NCBI RefSeq assembly: GCF_044704955.1
Contig: NW_027251299.1
Span: 744,001 to 808,000, forward strand
DNA from: Pristiophorus japonicus
Taxonomy: Eukaryota
Length of the DNA stretch: 64,000 nucleotides
Direction: 5' to 3'
A program made the translations under genes and the position numbers. This document shows positions 1-64,000 of this stretch, piece after piece. Position 1 is the stretch's first letter, and every line of letters starts with the position of its first letter. A model generated the notes under the pieces. The model was not told the DNA's origin and searched no databases. It was given only the letters and a program-made list of their open reading frames with translations.

Positions 1-1850
1 CTCTCCCTCCCTCTCTCCCTGTCTCATTCTATCTCTGTCTCTCTCTCTCGCTTTCTGTCTCTCTGTCTGTCTCTCATTCTGTCTCTCTCTGTCTTTCTCC
101 CCCTCTCTCTCTCTCTCCATCTCTGTTCTTTCTCGCTCTATCTTTCCCTCTCTATCTCTCTGTCACTCTCTAGCTCGCGCTCTCCCTCTTTCTCCCTCTC
201 TCTCTATCTCTCTGTACTCCCTCTCTCTCTATCTCTCTGTATCTCTCTCGTGTATCGCTCTCTCTGTCTGTATTTCTTTCCCTCTTCATGTATCTCTATT
301 NNNNNNNNNNNNNNNNNNNNNNNNNNNNNNNNNNNNNNNNNNNNNNNNNNNNNNNNNNNNNNNNNNNNNNNNNNNNNNNNNNNNNNNNNNNNNNNNNNNN
401 NNNNNNNNNNNNNNNNNNNNNNNNNNNNNNNNNNNNNNNNNNNNNNNNNNNNNNNNTTCTGTCTATCTCTCTCTCTCTCTTTTTCTCTCTCTGACTCTCT
501 CTCTCTTTCTCTGTCTGTCTCGCTCGCTATCTCTCTCGGTGTCTGTCGGTCTCCCTTTCTCTCTCTGTACCTCTCTATCTCTCTATATATCTCTGTCTCG
601 CTCTATCTTTCTCAATCTGTCTTTATCTCTCTCTCTGTCACTCTCTCTCTCTCTGTCTCTGCCTCTGTCTCTCTCGCTCTCTGTCTCGCTCTGTCTCTGT
701 CGCCGTCTCTCTCTACCTCACTGTCTTTCTCTATCTTTCCCACTCTCTCTCTCCCTCTCTCTCTTTCCATCTCTGTTTCTCTCCATCTTTCCCTTGCTCT
801 CTGTCTCTCTCTCACTCTCGCTCTGTCTCTCTCTCTCTCTGTATCTCTCCGTGTCTTTATCTCTATCTTTCCNNNNNNNNNNNNNNNNNNNNNNNNNNNN
901 NNNNNNNNNNNNNNNNNNNNNNNNNNNNNNNNNNNNNNNNNNNNNNNNNNNNNNNNNNNNNNNNNNNNNNNNNNNNNNNNNNNNNNNNNNNNNNNNNNNN
1001 NNNNNNNNNNNNNNNNNNNNNNNNNNTCACTGAGTCTCTCTCTATCTCATTCCGTCTCTCCCTCTCTGTATGGGACAGTGTAGAGGGAGCTTTACTCTGT
1101 ATCTAACCCCCTGTACCTGCCCTGGGAGTGTTTGATGGGACAGTTTAGAGGGAGCTTTACTCTGTATCTAACCCCCTGTACCTGCCCTGGGAGTGTTTGA
1201 TGGGACAGTGTAGAGGGAGCTTTACTCTGTATCTAACCCCCTGTACCTGCCCTGGGAGTGTTTGATGGGACAGTGTAGAGAGCGAGAGTGAGAGAGGAAC
1301 AGAAAGAGAGAGAGACTGACAGAGAGACAGGGAGACTGAAAGAGAGAGCGAGAGAGAGGGACTCTGTATCTAGCCCCCTGTACCTGCCTGGGGAGGTTTG
1401 ATGGGACTGTGTGGAGGGAGATTAAATGCCCAACTCTCTCTGTCCCTCTCAGTTTCTCTCTATCAGTCTCTCTCTCTCTGTCTGTTCCTCTGTCTCTCTC
1501 GCTCTCTCTTTCAGGGTCACTGTCTCTCTCCCTCTTTGTATCTCTTTCCCTTTCTCTCTCTCGCTCTCTCTTTCAGTCTCCCTGTGTCTCTCACTCTCTG
1601 TCGCTTTCTCTCTCTCGCTCTCTGTCTGTCTCTCTGTCTCCCTCTCTCCGTCTTGCTCCCTCACTCTCTACCTCGCTCCCAATTTCTATCCATCTATCTC
1701 TCTTTCACTTTTTCCTCTGTCTCTGCTGCTGTCCATTTCCGATCTCTCTCTTTCTTTCCCTTTTCTCCCAACGCGCACTCTCTATCCCTAATTCTCTCAC
1801 TGCTTCTTCCTGTCCACCTCTCTTTTTCTCTCTCCCTGTCTCTCATTCCC
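1..1850. repeat. (CT)n-rich low-complexity region with N gaps (301-456, 873-1026)
   Basis: Degenerate CT dinucleotide sequence; S/L-rich ORFs here are artefacts. Confidence 0.95.
1068..1420 (+). repeat. 65-bp minisatellite (gggagtgtttgatgggacagtgtagagggagctttactctgtatctaaccccctgtacctgccct)
   Basis: Unit recurs at 1081, 1146 and 1211. Confidence 0.95.
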
Positions 1851-2879
1851 ATTCTGATGTGTCCTTGATTGAAAAGTACCCTGACATATTGCAGCCTGAC
1901 TGTTTAAACCCACAGCAAAAATCACATTTCTGGGACATTTATGATTTGCTAACCATCCAATTGTGGGTTGGAATGTGTGGGTTAAATCTCGTTTCTCCAT
2001 CTGAAAGCGTTGAGTGTTTCAGATTGAGCAGTATATGGGATCAAAGGCTGATTCTGACAATGCTGCATTGTGGAACGGTGTGATATCTTCGCAGGGCAGG
2101 ACATGGGGAACCAAGATTTGTTGGTTTGAATAAGGTGTAAATTCGATTGTGTCACCCCCTCACAGATACACAGGATTGAAGCTGTTTACCATCAATGCCC
2201 TGAAAGAATGAAATGGTTCAACAAGGTGTGGCTGACTTCAAACTCTTCAAACACATGAAGGACCCGGAGACTGGGACCAATACACAAAGCCCCGAGCCCA
2301 GGCAGGCAAACCAGGTTTGTTCACAGATCACCCATTTTGGTTTAGATTTCAAAAATATACTTTATTCCTCGAAAATGTTCACAATACATTGGAAAATAGT
2401 TCAGTACATTGCGTTCAGCAATTCCATACAATTCATTTGGATGCTGACAGCATTTCCATACAATACACGATCGTACATTTCATTTCAAGGTGGAGTTTAG
2501 TCTAATCTGTAAATGCCGTTCCATGTAGCACTGTGTAAATAAGGGTATTACATGGAGCAGGTAAGGACAGGTTTACATTACATTCCAGGATACATTTCAA
2601 TCCCCATCACCAATCACGTTACAGGTAGCACTGTGTCGATGGAAGCAGGACACGCAACGGATGAGAATACATTGAGATGTCTTTACAAGTTACTAAACAG
2701 TGCAGAAACTGACATTATACATGACACAACACAGGTGTGTTTCAGTACATGGGGCTCGATGTATACAAGCAGATTAACAAGTACAGGCCGAGGGGGGTCT
2801 GATTCCATCCCCTGGCGATGTGACATTCTGTCAAACGTGTTCGACATTCTGCTCAGGGAACAGTCTGTTAGATAATCTC

Positions 2880-3376
2880 ACTCTACACTGTCCCATCAAA
2901 CACTCCCAGGGCAGGTACAGGGGGTTAGATACAGAGTAAAGTTCCCTCCACACTGTCCCATCAAACACTCCCAGGTCAGGTACAGGGGGTTAGATACAGA
3001 GTAAAGCTCCCTCTACACTGTCCTATAAAACACTCCCAGGGCAGGTACAGGGGGTTAGATACGGAGTAAAGCTCCCTCTACACTCTCCCATCAAACACTC
3101 CCAGGGCAGGTACAGCATTGGGTTAGATACAGAGTAAAGCTCCCTCTACACTGTCCCATTAAACACTCCCAGGCCAGGTACAGGGGGTTAGATACAGAGT
3201 AAAGTCACTTTACACTGTCCCATCAAACACTCCCAGGTCAGGTACAAGGTGTTAGATACAGAGTAAAGCTCCCTTTACACTGTCCCATCAAACACTCCCA
3301 GGGCAGGTACAGGGGGTTAGATACAGAGTAAAGCTCCCTCTACACTGTCCCATCAAACACTCCCAGGGCAGGTACA
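2880..3376 (-). repeat. 65-bp minisatellite array, reverse orientation
   Basis: About 7-8 tandem copies of the reverse complement of the unit at 1068-1420. Confidence 0.95.
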
Positions 3377-3529
3377 CCTTTAAGCAGCTAACGTTAAATT
3401 AGAGAGTAGTCGGTCTCTGTTATCAATCTCCCAGTGTTAACATAAAATGGTGACCATTAACAAATGTAAAATGGATGACTGAAGATCGGTGTGTGCATTG
3501 TCACTGTGGTTCTGGGAGAGCTTCAGAAA

Positions 3530-5720
3530 GACAAAGAGAGAAAAAGGGAGAGATATACAGAGAAATAGACAGACATACAGATAGAGAGACAAAGAGGGAG
3601 AGACACAGAGACAGGGAGAGAGAGACAGAAAGGGAGAGTGAGAGAGCGAGATAGCGAGTGGGAGAGAGACAGAGAGTGAGACAGACATACAGACAGAGAG
3701 AGACAGNNNNNNNNNNNNNNNNNNNNNNNNNNNNNNNNNNNNNNNNNNNNNNNNNNNNNNNNNNNNNNNNNNNNNNNNNNNNNNNNNNNNNNNNNNNNNN
3801 NNNNNNNNNNNNNNNNNNNNNNNNNNNNNNNNNNNNNNNNNNNNNNNNNNNNNNNNNNNNNNNNNNNNNNNNNNNNNNNNNNNNNNNNNNNNNNNNNNNN
3901 NNNNNNNNNNNNNNNNNNNNNNNNNNNNNNNNNNNNNNNNNNNNNNNNNNNNNNNNNNNNNNNNNNNNNNNNNNNNNNNNNNNNNNNNNNNNNNNNNNNN
4001 NNNNNNNNNNNNNNNNNNNNNNNNNNNNNNNNNNNNNNNNNNNNNNNNNGACAGAGCGAGTGAACGAGACGGGGAGAGAGAGAGAGACAGAGTGAAATTG
4101 ACAGAGTGAGAGTGGCAGAGAGTGGCAGAGAGAGGGAGAGACAGTCAAAGAGAGAGAGGGATGGGGAAAGATATGGAGAAAGAGTGATAGAGTGAGATAC
4201 AGAGAGNNNNNNNNNNNNNNNNNNNNNNNNNNNNNNNNNNNNNNNNNNNNNNNNNNNNNNNNNNNNNNNNNNNNNNNNNNNNNNNNNNNNNNNNNNNNNN
4301 NNNNNNNNNNNNNNNNNNNNNNNNNNNNNNNNNNNNNNNTAGACAGGGAGAGAGAGAGTGGGACAGAGTCAGAGAAAGAGAGAGAGAGAGAGCGAGACAG
4401 AGAGTCAGACAGAGAGAGAGAGATATAGAAATAGTCAGAGAGTTCGAGAGAGACAGAGATAGTCAATGGATTGACAGACAGGGAGAGACAGAGAAAGAGA
4501 CATAGAGAGAGAGACACAGAGAGACATAGAGAGAGAGAGACAGAGGTAGAGACTGAGAGAGAGACACAGAGAGAGAGACACACAGAGAGAGAGAGGCAGA
4601 GAGACAGAGAGAGAGAGCGACACGGAGAACGAGACAGAAAGACAGAGCGAGTGAACGAGACAGAGAGAGAGAGACAGAGAGAGTGAGTGTGACAGGGAGA
4701 GAGTGGCAGAGAGTGTTAGAGAGAGGGAGAGACAGTCAAAGAGAGAGAGGGATAGAGAGAGATAGGGAGAAAGAGAGTGATACAGAGAAATACAGAGAGA
4801 GAGAGAGACAGAGAGAGAGATAATGTTAGTGAGAGAGAGATAAAGAGAGAGAGGGGCATAGAGGGAAGTACAGAGAGAGAGAAAGAGATGAAAAGAGACA
4901 GGAGAGAGACACAGAGAGACAGAGAGAGAAACTCAGAGACACAGAGAGAGAGAAAGNNNNNNNNNNNNNNNNNNNNNNNNNNNNNNNNNNNNNNNNNNNN
5001 NNNNNNNNNNNNNNNNNNNNNNNNNNNNNNNNNNNNNNNNNNNNNNNNNNNNNNNNNNNNNNNNNNNNNNNNNNNNNNNNNNNNNNNNNNNNNNNNNNNN
5101 NNNNNNNNNNNNNNNNNNNNNNNNNNNNNNNNNNNNNNNNNNNNNNNNNNNNNNNNNNNNNNNNNNNNNNNNNNNNNNNNNNNNNNNNNNNNNNNNNNNG
5201 CAGGCAGACANNNNNNNNNNNNNNNNNNNNNNNNNNNNNNNNNNNNNNNNNNNNNNNNNNNNNNNNNNNNNNNNNNNNNNNNNNNNNNNNNNNNNNNNNN
5301 NNNNNNNNNNNNNNNNNNNNNNNNNNNNNNNNNNNNNNNNNNNNNNTACAGAGAGAGAGAGACACAGAAATAAAGACAGAGAGAGAAACACAGAGTGACA
5401 GAGAAAGATAGTCAGAGAGAGACAGAGATTGATAGGGAGAGAGGGAAAGACAGAGATAAAGACAGGGAGAGATACAGAGAGAGAGAGACAGAGACAGAGG
5501 GAGAGGGAGACAGAGAGCAAAGGAAAGAGAGAACGAGAGAGAAACAAAGGCGGAGAGAGAGAGCGACAGGGAGAAAGACAGAGAAAGACAGAGAGAGAGA
5601 GAGAGCGAGAGACAGGCACAGAGAGAGAGAGGGAGAGCTAGAAACAGATCGAGAGAGATGGAGATATATCGAGAGGGAAAGAGATACAGACAAAGAGAGA
5701 GAGCCAGAGAGCGAGAGAGC
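3530..5720. repeat. (GA)n-rich low-complexity region with N gaps (3707-4049, 4207-4339, 4957-5199, 5211-5346)
   Basis: Degenerate GA repeats; E/R-rich ORFs are artefacts. Confidence 0.95.
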
Positions 5721-6422
5721 GAGACCTGGGAGTCATGGTGCATTTGTCATTGAAAGTTGGCAAGTGGTGCACAAGACAAATGGCATATTCGCCTTCATAT
5801 CTCGGGCATTTGAGTATTGGAGCAGGGAGGTATCACTGCAGTTGTACAGGACCTTGGTGAGGCATCACCTGGATTATTATGATCAGTTTTGGTGTCCTAA
5901 TCTGAGGAAGGACGATCTTGCTATTGAGAGAGTGCAGCGAAGGTTCACCAGACTGATTCCCGGGATGCCATGGCTGGCCAATGAGAAGAGATTGGATCCA
6001 CTGAGCCTGCATTCACTGGAGTTTAAATGAATGAGATGGAACCTCTTAGAAACATATACAATTCTGACGGGACTGGACAGTTTAGATGCAAAAAAGAATG
6101 TTTCCGATATTGGGGAAGTCCAAAACTACTGGTCACAGTCTAAGGATAATGCGTAAGCCATTTAGGACCGAGACGAGGAGAGACCTTTTCACTCAGAGAG
6201 TTGTTAACCTGTGGAATTCACTACCACAGAGAGTTGTTGATGCCAATTCGTTAAATATATTCAAAATATGGCCCTTACGGATGGATCAAGGGGTATGGAC
6301 ATAAAGCAGGAACGGGGTACTGAGGTGAATGACCAGCCATGATCTTATTGAATGGTGGTGCAGTCTCGGAAGCCTGGATGGCCTACTCCTGCACCTATGT
6401 TCCATGTTTCTATGTTTCTATA
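5720..6422 (+). mobile_element. CR1 LINE 3' fragment
   Basis: ORF2 C-terminal motifs (LYRTLVRHHLDY, VQRRFTRLIPG, VVNLWNSLP) and a (tttctatg)n tail. Confidence 0.9.
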
Positions 6423-6612
6423 TTTCGTGGGACTGCCTATGATGCTGATGGTGATTCAGCCGGACTGCAGACCCCTCATAGGGCGCCCGTTGTAGACAGT
6501 GTGTGAGTGAGAGTGTTATTATTCACGCGCATGACTGGTCACGCCGGGGAGAGCAGCTCGCCCACAATATCAGGACACAGGGAGTCTGATGCAGGAACGT
6601 TCCTGCGTCTTC

Positions 6613-7514
6613 TCATCGTTTAATTAATTTCAGAATCAGTGTGAAGGGATATTTCCCTACATTCTTCAACTGCTGTCTGAACTTAGTCTGGGTCACGGCA
6701 TAAATTGCCGTGTTTGTGCAGCAACTCAGCAGCTGCAGCATTATTCCAACGTCCATTACATAAAAAGGTATATATAAAGAATCATACCCCAAAAAGTACA
6801 TCTGGGTCCATATAGAATGCACCATAAACACCGCCCACAACAGGATGAAATTGCCGGAGATAACAAACAGTAAAATGATGGAATTCCTGCGGCTGGCCAT
6901 CTCAGGGTCACTGGGACACTCCCCACTGCTGGCACCCAGGAGTTGCCTGCGGGCTCTGCTGGCTAATATAATATGCCTGGCGGTGACAGTATTGAGCAGC
7001 AGAATCAGAGCAAATGGGACACATGGGGTGAGAATATAATGAAGGAATATGATTGTTGTCCAGACCGGTGAATTCAGAACATCATCTGTTATATAGCAAA
7101 ACCAGGGCATGTTTTCAAGTATATAGAAATGTGTCAACATAAAATACCAGAAAATGTTCTTCAACCCGCTCAGCAAAGTCACGGTTCCCAGAACCACAGC
7201 CGCCGTTCTCTCGGTGCAATATTTAGTTTTCAGCTTCTGGCAACAAATGGCCACAAAGCGATCAAAGGTGAAACTGACGGTGAACCAGACAGAACAATCT
7301 GTGGCTGCGTGAAGTAAGACGGCGTGAATATTACAGACGTGGAAGAACCGCACGAAATGGAACTCTTTCTGATAAAGAATCGGAATGTGTCTCAGTATCA
7401 GGTCGAGGATAATGACCAGGAGATCCGTCACTGCCATGGCCACCAGATAGCGAGTGACACATCTGGAGAGACCGCACTTTCCACGAGGCAGGATCACAAT
7501 CGTCAGGATGTTAA
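6613..7514 (-). CDS. GPR139/GPR142-like class A GPCR, terminal exon copy A (end of TM1 to TM7); intact but lacking its own exon 1
   Basis: Uninterrupted 7TM-like frame with AMAVTDLL (TM2), FTFDRFVAIC (DRY-like), WFC (ECL2) and CCTNTAIY (TM7); acceptor tttccctgcctgacag at 7515-7516; 902 nt, phase 1. Confidence 0.8.
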
Positions 7515-7689
7515 CTGTCAGGCAGGGAAATAAACAGGTAAATTAAACATTAATTTGGGAGCAAGGAATAGACTCCAAACTAAAATAATTAACAATCATT
7601 GATAAGTTAATCACCAACTAAATTCAGTCATCAGCATTAAATCAGACGACCCATCCCTCAGTCAATGAGCCGCCAAATGCTTATGTAAC

Positions 7690-8025
7690 ATCATCATCGT
7701 AGGCAGCCCCTCGAAAGCGAGAAAGACTTGCTTCCACGCGAAAAGTGAGTTATCAGGTGACTGAACTGTCCAACATGGTAATTACAGTCTCTGTCACAGG
7801 TGGAACAGAGAGTGGTTGAAGAAAAGGGTGGGTGGGGAGTCTGGTTTGCCGCACGCTCATTCCGCAGCCCTCGCTTGGTTTCTACATGTTCTCGGCGACG
7901 ACTCGAGGTGATCAGCGCCCTTCCGGATGCACTTTCTCCACTTCAGGTGGTCTTTGGCTAGGAACTACCATGTGTCGGTGGGGATGTTGAATTTTAATAT
8001 GAAGGCTTTGAGCGTGTCCTTGAAA
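7690..8025 (-). mobile_element. RTE-clade (BovB-like) LINE 3' fragment
   Basis: (cat)n tail and ggcag..cctcg..cgag.aagacttgcttcc terminus shared with other copies in the window. Confidence 0.8.
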
Positions 8026-8234
8026 CGAGCATTTAAAGTATTTGAACACAAATGGAAGAGATTAATTGTTGTAGCTTTTCACCTGTTGGTTTCCACTTGT
8101 GCAGAGAATATTAGACGAGAAAATATGAAAGTTTGTTCATATTCTAAGTACCTAAATTAAAATCAGCCGGGGTTGATTATCCTGAAATACAACTATTTTT
8201 GATTGAAACTATATATGAATTGCTCCCTCATTAT

Positions 8235-9570
8235 AGAAAGATAGAAACTATAGAAAATTGTTGCAGGAGTAGGCCATTCGGCCCTTCGAGCCTGCACCAC
8301 CATTCAATGAGTTCATGGCTGAACATGCAACTTCAATACACCATTCCTGCTATTTCGCCTTACCCCTTGATCCCCCTGGTAGTAAGTACTGTATCTAACT
8401 CCTTTTTGAATATATTTAGTGAATTGGCCTCAACATCTCTCTGTGGTAGAGAATTCCACAGGTTCACCACTCTCTGGGTGAAGAAGTTTCTCCTCATCTC
8501 AGTCCTAAATGGCTTACCCCTTACCTTAGACTGTGACCCCTGGTTCTGGACTTCCCCAACATTGGGAACATTCTTCCTGCATCTAACATGTCTAAACCCG
8601 TCAGAATGTTAAACATTTCTATGAGATCCCCTCTCATTCTTCTGACTCCATTGAATAAAAGCCCTGTTGATCCAGTCTTTCTTGATATGTCAGTCCCGCC
8701 ATCCCGGGAATCAGTCTGGTAATACTTCGCTGCACTCCCTCAATAGCAAGAACGTCCTTCCTCAAGTTAGGGGACAAAACTGTACACAATACTCCAGGTG
8801 TGGCCTCACCAAGGCCCTGTACAACTGTAGCAATACCTCCCTGCCACTGTACTCAAATCTCCTTGCTATGAAGGCCAACATGCCATTTGCTTTCTTAACC
8901 GCCTGCTGTACCTGCATGCAAACCTTCAATGACTGATGTACCATGACACCCAGGTCTCGTTGCACCTCCCCTTTTCGTAATCTGTCACCATTCATATAAT
9001 AGTCTGTCTCTCTGTTTTTACCACCAAAGTGGATAACCTAACATTTATCCACATTATACTTCATCTGCCATGCATTTGCCCGCTCAGCTAACCTATCCAA
9101 GTCACTCTGCAGCCTCATAGCATCCTCCTCGCAGCTCACACTGCCACCCAACTTAGTGTCATCTGCAAATTTGGAGTTACTACATTTAATCCTCTCGTCG
9201 AAATCATTAATATACAGTGTAAACAGCTGGGACGACAGCATATATCCACGAGTCACTGCCTGCCATTCTGAAAAGTAGCCATTTACTCCTAATCTTTGCT
9301 TCCTGTCTGACAACCAGTTCTCAATCCATGTCAGCACACGACCCCAAATCCCATGTGCTTTAACTTTGCACATTAATCCCTTGTGTGGGACCTTGTCGAA
9401 AGCCTTCTGAAAGTCCAAATATACCACATCAACTGGTTCTCCCTTGTCCACTCTACTGGAAGCAACCTCAAAAAATTCCAAAAGATTTGTCAAGCATCAT
9501 TTCCCTTTCACAAATCCATGCTGACTTGGACCTATCATGTCACCTCATTCCAAATGCACTGCGATGACAT
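8235..9570 (-). mobile_element. CR1 LINE, 5'-truncated RT region
   Basis: VVYLDFQKAFDKV, KFADDTKL and LYRALVRPHLEYC motifs with frameshifts. Confidence 0.92.
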
Positions 9571-9574
9571 ATAT

Positions 9575-9915
9575 GTGCAATAAAACCGATAACTGTAATC
9601 AAATTACACTTTGACCATTGAAGAATCAAATTAAATATGTTTGCCGGTGTTATTGATGCACTTCAGTCCCTCCGGCAGCCACCTCTCGTGGAAGGCCGCG
9701 AACGTTCCGGTGGACACCGCGTGCTCCATCTCCTGGCTTGAACGTTTCCGTGGAAGAGAGGGAGGCAGCCGGGCTGAACGATCCTCTCGACCGTCCGCTG
9801 CCTGGACCAGCTGATGGTCCGCTTGGCCATGTCCCGGAGCAGTCCGACGATGAGGATTCTGACCTCCCGCTCCCCCTCCGCACGAGGGGCCCAAAGATCA
9901 GAAGTGCACAGCCGG
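9575..9915 (-). mobile_element. Tx1-clade LINE 3' fragment, decayed
   Basis: EMEHAVSTGTFAAFHERW matches the ORF end at 42224-42940. Confidence 0.8.
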
Positions 9916-11049
9916 AGGCAACAGATTTTTCCACTGTGTTTCTCGCTGAGAGACGCACTGAACTGTGACAGATCGGCATGGGACCAAATTGCAAATTCAA
10001 ATTAAAGATTGGAAATAAATGAAAGAAATCTGTCTGAACGAACATTTTGTTTGTGAATGTTAATGATGCTTGTGATCCTGTTCCACCCATCAGAAGCACT
10101 GCCATTAATGCAGAACTTGAGATGGTGACAAAGGAGACACTGACTGGAACTAAATGATCAGAGGATATTTACCCGGCTATAACATAGCGTGGACAGAACA
10201 GAGCGAACAGAGTTTCGCTTCCTCTATTCAACTCCAAGTGAGAACAAAAGAGGAGAAATTGGCTGATAAAAGGAAGGAATAAAATAATAAAAAATGGACG
10301 GCCTCTTATATGATTTCTTAATTATTGCATCACAGAAAATAACGGTAAAACTTTCACAATAAATAAATATTCATGAACTTCAGGATCTCTGAGATGATTC
10401 CAGTGATGCGATGAAGGGACTTCCCAGAAAGGGCTCCCATCTCGCTTCAGGAGTTCACACCAACATCTCCCTAGAGTACACTGCTCCCTCCCTCAGTCCA
10501 GATATTTAATGACCAGGTTCGCCTACATTACACTACACCCACCTCTGTCGAGAAATTTCATTCGCAGGTTCGCCTAACTTTCAGTGCTCTCACGTCGGTC
10601 CAGGGATTTCATTCCGAGAGGCAAATATTTTCTCTGCTCATACCTCTGTGATTGGACCTGAGTCTTTGGAATGAACATATGATCTTGGCCGCAACTCCAC
10701 TTCCGTGCCCACTCCACATAACCCTGAACTCCCTTCTCGTTTAAAAATCAGTTTATCTCCATTTAATAAGATTCATAGAAGCTGCCTCCACAGCTCTCTG
10801 TCGAAGAGAATTCGAAAGATTCACGCCCCCCTGAGAGAATAAATTGCTTCTCATTTGTGATTTAAATGGGCGATCCCTTATTCTGAACCTATGTCCCCTG
10901 GTACGCATCGCTGCAAGGGTGCAGCCTTTTCACTTTATGATGCCGAGCATCCTCGGGGAGGGGGATGTTTTTATGTCAATGTGAGTTGGTTTATGTGCAG
11001 TTAATAACAGTGAGTTTCCCCAGGGATTGACTTCCTGTTATTTTCCCAG

Positions 11050-13690
11050 TAGGGGCAGTGAGTGACCGTGAGCTGCCCCAGGGAGGGGGCAGTGTGTGAT
11101 GTCCCTCTGGGGGGTGTGGGGGGGAAACTATGTGCAGTGAGTGACCGTGAACTGCCCCGGGGTGGGAGCAGTGTGTGATGTCCCTGTGGGGGGTGGGGGG
11201 CAGGACATATTGTGCAATGAGTGAAACAGATCTGCCCCGGGGAGGGGGCCGTGTGTGATGTCCCTGTGTAAGATTAAATTGGAAGTCTCTTTGGATTGTC
11301 TGCTCAATGTACTGAAGGTGAAACTACATTATTTATTATTTTCAACAGTTTGCAAATTTTATGTGTGAATCTACCTTGAAAGAAGCGAAATGTGCGATAA
11401 ACTAAGAAAGTTCTGAGCTCCCGGGTGTTATTTCCCAGTGATAATACCTGTGTTTCCCATTGATAATGTGTGATTGAAACACCATAGTCACTGGTGACAG
11501 AGCCAGATCCTTGCGTCAGCAGAAACTCCAAAGCCATGTGTTAGTCATTGCAGAAAGTAGTTTTTGAAAGAAAGTCTTTGGTTCAATTTACACTTGCAAT
11601 GCCTCATCCTGAAAAATACTCTCCAAAGCCAGTGTTCTTACAGGTGGATGCAGTTTGTGATCTCCATGTGAGGTACAGTTTCTTCAGGTCATGTCCCTGA
11701 GCAGCCCCATGGATTGGGCAGTGTGTGATGTCCCTGCAGGGTGCAGTACGTTCTGAGTCTTACACTTAGCTGCCACAGGGATGGGGCACTGTTTGATGTC
11801 CCTGTGGGTTGTAGTGTCTGACCTGAGCTGCCCCAGGGAGGGGGCAGTGTGTGATTTCCCTGTGGTGTGCAGCGACTGACCCTCAGCTGCTATAGGGAAA
11901 GGGCGTTGCGTGATGTCCCTGTGGGGTGCAGTGTCTGACGCTCAGCTGCACCACGGAGCGGGCAGTGTGTGATGCCCCTGCAGGGTGCAGTACGTTCTGA
12001 GTCTGACCCTTATCAGCCACAGGGAGGGGGCAATGTGCGATGACCCTGTGGGTGCAGTGTCTCACCCTAAGCTGCCCCAGGGAGGGAGCAGTGTGTGATG
12101 TCCCTTTAGGGTGCAGTACGTTCTGAATCTTACACTTAGCTGCCACAGGGATGGGGCAGTGTGTGATGGCCCTGTGGGTTGCAGTGTCTGACCTTAGCTG
12201 CCCCATGGAGGGGGCAGTGTGTGATTTCCCTGTGGTGTGCAGTGACTGACCCGCAGCTGCTATAGGGAAAGGGCGTTGCGTGATGTCCCTGTGGGGTGCA
12301 GTGTCTGACGCTCAGCTGCACCAGGGAGCGGGCAGTGTGTGATGTCCCTGCAGGGTGCAGTACGTTCTGAGTCTGACCCTTATCAGCCACAGGGAGGGGG
12401 CAATGTGCGATGACCCTGTGGGTGCAGTGTCTCACCCTAAGCTGCCCCAGGGAGGGAGCAGTGTGTGATGTCCCTTTAGGGTGCAATACGTTCTGAATCT
12501 TACACTTAGCTGCCACAGGGATGGGGCAGTGTGTGATGGCCCTGTGGGTTGCAGTGTCTGACCTGAGCTGCCCCATGGAGGGGGCAGTGTGTGATTTCCC
12601 TGTGGTGTGCAGTGACTGACCCTCAGCTGCTATAGGGAAAGGGCGTTGCGTGATGTCCCTGTGGGGTGCAGTGTCTGATCCTGAGCTGCCCCAGGAAGCG
12701 GGCAGTGTGTGACGTCAATATGTGGTCGGGGGAGGGGGGAGCACTTTGAGCAGTGAGTGACTGTGAGCTGCCCCAGGGAGTGGGCAGTGTGTGATGTCAC
12801 TGTTTGGTGCAGTGTCTGAACATCAGCTGCGCCAATGAGGGGGCAGTGTGTGATGTCTCTGTGGGGGGTTGGCACTTTATGCAGCGAGTGACCCTGAGCC
12901 GGCCGTGTCTAATGTCTCTGTGGAGAGCAGTATGTTGCAATTATGACCCTGAGTTTCCCCAGGGAGGGGATAACGTGTGATGTCCCTGTGGGGAGCAGTG
13001 TGTTCAGTGTCTGACCCTGAGCTGCCCCAGGGAGGGGATAATGTGTGATATCCCTGTGGAGTGCAGTGTGTTCAGTGTCTGACCCTGAGCTGCCCCAGGG
13101 AGGGGATAATGTGTGATATCCCTGTGGAGTGCAATGTGTTCAGTGTCTGACCCTGAGCTGCCCCCGGGAGGGGGTAATGTGTGATGTCCCTGTGGAGTGC
13201 AGTGTGTTCAGTGTCTGACCCTGAGCTGCCCCCGGGAGGGGGTAATGTGTGATGTCCCTGTGGAGCGCAGTGTGTTCAGTGTCTGACCCTGAGCTGCCCC
13301 AGGGAGGGGATAATGTGTGATGTCCCTGTGGGGTGCAGTGTGTTCAGTGTCTGACCGTGAGCTGCCCGCGGGAGGGGGTAATGTGTGATGTCCCTGTGGG
13401 GTGCAGTGTGTTCAGTGTCTGACCGTGAGCTGCCCCAGGGAGGGGATAATGTGTGATGTCCCTGTGGGGTGCAGTGTGTTCAGTGTCTGACCGTGAGCTG
13501 CCCGCGGGAGGGGGTAATGTGTGATGTCCCTGTGGGGTGCAGTGTGTTCAGTGTCTGACCCTGAGCTGCCCCAAGGAGGGAGCAGTGTGTGATGTCCCTG
13601 TGGGGGGTGGGGGGTTGGGGTCAGGGGGTGGCACTTTGAGCAGTGAGTGACTGTGAGCTGCCCCGACGTTGGGGCAGTGTATGATGTGCC
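11050..13690. repeat. 67/68-bp GC-rich satellite (gagctgccccagggaggg..cagtgtgtgatgtccctgtggg), including a 370-bp higher-order repeat
   Basis: Tandem units; variant ctgctatagggaaagggcgttgcg recurs near 11881, 12251 and 12621. Confidence 0.9.
11349..11643 (+). pseudogene. Decayed Ig-superfamily-like exon, copy 1
   Basis: ttttcaacag acceptor and ag|gt end; 295 nt; C...(TGA at the Trp position)...GSIYTC; paralogous to 14921-15214. Confidence 0.4.
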
Positions 13691-13756
13691 TGCGTAAGAT
13701 TAAATTGGAACTCTCTTTGGACTGTCTGCTCAAAAGACTGAAGCTGACACCACACT

Positions 13757-14902
13757 GCGAATAGTTCAGATTTTATTTAAGGATAAGCGAGAATTAATAA
13801 CGGAGTTGAGCAGAAGTTTTCTAATTAAAAATGAGAATGATATTACTCGTGATGGTGATTTGGGAAGGAGGAAGGATTATTCCTCGTTCCTGCTACTGAT
13901 ATACCGTCTGCCCCTCTCTGGATCGGTGCCTTTCCTGACACGACCACGATGAGAATAATCCAAATTCATGAAGATACACCCCAGGAACTGAGCCACCAAA
14001 AAATCTGTCCAAGGGTGTATCTCCTGGTGTGGGTTATTAAAAATATAACACTCACACGTAAGGTCATTTATCGAGAAAAGTGTTGTTTATTAAAACCAGA
14101 TTAATCAACGGAGATCCAGCCTCATTAGTACCGTTACTGACTGCTCTCAACGCCGATCTCATGGGACAAGCTACGCAGTTACATTCTTATATAGTTCAAA
14201 TACAGTCAAAATGGTGGAACTACGCGGGGAAGTGTTCTATTGGTTAATACAGGTTACAGCAATTTCATTTGGTGGTACAGTAACATTAATTTTATTGGAT
14301 ACAGTAAATTCTAATGATTCCATTGGTTCATTCAGTTCTGGCGACTGTTGCTGTGGAAAAGCCTCTGCAGGTTTTGTGTTACTTTCCTGCGAAGCTCTTC
14401 CCAGGCTAATTCTCAGGCTCATGTTCTTGGCAGACATATGGCTACCGTCTGCTTAAAAGAGGCATTGTCCCTGTTATCTCCTGTGGCTGGAACATCGTGG
14501 CCTCCTCTCATTATATTTGTGAGGTGTCTACATAAATCTTATGGGTGCACTAATCACCTTAGAGAATTTCTCTGACTGTAGTGTTTCTGCCTAACACAGC
14601 TGTTCTACCATGAACGCACTTTAAATTTTGCTCTCAGACTTTCTTACTTTATTTAAATTACACCTCATTACTTTACCCCTAATTCAGGTATTTCGCTCTT
14701 ACACTCCTATAGATCCACATCTTCCCAGTCTGGAGCCTGGGACCCTCTGTCTCCAGGCATTGGTTTTGACAGATCTTATCTTCAACCTCAGTACAAGCTT
14801 TTTCTGTTATGTTTTTCAGCTTCCATGCTGACGACGCAACACAGGATTTTGATAGTAATGAGTCCTAACTAAGTGCATTACAATTTGAAAAAACGATTTA
14901 TA
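13757..14902 (-). mobile_element. LTR-like insertion (putative LTR 14006-14882 plus PBS/leader)
   Basis: Absent from the paralogous segment at 11300-11348; minus strand has TG...CA ends, CCAAT (14239-14243), TATATAA (14187-14193), AATAAA (14086-14091), then TGGTGG PBS-like at 13998. Confidence 0.5.
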
Positions 14903-14920
14903 ATTTATTATTTTCAACAG

Positions 14921-15214
14921 TTTGCAAGTGCTCTGTGTCATTCTACGTTCAGAGAAGTGAGATGAGCGACAAACTAAGACAGATCTGAGCTCCTCGGTGC
15001 TATTTCCCAGTGATAATACGTTTGTTTCCGAGTGATAATGTGTGATGTAACACCATAGTGACTGGTGGCAGAGCCAGGACCTTGCGTCAGCATAAAATCC
15101 AAAGCAGTGTCTTTGTCTTTGCAGAAGCAAGCTTTTCAATGAACGTCTTTGGTTCATTTTACACTTGCAATACCTAATCCCTCAAAATATACTCCGAAGC
15201 CTGTATTCTTACAG
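14921..15214 (+). pseudogene. Decayed Ig-superfamily-like exon, copy 2
   Basis: 294 nt, phase 1/1, one frame with 3 stops; Cys at 14998, TGA 15 codons later, FYTC with Cys at 15166. Confidence 0.45.
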
Positions 15215-15249
15215 GTGCATGCATGTTGTGATCACCCTGTGAGGTGCAT

Positions 15250-18200
15250 GTCCCTGAGCTGCCCCAGGGAGCGGACAATGTGTGATGACCCTGTGGGGTG
15301 CAGTTTCTCATTCTGAGCTGCCCCAAGGAGGGTGCAGTGTGTGATGTCCCTGTGGTGTGCAGGGAATTCAGTGTCTGGCCCTGAGCTGCCCTAGAGAGGG
15401 GCAGTGTGTGATGTCCCTGTGGGGTGCAGTAAGGCGTGAGTCTGTCCCTAGGCTGCCCCAGGGATGGGGAAGTGCGTGATATCACTGTGGGGTGCAGCGT
15501 CTGAGCCTGAGCTGCCTCAGAGAGGGGCAGTGTGTAATGTCCCTGTGTGCTGCAGTGTCTGACCCTAAGCTGCTCTAGGGAGCGGGCTGTGTATGCTGTC
15601 CCTATGCGGTGTGGCTTGTTCAGTGTCTGCCCCTGAGCTTCCCCGGGGTGCAAGCAGTGCGTGATGTCCTGTGGGGTGAAGTAAGGCGTGAGTCTAACCC
15701 TGAGCTGCCCCAGGGAGGGGGTAGTGTGTGTTGACACTGTGGGGTGCAGTTTCTGACCTGAGATGCCCCAGGGAGGGGCGGTGTTTGATGTCCTGTTGGG
15801 GTGCAGTGTCTGACCCTGAGCTGCCCCAAGGAGCGGGCAAAGTGTGATGATGATGTGGGGTGCAGAATGCTCAGTGTCTGACCCTGAGCTGCCCCAGGGA
15901 GGGGGCAGTGAGAAATGTCCCGGTGGGATGCAGTAAGTGGCGAGTCTGACGCTGAGCTGCCCCACGGAGGGGCAGTGTGTGATGTCCCTGTGGGTGCAGT
16001 ATGTTCAGTGTTTGACCCAGAGCTGCCCCACAGAGGGGCAGTGTGTGATGTCCCTGTGGGTGCAGTATGTTCAGTGTCTGACCCAGAGCTGCCCCACAGA
16101 GGGGCAGTGTGTGATGTCCCTGTGGGTGCAGTATGTTCAGTGTTTGACCCAGAGCTGCCCCAGGGAGTGTGCAGTGTGTGATGTCTCTGTGGGTGCAGTA
16201 TGTTCAGTGTTTGACCCAGAGCTGCCCCAGGGAGGGTGCAGTGTGTGATGTCCCTGTGGGTGCAGTATGTTCAGTGTCTGACCCAGAGCTGCCCCAGGGA
16301 GTGTGCAGTGTGTGATGACCCTGTGGGTGCAGTATGTTCAGTGTCTGACCCAGAGCTGCCCCAGGGAGTGTGCAGTGTGTGATGACCCTGTGGGTGCAGT
16401 ATGTTCAGTGTTTGACCCAGAGCTGCCCCAGGGAGGGTGCAGTGTGTGATATCCCTGTGGGTGCAGTATGTTCAGTGTCTGATCCAGAGCTGCCCCAGGG
16501 AGGGTGCAGTGTGTGATGTCCCTGTGGGTGCAGTATGTTCAGTGTCTGATCCAGAGCTGCCCCAGGGAGGGTGCAGTGTGTGATGTCCCTGTGGGTGCAG
16601 TATGTTCAGTGTCTGATCCAGAGCTGCCCCAGGGAGGGTGCAGTGTGTGATGTCCCTGTGGGTGCAGTATGTTCAGTGTCTGACCCAGAGCTGCCCCACG
16701 GAGGGGCAGTGTGTGATGTCCCTGTGGGTGCAGTATGTTCAGTGTTTGACCCAGAGCTGCCCCAGGGAGGGTGCAGTGTGTGATGTCCCTGTGGGTGCAG
16801 TATGTTCAGTGTCTGATCCAGAGCTGCCCCAGGGAGGGTGCAGTGTGTGATGACCCTGTGGGTGCAATATGTTCAGTGTCTGATCCAGAGCTTCCCCAGG
16901 GAGTGTGCAGTGTGTGATGACTCTGTGGGTGCAGTATGTTCAGTGTCTGACCAAGAGCTGCCCCAGGGAGTGTGCAGTGTGTGATGACCCTGTGGGTGCA
17001 GTATGTTCAGTGTTTGACCCAGAGCTGCCCCAGGGAGTGTGCAGTGTGTGATGACCCTTTGGGTGCAGTATGTTCAGTGTTTGACCCAGAGCTGCCCCAG
17101 GGAGTGTGCAGTGTGTGATGTCCCTGTGGGTGCAGTATGTTCAGTGTTTGACCCAGAGCTGCCCCAGGGAGTGTGCAGTGTGTGATGTCCCTGTGGGTGC
17201 AGTATGTTCATTGTCTGACCCAGAGCTGCCCCAGGGAGGGTGCAGTGTGTGATGTCCCTGTGGGTGCAGTATGTTCAGTGTCTGACCCAGAGCTGCCCCA
17301 GGGAGGGTGCAGTGTGTGATGTCCCTGTGGGGTGCAGAATGTCACAGTCTGACCCAGAGCTGCCCCAGGGAGGGTGCAGTGTGTGATGACCCTGTGGGTG
17401 CAGTATGTTCAGTATTTGACCCAGAGCTGCCCCAGGGAGTGTGCAGTGTGTGATGTCCCTGTGGGATGCAGTATGTTCAGTGTCTGACCCAGAGCTGCCC
17501 CAGGGAGGGTACAGTGTGTGATGTCCCTGTGGGTGCAGTATGTTCAGTGTCTGACCCAGAGCTGTCCCAGGGAGGGTGCTGTGTGTGATGTCCCTGTGGG
17601 GTGCAGAATGTCACAGTCTGACCCAGAGCTGCCCCAGGGAGGGTGCAGTGTGTGATGACCCGGTGGGTGCAGTATGTTCAGTGTCTGACCCAGAGCTGCC
17701 CCAGGGAGTGTGCAGTGTGTGATGACCCTGTGGGATGCAGTAAGTGGTGAGTCTGACCCAGAGCTTCCCCAGGGAGGGTGCAGTGTGTGATGACCCTGTG
17801 GGTGCAGTATGTACAGTTTCTGGCCCAGAGCTGCCCCAGGGAGGGTGCAGTGTGTGATGACCCTGTGGGTGCAGTATGTAGTGTCTGACCTAGAGCTGCC
17901 CCAGGGAGGGTGCAGTGTGTGATGTCCCTGTGGGTGCAGTATGTTCAGTGTTTGACCCAGAGCTGCCCCAGGGCGGGTGCAGTGTGTGATGTCCCTGTGG
18001 GTGCAGTATGTTCAGTGTCTGACCCAGAGCTGCCCCAGGGAGGGTGCAGTGTGTGATGTCCCTGTGGGTGCAGTATGTTCAGTGTCTGACCCAGAGCTGC
18101 CCCAGGGAGAGTGCAGTGTGTGATGACCCTGTGGGTGCAGTATGTTCAGTGTCTGACCCAGAACTGCCCCAGGGAGGGTGCAGTGTGTGATGTCCCTGTG

Positions 18201-18500
18201 GGTGCAGTATGTTCAGTGTTTGACCCAGAGCTGCCCCAGGGAGGGTGCAGTGTGTGATGACCCTGTGGGTGCAGTATGTTCAGTGTCTGACCCAGAGCTG
18301 CCCCAGTGAGGGTGCAGTGTGTGATGACCCTGTGGGTGCAGTATGTACAGTGACTGACCCAGAGCTGCCCCAGGGAGGGTGCAGTGTGTGATGTCCCTGT
18401 AGGGTGCAGTATGTTCAGTGTCTGACCCAGAGCTGCCCCAGTGAGGGTGCAGTGTGTGATGACCCTGTGGGGAGCTGTATGCTCAGAATCTGACCCTGAG
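15250..18500. repeat. 67-bp satellite array
   Basis: Homogeneous unit gggtgcagtatgttcagtgtctgacccagagctgccccagggagggtgcagtgtgtgatgtccctgt, period 67. Confidence 0.95.
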
Positions 18501-18925
18501 CTCTCCTCACACATACTTTTCTCGGGGACATTTCCGCGTCTCTCAGTTGGAATTAAATTGTGGGACATCCCCATCTGCTGGACGCAGGTGGCACTACTGA
18601 ACAGATCGTGATGGCTCAGATCATTCACAGAGTCATCGAATAGCAACATCCGGCCAGGAGAATTAATCTTATTTTCGGTTGTATTGACGACATACTTGGT
18701 AATTTACAGTATTGGTAGTAAGCCTTTAAAAAGACCATCATTCTTTCCTTTGTTTGAAAAATATCCAGAATATTAACCACAGCTCAGGTACAGTTCAGAC
18801 ATGGATGTGATTAAAACTAGCACTAACATCAGAAGTCACAAGGGGAATCTTTTGTGAACTGCTCGGTGTGTGTTTCAGCAGATAGCTCTAATAAGTACCT
18901 CCCTTCCCACACTGGGAGCAGGTGA

Positions 18926-21900
18926 ACATAGACATCGAGAAACAGAGAAAATAGGTGCAGGAGTAGGCCAATCTGCACTTCGGGAGTGCACCGTCATTCA
19001 ATAAGGTCATGGCTGAACATTCCCTCAGTACACCTCTCCTGCTTTCTCTCCATACCCCTTGATGCCCTTAGCTGTAAGCGCCATATCTAACTCCCTCTTG
19101 AATATATCCAATGAAGTGGCATCAACAACTCTCTGCGGCAGGGAATTCCATAGGTTAAGAATTCTCTGAGTGAAGAAGTTTCTCCTCATCTCAGTCGTAA
19201 ATGGCAAACCTCATGTCCTAAGACAAAGTCCCTTCCTAACATCGGAAACATTCTTCCCACATCTAACCTCTCCAGTTGCCTTAGAATCCTGCACGTTTCT
19301 ATGAGATCCCCTCTCATCCTTCTAAACTCAAGTGAATAAAGGCCCAGTTGATCCAGTCTCTCCTCACATGACAGTCCAGCCATCCCGGGAATCAGTCTGG
19401 TGAACCTTCGCTGCACTCCCTCAATAGCAAGAACGTCCTTCCTCAGATTAGGAGACCAAAACTGAACAAAATACTCCAGATGAGATCTCACCAAGGCCCT
19501 GTACAAGGCCCTGCAGTAAGACCACCCTGTTACTATACACAAATCCCCGTGCTATAAAGGTCAACATTGTAATTTGCCTTCTTCACTGCCTGCTGTACCC
19601 GCATGTCAACTTTCAACGACTGATGAACCATGATACCGAGGTCTCGTTGCATCTCCCCTTTTCTTAATCTGGCGCCATTCAGATAATATTCTGCCTTCGT
19701 GTTTTTGCCACCAATTGCAAATTATACCTCATCTGCCATTCATTTGACCATTCACCTGACCTGCCCAATTCAATCTGCAGCCCTTTAACGTCCTTCTCAC
19801 AGCTCACACCGCCACCTAGTTTAGTGTTATCAGCAAACTTGGAGATATTACACTCAATTCCTTCATCTAAATCGTTAATGTATGTTATAAAGAGCTGGGG
19901 TCACAGCACTGAGCCCTGCGGCACTCCACTAGTCACTGCCTCCCATTCTGAAAAGGACCCGTTTATCCCGACTCTCTGCTTCCTGTCTGCCAACCAGTTC
20001 TCTATCCACGTCAGTGCACTACCGCCAATAACATGCGCTTTGATATTGCACACCAATCTCTCGTGCGGGACCTTGTCAAAAGCCTTTTGAAAGTCAAATA
20101 CACCACATCCTCTGTTTCTCCCTTGTCCACTCTGCCAGTTACATCCCCAAAAAATGCCAGAAGATTCGTCAAGCAGGATTCCCCTTTCATAAATCCAAGC
20201 TGACTTGGTCCGATCTTGTCACTGCTTTCCAAATGCGCTGCTTTTTCATACTTAAGGATTGATTCCAACATTTTCCCCACTACTGATGTCAGTCTAACTG
20301 ATCTATAATTACACGCTTTCTCTCTCCCTTCTTCTTTTAAAAGTGGTGTTACGTTAGCTACCCTCCAGTCCATAGGAACTGATCTAGAATCGATAGACTG
20401 TTGGAAAATGATCACCAATGCATCCACTATTTCTAGGGCCGCTTCCTTAAGTACTCTGGTTGCAAACTGTCAGGCTCCTGCTATTTATCGGCCTTCAATC
20501 CCATCAATTTCCCGAAAACAATGTCCTGCCTAATAAGGATATCCTTCAGTTCCTCCTCACTGAACCCATTGTGCCCGCGAACATTCGGAAGGTTATTTGT
20601 GCATTCCTTCGTGAAGACAGAACCGAAGTATTTGTTCAATTGGTCTGCCATTTCTTTGTTCCCCATTATAATTTCACCTGAATCCACTTGCATGCGACCT
20701 ACATTTGCCTTCACTAATCTTTTTCTCTTCACATTTCTTTAGAAGCTCTTGCAGTCAGTTTTTACGTACCTGCAAGCTACCTCTTGTAATCTATGTTCCC
20801 CCTCTCAATTAAATCATTACTCCTCCTCTGTTGAATTCTAAATTTCTCCCAGTCCTCAGTTTTGTAGCTTTTTCAACCAATTTCTATGCCTCTTCCTTGG
20901 CTTTAACACTATCCTTAATTTCCCTTGTTAGCCATGGTTGAGCCACCTTCCCCGTTTTATTTTTACTCCAGACAGGGATGTGCAATTGCTGAAGTCCATC
21001 CATGTGATCTTCAAATGTTTGCCATTGCCTATCCACCGTCAACCCTTTAAGTATCCTTTGCAAGTCTATTCTTGCCAATTCACGCCTCTTACCGTCGAAG
21101 TTACCTTTCCTTAAGTTCAGCACCCTTGTTTGGCGAATTAAATGTGCCACTCTCCATCTTAATATTGAAATATACCATATTATGTTCACTCCTCCCCAAG
21201 GGGCCTCGCACAAAAAGATTGCTAGATAGACCCTTCTCATTACACATCACCAGCTCTCGAGTTGGTTCCTAGACATATTGGTCCAGAAACCATCCCTAAT
21301 ACACTCCAGGAAATCCTCCCCCACCGCATTGCTACCAGTGTGGTTAGCCCAATCAATATGTAGATTAAAGTCGCCCATGATAACTGATGTACCTTTATTA
21401 CATACACCGCTTATTTCTCGTTTGATGCTGTGTCCAACATCACTACTACTGTTTGGTGGTCTGTACACAAGTCCCACTAACGTTTTCTGCCCTTTGGAAT
21501 TCCGCCGCACCACCCATACCTATTCCACATCATCCAGTCTAAAGTTCCTCCTTATTATAGCATTACTTTCCTCTTTAATCAACAACGCCACCCGGTCTTC
21601 TTTTCCTCTCTCCTAACCTTCGAAATGTTGAATACCCCTGGCTGTTGCGTTCCCAACCTTGCTCAACCTGGAGCCATGTCTCTGTGATGCAAAATACATC
21701 AGAGCTATGCAATGCTGTCTGAGCAGTTAATTCGTCCACCTTATTCCGAATACTCCTCACATTGCGGCACAGAGCTTTCAGGCTTGTCTTTTTAACACAC
21801 TTTGCCTCTTTAGAATTTTTCTGTTGTGCGGCCCTTTTTGTTTTTTGCCTTAGGTTTATTTGCCCTCCACCTTTACTATTCCCCATTCTATCTTTTGCTT

Positions 21901-22638
21901 CTGTCTCCATTTTACATCCCTCTGTCTCCCTGCATAGGTTCCCATCCCCCGTGATGTTAGTTTAAGTCCTCCCCAACATCACCAACAAACACTCCCCCTG
22001 GGACATTGGTTCCGGTCCTGCCCAGGTGCAGACCCTCCGGCTTGTACTGGTCCCACCTCCCCCAGAACCGATTCCCATGCCCTAGGAATTTGAACCCTTC
22101 CCTCTTGCACCACTTCTCAAGCCACGTATCCATGTGAGCTATCCTGCGATTCCTCCTCTGACGAGCACGTGGCACTGGTACCGATCTTGAGATTACTACT
22201 TTTGAGATCCTAGCTTTTAATTTAGCTCCTACCTCCCGAAATTCGTCTCGTAGGACCTCATCCCTTTTTTTTTACCTACATCGTCGGAACCGACAGCACT
22301 ATGACAATTGGCTGTTCACCCTCCCTCTTCAGAATGTCCTGCACCCGCTCCGAGACATTCTTCACTGTTGCACCAGTGAGGCAACATACCATCCTGGCAT
22401 CTCGGTTGCGGCTGCAGAAACACCTATCTATTTCCCTTACAATCGAATCCCCTCTCACTAGAGCTGTCCAACTGATTTTCCTGCCCTGCTGTGCAGCAGA
22501 GTCACCCACGGTGCCTTGACCTTGGCTGCTGCTGCTCCACCTGATGAGTCATCCCCCTCAAAAGTACCCAAAGCGGTGTATCTGTTTTGCAGCTGGCTGG
22601 ACGCATGGGACCCCTGCACTCCCTTCCTTGCACTGCTC
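18926..22638 (-). mobile_element. Near full-length decayed CR1 LINE (ORF1 esterase-like, ORF2 endonuclease and RT)
   Basis: GDSIVR esterase motif, endonuclease motifs NVRSI/ITETWL/VYRPPNS/IMGDFN, RT motifs and 3' tail; many disablements. Confidence 0.92.
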
Positions 22639-22725
22639 TCCTCAGTGTCAACTCACTGATGCACCATCAAGCGGGAGGGATGGGTGGATCCATTGCCATA
22701 CACGGTACGTTTAACAGCGTAAGGT

Positions 22726-23818
22726 CATAAGAACATGAGAAATAGGAGTAGGAGGAGGCCACACGGCTCTTCGAGCCTGCTCCACCATTTAATACGACCA
22801 TGCCTGATCTGATCACGGATTCAGGTCAACTTCCCTGCCTGTTCCCCATAACCCCTTATCCCTTAGCCCACATCAGTTAAGAAACTGTCTATTTCTGTCT
22901 TAATTATATTCAATGACCCACCTTCCACAGCGCTCTAAGGCAGCGAATTGAACACCTCTACTAAGCTTTGAGAGAAGAAATTCCTCCTCATATCAGGTTT
23001 AAATGGGCGTTGCACCTCCCCTTTTCCAAATCTGCCGCCATTCAGAATATTAGGAAAAGGGGAGGTGCAACGAGACCTGGCTGTCATGGTACAACAGTCA
23101 TTTAAAGGTGGCATGCAGGTATAGCAGGCGGTGAAGAAGGCAAATTGGTTGTTGGCCTTCATAGCGAGGGGATTTGAATATAGTAGCAGCGAGGTCTTAC
23201 TGCAGTTGTACAGGGCCTCAGTGAGGCCTCACCTGGAATATTGTGTTCAATTTTGGTCTCCTAATCCGAGCAAGGACGTTCTTGCTTTTGAGGGAGTGCA
23301 GCAAAGGTTTACCAGACTGATTCCCGAGATGGCAGGACACATATATGAGGAGAGACTGGAGCGACTGGGACTGTATTCACTGGATTTCAGAAGGATGAGA
23401 AGGGATCTCATAAAAACAACTAACATTCTGACCGGACTCGACAGGGTAGATTCAGGAGGAACATTCCCGATGTTGTCGAAGTCCAGAACCAGGGGACAGT
23501 CTTAGGATAAGGGGTAGGCCATTTAGGACTGAAATGAGGAGAAACGTCTTCACTCAGGGAGTTATTAAGCTGTGGAATTCCCTACTGCAGAGATTTGTTA
23601 ATGCCAGTTAATTGGATAAAGTCAAGAGGGAGTTAGATATGGCCCTTACAGCTAAATGGATGAAGGGTTATGGAGAGAAAGGAGTAAATGGGTACTGAGG
23701 TGAATGATCAGCCATGATCTTATTGAATAGTGGTGCAGGTTCAAAGGGCCGAATGGCCTACTCCTGCAACTATTTTATATGTTTCTCTGTTTTTAATGTC
23801 CCCTTATTCTAAGATTTA
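22726..23818. mobile_element. Nested CR1s: minus-strand 3' fragment (22726-23007, 23800-23818) interrupted by a plus-strand CR1 (23008-23790) with a short 5' inversion
   Basis: Host continuity aaatgggcg|cccttattctaagatt; perfect 20-bp inverted repeat 23008-23027/23053-23072. Confidence 0.8.
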
Positions 23819-24219
23819 CCTTGTTTCTCTCCGCTGTGAATCCACTGCAGTTCCAGGGGTTTCGTGGACTGAGTGAATCCCTTCGCACGCCCGTGGCAGG
23901 TAAATAATCTCTCTCCAGTGTGAACTCTTTGGTGTGTCAGCAGATGGAACGAGTGCGTAAAAGACTTTCCACAGTAAGAGCCTCTGAGTTGTAGCTCTCG
24001 TCAGTGTGAATTATCGCGTGCTTCTGCACGCCGGATGAATTATTGATTTGCTTCCCACACACGGCACAGAACTCCCTCCCGATGATGTGAACACGCTGAT
24101 TATTTTCCAAATATCACTATTACTACCCTAACGCTTTTGGACTTCACAATAACTTGCCTAAATTATTGCTCCTTGATTTCTCTCCCAACGCATCATTTGT
24201 CGGCGTGGAAGTAAGCCCT

Positions 24220-25463
24220 CTTCATGCTTGACCAAACTTCAAGAATTTTTTGAGGATTTAACGAGTAGAGTGGACAAGGCGGAACCAGTGGTTGTGGTGT
24301 CTTTCAAAAAGCGCTGGACAAGGGCCCACACAAGAGATGGTTGTACAACATTAATGCACATGGTATTGGTGGTAATATTTTGATGTGGGTAGAGATCTAA
24401 TTGGCACACAGGAAACAGAGTCTCGGGATGAACGGGTCCTTTTAAGAAAGGCAGGCAGTGACTAGTGGGGTGCAGATGGGCTCAGTGCTGGGACCCCAGC
24501 AATTTACAATATACATCGATGATTTAGGTGAAGGAATTGTGTGTAATATCTCCCAGTTTGAAAATGATACCAAGGTGGGTGGCGGTGTGAGTTGTGAGGA
24601 ATATGCTAAGAGGCTGCAGGTTGACATGGACAGGTTCGGTGAGTGGGCAAATACATGGCAGATGAGGTATAATGTGGATAATTGTGAATTTATCAATTTT
24701 GGTGGCGAAAACGTGAAGGCAGAATATTATCTGAATGGTGGCTGATTAGGAAAAGGGGAGGTGCAACGAGACCTGGGAGTCATGGTGCAACTGTTATTGA
24801 AAGTTGGGAACTGGTGAACAATACAAATGACATGTTCGCGTTCATAGCGAGGGGATTTGAGTATTGGAGCAGGGAGGACTTACTGCAGTTGTACAGGGCC
24901 TTGGTGAGACATCACCTGGATTATTATGATCAGGTTTGGTGTCCTAATCTGAGGAAGGACGGTCTTGCTATTGAGAGAGTGCAGCGAAGTTTCACCAGAC
25001 TTATTCCCGGGATGCATGGCTGGCATATGAGAAGAGATTGGATCCACTGGGCCTGTATTCACTGCAGTTTAAGTGAATGTGAGGGGACCTCTTAGAAACA
25101 TAAAAAATTCTGACGGGACTGGACAGTTTAGATGCAGAAAGAATGCTCCCAATGTTGGGGAAGTCAAAGCTACTGGTCACAGTCTAAGGATAATGCGTAA
25201 GACATTTAGGACCGAGATAAGGAGAAATCTTTTCACTCAGAGAGTTGTGAACCTGTGGAATTCACTACCACAGAGAGTTGTTGATGCCAATTCGTTAAAT
25301 ATATTCAAAATATGGCCCTTACAGATGGATCAATGGGTATGGAGAGAAAGCAGGAACGGGGTACTGAGGTGAATGAACAGTCATGATCTGATTGAATGGT
25401 GGTGCAGTCTCGAAAGGCCGAATGGCCTACTCCTGCACCTATGTTCCATGTTTCTATGTTTCT
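24220..25463 (+). mobile_element. CR1 LINE, 5'-truncated
   Basis: GSVLGP, IYIDDL and NDTK RT motifs and 3' tail. Confidence 0.9.
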
Positions 25464-25656
25464 ATATTTCGTGGGACTGCCTATGATGCTGATGGTGATT
25501 CACCCGGACTGCAGACCCCTCATAGGCCGGCCGTTGTAGACAGTGTGTGAGTGAGAGTGTTATTATTCACGCGAATCACTGGTCACGCCGGGGAGAGCAG
25601 CTCGCCCACAATATCAGGACACAGGGAGTCTGATGCAGGAACGTTTCTGCGTCTTC

Positions 25657-26558
25657 TCATCGTTTAATTAATTTCAGAATCAGTGTGAAGGGATATTTCC
25701 CTACATTCTTCAACTGCTGTCTGAACTTAGTCTGGGTCACGGCATAAATTGCCATGTTTGTGCAGCAACTCAGCACCTGCAGCATTAATCCAATGTCCAT
25801 TACATAAAAAGGTATATATACAGAATCATAGCCCAAAAAGTACATCTGGGTCCATATAGAATGCACCATAAACACCACCCACAACAGGATGAAATTGCCA
25901 GAGATAACAAACAGTAAAATGATGGAATTCCTGCGGCTGGCCATCTCAGGGTCACTGGGACACTCCCCACTGCTGGCACCCAGGAGTTGCCTGCGGGCTC
26001 TGCTGGCCAATATAATATGTCTGGCGGTGACAGCATTGAGCAGCAGAATCAGAGCAAATGGGACACATGGGGTGAGAATATAATGAAGGAATGTGATTGC
26101 TGTCCAGACCGGTGAATACAGAACATCATTTGTTGCATAGCAAAACCAGGGCATGTTTGAAAGCGTATAGAAACCTGTCAACATAAAATACCAGAAAATG
26201 TTCTTCAACCCGCTCAGCAAAGTCACGGTTCCCAGAACCACAGCCGCCGTTCTCTCGGTGCAATATTTAGTTTTCAGCTTCTGGCAACAAATGGCCACAA
26301 AGCGATCAAAGGTGAAACTGACGGTGAACCAGACAGAACAATCTGTGGCTGCGTGAAGTAAGACGGCGTGAATATTACACACGTGGAAGGACCGCACGAA
26401 ATGTAACTCTTTCTGATAAAGAATCGGAATGTGTCTCAGTATCAGGTCGAGGATAATGACCAGGAGATCCGTCACGGCCATGGCCACCAGATAGCGAGTG
26501 ACACATCTGGAGAGACCGCACTTTCCACGAGGCAAGATCACAATCGTCAGGATGTTAA
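25657..26558 (-). CDS. GPR139/GPR142-like class A GPCR, exon 2 (copy B)
   Basis: Intact 902-nt phase-1 exon with acceptor AG at 26559-26560; joins exon 1 in frame (..VVGFA-V-NILTIVILPRGKCGLS..) giving 360 aa. Confidence 0.9.
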
Positions 26559-26732
26559 CTGTCAGGCAGGGAAATAAACAGGTAAATTAAACATTAATTT
26601 GGGAGCAAGGAATAGACTCCAAACTAAAATAATTAACAATCATTGATAAGTTAATCACCAACTAAATTCATTCATCAGCATTAAATGAGACGACGCATCC
26701 CTCAGTCAATGAGCCGCCAAATGCTTATGTAA

Positions 26733-27070
26733 CATCATCATCATAGGCAGCCGCTCGAAAGCGAGAAAGACTTGCTTCCACGCGAAAAGTGAGTTAACAG
26801 GTGACTGAACTGTCCAACATGGTAATTACAGTCTCTGTCACAGGCGGGACAGAGAGTGGTTGAAGAAAAGGGTGGGTGGGGAGTCTGGTTTGCTGCACGC
26901 TCATTCCGCAGCCCTCGCTTGGTTTCTACATGTTCTCGGCGACGACTCGAGGTGATCAGCGCCCTTCCACATGCACTTTCTCCACTTCGGATTGTCTTTG
27001 GCTAGGAACTACCATGTGTCGGTGGGGATGTTGAATTTTAACATGAAGGCTTTGAGCGTGTCCTTGAAAC
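26733..27070 (-). mobile_element. RTE-clade LINE 3' fragment (duplicate of 7690-8025)
   Basis: Same sequence within the duplication. Confidence 0.8.
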
Positions 27071-27279
27071 GAGCATTTAAAGTATTTGAACACAAATGGA
27101 AGAGATTAATTGCTGCAGCTTTTCACCTGTTGGTTTCCACTTGTGCAGAGAATATTAGACGAGAAAATATGAAAGTTTGTTCATATTCTAAGTACCTAAA
27201 TTAAAATCAGCCGGGGTTGATTATCCTGAAATACAACTATTTTTGATTGAAACTATATATGAATTGCTCCCTCATTATA

Positions 27280-28615
27280 GAAACATAGAAACTATAGAAA
27301 ATTGTTGCAGGAGTAGGCCATTCGGCCCTTCGAGCCTGCACCGCCATTCAATGAGTTCATGGCTGAACATGTAACTTCAATACACCATTCCTCCTATCTC
27401 GCCTTACCCCTTGATCCCCCTGGTAGTAAGTACTGTATCTAACTCCTTTTTGAATATATTTAGTGAATTGTCCTCAACATCTCTCTGTGGTAGAGAATTC
27501 CACAGGTTCACCACTCTCTGGGTGAAGAGGTTTCTCCTCATCTCAGTCCTAAATGGCTTACCCCTTATCCTTAGACTGTGACCCCTGGTTCTGGACTTCC
27601 CCAACATTGGGAACATTCTTCCTGCATCTAAACTGTCTAAACCCGTCAGAATTTTAAACGTTTCTATGAGATCCCCTCTCTTTCTTCTGACTCCATTGAA
27701 TACAAGCCCTGTTGATCCAGTCTTTCTTGATATGTCAGTCCCGCCATCCCGGGAATCAGTCTGGTAATACTTCGCTGCACTCCCTCAATAGCAAGAACGT
27801 CCTTCCTCAAGTTAGTGGACAAAACTGTACACAATACTCCAGGTGTGGCCTCACCAAGGCCCTGTACAACTGTAGCAATACCTCCCTGCCACTGTACTCA
27901 AATCTCCTTGCTATGAAGGCCAACATGCCATTTGCTTTCTTCACCGCCTGCTGTACCTGCATGCAAACCTTCAATGACTGATGTACCATGACACCCAGGT
28001 CTCGTTGCACCTCCCCTTTTCGTAATCTGTCACCATTCATATAATAGTCTGTCTCTCTGTTTTTACCACCAAAGTGGATAACCTCACATTTGTCCACATT
28101 ATACTTCATCTGCCATGCATTTGCCCGCTCACCGAACCTGTCCAAGTCACTCTGCAGCCTCATAGCATCCTCCTCGCAGCTCACACTGCCACCCAACTTT
28201 GTGTCATCTGCAAATTTGGAGTTACTACATTTAATCCTCTCGTCGAAATCATTAATATATAGTGTAAACAGCTGGGACGACAGCATATATCCACTAGTCA
28301 CTGCCTGCCATTCTGAAAAGTAGCCATTTACTCCTAATCTTTGCTTCCTGTCTGACAACCAGTTCTCAATCCACGTCAGCACACTACCCCCAATCCCATG
28401 TGCTTTAACTTTGCACATTAATCTCTTGTGTAGGAACTTGTCGAAAGCCTTCTGAAAGTCCACGTATACCACATCAACTGGTTCTCCCTTGTCCACTCGA
28501 CTGGAAACATCCTCAAAAAATTCCAAAAGATTTGTCAAGCATCATTTCCCTTTCACAAATCCATGCTGACTTGGACCTATCATGTCACCTAATTCCAAAT
28601 GCGCTGCGATGACAT
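27280..28615 (-). mobile_element. CR1 LINE RT fragment (duplicate of 8235-9570)
   Basis: 243-aa RT ORF 27807-28538. Confidence 0.92.
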
Positions 28616-28619
28616 ATAT

Positions 28620-28960
28620 GTGCAATAAAACCGATAACTCTAATCAAATTACACTTTTACCATTGAAGAATCAAATTAAATGTGTTTGCCGGTGTAGTTG
28701 ATGCACTTCAGTCCCTCCAGCACCCACCTCTCGTGGAAGGCCGCGAACATTCCGGTGGACACCGCGTGCTCCATCTCCTGGCTTGAACGTTTCCGCGGAA
28801 GAGAGGGAGGCAGCCGGGTTGAACGATCCTCTCGACCGCCAGCTGCCTGGACCAGCTGATGGTCCGGTTGGCCATGTCCCGGAGCAGTCCGACGATGAGG
28901 ATTCTGACCTCCCGCTCCCCCTCCGCACGAGGGGCCCAAAGATCAGAAGTGCACAGCCGG
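28620..28960 (-). mobile_element. Tx1-clade LINE fragment (duplicate of 9575-9915)
   Basis: EMEHAVSTG motif. Confidence 0.8.
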
Positions 28961-29699
28961 AGGCAACAGATTTTTCCACTCTGTTTCTCGCTGACAGATG
29001 CACTGAACTGAGACAGATCGGCATGGGACCAAATTGCAAATTCAAATTAAAGATTGGAAATAAATGAAAGAAATCTGGCTGAACGAACATTTTGTTTGTG
29101 AATGTTAATGATGCTTGAAATCCTGTTCCACCCATCAGAAGCAGTGCCATTAATGCAGAACTTGAGATGGTGACAAAGGAGACACTGACTGGAACAAAAT
29201 GATCAGAGGATATTTACCCAGCTATAACATAGCGTGGACAGAACAGAGCGAACAGAGTTTCGCTTCCTCTATTCAACTCCAAGTGAGAACAAAAGAGGAG
29301 AAATTGGCTGATAAAAGGAAGGAATAAAATAATAAAAAAATGGACGGCCTCTTATATGATTTCTTAATTATTGCATCACAGAAAATAACGGTAAAACTTT
29401 CACAATAAATAAATATTCATGAACTTCAGGATCTCTGAGATGATTCCAGTGATGCGATGAAGGGACTTCCCAGAAAGGGCTCCCATCTCGCTTCAGGAGT
29501 TCACACCAACATCTCCCTAGAGTACACTGCTCCCTCCCTCAGTCTAGATATTTAATGACCAGGTTCGCCTACATTACACTACACCCACCTCTGTCGAGAA
29601 ATTTCATTCGCAGGTTCGCCTAACTTCCAGTGCTCTCACGTCGGTCCAGGGATTTCATTCCGAGAGGCAAATATTTTCTCTGCTCATGCCTCTGTGATT

Positions 29700-30560
29700 G
29701 GACCTGAGTCTTTGGAAAGAACATCTGATCTTGGCCGCAACTCCACTTCCGTGCCCACTCCACATAACCCTGAACTCCCTCCTCGTTTAAAAATCAGTTT
29801 ATCTCCATTTAATAAGATTCATAGAAGCTGCCTCCACAGCTCTCTGTCGAAGAGAATTCGAAAGATTCACGCCCCCCTGAGAGAATAAATTGCTTCTCAT
29901 TTGTGATTTAAATGGGCGATCCCTTATTCTGAACCTATGTCCCCTGGTTCTAGATTTTCCCCACTAGAGGAAGCATCATCTCTGCGTCTACCCCATCAAG
30001 CCACTATAGAATCTTACACATTTAAATAAGATCACCTCGTAGTTTTCTAAACTCCAATGTACACACACCCATCCTGCTCAACCTTTATTCTTATGACAAC
30101 ATTTTCATCCCAGTAATCAACGTCGTGAACCTTCTCTGAACTGCCTGCAATGAAAGTAAATCCTTCCTTATCTAAAGTGACCAAAACTGTACACAATACT
30201 CCAGCTGTAGTCTTATCGACAACCTGCATTGTTGTAGCAGGACGTCTATATTCTGTCCCACTTGAAATAAAGCCAGACATTCTGCTGCCTTTTCTAATTG
30301 CTAGCTGTACCTACATGCTAACCTTCTGTGCTTTATGTACAACAACCATTGACCAATCTGGACCACAGCAATTTGGAATCCCTCCCCATTTAATAATAAT
30401 TTGCTTATTTATTTTTCATAACAAAGAAGATAACGTCACCTTTTCCACATTATACCCCATCTGCCATTGTTGTGGCCCACCCACTTAGACTATCTATATG
30501 CCTTTGCATATTTTTGCGTCCTCCGCACAACATGCTTTCACACTTATCATTGTATTATCA
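29700..30560 (-). mobile_element. Older CR1 LINE 3' fragment
   Basis: Decayed C-terminal ORF2 sequence. Confidence 0.7.
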
Positions 30561-31030
30561 GTGCTTCGATGCTGGTACACCTGGACAGTTCCATTGGGCG
30601 GGCCACATCTTCCGGATGCCTGACACAAGACTCTCAAGCAAGCGCACTACTCGGAACTCCTACACAATAAGCGAGCCCCAGGTGGGCAGAGAAAACTTTT
30701 GAATGAAACGATCAAAGCCTCCTTGATGAAATGCAACATTCCAACCAACAGCTGAAAGTCCCTGGCCCATAACTGCCTGAAGTGGAGGAAGAGCATCCAG
30801 GAGAGCGTTGAGCACCTCGAGTCTCGTCGCCGAGAGCATGCAGAGACCAAGCGCAGGAGTAAGAAGGAGCGTGTGGCAAACGAGCCCCATCCACCCTTTC
30901 CTTCAACCACTCTCTGTCCCACGTGTGACAGAGATTGTATTTCCATATTGGACTGTTCAGTTACATAAGAACTCATTTTAGAGGAAGCAAGCCTTCCTCT
31001 ATTTAAAGTGACTGTCTACGATGATGATGT
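30560..31030 (+). mobile_element. RTE-clade LINE 3' fragment
   Basis: WAGHIFRMPDTRL motif and (gat)n tail. Confidence 0.85.
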
Positions 31031-32458
31031 TGTATCATCAGCAAATATTTAACATTTAATTTAGATTTTCAAAATTATGATGGGTTTTAAGAGAGCGAGT
31101 AAGTCACAAAGGTTTCCAGTTGCACAATGGTGCAGAACCAGAGGAGACAGGTTTAAGGTAATTGACAAAAGAACCACAGGAGAGATGGGAAGAGTGTTCT
31201 TTATGCAGTGAGCTGTTGCGATCAGGAATGCAATTTGTGAGAACACGGTGGAAGTAGATTCAATCGTTACTTTCGAAAGGGAATTGCTTTATTCGTGGAA
31301 GGAGATATATTTACATTTTTCTGGCTAAAGAGTTGTACATCTGAGATAGTTCTATCCAAGTGGCGGCATGGACACGATGGACCGAGTTGACTTTCTTTGC
31401 TGTATTAATCTAACATTCTATGAGCAAGAGACAAAGAGAGTGAAATGTAGAGAGACAGAATGAAACTGACAGAGAGACAGAGAGGAAGTGAGAAACTTAC
31501 AAAGTGCCAGAATGAATGAGTAAAAGAGAATAGAGAGAGTATGGCTGGAGGACGAATAGAGGGAAGTAAATTAACATTTATTGGGCAATTGGATAAATAC
31601 TTGAAGGGGAAAAAATTGCTGGACTATGGGAATAGAGCAGGGGAATGGGACTAATTGGAGGGGGTGAAACCATGGTGGGAGCTGAACACATGGATGAGAA
31701 TAATAAAAATGAGACATTATTTAATCGGGATCCAATTTTGGTGGAAGAGCAGATTGTTAATGGGTGAACAGGACTTAGTGGAGTTAGGATATGATCAGTA
31801 AATTATTTAACTGAGCTCTAATTTATAATGGACTGTAACTGCGAGGTGGACAAGGAAAGCATTGCAATGGTCAATTACTGTTCAACAAAGTCACTGGGCT
31901 ATTGAGGCGAAGGAATGAGTTGGGCAGTATTATGGAGATGATAGTGGGCAGGACCAGTGATTCAAAGGAGAAGAGGTCAGAACTGAACTCAGGGTAAAAC
32001 AGAATGCCGAATTTGCGAGCAATCTCGATCAGCCTCAGACATTGGCCACAGAGGGGACTAAGTCACTAGATATACAATGTGATGAAAACTTCCAAAGATT
32101 TAAGTGACATACTCAGTAATACAGTGAAATATAGATTAGAGTTATAATTGCTGGATATTGAGACTTACGAGGAACACCAACAACACCAAAGAGTGTGGAA
32201 TAAATTAAAAGAACACTCGTACAATTAACAACGTATGCACAGTTAATAGCTGGATGCAGAGATGTCCCAGGAACAACAACTGAAGCAAAGATGAGAAAGC
32301 AATTTACAAGTCCAGTAATACAGCGAAACATGGTTTGCAGAGTTAATAGTTGGATACAGAGACTACCAGGAAAAACAAATGCAGCAAGGAGGTGGGAGTA
32401 AAATATGAGATAAGTAATACATTGAACCATGGTTACTGGAATAACGAGATAGACTTAC

Positions 32459-32639
32459 CAGCAAAACCAACAACAGCAAGGACGGGATAGTAAATGTATT
32501 GAATAATACGAAATGCATAACGCATTCGCAATACGAATGGTAGTTCCTCATAATGTGCAACAAGATAGTTAAAATACAAGATGAAACTCTTGCCATTTGT
32601 TGTAACATTCCAATCCATTTTTTTCAGATTCTGATCCAT
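32459..32639 (-). CDS. GPR139-like GPCR exon 1 (N-terminus and most of TM1)
   Basis: MDQNLKKMDWNVTT..IQYIYYPVLAVVGFA then G|GTAAGT donor (32453-32458); NVT sequon; phase 1 matches both exon 2 acceptors. Confidence 0.88.
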
Positions 32640-33214
32640 TGTTTTAAAATTCGAATCTACTGTTCTCAGATTCCGACTCGCTCTCTATGGAGCAGTGCGA
32701 TGATCGCTGTTAGTGCCAGAGGTGATGCTATCACTGTGACTATGGGGCAACACATTGAAAGGAGTGCCTTATTAATATGAGCGAGAATCACTCTAGTGAC
32801 ACAATTCTGTAAATAGAGACTTATATTAATTACAGTCACTGAACAACCAGCTTCTGTAAACCCGTGGAGACTGATATTAATTACAGTCCCTGAACAAACA
32901 TTTTGAATTAACCCCTTCAATCCAACACTTTATGTACCACAATAAGGTAGATCTCCTGGAGTAGTTTTGATCACCTGGATAAGTCGGGGCGGAATGTTGC
33001 CAGATACTTTTCCCGAAATTGTCCTGGATTTTAAATAGTTTTTTGCCTCTGCCGGGAGATCACATGGCTCCGGTTGGTTTGGAGTGTAGAATATTTCAGT
33101 TTAAGGTGTGTCACAGTTGTGTGGGGCAGTCTGCTTGTGCTTGGTGATCTTTACTTTTCCTCCATTGTTAATGGTTCAAAAGATTACATGTAAGCTTCAG
33201 GGCTGCTGACGGAT

Positions 33215-33918
33215 GGGACATCAGTCATTGAAGGTTGGCATGCAGGTACAGCAGGCGGTTAAGAAAGCAAATGGCATGTTGGCCTTCATAGCGAGGGGAT
33301 TTGAGTACAGGGGCAGGGAGGTGTTGCTGCAGTTATACAGGGCCTTGGTGAGGCCACACCTGGAGTACTGTGTACAGTTTTGGTCTCCTAACCTGAGGAA
33401 GGACATTCTTGCTATTGAGGGCGTGCAACGAAGGTTCACCAGACTGATTGCCTGGATGGCGGGACTGACCTATCAAGAAAGACTGGATCAACTGGGCTTG
33501 TATTCACTGGAGTTCAGAAGAATGAGAGGGGACCTCAGAGAAATGTTTAAAATTCTGACGGGGTTAGACAGGTTAGATGCAGGAAGAATGTTCCCAATGT
33601 TGGGGAAGTCCAGAACCAGGGGACACAGTCTAAGGATAAGGGTTAAGCCATTTAGGACCGAGATGAGGAGGAAATTCTTCACCCAGAGGGTGGTGAACCT
33701 GTGGAATGTTGTACCACAGAAAGTTGTTGAGGCCAATTCACTAAATATATTCAAAAAGGAGTTAGATGAATCCTTACTACGAGGAGAATCAAGGGGTATG
33801 GTGAGAAAGCAGGAATGGGGTACTGAAGTTGCATGTTCAGCCATGAACTCATTGAATGGTTGTGCAGGCTAGAAGGGCCGAATGGCCTACTCCTGCACGT
33901 ATCTTCTATGTTTCTATG
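33215..33918 (+). mobile_element. CR1 LINE 3' fragment, relatively young
   Basis: Open 219-aa ORF2 C-terminus and tail. Confidence 0.92.
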
Positions 33919-34059
33919 TGAGTCTTTGTCGGCCGTTGCGGACACGATGGGCCGGAAATGGCCTCCTGTGCTGTAAATTTCTATGTTTCTATGTTTCCCT
34001 ATTACTAGTCCGAATGGGATGTATGAGTGTTGCTGAGTGAAGGAATTATGGAAATAGCT

Positions 34060-34940
34060 CAGGCCAGAATCATTAATCCTCCTTGGATATGTCAGTGGTG
34101 ACAGAGGACTGGAGGTTCGCAAATGGTGCACCCTGTTCAAAAAAGGAAAGCGGGATAACACCTGTAGCTACAGGCCAGTCAGACTAACGTCTGTGGTGGG
34201 GAAACTTCTAGAGGCCATAATCCGGTATGAAATTATCTGTCAGTTGGAAAAAACTGGATTAATAAATGACAACCGGCACAAATTGTGTTAATGTTGAAGT
34301 GTTTCTGAAAAACCTGATTCAGTTTTTTGATGTAATAACCTAACGGTTTGATGAGCGGAGTGCAGCTGATGTTGTGAATAACGACTTTCCAAAGGCGTTT
34401 GATAAAATGTCACTTCATCGACTTGATAGGGAAACTGAACCTCATGGAATTAAAGGGACAGTAGCTGTGTGGATACAACATTGGCACCGGAACAAATAAC
34501 AGAGAGTAGTGGTGAAAAGTTGGCGTTCAGACAGAAGGGAAGTATACAGTGTTGAAACCTAGAGTTCTATATTAGTAGCAGTGATCTTTCTGATAGAGAT
34601 TAATAGCCAGGACCTAAGTCTAAAGGCATAATTTCAAATTTGCAGATGTCACGAAACTCAGAAATGCAGTAAGCAGTGGGGAGCATAGCAGACTTCAGGA
34701 GCACAGCGATAGTCTGGTTAAATGGGAGACACATGGCAGGTAAAATTAAACATGTGTGAAGTGATACATTTTGGGAAGGAACATGACAAGAGGCAATATA
34801 AGTTAAAAAATAAATGTTTTAAATGGTGTGTTGGTGCAGAGACACCTGGGAGTCGATGTGCACAAATCTTTGAAGGTGCCAGGTCTGTTAATAAAACTGT
34901 TAAAAACGCAGGAAGAATCTTTGACTTTATGAATCATCGC
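34060..34940 (+). mobile_element. Old CR1 LINE RT fragment
   Basis: Decayed YRPVRLTSVVGKL and DFPKAFDK motifs. Confidence 0.75.
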
Positions 34941-34942
34941 GT

Positions 34943-35312
34943 ATGGTAGCAAAGTGATTGTGCTACTGTACTAATGATCCAGAGACCTGGAGTAAAGATC
35001 CAATGGCATGAGTTCAGATCCAACCAGCTTTGCAATTTAAGGTGAATTAAATAATCTCGAATTAAAATATTGTGTCAGCAATGGTGACCGTGTGGATCTC
35101 GATTGTCATTACACATCTAGTTCAAAAACGTGTTTTCGGGATGTAAATCACCCGCCCTTACGTAGACTGGCATAAATATCACCCCAGTCCCACAGCAATA
35201 TGGTTAACTCTAAATAGCCCTCTCGATGTATCGATGCATTCACCAGCAGCATTAAGGTGGAATTTGGGATGGACAATAAATGCTGCCCACACCACCGATT
35301 CACACATAATGA
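34943..35312 (+). mobile_element. tRNA-derived SINE (SacSINE1/DeuSINE-like)
   Basis: B-box-like gagttcagatcc head and gggatggacaataaatgctg 3' region resembling shark SINEs; recognised by eye only. Confidence 0.5.
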
Positions 35313-35409
35313 AGGTACAATAAAAATCTGTTAAACATCGGTTTATCTCTGCATGACGATTCGGCAGCACACATTAGGAAAGCCTTGGAGAAGGTGTGGA
35401 AGAGATTTA

Positions 35410-35960
35410 ATCACCATCATAGGCAGTACCTCGAAATCGGGGATTGTTTGCTTCAACTCTAAAAGTGAGTTCTTAGGTGATTGAACATATGTGGGAATTA
35501 CGGTCTCTGTAGCAGGTCGGGTAGATAATGGTAGAGGGAAAGGATGGGTGGGACTGGTTTGCCGCACACTCCTTCCGCTCTCTGCGCTGGTTTGCTGCAT
35601 GCTCTTGGCGACGAGACTCGAGGTGCTCAGCGACTTCCTGGATGCTCTTCCTCCATTAGTGCAGTCTTTGGCCAGGGACTCCCAGCTGTGAGTGGGAATG
35701 TTGCTCTTTTTCAAGGAGGCTTTGAGGGTGTTCTTGCAACGTTTGCTGTGCCCACGTGGCGCCTGTTTGTCTTGTAGGAGTTCCAAGTAGAGCGCTTGCT
35801 TTGCGAGTCTCGTTTCAGGCATGCGGACAATGTGGCCCGCCCAGCGGAGCTGATCAATTGTGCTCAGTGCTTCGCTATGGTGGTGCTGGCCTGATCAAGG
35901 GCGCTAACGTCTGACATCCCAAGGGATCTGCAGGATCTTGAGGAGTCATAGGTATGTATC
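35410..35960 (-). mobile_element. RTE-clade LINE 3' fragment
   Basis: MPETRLAKQALYLEL..KNTLKASLKK motif. Confidence 0.85.
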
Positions 35961-36419
35961 CAGTAATTTGTGGTAACTACTTCATACTATCCACGTTTGT
36001 GATCCGTAAAGTAGGCTGGCTATGTCTACATTCCCGTAGACCATGTGCTTGGTGCCAGATTTTATGGCGTGATCTTCCAACACTCTCTTCCTCAGGTGAC
36101 CGAAGGCTGCGCTGGTGCACTGGTACCCGCAGAGAGACTTATAAGGAGACATAAGCAACTGTGATTTTTCCCGTTCGCTCAGAGAATATTAACGTGAGAT
36201 TTAATAGAGGTTTTCAAGACTATGAGGGCTTTGGATAAAGTAACTGAAGAGAAACTCTGCCAGTGGTAAAAGAGTTGTTAACCAGAGGGAAGAGTTTTAC
36301 GAAAATTAGCAGAGGGTAGATGAGGAGAATTTGTCTTACACTGCGAGTTTGCATGACCTGGATTGTTCTCGCTGAAAATGGGATGGAAGCAGATTTAACA
36401 ATAACTTTTAAAATTTTCA

Positions 36420-37350
36420 GATGATATAAAGATTAGTGGGAAATCGGTTTGTGGAGAGGACACAGAGAGGCTACAAAGAGATTTCGATAAGTTCAGCGAA
36501 TGGGCTAAGGTTTGGCAGATGGAATACAATGTCGGAAAATGTGGGGTCATCCACCTTGGAAAAAAAAACAGTAAAAGGGAATATTATTTGAATGGGAAGA
36601 AATTATAACATGCTGCGGTGCAGAGGGACCTGGGGGTCCTTGTGCATGATTCTCAAAAAGTTAGTTTGCAGGTGCAGCAGGTAATCAGGAAGGCGAATGG
36701 GATGTTGGCCTTCATTGCGAGAGGGATGGAATACAAAAGCAGGGAGGTCCTGCTGCAACTGTACAGGGTATTGGCGAGGCCGCACCAGGAGTACTGCGTA
36801 CAGTTCTGGTCACCTTACTTAAGGTAGGATATACTAGCTTTGGAAGGGGTGCAGAGACGATTCACTCGGCTGATCCCGGAGATGAGGGGGTTACCTTATG
36901 ATGATAGATTGAGTAGACGATGTCTTTACTCGTTGGAGTTCGGAAGGATGAGGGGTGATCTTATGGAAAAATGTAAAATAATGAAAAGGATAGACAAGAT
37001 AGAGGCAGAGATATTGTTTCCACTGGTCGGGGTGACTAGAACTAGGGGGCACAGCCTCAAAATACGGGGGGTGCAATTTAAACGGAGTTGAGAAGGAATT
37101 TCTTCTCCCAGAGGTTTGTGAATCTGTGGAATTCTCTGCCCAAGGAAGCAGTTGAGGCTAGCTCATTGAATGAAATCAAATCACAGATAGATAGATTTTT
37201 AACCATTCAAGGAATTAAGGGTTATGGGGAGAGGACGGGTAAGTGGAGCTCAGTCCACAGTCAGATCAGCCATGATCTTGTTGATTGGTGGAGCAGGCTC
37301 GAGGGGCTAGATGGCGTACTCCTGTTCCTAATTCTTATGTTCTTATGTTC
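36420..37350 (+). mobile_element. CR1 LINE 3' fragment (same subfamily as 40706-43650; uninterrupted at the Tx1 site)
   Basis: QRDLGVLVHDSQKVSLQVQQV and (ttcttatg)n tail. Confidence 0.9.
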
Positions 37351-38419
37351 AACTGTAATTGGAATCAATACTGGAATTCCGGCATTTGAAGGGATCTGGG
37401 AACATAATAGGCCTGTGGGGCTGATTGAATAGCTCGATCACAGAGCCTGGAGCAGCATGATGAATCGAATGGTCTCTTCTGTGCTCTATGATTCCTTGGT
37501 CCTGTGTTAACAGAAGCCATTAACTCTTTGTCTCGTGTGTGGAATCGAGGCTGTGCTCTTTTTGAGCCTATTTCTAATCGTTACTTGTGCTCTGATAAAT
37601 GCAATAGCGGAAAAGCAAGCACAGTTTAAAATAGAGTTTAAAAAAACTGAAATTATGAAATAATTATGAGACCAAAAATAGGGCCATGATGATAAATTCG
37701 CCACCAACAAATCCAATGAGGATTTCAGGAGAAGCCTCTGTGCCCAGAGAGGTGAGAATGGGGAACCCACCACCAGAGGCAGTGGTTGAGGCGATTAGTA
37801 CAGAACCATTTGATGGGAAGCGAGATAAACAAATCAGGCAGAAAACATTAGAAGCTTCTGCTAATAGGATAAGATGCAGAGTTGTGGGGATTGTGTGGGG
37901 GTTGGCTGGTGGTGTGTGTGCTGCATAAACGCCAGCATGGAGCAGTCGGTCCGAATGTCTGCTTTGTGTGCTGTACGTGATATATCATTTGCTTAGCGGA
38001 GCATGAGCCCCGCTCTGATCACATCCCGCACCGGGATTCAATCCACGCATTATAAATCATTGCTCTGATTCCTATTACATTATTTGTATCTATTTCCTCT
38101 AAGTATATCAGGGATAAATGTAACTAAATCACAGATGAAGGTTGCAGCAGAAGAGAAGCTCGGGCAGGAGGGCAGACAGTCAAAGTTATGAAGGTGCAAA
38201 TCACGATGGAGACAGAACATGATGCCACCGATGCTTCAATCGCAACACTCAGCGCTGACGAGTGAAAGAAGTGCCTGAGGAACCCGAAACCCAGCCAGAG
38301 ACAGAAACTACCAGGGTGAACAGAATGAGTTTTGTAATAATACGACTGACCAACAAAAGTGCTGCACCTGTGTTAAATGCTCAGCAATTTGAGGCGTGGA
38401 GAATGACAACCAGTTCAGG

Positions 38420-39290
38420 TTAAATTGTTCCACCGGCAGGTACATGACGGGGTTAGATACACAGTAAATTTCTCTCCACACCGTCCCATCAAACACACCC
38501 AGGGCAGGTACAGGGGGTTAGATACAGAGTAAAGCTCCCTCCACACTGTCCCATCAAACACTCCCAGGGCAGGTACAGGGGGTTAGATACAGAGTAAAGC
38601 TCCCTCTACACTGTCCCATCAAACACTCCCAGGGCAGGTACAGGGGGTTAGATACAGAGTAAAGCTCCCTCTACACTGTTCGATCAAACACTCCCAGGGC
38701 AGGTACAGGGGGTTACATACAGAGTAAATTTCTCTCTACACTGTCCCATCAAACACTCCCAGGGCAGGTACAGGGGGTTAGATACAGAGTAAATTTCTCT
38801 CTACACTGTCCCATCAAACACTCCCAGGGCAGGTACAGGGGGATAGATACAGAGTAAAGCTCCCTCTACACTGTCCCATCAAACACTCCCAGGGCAGGTA
38901 CAGGGGGTTAGATACAGAGTAAAGCTCCCTCTACACTGTCCCATCAAACACTCCCAGGGCAGGTACAGGGGGTTAGATACAGAGTAAAGCTCCCTCTACA
39001 CTGTCCCATCAAACACTCCCAGGGCAGGTACAGCACAGGTTAGATAAAGATTAAAGCTCCCTCTATAATGCCCATCAAATACTTCCAGCATAGGTGCAGC
39101 ACCGGTTGCATTTGGAGTAAACTTCCCTCAACACTGTCCCGATCAAACACTCCCAGGTCAGGTACAGCGGGTTAGATACAGAGTAAACTTCCCTCTACAC
39201 TGTCCCGATCAAACACTCCCAGGTCAGGTACAGCGGGTTAGATACAAAGGTAATCTCCTGCACAATATCCAATCAAACATTCCTAGGAAA
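38420..39290 (-). repeat. 65-bp minisatellite array
   Basis: About 13 tandem units. Confidence 0.95.
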
Positions 39291-39309
39291 GGTGTACAGA
39301 CTGATACAA

Positions 39310-40435
39310 AATATTAGTTCAGTGTTTTTGCAATCTCCATATTCCCCATTACTAATTCACCGGCTTGTCCTCTTAGGCACCAACATTTACTTTAGCCATT
39401 CTTTTCCTTTTCATATACATATTGAAAACTCTTGCTATCTGAGTTTTATATTTCGTGCTAGTTTACTTTCACAGTCTAACTTCCCTTTCTTCATCATTTT
39501 CAGTCGTTCTTTGCTGGCTTTTCAAAGATTCCCAGGCTTCTGTCCTCCCACTAGTTTTGGCCACTTTGTATGCCCCTGTTTTTAACAGGATACCATCCTT
39601 TATTTCTTTTGTTAGCCACGGATCGCTATCCTTTCTCTTAAACCTTTTCATCCTCACTGGAATATATTTTTCTTGGAGTTGTGAAATATCTCCTTAAATA
39701 TAGACCACTGTTCATCAATCGTCCTAGAATTTAACTATATTCCCAGTCCACTTAGCCCAATTTTGTCCTCATATCTTCATAGTCTATTTTATTTAATCTT
39801 AGTACGCTGGCTTGAGATCCAACTTTCTCACCCTCTATCTGAATTAGAATTTCAATCATGTGATGATCACTCATTCCAAGGGGATCCTTTACTAGGAGAT
39901 TGTTTGTTGATCCAGATCTAAGATAACCTGCCCCCTGGTTGGTTCCGTTCTATACTGCTCAAGGAACCCTTCCCATATACACTCTGTGAACTCCTCCTCA
40001 AGGCAACCTGATCAATTTCATTTGTCCAAAGAATATGGAGGTTAAAATCACCCATGATTATTGTTGTTCCCATTTTACAAGCCCCCACTATTTCCTGCTT
40101 TATGTTCCGACCAACAGAGTTGCTACTGTTGTGGGGCCTATAGACTATGCCCACCTGTGACTTTTTCCCCTTATTGTTCCTTATCTCCAGCCAAACTCTT
40201 TCAACATCCTGATCGTTTGAGCCAGTATCGTTTCTTACTATTGCAGTGATTCCATCCTTTATCAATAGAGCTACCCCACCTCCGTTTCCTTTCTGTCTGT
40301 CCTTCAGGATTGTCAAGTACCCGTGAATATTTAATTCCCAGTCCTGGTCGCCTTGCAACCACTTCTCTGTAATGGCTATCAGATCATACCCATTTTCATC
40401 TATTTTTGCAGTCAACTCATCTATTTTATTACAAA
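39310..40435 (-). mobile_element. CR1 LINE endonuclease-region fragment
   Basis: IAITEKWL, GGGVALL, VYRPHNS, IMGDFN. Confidence 0.9.
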
Positions 40436-40705
40436 TGCTTTACAAATGTTGTATTCCGCCCAGCAACAAACCCAGGACGCGAAGGTTGGAAAATACCCAG
40501 ACTTACAGCGATGCCGGGAGATCCACAGGCGACAATTCCAGCAAGAATATCGGGAACATCCTCATATCTCCCACAATTGTGTCCTGGTCACACCGGGTCT
40601 GAGCAACGCTCCCAACAATAAGGTCCTGATCATCCCGGGTCTGACCGGGCCTCCTCACAATCAGGTCCTGATCATCCCGGGTCTGAGCAACCCTCCGCAC
40701 AATAT

Positions 40706-43650
40706 AAATGCGTATAAGGTGGCCAAGGTTAGTGGGAAACTAGAGAATTGGGAAAATTTTAAGCAAAAGCAAAGAATGACTAAAAAAGTAATAAAGAAAC
40801 GGAAGATATATTATGAAGGGAAACTTGCGCAAAACATAAAAACAGATAGTAAAAGCTTTTACAGATATGTAAAACTGAAAAGAGTGACTAAAGTAAATGT
40901 TGGTCCCTTAGAAGATGAAAAGCGGGATTTAATAATGGGAAATGTGGAAATGCCTGAGATCTTAAACAATTATTTTGCTTCCGTCTTCACAGTGGAAGAC
41001 ACAAAAACCATGCCAAAAATTGCTGGTCATAGGAATTTGGGAAGGGAGGACCTTGAGATGATCACTATCACGAGGGAGGTAGTGCTGGGCAGACTAATGG
41101 GACTCAAGGTAGACAAGTCCCCTAGTCCTGATGAAATGCATCCCAGGGTATTAAAAGTGATGGTGGAAGATATAGCAGATGCATTTGTTATAATCCACCA
41201 AAATTCTCTGGACTCTGGGGAGGTACCAGCAGATTGGAGAGCAGCTAATGTAACGCCTCTGTTTAAAAAAGGGGGCAGGCAAAAGGCAGGTAACTATAGG
41301 CCGGTTAGTTTAACATCTGTAGTGGGGAAAATGCTTGAAACTATCATTAAGGAAGAAATAGCGGGACATCTGGATAGGAATAGTGCAATCAAGCAGACGC
41401 AGCATGGATTCATGAAGGGGAAATCATGTTTAACTAACTTACTGGAATTCTTTGAGGATATAACGAGCATGGTGGATAGAGGTGTACCGATGGATGTGGT
41501 GTATTTGGATTTCCAAAAGGCATTCGATAAGGTGCCACACAAAAGGTTACTGCAGAAGATAAAGGTACGTGGAGTCAGAGGAAATGTATTAGCATGGATA
41601 GAGAATTGGCTGGTGAACAGAAAGCAGAGAGTCGGGATAAATGGGTCCTTTTCCGGTTGGAAAACAGTGGTTAGTGGTGTGCCACAGGGATCAGTACTGG
41701 GACCACAACTGTTTACAATATACGTAGATGACCTAGAAGAGGGGGCAGAGTGTAGTGCAACAAAATTTTCAAATGACACTAAGCTTAGTGGGAAAGCGGG
41801 TTGTGTAGAGGACTCAGAGAGGCTTCAAGGAGATTTGGATAGGTTAAGCGAATGGGCTAAGGTTTCGCAGATGGAATACAATGTCGGAAAGTATGAGGTC
41901 ATCCACCTTGGGAAAAAAAACAGTAAAAGGGAATATTATTTGAATGGGGAGAAATTACAACATGCTGCGGTGCAGAGGGACCTGGGGATCCTTGTGCATG
42001 AAACTCTTTTTGGAGTTTACCTGCAAAACAAAAACATTAATCGGTGCCACCTGCCCTGGATGACACACCAGACATTTACAAGGCCCTCTTTTTTTTTTCC
42101 TTTTTTTTTTTTTTATTTTGTGCACTACAATAAAATTTTCCTTTTTCCAGTGCCCCCTATCAAAGGGGAGGGGGACACTAAAAGCACCGGCAATTAAAAC
42201 AAATTAAACTTTAAAACGGAAAATCAAATTAAAATTTGGTTGCCGGGCGTGATGATGCACTCCAGTCCCTCAGGCGCCCACCTCTCGCGGAAGGCCGCGA
42301 GCGTACCGGTGGACACCGCGTGCTCCATCTCCAAGGACACCCTGGACTGGATGTAAGAGCGGAAGAGAGGCAGGCAGTCAGGTTGAACGACCCCCTCGAC
42401 CGCCCGCTGCCTGGACCGGCTGATGGCTCCCTTGGCCGTGCCCAGGAGCAGTCCTACGAGGAGGCCCTCGGACCTACCCGCCCCCCTCCGCACAGGGTGC
42501 CCAAAGATCAGGAGAGTGGGACTGAAGTGCAGCCAGAATTTCAGGAGCAGCCCCTTCAAATAATGGAACAGGGGCTGCAACCTTGTGCATTCAATAAAAA
42601 CATGGAACACGGTCTCCTCCAGACCGCAGAAATTGCAGGCGGCCTGGGAGTCCGTGAACCGGCTTAAAAATTTGTTGCACGGCACTGCTCCGTGCACCAC
42701 CCTCCAGGCCAAGTCCCCGATGAATAGTGGGAGGACCCCTGCGTAGAGTGCCCTCCATCGGGGACCCCCGCCTCCTTCGGACGGCAAGATGGTACGCCAT
42801 GGCGTGTCCGGACGGCCGGCGAGGATGGCAAAGTTGAGAGTGTGCAGGAGCAGCCCGTACAAGAAACCCCTTCGCGCGGAACTGAAAGGCACGGAGGGGA
42901 TTTCCCCGAGGCAGCTCAAGTTGTGAGGCGCCGGCCCCCGTCCCAAAAGGTTAGTTTGCAGGTGCAGCAGGTAATCAGGAAGGCAAATGGAATGTTGGCC
43001 TTCATTGCGAAAGGGATAGAGTACAAAAGCAGGGAGGTCCTGCTGCAACTGTATAAGGTATTGGTAAGGCCGCACCTGGAGCACTGCGTGCAGTTTTGGT
43101 CACCTTACTTAAGGAAGGATATACTAGCTTTGGAAGGGGTACAGAGACGATTCACTCGGCTGATTCGAGAAAAGAGGGGGTTACCTTATGATGATAGATT
43201 GAGTAGACTGAGTCTTTACTCCTTGGAGTTCAGAAGGATGAGGGGGGATCTTATAGACATATTTAAAATCAGGAAATGGATAGACAAGATAGAGACAGAG
43301 AGGTTGTTTCCATTGTTGGTGGAGACTAGAACTCGGGGGCACAGCCTCAAAATACGGAGGAGCTAATTTAAAACCGAGTTGAGAAGGAATTTCTTCTCCA
43401 AGAGGATTGTGAATCTGTGGAATTCTCTGCCCATGGAAGCAGTTGAGGCTGGCTCATTGAATGTTTCCAAGTCAAAGAGAGATAGATTTTTAACCAATAA
43501 GGGAATTAAGGGTTACGGGGCGAGGGCAGATAATTGGAGCTGAGTCCACGACTAGATCAGCCATGATCTTATTGAATGGCGGAGCAGGCTCGAGGGGCTC
43601 GATGGCCTAATCCTGTTCCTAATTCTTATGTTCTTATGTTCTTATGTTCT
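40706..43650 (+). mobile_element. CR1 LINE (ORF2 RT to 3' tail) interrupted by a Tx1 at 42003-42940
   Basis: Long open RT frame (NYRPVSLTS, YLDFQKAFDKV, GVPQGSVLGP) resuming after 42940; (ttcttatg)n tail. Confidence 0.95.
42003..42940 (-). mobile_element. 5'-truncated Tx1-clade LINE
   Basis: Open ORF2 C-terminus with DLAWRVVHGAV and a CCHC knuckle (CNFC-x7-H-x4-C); stop at 42224; 3' UTR to 42003. Confidence 0.88.
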
Positions 43651-44249
43651 TAAGTGTTTTATTAATAATTAAATTGATGGTAAATTGAATTGTGCCAAGA
43701 GATTAAGTTGATGGAGATTGGGTTGTGTTTATATGCAGTCCCTCTTATGATGGTGTTGGTTTCGGCAGGGTTATTATTTTTTGTGTGGGGGTCGGTTTGT
43801 GTTTGTCGTTTAAAATTGGTTTTTATGTGGGTTGTTAGTTCCTTACTATTTATCCAATTGGTGTCTGTAAGTTAGGGAACGTATTAATTGTAAGTAAGTC
43901 AATAGTATGTTTTGGATTTATTAATAATATTATTCCCGGTGTTCTAAGTTATGGATGTTAATTGGGGAGTTATTGTTATTGTTTAAGCCGTTGAAGGATC
44001 CTGTGGAATCTGCCTGTTGGAGACGGAGGCTGTTGCTGCTGTTTGGCTGAATGTTGATTGGTCACAGCGTGGAGCCGTGTGTTCCTGAGTCTGTGTCTTC
44101 CCATTTTATTCATTTAAACATTTGTGGATTAAGTTTCAGTTACATGGGGGCGGGAGGGTGGAGGTGGGAATTGATGGGCTTGCTAATTTTTTAGGTTGTG
44201 GAGAGTGGGTCCGTTGATTATTTGTCTGGGTTGGAGAGAGCGGTGGCTG

Positions 44250-44950
44250 AGTGAAAGAGTGTTCGAAAATCAGTTCCTCAAATTTGCCAGCAAGCTCATG
44301 GTCTACAGGGCTGCAGTGATACCCGCCCTCCAGTATATCTCAGAGACATGGACCATGTACAGTAGGCACCTCAAATCGCTGGCGAAATACTACCAATGAT
44401 GACTCCGCAAGATCCTACAAATCCCCTGGGAGTCAGATGCACCGACATCAGTGTCCTCGACCAGGCCAACATCCCCAGCACTGAAGCACCGACCACACTT
44501 GATCAGCTCCGCTGGGTAGGCCACATTGTCCGCACGTCAGACACAAGACTCCCAAAGCAAGCGCTCTACTCAGCACTCCTTCCCGGCAAACGAGCCAAAG
44601 ATGGGCAGAGTAAACGTTACAGGGACACCCTCAAAGCCTCCCTGATAAAATGCAACATCCCCACTGACACCTGGGAGTCCCTGGCCAAAGTCCGCGCTAA
44701 GTGGAAGTGCATCCTGGAGGGTGCTGAGCACCTCTAGACTCATCACAGAGAGCATGCAGTAATCATGTGCAGGCAGTGGAAGGAGCATGCAGCAAACCAG
44801 ACTCCCCACCCCTTCCCTCAACCACTGTCTGTCCCACCGGTGACAGAGACTGTAATTCTCGTATTGGACTGTACAGTCACCTGAGAACTCATTTTTAGAG
44901 TGGAAGCAAGTCTTCCTCGATTCCGAGGGACTGTCTATGACGATGATGAC
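44250..44950 (+). mobile_element. RTE-clade LINE 3' fragment
   Basis: QLRWVGHIVR..RLPKQALYS and (gat)n tail. Confidence 0.88.
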
Positions 44951-45049
44951 CTCCGTTTGTTGGGGCCTTTTGTTTTGCTGGGAACGACGATTTTATTTTT
45001 TTGAAAACGAAATGTATTTTTGATTTTGTGCAAATGGACCTTGCTGTGG

Positions 45050-46280
45050 GATTTCGGATAGGTTGTGTGCGGGAAGGAGGGCTCTGGGATAGCTTGTGTA
45101 TGGGGGGTCTCGCTTAGGTTTTGTGGGGGGTCTCGGCTAGGTTGTGTGTGTGAGTGGGTCTCGGTTAAATTGTGTGTGTGGGGTGTCTCGGTTAGGTTGT
45201 GTGTGTGAGTGGGTCTCGGTTAAATTGTGTGTGTGGGGTGTCTCGGTTAGGTTGTGTGTGTGAGTGGGTCTCGGTTAGGTTGTATGTGTGGGGAGGGTCT
45301 CGGTTAGGTTGTGTGTGTGGGGAGGGTCTCGGTTAAATTGTGTGTGTGGGGTGTCTCGGTTAGGTTGTGTGTGTGAGTGGGTCTCGGTTAAATTGTGTGT
45401 GTGTGGGGGGTTTCGGTTAGGTTGTGTGTGTGGGGAGGTCTCGGTTAAATTGTGTGTGTGGGGTGTCTCGGTTAGGTTGTGTGTGTGAGTGGGTCTCGGT
45501 TAGGTTGTATGTGTGGGGAGGGTCTCGGTTAGGTTGTGTGTGTGGGGAGGGTCTCGGTTAAATTGTGTGTGTGGGGTGTCTCGGTTAGGTTGTGTGTGTG
45601 AGTGGGTCTCGGTTAAATTGTGTGTGTGTGGGGGGTTTCGGTTAGGTTGTGTGTGTGGGGAGGTCTCGGTTAAATTGTGTGTGTGTGGGGTGTCTCGGTT
45701 TGGTTGTGTGTGTGGGGAGGTCTCGGTTAAATTGTGTGTGTGGGGGGGTTATCGGTTAGGTTGTGTGGGGGTGTATCGGTCAGGTTATGTGTGGGGGGGC
45801 TCAGGTTATGTTGTGAAGGTGGGGGGTTATCGGTTAGGTTGTGTGGTGGGGGGAGTCGATTCGGTTGTGTGTGTGGGGGGTAGGGTCTCGGTTAGTTTGT
45901 GTGTGTGTGGGGGGTCTCGGTTAGGTTGTGTGTTTGTGGGGGGTCTCGGTTCGGTTGTGTGTGTGGGGGGGGTTTCGGTTCGGTTGTGTGTGTGGGGGGT
46001 CTCGGTTAGGTTGTGTGTGTGGGGGGGTCTCGGTTAGGTTGTGTGTGTGGGTGGTGGTCTCGGTTAGGTTGTGTGTGTGGGGGGTCTCGGTTAGATTGTG
46101 TGGGGAGGGGGTCTCGGTTATTTTGAGTGTGTGTGGTGGGGGGTCTCGTATAGTTTATGTGTGGGGGTGTGCTCGGTTCGGTTGTGTGTGGGGTCTCTGT
46201 TATGTTGTGTGTTTGTGGGTGGTGTCTCGGTTCGGTTGTGTGTGTGTGGGGTTTTGGTTATGTTGTGTGTGGGGGGTGGG
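45050..46280. repeat. G/T-rich minisatellite, about 27 bp (gggtctcggttaggttgtgtgtgtgg)
   Basis: Tandem units visible. Confidence 0.9.
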
Positions 46281-46779
46281 CTCTTTAATTTTTGTGGCTT
46301 TTATGGATCGAATAGTCGGGTCAATTCGTTGTTGGTTATTTTAGGGCCTAGTGCCGCTTAAAAGCCTCAGGCTGGAATTAAGGTTCGGCCGAGGGTGCAG
46401 TGTTGTTCCCGGCGAAGGGATTTGTCTCCGGATTTTGAAGGTGGTTGATTTTAAATTGCTATTACCTTCTTTCGGGAAGATTGATTGATGTACGTTGATG
46501 TGCTGATTTGTATTTTGAAGATTTTAAATGTTATTAGTTGTTTTTTGTTATTTTTGTATTTATTTTAACAATATCTGTATTTGGGTGAGGATTGTTTTAA
46601 TGATTAATTCGGTTGTAGGATTGGGAAGGTGGGATTATTTTAATTGTTAATAGTCTGAGCGGGTTGATCAGAGTCCATGCCACGTTGGAGGACCACGTGG
46701 GGGGAGGAGGAGGGAGAATTTAGGAACCACTTTTTCCTTTGATTGTTTTAAAATTTATTTTCTGAAATCATGTGTGTGT

Positions 46780-47550
46780 CATCATCACAGGCAGTTCTGG
46801 GAATCGAGGAAGACTTGCTTCCATTCTAAAAGTGAATTCTCAGGTGACTGAACAGTCGAGGATCCGCAAGATCCTGCACATCCCCTGGGAGGACAGTGGC
46901 ACCAACGTTAGCGTCCTCGACCAGACCAACATCCCCAGGGTTGAAGCACTAACCACACTCGATCAGCTCCGCTGGGCAGGCCACAGTGTTGGCCTGCCCG
47001 ACACGAGACTCCCAAAGCAAGCGCTCTACTCTGAACTTCTTCACAGCAAACGAGCCAAAGTTGGGCAGAATAAACGTTGCAAGTACACCCTCAAAGCCTC
47101 CGTGATAAAGTGCAATATCTCCACTGACACCTGGGAGTCCCTGGCCAAAGACCGCCCTAAGGGCAGGAAGTGTATCGGGGAGGGCACTGAGCAGCTCGAG
47201 TCTCGTCGCCGAGAGCATGCTGAAATCAAACGCAGGCAGCGGAAGGAGCGTGCGGCAAACCCGTTCCACCCATCCTTTCCCTCAACCACTGTCTGTTCCA
47301 CCTGTGACAAGGACTGTGGTTCTCGTATTGGACTGTTCAGCCACCTAAGGACTCATTTTACGAATGAATGCAAGTTTTTCTCGATTCCGAGGGACTGCCT
47401 ATGAGGAACAGTCCAATACGAGAATCACAGTCCCTGTCACGGATGGGTCAGACAGTCGGTGATTGTACGGGAGTGTGGGGTTGGTTTGCCGCGTGCTCCT
47501 TCCGCTGCCTGCGCTAGATTTCTGCATGCTCTCGGCGACGAGACTCGAGG
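46780..47550. mobile_element. RTE copy (+, 46858-47405) nested antisense in another RTE (-) with an 8-bp TSD
   Basis: GAACAGTC at 46850-46857 and 47406-47413. Confidence 0.85.
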
Positions 47551-47719
47551 TGACCCTCGAGGTGTGCGTGTACGTAGTGGTTCGATGGCAATAGTTTTCT
47601 GTTGGGCAGCGGGGGACGGGGAGCAGAGAAATATCAGTCCCGCACCAAACGCGTATCCTACTAGTTCTAAATAGCAGTACAATTAGAGCTGGTATGCAGA
47701 ACATCTTTTGTTAAGAAGG

Positions 47720-47960
47720 GAAATAAGAACATAAGAATTAGGAACAGGAGTAGGCCATCTAGCCCCTCGAGCCTGCTCCGCCATTCAATAAGATCATGGC
47801 TGATCTGGCCGTGGACTCAGCTCCAATTACCCGCCCTCTCCCCATAATCTTTAATTTCCTAATTGGTTAAAAATCTATCTATCTGTGACTTGAATACATT
47901 CAATAAACTAGCCTCTACTGCTTCCTTGGGCAGAGAATTCCACAGATTCAGAACCAGTGG
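47720..47960 (-). mobile_element. CR1 3' end fragment
   Basis: NLWNSLPKEAVEA and tail. Confidence 0.85.
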
Positions 47961-48162
47961 GATAAAAAATTCCTTCTCAAATGAGAGAGAGGCTTTTTTT
48001 TCAAGAAAAAGACTGACACGGTGGGTTGGAAGTGTGGAGAGAGTGAGGGAGAAATTTCCCAAGGGTTGGGGGAGAAAAGTAAGTTGGGGTTTTTGGTGGG
48101 GATGGGGTCAGGTTTACCCTCACTTCATGATCCATCGTCTTGATGGCTAATTATAGTCGAGA

Positions 48163-48202
48163 GGCCAAACGTTTCGCCCTTACTGGGGCTTCATCACAGA
48201 CC
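48163..48202 (-). ncRNA. Degenerate minimal type I hammerhead-ribozyme-like motif
   Basis: Minus strand GGUCU-GUGAUGA-A-GCCC-CAGUAA-GGGC-GAAA-CGUU-UGGCC; C3 is mutated to G. Confidence 0.45.
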
Positions 48203-50032
48203 AGGAAAAGCAAACGGGTCGTGGGGCTCAAGGGTCAGAGGGTATCAGATCGAGAAACTTACAGTGAGAGGTTATGGAGAGTTTAGAGCTCCACCTTCCA
48301 CCAGGTCAGTCGGAACGAGAAGGTTTGGGAGGTGGGAAATAAACGATTTAAACCTCCTCCCTCGCAGTGATAAGGTATTAATCCTGAGCTTTGTCTGGAG
48401 TTATGGTTCTTGTTTTTCTGTTGAGTCTGTGTGATCAGTGGTCCTCCCTGTTTGTTAGGTACAAATGTGGAGTTCCTCCCCCTTTTTGTTCATGTTTGTG
48501 TGTAGTGTGTGATGCGTCACCTGATTGAATGCCCGTGGTTCAGGGTTGGGATTTTTTGTGGGGGGTCTAATGTTTTGATTTCTGACAGTTTGCTTCTCTC
48601 TTTTAAGTTTTTTCTATCCCATTTTCCCCTTACTTCCTGTAAAAATGTTTTTTTGATTTTAGTAAATCATTTTTAAAACATTTGTAAATTTATTTTTGTT
48701 TTGTACTTTTTTTGGTTTTGTTATAGTTTGCGGGTTAGTTCTGTTCTGTTTTTGTTATAACTCTCTTCGTTCAGTCCAGTCTTTTGTTTTATTCCTGATT
48801 TGGTTCGCTGTGTCATCTATTGTTCCCGATTGTTGTGGGCCCTTCTGGTTCCTGGTCTTCTCGGGGGAGGGCGGCTTGGCACTCTGTTTTACACACATTT
48901 CTGTTTAGCTCCTGTTTCCATGAGGCGGAGGCAAGGGGTGGGGGTAGATTTAGGGGCATTTAGAGAAAGGACTTGGGGTTAGGGTCTGCATTAATATATT
49001 TTAGGTTAGTGTTCAGTCTTGGGGATCTAGTGTCTGGGGTTAGGATTGAGTTTGGAAGCTGTGGTGTGGGCCGTGCAGCATTAGGTTAGGTTCGGTTTCA
49101 AGGGATTAGGATCCAGAGTAAGGGTTGGGGTTTTGGGTTGTGGTCTGCACTGTTATGTTTTATGTTAGGGTTAGATTTTAGGGGGGTTCGGGTCCTGGGT
49201 TAGGGTTTGGTTTTGGGGTAGGAGTCTGTGTTTACACGTTTTGTGTTTAGGTTTCTGAGGGTTAGGATTTAGTTTTAGGGTTAGGATTTGGGGCTGGGGG
49301 CTAGATTTTAAACTTCTGCTTAGGGTTCGTTCTTAGGGAGTTGGGGCCGAACTAGGTTTTGGGGCTGGAGTCTGGAAAAATGATTTCTTGGGTCTCGAGT
49401 TAATTTTATGGTCCTGGGTTAGGATTTGGTTTTGGGGCTGGGGTCTGTGTTTACAAGTTTTACCTATAGGTTTATGAGGGATAGGGTCTGAAGTTCGGGT
49501 CAGTTATTTTCATTATTTTAAATTATTTGAATTAAGAGTATGATTCTTTCTGTTCTGGTTACTTCTTTTTTGTTATCGGATTCTCTGTTCATGTTTGGGA
49601 TTATTTAGGGTTTATTGTTACAGTCTGGGAACAAGATTTGCTTCAGGTTTGGGCTCAGGCCTGAGAGTTCGGCTATTCTCTCACAGGGCCGCCCCTCACA
49701 GCGCCACTCCTCACAGTGCCGCCCATCACAGAGAAATGATCTGGGCTTGGGTATATGGGGCACGTGATTGAAATCTCTAGGGAACGCCAGAAAGGTCCCA
49801 TGGCCAACTGCGAAGTGGAGGTTAAGTGCTTTCATTGTCAATACACAGGTTAGTAATTGGATTAGATGTGAAATGAAATTTAATGCAGAGAAATGTGCTG
49901 CGATAGATTTTGGGAGGAAAGTAAAGGGAGGAAATGTACAATAAATGGTAAAACTTTCAATGGAGCATGGGAACAAAGAGATTTATGGTTGTAAGCTTCT
50001 AGCTAATTCCTTGTCTTACTGAATATCGAGAG

Positions 50033-53000
50033 TGTTAAATAGGTGTGCTTGTATTTACTCTGTACAGCCACCAGAGGGCTCATCCCCATAATCCCTTGGG
50101 GTCTCACGTATTTAAGGAGGCTTCACAGGTTTGATAGGCACTCTGGAGACCTGCAATAAAAGACTAAGGTCACACTTTACTTTGAGCTCACAGTATTCAG
50201 TCTGACGCTTTCTCCATACACACCAACTGGCCACAAGATACAAACAGCGAACCCAAAGATGCAGAGAACAGTGAGCATCCTGGAGAAATTCTCGGAGGGA
50301 GAAGTTTGGGAAACATTTGTGGAGCGACTCGACCAATACTTCGTGGCCAACGAGCTGAATGGGGAAGAGAGCACTGCCAAATGAAGGGCGATCCTCCTCA
50401 CCGTCTGTGGGGCACCAACGTATGGCCTCATCAAGAATCTGCTTTCTCCAGCGAAACCCACAGAGAAATCGTACGACGATTTGTGCACACTGGTCCGAGA
50501 GCATTTGAACGCGAAGGAAAGCGTTCTGATGGCGAGGTACCGGTTCTATAAATACAAAAGGTCTGAAGGCCAGGAAGTGGCGTGTTATTTCGCCGAGCTA
50601 AGAAGCCTTGCTGGACATTGCGAATTTGAAGGACATTTGGAGCATATGCTCGGAGACTTATACATAATTGGCATTGGCCACGAGACTATACTTCGCAAAC
50701 CTTTGACTGTAGAGACCCCAACCTTGAGTAAGGCCACAACGATAACCCAGGCGTACATTGCCATCAGTGACAATACGAAGCAAATCTCTCAACACACAAG
50801 TGCTGCTACAAGAACTGTGAACAAATTGATGTTGTTTTTGAATCATAATGTACAGGGCAGGACAAACATACCTGCAGCTGCACGTCCGCAGATGACTCAA
50901 AGTCCATTATCAAGGATGATGAAGGCAAGGCCATTAACATCTTGTTGGCGCTGACGTGGTAGTCATCGATTCCATTCATGCCGATTCAAAGAGTACGTTT
51001 ACAAGGGCTGTGCAACAATGGGACATGTCCAACGAGTGTGCAGGCAAGCGGCAAAACTTCTTCAACCTGCAAACCACCATGTTGCAGAGGAGAACATATC
51101 CACAGAGGATCACGATGAACCAGAGCCTCAGACCGAGGAGGCAGAGATACATGCAGTGCAAACATTCACCACGAATTGTCCACCGATAATGCTGAATGTT
51201 GAACTTGTTGAACTAAATGGACTCCCGGTGTCAATGGAGCTGGACACATGGGTGAGCCAGTCCATCATGGGCGAAAAGACTTTCGAAATTTTGTGGTGCA
51301 ACAAGGCCTCAAGCCCAGTCAAAACTCCAGTTCGCACGAAACTAAGAACTTACACGAAAGAACTGATTCCTGTAATAGGCAGTGCTACCATAAAGTTATC
51401 CTATGATGGAGCGGTGCACAAGCTACCACTCTGCTTGTCACCGGGCGATGGTCCCATGCTGCTCGGCAGGAGCTGGCTGGGAAAGATACGCTGGAACTTG
51501 GACAACATCCGAGAGCTATCGCCCGCTGACGACACTCCATGGGCACAGGTCTGAAACAAATTTCCTTCGCTGTTCGAATCAGGCATCGGGAAATACCAAG
51601 GAGCAAAAGTGCAGATCCACCTAATTCCGGGGGCACGGCCCATCCATCACAAGGTGAAAGCAGTACTGCACATGATGAGAGAAAAGGGTAGAAATCGAGC
51701 TCGACCAGCTACAAAGCGAGGGCCTCATCTCACCGATCAAGAGAGTGAGAGAGAGAGAGAAACAGAGAGAGAGAGAGAGAAGGCGAGAGTGAGATAGAAG
51801 GCGAGAGAGTTCCAGTCCTCAAGGGAGACAACAATGTCAGAATCTGTGGCGATTACAAAGTAACTATCAATCGTTTCTCCCTGCAGGATCAATACCCACT
51901 TCCAAAAGCCGACGACCTCTTTGCAGCGCTGGCGTGAGGAAAGGCGTTCACGAAGCTGGATCTGACCTCAGCCTACTTGAGGTAGCAACTGGAGAAATCA
52001 TTGAAGGCTCTCACCAGCATCAACACGCACAAAAGTATTTTTGTTTGTAACAGAAGCCCGTTTGGAATTCGATCGGTGGCGGCGATATTCCAGAGAAACA
52101 TACAAAGTTTACTGAAGTCGGTCCCGCACACCGTGGTCTTCTAGGACGACAACTTGTACACAGGTCGGAACACAGATGAGCAGCTGCAGAATCTGGAGGA
52201 GGTTCTTAGTCGACTCAACCGCATGGGGCTCACCTTAAAATGCTCAAAGTGCGTTTTCCTGCCGCCTGAAGTGGACTACTTGGGAAGGAGGAATGCGGCG
52301 GACCGCATCAGACCCATCAAAGCGAAGACGGAGGCAATCGAGAACGCACCGAGGCCACAGAACGTGGCGGAGCTGCAGCTATTCCTGGGACTCTTGAATT
52401 ACTTTGGTAACTTCTTACCGGGTCTCAGCACCCTGCGAGAAGCACTCCATGTCTCACTAGAAAAGGGGCGAATGGGTTTGGGGCAAAATCCAAAAAAGGG
52501 CCTTTATAAAAGCGAGAAACTTGTGATGCTCGAACAAATTGCCTGTGTTGTATGATCCATGTAAACGTTTGGTGCGAACATGTGATGCGTCGTCATACGG
52601 TGTCGGGTGTGTATTGTAACAAGCTAATGATTTCAGGAAACTGCAACCGATGGTTTATGCATCCAAGAGTCTGTCTGAGGAGTCTGTCTGCAGAATGACT
52701 GGAAACGCAGTGTTAGCGCGTGTCTATGGGGTAATGAAAATGGATCAATATCTGTTTGGGCTAAAATTTCGAATTAGAAACTGAACATAAGCCACTTATA
52801 CCCCTGTTTTCCGAGAGTAAAGGGATAAATACAAACGCATCAGCCCGCATCCAGAGATGGCCGTTCATGTTGTCCGCATCCAACCATGCCATCCGCCACA
52901 GGCCAGGCACAGAAAACTGCGCCGATGCTCTCAGTAGGCTGCCATTGCCCACCACGGGGGTGGAAATGGGCAGCCTGCAGATATAGCCAAGATTATGGAA

Positions 53001-54587
53001 GCATTTGAGAGTGAGCAATCACCCATCACAGGACAAGCAGGACCTCTTATATCCTTAGTCAAAAGCTCTGTGCTTCACGAGAGTTGTTCCAGTGTCCCAG
53101 TGGAAATGCAGGAAGATATAAAGCCATTCCAGTGGCGCAAAGATGAAATGTCTATATCGGCAGACTGCCTGCTGTGAGGCAATCGAGTAGTGGTCCCCAA
53201 GAAGGGCAGAGGCACCTTCATCAATTACCTCCAAGTACCCGCACAGGCATCATAATGATGAAAGTGATAGGCAGATCCCACGTGTGGTGGCACAGTATCG
53301 ATGCGGACTTAGAGTCCTGCGTTCACAGATGTAACGCATGCTCGCAGTTAAGCAATGTACCCAGGGAGGCGCCTCTAAGTTTAAGGTCTTGGCTAGGGTA
53401 TACGTCGACTATGCCGGCCCATGCTTGGTAAAATGTTCCTTTTGGTTGTAGACGCGTACTCCAAGTGGATTGAATGTGAGATATTGTCGGCTAGCAAGTC
53501 TGCTGCCACCACTGAAAGCCTGCGGGACATCTTTGCCACACACAGCTTACCCGATGTTCTGTTGAACGACAACGGGCCATGTTTTCCCAATGCTGAGTTC
53601 AAAGAATTCATGAATCATAACGGGATCAAGCATGTCAAATCTGTGCCGTGTCAACCAGCGTCCAATGGTCAGGCAGAGAGAGCAATGTAAACCATCAAGC
53701 AAGTCTTGAAGAGGGTCACTGAAGGCTCACCCCAGACTCGCTTATCCCGAGTCCTGTTTAGCTACCGCACGAGACCCTGCTCGCTCACTGGGATCCCACC
53801 TGCTGAACTGCTCATGAAAAGAGCACTTAAGACAAGGCTGTTGTTAGTACACACTGAAATACATAAACAGGTAGAGAGCAGGCGGCTTCAACAAAGTGCG
53901 CACCATGACAGCACAAATGTGTCACGCGATATTGAATTCAGTGATCCTGTATTTGTATTAAATTATGGACCAGGTCCCAAGTGGATTCCCGGCACTGTCG
54001 TGGCCAAAGAGGGGAGCAGGGTGTGTCGGGTCAAACTTTCAAATGCACTCATTCACCGGAAACACTTGGACCAAATCAAACTCAGATTCACGGACTATCC
54101 TGAGCAACCCACATTGGACCCTTCATTTTTTGATCCACCAACACACCACACGCTAGTGGGAACTGACACCACATTGATCACGAAGTAGAACGCATCATCC
54201 ACAGCAGCCCTGCAGGACACAACACACCAGGCAGCCCAGCAAGGCCAGCTGCACAGCAGCCCAGCGAGGACCCAAAAAATTATTCAACTACACCAGCTTT
54301 CACACCGAGATGATCAAGCAGGATAATAAGGGCCCCAGATCGACTCCCATTGTCAATAGTTATACTATTTGCGTGAATGTTGTTATATATGTGGGCTTGT
54401 AGTTACACTGTGCAGCCACCAGTAGGCGCATTCCCCGGAATGCCAAGGGATCCCATAATCCCTTGGGAGCACAGATATTTCAGAAGGCTTCACAGGTTGG
54501 AGAGGCAGTCTGGAGACCTGCAATAGAAGACTAAGGTCACACTTTACTTTGAACTCACAGTGTTCAGTCTGACTCTTTCTCCATACA
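50033..54587 (+). mobile_element. Decayed Ty3/Gypsy LTR retrotransposon (LTRs about 50033-50226 and 54381-54587)
   Basis: Paired diverged LTRs, TGG PBS-like at 50228, gag, protease (MELDTW, LLGRSWL), RT, RNase H (CDASSYG) and integrase (VVDAYSKW, DNGP) in Gypsy order; many stops and frameshifts. Confidence 0.93.
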
Positions 54588-54849
54588 TTAGTCTTACATC
54601 ACAATTTCAATTTTCCCGCCTATCGCATTGCCTGTATCTTGCGGTGCTCACTGGGCAGAAGGCTGCAAATGTACCTGCAGACGCTGTGTGATCCCGAACC
54701 TCTCTCTCAAATAAAGTCTCTCCAACTTTAGTCTCTTTCTTTGCTTTCTGTGTGTGTACAGTAAAAACGGAACGACTGTCTGTTTGTCACATAGGCCCCA
54801 GGCATTAGGTGTCACTCCCAGAGTTTGAGCTCCCTGGACTTTCTGTGCC

Positions 54850-56635
54850 ATATCTAATCCGTGCTGTAGCTGACCTTGCATTGTGTGGTGGAACTGTGTC
54901 GATGGTGTTTTGCTCTGTATCTAACCCGTGCTGGACCTGCCCTGGGAGTGTGTTGGTACATTGCAGATGGGACTGTACTCTCTGTATCTAACCCATGCTG
55001 TACATGCTCCGGGAGTGTTTGACGGGACAGTGTTCAGGGAGCTTTACTCTGTATCTAACCCGTGCTGTACCTCACCTGGGAGTGTTTGATGGGACAGTGT
55101 AGAGGGAGCTTTACTCTGTATCTAACCCCCTGTACATGCCCTGGGAGTGTTTCATGGGACAGTGTAGAGAGAGCTTTACTCTGTATCTAACCCCCTGTAC
55201 CTGCCCTGGGAGTGTTTGATGGGACAGTGTAGCCGGAAAGTTACTCTGTATCTAACCCCCTCTACCTGCACTGGGAGTGTTTGATGGGACAGTGTAGAGG
55301 GAGCATAACTCTGTATCTAACCCCCTGTACCTGCCTTGGGAGTGTTTGATGGGACAGTGTAGAGGGAGCTTTACTCTGTATCTAACCCGTGTTGTACCTG
55401 CCCTGGGAGTGATTGATGGGACAGTGTAGCCGGAGATTTACTCTGGATCTAACCCGTGCTGTACCTACCCTGGGAGTGTTTGATGGGATAGTGCAGAGGG
55501 AGCTTTACTCTGTATCTAACCCGTGCTGTACCTGCCCTGAGAGTGTTTGATGGGCAGTGTAGAGGGAGCTTTACTCTGTATCTAACCCCCTGTGACTGCC
55601 CTGGGAGTGTTTGATGGGAAAGTGTAGAGGGAGCATAACTCTGTATCTAACCCCCTGTACCTACCTTGAGAGTGTTTGATGGGACAGTGTAGAGGGAGCA
55701 CAACTCTGTATCTAACCCCCTGTACCTGCCTTGGGAGTGTTTGATGGGACAGTGTAGAGGGAGCTTTACTCTGTATCTAACCCGTGCTGTACCTGCCCAG
55801 GGAGTGTTTGATGGGACAGTGTAGCCGGAGATTTACTCTGTATCTAACCCGTGTTGTACCTGACCTGGGAGTGATTGATGGGACAGTGTAGCCGGAGATT
55901 TACTCTGGATATAACCCGTGCTGTACCTGCCCTGGGAGTGTTTGATGGGATAGTGCAGAGAGAGCTTTAATTTGTATCGGACCCGTGCTGTACTTGCCTT
56001 GGGAGCGTTTCATGGGAAAGTGTAGAAGGAGCTTTTCTCTGTGTTTAACCAGTGCAGAACCTGCCCTGGGAGTGTTTGATGGGACAGTGTAGAGGGAGCT
56101 TAACTCTGTATCTATCCCCGTGCTGTACTTGCCCTGGGAGTGTTTGATGGGACAGTGTAGAGGGAGCTTTACTCTGGGTCTCATCTGTGCTGTGCCTGCC
56201 CTGGGACTGTTTGATTTGACAATGTAGAGGGAGCTTTACTCTGTATCTAACCCCCTGTACCTGCCCTGGGAGTGTTTGATGGGACAGTGTAGAGGGAGCT
56301 TTACTCTGTATCTAACCCCCTGTACCTGCCCTGGGAGTGTTTGATGGGACAGTGTAGAGGGAGCTTTACTCTGTATCTAACCCCCTGTACCTGCCCTGGG
56401 AGTGTTTGATGGGACAGTGTAGAGGGAGCTTTACTCTGTATCTAACCCCCTGTACCTGCCCTGGGAGTGTTTGATGGGACAGTGTAGAGGGAGCTTTACT
56501 CTGTATCTAACCCCCTGTACCTGCCCTGGGAATGTTTGATGGGACAGTGTAGAGGGAGCTTTACTCTGTATCTAACCCCCTGTACCTGCCCTGGGAGTAT
56601 TTGATGGGACAGTATCAAAGGAGATTTACTCTGAC
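54850..56635 (+). repeat. 65-bp minisatellite array
   Basis: About 26 tandem units. Confidence 0.95.
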
Positions 56636-56997
56636 ACGTTCTATAATCTATCAGACGTTGATGCATCAGAGTATTTCTCTTTAACATAACCTGGCACGTG
56701 AAGGACCATAATATTAAAAGAGACTGCATGATCCGCCTGTTCGCTGTGCAGTCATATCGCCTCTGCAGCATAACGTAAAAAGGCTGGGGGAATTGTGTCG
56801 TTACAATGATCGGACACTAGGTGGCGCAGCGGCTCCTTCACCGAAGGGACTTGGATTCAAACACAACCCAGACAGGACGGGTGATGAATAACTCTCAGGG
56901 GAATAAAACAAAGTGTGATAGGGAAAGGGAACGATGTGAATGAGCCTTGGAGAAAGGAACTCAACAAAGTCCAATATATTCCATTTATCATTCATGA

Positions 56998-57003
56998 TTT
57001 ATT
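56998..57003 (-). promoter_or_regulatory. Candidate poly(A) signal of membrane IgM mRNA (alternative at 57347-57352)
   Basis: AATAAA on the minus strand downstream of the TM2 stop. Confidence 0.5.
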
Positions 57004-57415
57004 AACAATTTCACATAGAACAATTTACAGAGACGTTTTTAAAATGTTAACACGAATTGAATATAACAAATGAGAGTCACATTGAGCCTGGAACACACGA
57101 GGTCTGAGCTGCCAGCTATCTGTACAACTGTAACAGACACCAGGGAGAGAGAAACAGTTCAACATAAAGGGAAGGGAATAATTGTGGATCATGAATGAGA
57201 AAAGTGACGTCGTTATACATGAGATATTCAAACAATTATGAAACTCAGAGATACATTTACATAATAGCCACGAATATCTCACTTCTCAAACACAGAGACG
57301 AAAAAACTGAAGTCAATTGAATCCGGGAATCACCAAGAGGACCTAGTTTATTTTCAGGACACAGTGATGTTAATAACCAGATGAGGAAAATCCACGGCGG
57401 CCGAGATCCAGCCGA

Positions 57416-57424
57416 TCACTTGAC
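57416..57424 (-). CDS. IGHM: IgM heavy chain TM2 exon coding part (VK-stop)
   Basis: ctcttttacag|GTC AAG TGA, completing the KVK cytoplasmic tail. Confidence 0.9.
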   Translation of the reverse strand, partial: VK

Positions 57425-57562
57425 CTGTAAAAGAGGGACAAAAGATTGAAGCAGGGATTTAGTGCTTTGGGGCATTTATCTCAGGGTTGTTATCAATGAA
57501 ACGTTCAGAGATTTGGCAAACCGCTTCAGTCAGCTCGAAGCGAATGCACTGAATCTTCTCAC

Positions 57563-57690
57563 CTTCACCAGAGTGACGGCAGCGCTATAGAACATGCTCA
57601 GGAAGAACAGGATGATGAATGTGGAAGCGGTTGTCCAGATGTTGCCGCTCTGGCCCTCGTAGTCTTCATCCCAGATGTGATCTGAGGAAT
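57563..57690 (-). CDS. IGHM: IgM heavy chain TM1 exon
   Basis: (D)[42 protein letters not shown] with CART motif; ccgcag acceptor and gtgaga donor; missed by the ORF track. Confidence 0.95.
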
Positions 57691-58299
57691 CTGCGGAGAT
57701 GTAGAGGAGGAAAATATTCAGATCGTTTGCTAATCCAAAATATCGTATTATTGTTATATATTCTATTTTATTTCCTTAAGTTATTAGTTTGTTCTCTAAT
57801 TTGATGTTCAATATATGCCTTATGTTAAGTTAATCACTCCCAACAATCTATCTGTGTTCCTAATTCCACAGTCGCTCTTCCTTTCTGATCCTCCTACAGT
57901 CCGTGTTGGAAAATTTGACATTTTTCCTTCAATGTCACACGCTCATTGATTTTGTATCAATTTCATAGGATTTACCGTTCGGGAATAGTATGATGTAATA
58001 TCGAGGGAGGTTTACTGAGCGATACCGATTATTTTAACAATAGTTTTAGCGACCTAATTATTTGGAGACTGTCAAGGGGGCTGGGTTAGACGTCAGATGT
58101 GAGTTATAATCTTGATTAGTTTGTGACGGTCAGTGTTCTGAACATAATTAACTTGCATCAGTTTCCAACTAAGAACGTTAATTCAGTGTGTGTGTAGGAC
58201 CAGAATAGAGGAATGTGAGATATTATGACATCAGAAATGATGTATTTAATATAATGGTTGGGAGACTGTTCCAAGAGTGTATTTTAATTCTATATTCAT

Positions 58300-58980
58300 C
58301 GATAGCCTGATGTATTTTGTGCACTTTAGTGTTTACATATATGTGCATGACGATCACTTGTTCTGGTTTAGTCTGTGTTTGTGTGTTGATGTGTGTTAAT
58401 GTAATGTTGATATGCAAGTTTGCGGGTGTTAATGTGCGATTCTATGCATCTATATTTATGTGTAAGTGTGTGTTCATTTTCGTACGCTTGTGTACGTTTA
58501 CTTGTCGGTCTTTGTGTGTTTATATGAAATTTTGTGTATTTATGTTTAAATGTGTGTGTTTTGTATAAGTACGTTCATGTGTGTGTTTTTCATGTGTGTG
58601 TGTATGGTTATGTGTAAGTGTTGTGTATGTTTAGGGGTAAGCATGTGTGCGCTTATGTGTAAATGTGTGTGTTCGCATGTAAATGTGTGTGTGTGTGTGT
58701 GTTATGCGTTAGTGGGATTGTGTTGATGTGTGTGTTTATGCGAGTGTAAGTGCATGTGTGTGTGCGTGTGTGTGTGTGTGTTAATGCGTGTGTTTTTGTC
58801 TGTTTAGTGTTAGGGTGCGTGTGTGTATTTTTGCTGTCATTCAAACTTTCAGAGAGTACTAATAACTGGTTCAGACAATGACGGTGTGTATTATATTCTG
58901 GGCATGTGTAATATCCTGTGTAAGTGTGCCTATGTGCGTGTTTATGTGTAAGTCTCTGTGTGTTTATGTGTAAGCGTGAA
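58300..58980. repeat. Degenerate (TG)n region in the CH4-TM1 intron
   Basis: TG-rich low complexity. Confidence 0.85.
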
Positions 58981-59099
58981 CTTTCACAAAAACACACGCA
59001 ATCACTTTTGCACGCATTCTTCCCCGCTCTGTGTAAATGTTTTCAGCGTGAGACGCCAGGTGACGTCAGGCGACGGAATGCAACAATTCAACGATGGGC

Positions 59100-60955
59100 A
59101 TCTCTCCCTGGTGGGAATTAAGGGGTACAGTGGCTTAACAATTGCCGTTTCGCCTCACTGTGTTGGAGAATCGGAGACACAATGAGTTAACAATTGCCCT
59201 TTCCCCTCTCTCTGACGGGGCAGTGGAGGTACAGTGGGTTAACAATTGCCCTTTCCTCTTTCTCTGGTGGGGCAGCGGAGGTACAGTGGGTTAACAATTG
59301 CCCTTTCCCCTCTCTCTGGTGGGGCAGTGGGGGTACAGGGGGTTAACAATTGCCCTTTCCCCTCTCTCTGGTGGGGCAGTGGGGGTACAGGGGATTAACA
59401 ATTGCCCTTTCCCCTCTCTCTGGTGGGGCAGTGTGAGGTACAGTGGGTTAACAATTGCCCTTTCCCCTCTCTCTGGTGGGGCAGTGGGAGGTACAGTGGG
59501 TTAACAATTGCCCTTTCCCCTCTCTCTGGTGGTGCAGTGGGAGGTACAGTGGGTTAACAATTGCCCTTTCCCCTCTCTCTGGTGGGGCAGTGGGGGTACA
59601 GTGGTAAACAATTGCCCTTTCCCCTCCCCCTGATGGGGCAGTGGGAGGTCCAGGGGGTTAACAATTGACCTCTCCCCTCACCCTGATGGGGCAGTGGGAG
59701 GTACAGGGGGTTAACAATTGCCCCTTCCCCTCTCTCTGGTGGGGCAGTGTGAGGTACAGGGGGTTAACAATTGACCTTTCCCCTCTCTCTGGTGGGGCAG
59801 TGTGAGGTACAGGGGGTTGACAATTGCCCTTTCCCCTCTCTCTGGTGGGGCAGTGTGAGGTACAGGGGATTGACAATTGACCTTTCCCTTCTCTCTGGTG
59901 GGCAATGTGAGGTACAGGGGTTGGCAATTGACCTTTCCCTTCTCTCTGGTGGGGCAGTGGGAGGTGCAGGAGATTAACAATTGACCTTTCCCCTCCCTCT
60001 GTTGGGGCAGTGGTCTTACAATGAGTTAACAGTTGACCTTTCCCCCCTCTCTAGTGCGGTAGTGCGAGTACAGTGGGTTAACGATTGAACTTTCCCCTCC
60101 CCCTGGTGGGGCAGTGGAGGGTACAGGGGGTTAACAATTGTCCTTTCCCACCTGGTGGGGCAGTGGAGGGTACAGGGTGTTAACAATTGACCTTTCCCCT
60201 CTGGTGGGGCAGTGGGGGGTACAGGGGATTAGCAATTGACCTTTCCACTCGCTCTGTTGGGGCAGTGGGAGTTGCAGGGGGTTAACAATTGACCTTTCCC
60301 CTCTCTCTGGCGGGGTAGTGGGAGTACCATGGGTTAACAATTGACATTTCCCCTCCCCCGGGTGGGTCAGTGGGGGGTACAGGGGGTTAACAATTGACCT
60401 TTCCCCTCTGGTGGGGCAATAGGGGGTACAGGTGATTAACAATTGACCTTTCCCCTCTGTTGGGTCAGTGGGGGGTACAGGGGGTTAACAATTGACTTGT
60501 TCTCTCTCTCTGTTGTGGCAGTGGGAGGTACAGGGGTTTAACAATTGACTTGTTCTCTCTCTCTGTTGGGTCAGTGGGGGGTACAGTGGGTTAACAATTG
60601 ACTTGTTCTCTCTCTCTGTTGGGTCATTGGGAGGTACAGGGGTTTAACAATTGACTTGTTCTCTCTCTCTGTTGGGTCATTGGGAGGTACAGGGGTTTAA
60701 CAATTGACTTGTTCTCTCTCTCTGTTGGGTCAGTGGGGGGTACAGGTGATTAACAATTGACCTTTCCCCTCTGTTGGGGCAGTGGGAGGTACAGGGGTTT
60801 AACAATTGACTTGTTCTCTCTCTCTGGTGGGGCAGTGGGAGGTACAGGGGTTTAACAATTGACTTGTTCTCTCTCTCTGTTGGGGCAGTGGAAGGTACAG
60901 GGGGTTAACAATTGACTTGTTCTCTCTCTCTGGTGGGGCAGTGGGAGGTACAGTT
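59100..60955. repeat. 52/53-bp minisatellite (ttaacaattgccctttcccctctctctggtggggcagtgggaggtacagtggg) in the CH4-TM1 intron
   Basis: About 35 tandem units. Confidence 0.95.
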
Positions 60956-61342
60956 CCTGTTCCCGTGTCCCCCTCACTTCAGATCCAAGAGGGTGCGATG
61001 CTGCCAATTAAAACCGGCCCCAAATCTGAAGGGATGGACAACACGAGAAACAATGACACATAGATCTAAATGTGCTGCATTTGTTTGTCGGAAAATGGAA
61101 CTTTGCAGGTTCTGCCAGTGGGAAGAAAGTTGCTGAAATGACTTTGAGGAATCCTGTCATGAAAGAGCTTCACTCTGTCTCCAAACTGTGGTGTATCTGA
61201 GCTGGGAGCGCTGACTGTACAAGCTTTGTGCCCAAGTCCGACAAATATTCTGCTTCACATTAACAGCCCGCCCCTTGGCAAAAATAGGAAACAAAATTAA
61301 TTGAGCGGCTGTGTGTGTAACTCACGATTGGAAGAAAAGGCC

Positions 61343-61358
61343 TTTATTGGTTTTTATT
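61343..61358 (-). promoter_or_regulatory. Tandem poly(A) signals of secreted IgM mRNA
   Basis: AATAAA on the minus strand at 61353-61358 and 61343-61348, about 30-40 nt after the stop. Confidence 0.8.
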
Positions 61359-61386
61359 TAAGAACTGAAATGCAATCGAGAGATTC

Positions 61387-61778
61387 TCATTGACAAGCAT
61401 TGACGGTGTCCATCAGACCAAGAGAAATGTTCACAAAACTGGGTTTACCGCTGGATTTATTGACTGTTCTGATGATGGTCTTCAAGGGGATGGCTTCATG
61501 TCCTACCACACAGGAGTAAGAAGCACCGCTGGCCCACTCCTCGGCTGCAATGGATAACAGGCTGTACGTGAAGAAAGAACTGCTGCTGTTCTCCGTCTTC
61601 ACCTCGGTGTTCGTGTAGTTGCCCGAATTCACCGGCTTGTCATTGACGGTCCACTTGACGAAGATCTCTCGCGGGGAGAAAGCTCTCACTAAGCAGGTGA
61701 GGCTGACCAACCTCTGAGCGGAGATTTCTTCTGCCGAGGGCAGGAGGACAGACACGGCCGGTTCCCGCGGATCTTTAG
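61387..61778 (-). CDS. IGHM: IgM heavy chain CH4 plus secretory tail
   Basis: C1-set domain [24 protein letters not shown]; tail [20 protein letters not shown] with sequon and penultimate Cys; ctgcag acceptor; internal G|GTAAA donor at 61447-61448 for the membrane form; closely resembles elasmobranch C-mu4. Confidence 0.95.
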
Positions 61779-62294
61779 CTGCAGATCAATTACAATAAAG
61801 ATCAATAAACTGGAGACTTCCAGAGACAATGACACCGGTGGTTAAATGCGCGAGATATGTGGTTTGCGCTGAATTTTAAAGGATTCCCTTTTTCGCCTCT
61901 GTGGCCTGTCCAGTTTTTCAGCCCAGAACAGAATGGAATAAAATCCTTCTCTCTGGGAGCTTGAAGAGTTGTACTGGAAAATTACATAGGATTCACTGCT
62001 AGGAACCAGGCCATTCGGTCAACTGATTTATACCAACTTTTATGCTCCACACGAACCTTCTCCCAGCTCACCATCTAAACCACGTAACATGTCCTTCTAT
62101 TGCTTTCTCCCTCCTGCAATTATCTAACTTCCCCTTAAATGCATCATCCCATATCCCAGAGTATTTAGTTCGTGGGATTACCATTTGAATTATCAAAGTA
62201 ATCTATTAATATACTTATTAGAACGAATTGGCCCATGCACAAGCACCAGGAATAGTCACAGCCTCTCACGTGTTACTACAATCACGCCACTCAC

Positions 62295-62600
62295 CCATTT
62301 CCTTGTGGATGGAACCTCTGATCGGAGTGTGCATATCCCGATGGCTCGCCACGCAGTCAAACACATCCCCACTCAGCCAGTCTTGTGTCGAGATGTCTAA
62401 CTTGCTGATCACACTGTCGCCCTCTCCCGGTTCACCGTGATTCCCTGGTTTCAAAATGTCCTTTTTTCGCTCCCAGGACACGGTGACTCCAAAAGGAGCA
62501 TTCGACACGATGCAGATTAAGGTCACTGTCGCCTCCATTAAGACCTGCTCGAGTGAGGGCGGCGAAAGAGTGATTTTTGGATCGTTGCACGAGGAATCTT
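62295..62600 (-). CDS. IGHM: IgM heavy chain CH3 exon
   Basis: [50 protein letters not shown]; 306 nt, phase 1/1, gtgagt donor. Confidence 0.93.
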
Positions 62601-63299
62601 CTGTGAAGCAGAAATGAAAGTCAAGCAAAGCTTCATCTCCAGAGTCAGGATAGCAGCATTCTGCTTAACTCCCAAAAGTAGAATAAATCACCTTTGAGAT
62701 ATTAACCTCTCGTTGTTGCTTAACAACCATCATTATTGGAAGGACAACGAATTGGCAACCATCCCGGGAGACGCTTTAACATTTCCTGTGTATTTGCACC
62801 CTGAGCCACCTGTGATCGGCTGTGAGGCAAAGACCCGGCATAAAACATTGAATAAAGTTGGGTGCAATTGTGTTATGCACTGAATAACGCTCGTCCCGAA
62901 AATCCTTGCTCCTTTTCTGCCCGAACGCATTTGCGCTCAGTATAATGGCTCCACCCCCAGGATGAAGAGCTCAACATGGAAATTACACTGGTTCAAAACG
63001 AGTGTCAAATCAAATCCAGGATTATAGTTGCAACAGGAAACAAAGTTAATTTTCTGGTGTCTTGTGATTTTGGGGTTGATGAAAATGTGCAGGAACGAGT
63101 AGCCCCCCGCCCCTCCCCCCTCCCCCGGCAGTGCTGAAGTAAAAGGTCGTGGGGAGGGAATTTCAAGGGGTCTTTTGTCATAGGGAATAAATTGCAATAC
63201 TGATGTGAAGTAGTTTTTTTAAAATTTCTGTCATTAGTGAGCTTTTATCATGTCTAGTGAGAGAGAGTAAGGAGGGAATATAACCGCAGGACAGTAATA

Positions 63300-63850
63300 G
63301 TGTCATAGGAACAGGAGAAGTCCATTCAGCCCATCCATCCTGTTCTGCCATTCAATCAGATCATGGCTGATATCTACCTCAACATCATCTACCCGCTTTG
63401 GTTGTACAACCCTTTACACCCTTGCCTAACAAAGATCTATCAATCTCAGTTTTGACATGTTCAATTGACCCCTACCCTCAACAGCTTTGGGAGGCCGGGG
63501 GTGGGGGGGAGAGAGTTCCAGATGTACACGAGACTTTGTGTGAAATTATCCTTCCTGACATTACCCCTGAATGGTGTAGATCTACTTTTAAGGTTCTGTC
63601 CCTGGTTCTGAAGTACCGCACCAGAGGAAATATTTTCTCGCTATCTACCACATCAGTTCCATTTATCAACGTAAACACCTCAATTACATCGCCTCTTCAC
63701 ATTCTACACAAAGGAATACAAGCCTAACCCGTCCTCATCATTTATCCGTTTTAGCCCGGTATCATTCGGGTGAATTTGCGTTGCACCCGCTCGAAAGCCA
63801 GTTTATCCATCCTGCGGTGTGGTGCCCAGAACTGAATGCTGTGTTCTAAA
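63300..63850 (-). mobile_element. Old CR1 LINE 3' fragment in the intron upstream of CH3
   Basis: Decayed C-terminal ORF2 (KIFPLV..RTR) and 3' end. Confidence 0.7.
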
Positions 63851-64000
63851 AAGGCAGATCATAAAATCATAGATATTTTCAGCATGGAAAGAGGCAATTT
63901 TGGCCCATCGTGTCCGCGCCGGCCAAACAAGAGCAATCCAGCCTAATCCCACTTTCCAGCTCTTGCTCCGTAGCCCTGTAGGTTCATTGCATATCCAATA

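Follow-up and report, generated by a model that had tools for sequence, protein, structure and literature searches.

The window, as we call the whole stretch of 64,000 nucleotides analysed here (C687:744001-808000, in a searched genome of 5.9 Gb), contains a two-exon receptor gene, gene B, and downstream of it on the same strand a further open copy of the large second exon, copy A. This layout raises the question of whether one first exon serves both second exons, so that two receptors are made from one gene, or whether copy A belongs to the remains of another gene.

Gene B and the orphan exon

Coding exon 1 of gene B, at 32459..32639 (−), comprises 181 nt from the ATG to a phase-1 GTAAGT donor and encodes the N-terminus and the first part of TM1. 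Exon 2, at 25657..26558 (−), comprises 902 nt and encodes the rest of the 7TM domain (Pfam 7tm_1); the intron between them is 5,900 nt long, against a family median of about 5,870 nt. Copy A, at 6613..7514 (−), is an orphan exon 2, also of 902 nt, with an open frame and no exon 1 of its own. The two exon-2 copies differ at 28 nucleotides and 17 amino acids (pS 0.036, pN 0.030; flanking intron divergence 2.4%), the 112 intron bases ahead of their acceptors are identical, and exon 1 joined to either of them gives an open frame of 360 aa. In all of this an earlier, sequence-only reading of the locus, which had described a single exon 1 and two open exon-2 copies with 28 differences, proved exact to the coordinate. 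It had also held the interval 7515-25656 to be gap-free and devoid of an exon 1; this interval contains zero N, and neither blastn (word 7) nor tblastn detects a homologue of exon 1 in it or in any other part of the window. An Rfam gathering scan of the whole window gave 0 matches. In many paralogues (L001-L030) an out-of-frame ATG is found 11 nt before the receptor start, which is absent in the window copy.

Both exon-2 copies pass the curated Pfam cut-off for 7tm_1 (56.5 and 61.5 bits versus 30.5), and the receptor is a class A (rhodopsin-family) GPCR. A protein search returned 2,493 database relatives at E ≤ 1e-10, the best 120 of which are all from sharks and are named 'probable G-protein coupled receptor 139'. 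Likeness to the solved human GPR139 chains is weak (phmmer, E 3.9e-5), and the label of the shark proteins is a product of automatic naming; the receptor is an orphan GPCR. Of the expanded, two-exon GPR139-like shark family to which the gene had been assigned, the expansion is borne out by database annotation; the likeness to human GPR139 is weak. We found no description of this shark expansion in a literature search (few subscription papers, no supplements).

Origin of copy A and the junction at 10902

The closest relatives of copy A are the copies on contigs C1864 and C1198, from which it differs by 7 and 8 nt, respectively, compared with 28 nt from B, and 27 of the 28 A-B differences are common to A and C1198 or C1864. 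At exon-2 position 179, copy A carries a base that none of the 102 other copies has. In a tree of 103 exon-2 sequences, which is a quick tree whose topology gene conversion may distort, A, C1198 and C1864 form a clade (SH-aLRT 99), and monophyly of A and B is rejected with the same 103 sequences (p-AU 0.003). The C1198 copy is part of an intact two-exon gene on a different contig, with its own exon 1, which differs from exon 1 of gene B at 1 of 181 nt, at position 122; C1864 is a 24.9-kb contig that ends short of where an exon 1 would be visible. The 3' flank of copy A (1027..6612) is colinear with the flanks of C1198 and C1864 (97.7-99.2%) and, below 5720, unlike the flank of B. A local tandem duplication of exon 2B is ruled out by this C1198/C1864-like flank together with the tree, and A and B are thus not the sister exons, born by tandem duplication within a gene, that alternative exons would be. 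A long short-period satellite array, which may mark cassette ends, lies just left of the window (L072-L073, C687:724001-744000) and also flanks C1198 and C1864.

The homology between A and B extends over 5720-10902 and 24767-29948, respectively (5.2 kb at 96.6% identity), and breaks off sharply at 10902, which the sequence-only reading did not record. Up to this point copy A retains the 3' part of its intron (7515..10902, −; 3,388 nt), with 99.7% identity to C1198 and 97.5% to B. Beyond it, the segment 10903..24766 carries LINE fragments, minisatellites and an amplified non-coding block, and since two complete genes on C3347 align colinearly with 10901-32612 at 92-95%, this segment is the native 3' flank of B, ordinary for a B-type gene. 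At the join itself (10901..10902) the two sides share only 2 nt, a 2-bp microhomology, the sequence on either side being non-homologous, and a 34-nt pattern across the junction occurs once genome-wide with up to 2 mismatches allowed. Neither is the layout of one first and two second exons conserved in the paralogues, as the C1198 gene and three genes on C3347 have one exon 2 per exon 1. Insertion of B into the intron of A, which would make exon 1 A's own, is contradicted by the divergence from C1198 beside 29948, which is 2.6% on both sides (87/3,389 and 66/2,509) versus 0.3% for A. The window is best read as a complete IgM-plus-receptor cassette to which the tail of another, C1198-like cassette is joined.

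Two further features of this region were observed. In L108, L111, L114 and L128 a 2.26-kb LINE insertion lies at, or within a few bases of, intron position 29948, the equivalent of 10902 in A, which may be a coincidence or the mark of a fragile site. In addition, a block at 13650-15200 is co-amplified with receptor genes (40 scored copies at ≥92%, of 994 candidates), with no Pfam match in the two frames tested.

A join of this kind could also have been made during assembly, if two paralogous cassettes, or two haplotypes, that lie apart in the genome had been misjoined at 10902, in which case A would have its own exon 1. Near-identical duplications and satellites abound here, the junction occurs only once, and identity on the A side reaches 99.2-99.7% with C1198 and 99.1% with C1864, a contig which may be allelic. 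Misjoins usually fall within long repeats, whereas the present join is sharp to the base, its two non-homologous sides having no more than 2 nt in common, and thirteen further exon-1-less copies exist, several of them with the same breakpoints on different contigs. We consider a misjoin highly improbable. Sequencing run X1 gave patchy cover over 5700-15200 (contigs) and no informative joint, and is no evidence either way.

Expression of A might instead start at a first exon that is private to it and not homologous to exon 1, or at its own first in-frame ATG, given that its acceptor is intact and that 13.9 kb of B flank lies upstream of it. This interval is, however, ordinary B-type flank, in which seven frames were tested, six matching no Pfam family and one a LINE endonuclease. 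Translation from exon 2A alone would begin no earlier than residue 87, its first Met, at the cost of TM1. To expression of this kind we attach almost no credence.

Copy A very probably derives from a second paralogous receptor gene, of which it is the 3' half, exon 1 being absent, and as such it is likely a young, non-expressed pseudogene remnant. Like other 5'-truncated fragments, it lacks its own first exon and promoter, has a complete sister gene (C1198), and ends at a defined breakpoint (10902). We infer that a C1198-like cassette lost exon 1, the promoter and 2.5 kb of intron in a rearrangement at the 2-bp microhomology, likely through deletion of DNA between tandem cassettes or through a template switch, and that A is now silent. 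Gene B is predicted to be transcribed, with exon 1 spliced over the 5.9-kb intron to exon 2B, the nearer of the two identical acceptors, and the frame of A has likely stayed open only for want of time since the event.

A young pseudogene had already been offered as the simpler alternative in the sequence-only reading, and it fits these results; the weight given there to the lack of a stop in A, despite the substitutions, does not hold. The 27 of 28 differences that are shared with C1198 or C1864 are older than the truncation, and the open frame is therefore no evidence of function. The end branch of copy A is only 0.0014, too short for a constraint test, and for that reason an open frame is expected by chance (1-4 random substitutions leave it stop-free in 86-96% of cases).

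Census and selection in the receptor family

DNA searches gave 280 exon-1 and 2,243 exon-2 candidates, the best 40 of each, which were scored, being ≥92% and ≥96% identical, respectively. A genome-wide pattern scan found 58 exon-1 donors versus 106 exon-2 acceptors, 100 of the latter being listed. By position, 58 of the listed exon-2 sites pair with an exon 1, and the 42 unpaired ones are A, C1864 and 40 others, which were fetched; a diverged exon 1 is present at 27 of these, and at 13 no exon 1 lies within 8.9 kb. Altogether, 85 of the 100 listed sites (of 106) have their own exon 1 and 14 do not, the remaining one being C1864, which ends too early. The idea that one exon 1 serves arrays of exon 2 throughout the genome, which the counts of 58 and 106 could suggest, was discarded, as at 27 of the 40 unpaired sites fetched an exon 1 exists, too diverged for the pattern to match. 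Six of the 13 were followed out to about 29 kb, and no exon 1 of any gene was found there. The 14 orphans represent about 6 breakpoint classes, and these counts are therefore not independent. The reverse case was also observed, in L165 (C4234:862167-871667), where an exon 1 has no exon 2 within 9 kb.

The exon-2 frame is open in 37 of the 88 copies with an exon 1 and in 6 of the 14 orphans (Fisher p=1; C1864 left out of the 103 sequences). Exon 2 is broken in 51 of the 88, although some 1-nt indels scored as breaks may be assembly errors. By this measure the orphans are no more often broken or decayed than complete genes, which is a counterpoint to reading A as a remnant. The omega values point the other way. 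For the 30 fully intact genes omega lies below 1, at 0.635 (p=6e-5), and for the 58 broken copies it is 0.89. The 14 orphans have a value of 0.96, which takes in branches older than the truncation and is not different from 1 and different from 0.636 (p=0.02). In the intact genes the omega of ECL2, with loop limits set by eye, is 1.34, which is not different from 1 (p=0.44), and positive selection on this loop was not retained as an explanation.

These data bear on the proposal that A is an alternative last exon, that is, that in some transcripts of gene B exon 2B is skipped and exon 1 is joined to A over 24.9 kb, to give a 360-aa receptor with a different ECL2. The frame, phase and 112 nt of acceptor of A are intact and identical to those of B, and could be used by a read-through transcript. 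Furthermore, 6 of the 17 residue changes fall in the approximate ECL2, and a comparable arrangement exists elsewhere as a five-copy block, in which the upstream exon 2 stops after codon 189 and an orphan exon 2, about 35 kb downstream, is open in 4 of 5 copies. The members of this block are L109/L198 (C133), L117/L140 and L118/L141 (C2712), L123/L143 (C3478) and L132/L236 (C4001), the exon 1 of the upstream gene on C4001 being outside the stretch examined. Against the proposal, the A-B differences arose in another gene lineage, the layout is unique to this copy, the orphan omega is near 1 and that of ECL2 is not significant. The product would, moreover, nearly duplicate the C1198 receptor, from which it differs at 6 of 360 residues. 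Use of A would require that the identical, nearer acceptor be skipped and that transcription read through 13 poly(A)-like hexamers between the B stop and A (A(A/T)TAAA, motif matches only) before a 24.9-kb intron is spliced. We regard an alternative last exon as very unlikely at this locus. The more general notion of one head with many bodies, in which exon-1-less 7TM exons left by rearrangement would be recruited as alternative last exons, seems to us equally doubtful; the window locus and the five-copy block would be its best candidates.

The splicing of a constant N-terminus to mutually exclusive 7TM cassettes, as put forward in the sequence-only reading, thus finds no support, since A stems from a different paralogous gene; it also runs against the family norm of one exon 1 per exon 2, with exon-1-less copies evolving neutrally. 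If skip-splicing did occur, it would be a cassette mechanism for generating diversity in vertebrate class A GPCRs, of which we found no description in a limited literature search. On the most likely reading, copy A is of little consequence. It belongs to a set of at least 14 fragments without a first exon in a young receptor subfamily, and it cautions that counting open exon-2 frames in this family gives too many functional genes.

An IgM-receptor unit and comparison with known systems

The IgM cluster that had been noticed beside the receptor is real. The segment 32640..64000, which consists of a spacer and an IgM constant region, is colinear at ~96-99% with C1198 and C3347 and co-duplicates with the receptor gene. 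It includes a TM exon (57560..57691, −, the lower bound being approximate), CH4 with a secretory tail (61387..61785, −, Pfam C1-set, in a four-C-exon layout) and an open frame holding CH3 (62269..62664, −, Pfam C1-set). We take these C1-set exons to be of the IgM class from features of shark IgM sequences. The CH2, CH1, J and V frames lie just outside the window; V, J, CH1-4 and TM are all open and, with two D segments read by eye, make up an IgM minicluster. Between the TM exon and the receptor, at 50385-54188, there are frames that by eye resemble a decayed LTR retroelement, two of which were tested and gave no Pfam match.

A CH4 search gave 141 candidates, and among the best 40, which were scored, 14 are 97-100% identical. 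In 10 of these 14 closest copies a receptor exon 1 lies 20-31 kb downstream on the same strand, and an 11th is colinear to the end of its contig, about 0.4 kb short of exon 1. The three copies on C27 share the IgM-side part only, with no receptor within about 39 kb; on the same contig (L215, C27:19734001-19744000) the match to the IgM TM exon is interrupted at about residues 20-24, which suggests a broken anchor in that cluster. The units are found at window 24767-64000 and on C1198, C158, C3807 (two), C2057, C1937, C90 (two), C3347 and C1478. In the single control from the main IgM region, on C23, no receptor was found within 49 kb. Most IgM-linked exon-2 copies form one clade with B, the group of A being the exception.

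These associations show that the IgM cluster and the receptor gene were duplicated together; they speak for co-duplication, not for shared function. We found no paper on an IgM-GPCR unit; in term look-ups, PMC5192425 was without 'GPCR' and PMC12227049 without 'GPR' or 'G protein'. We hold the co-duplication to be firmer than the skip-splicing reading, and, the two-acceptor layout being real and ordinary, the IgM-receptor unit is the more interesting by-product of the analysis. Amplified to about 11 places in units of at least 40 kb, it shows a route by which shark IgM clusters multiply outside the main IgM region, and it makes it possible to ask whether the IgM enhancer acts on these receptors in B cells.

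Multigene families that evolve by birth and death, such as the vertebrate OR and V2R clusters, hold 5'-truncated pseudogene fragments. The receptor family resembles them in its many recent copies, in having more than half of its exon-2 copies broken (51/88), in its rearranged partial copies and in its neutral remnants. Unlike such remnants, copy A has a usable acceptor and follows an intact gene in the same orientation, hence its cassette look. The receptor also resembles the shark 'probable GPR139' proteins, with the same Pfam 7tm_1 domain and top matches that are 91-93% identical.

Splicing of the two exon-2 copies as cassettes would work like Drosophila Gr39a, in which, according to PMC2204066, shared constant exons are spliced to large alternative exons, four or five in number, which are under purifying selection and conserved between species. 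The window has, in contrast, a single extra exon, which comes from a different gene, is unique to one copy and belongs to a class with omega near 1. Its layout thus resembles that of Gr39a-type loci and lacks two of their defining features, the origin of the alternative exons as sisters and the conservation of the layout. Finally, the elasmobranch IgM minicluster has the layout VH-D1-D2-JH-C, as given in PMC5192425, and the cluster described here agrees with it in holding V, D, J, CH1-4 and TM exons together, here beside a receptor. It differs from the miniclusters of that account in that this IgM subfamily was duplicated together with a GPCR gene.
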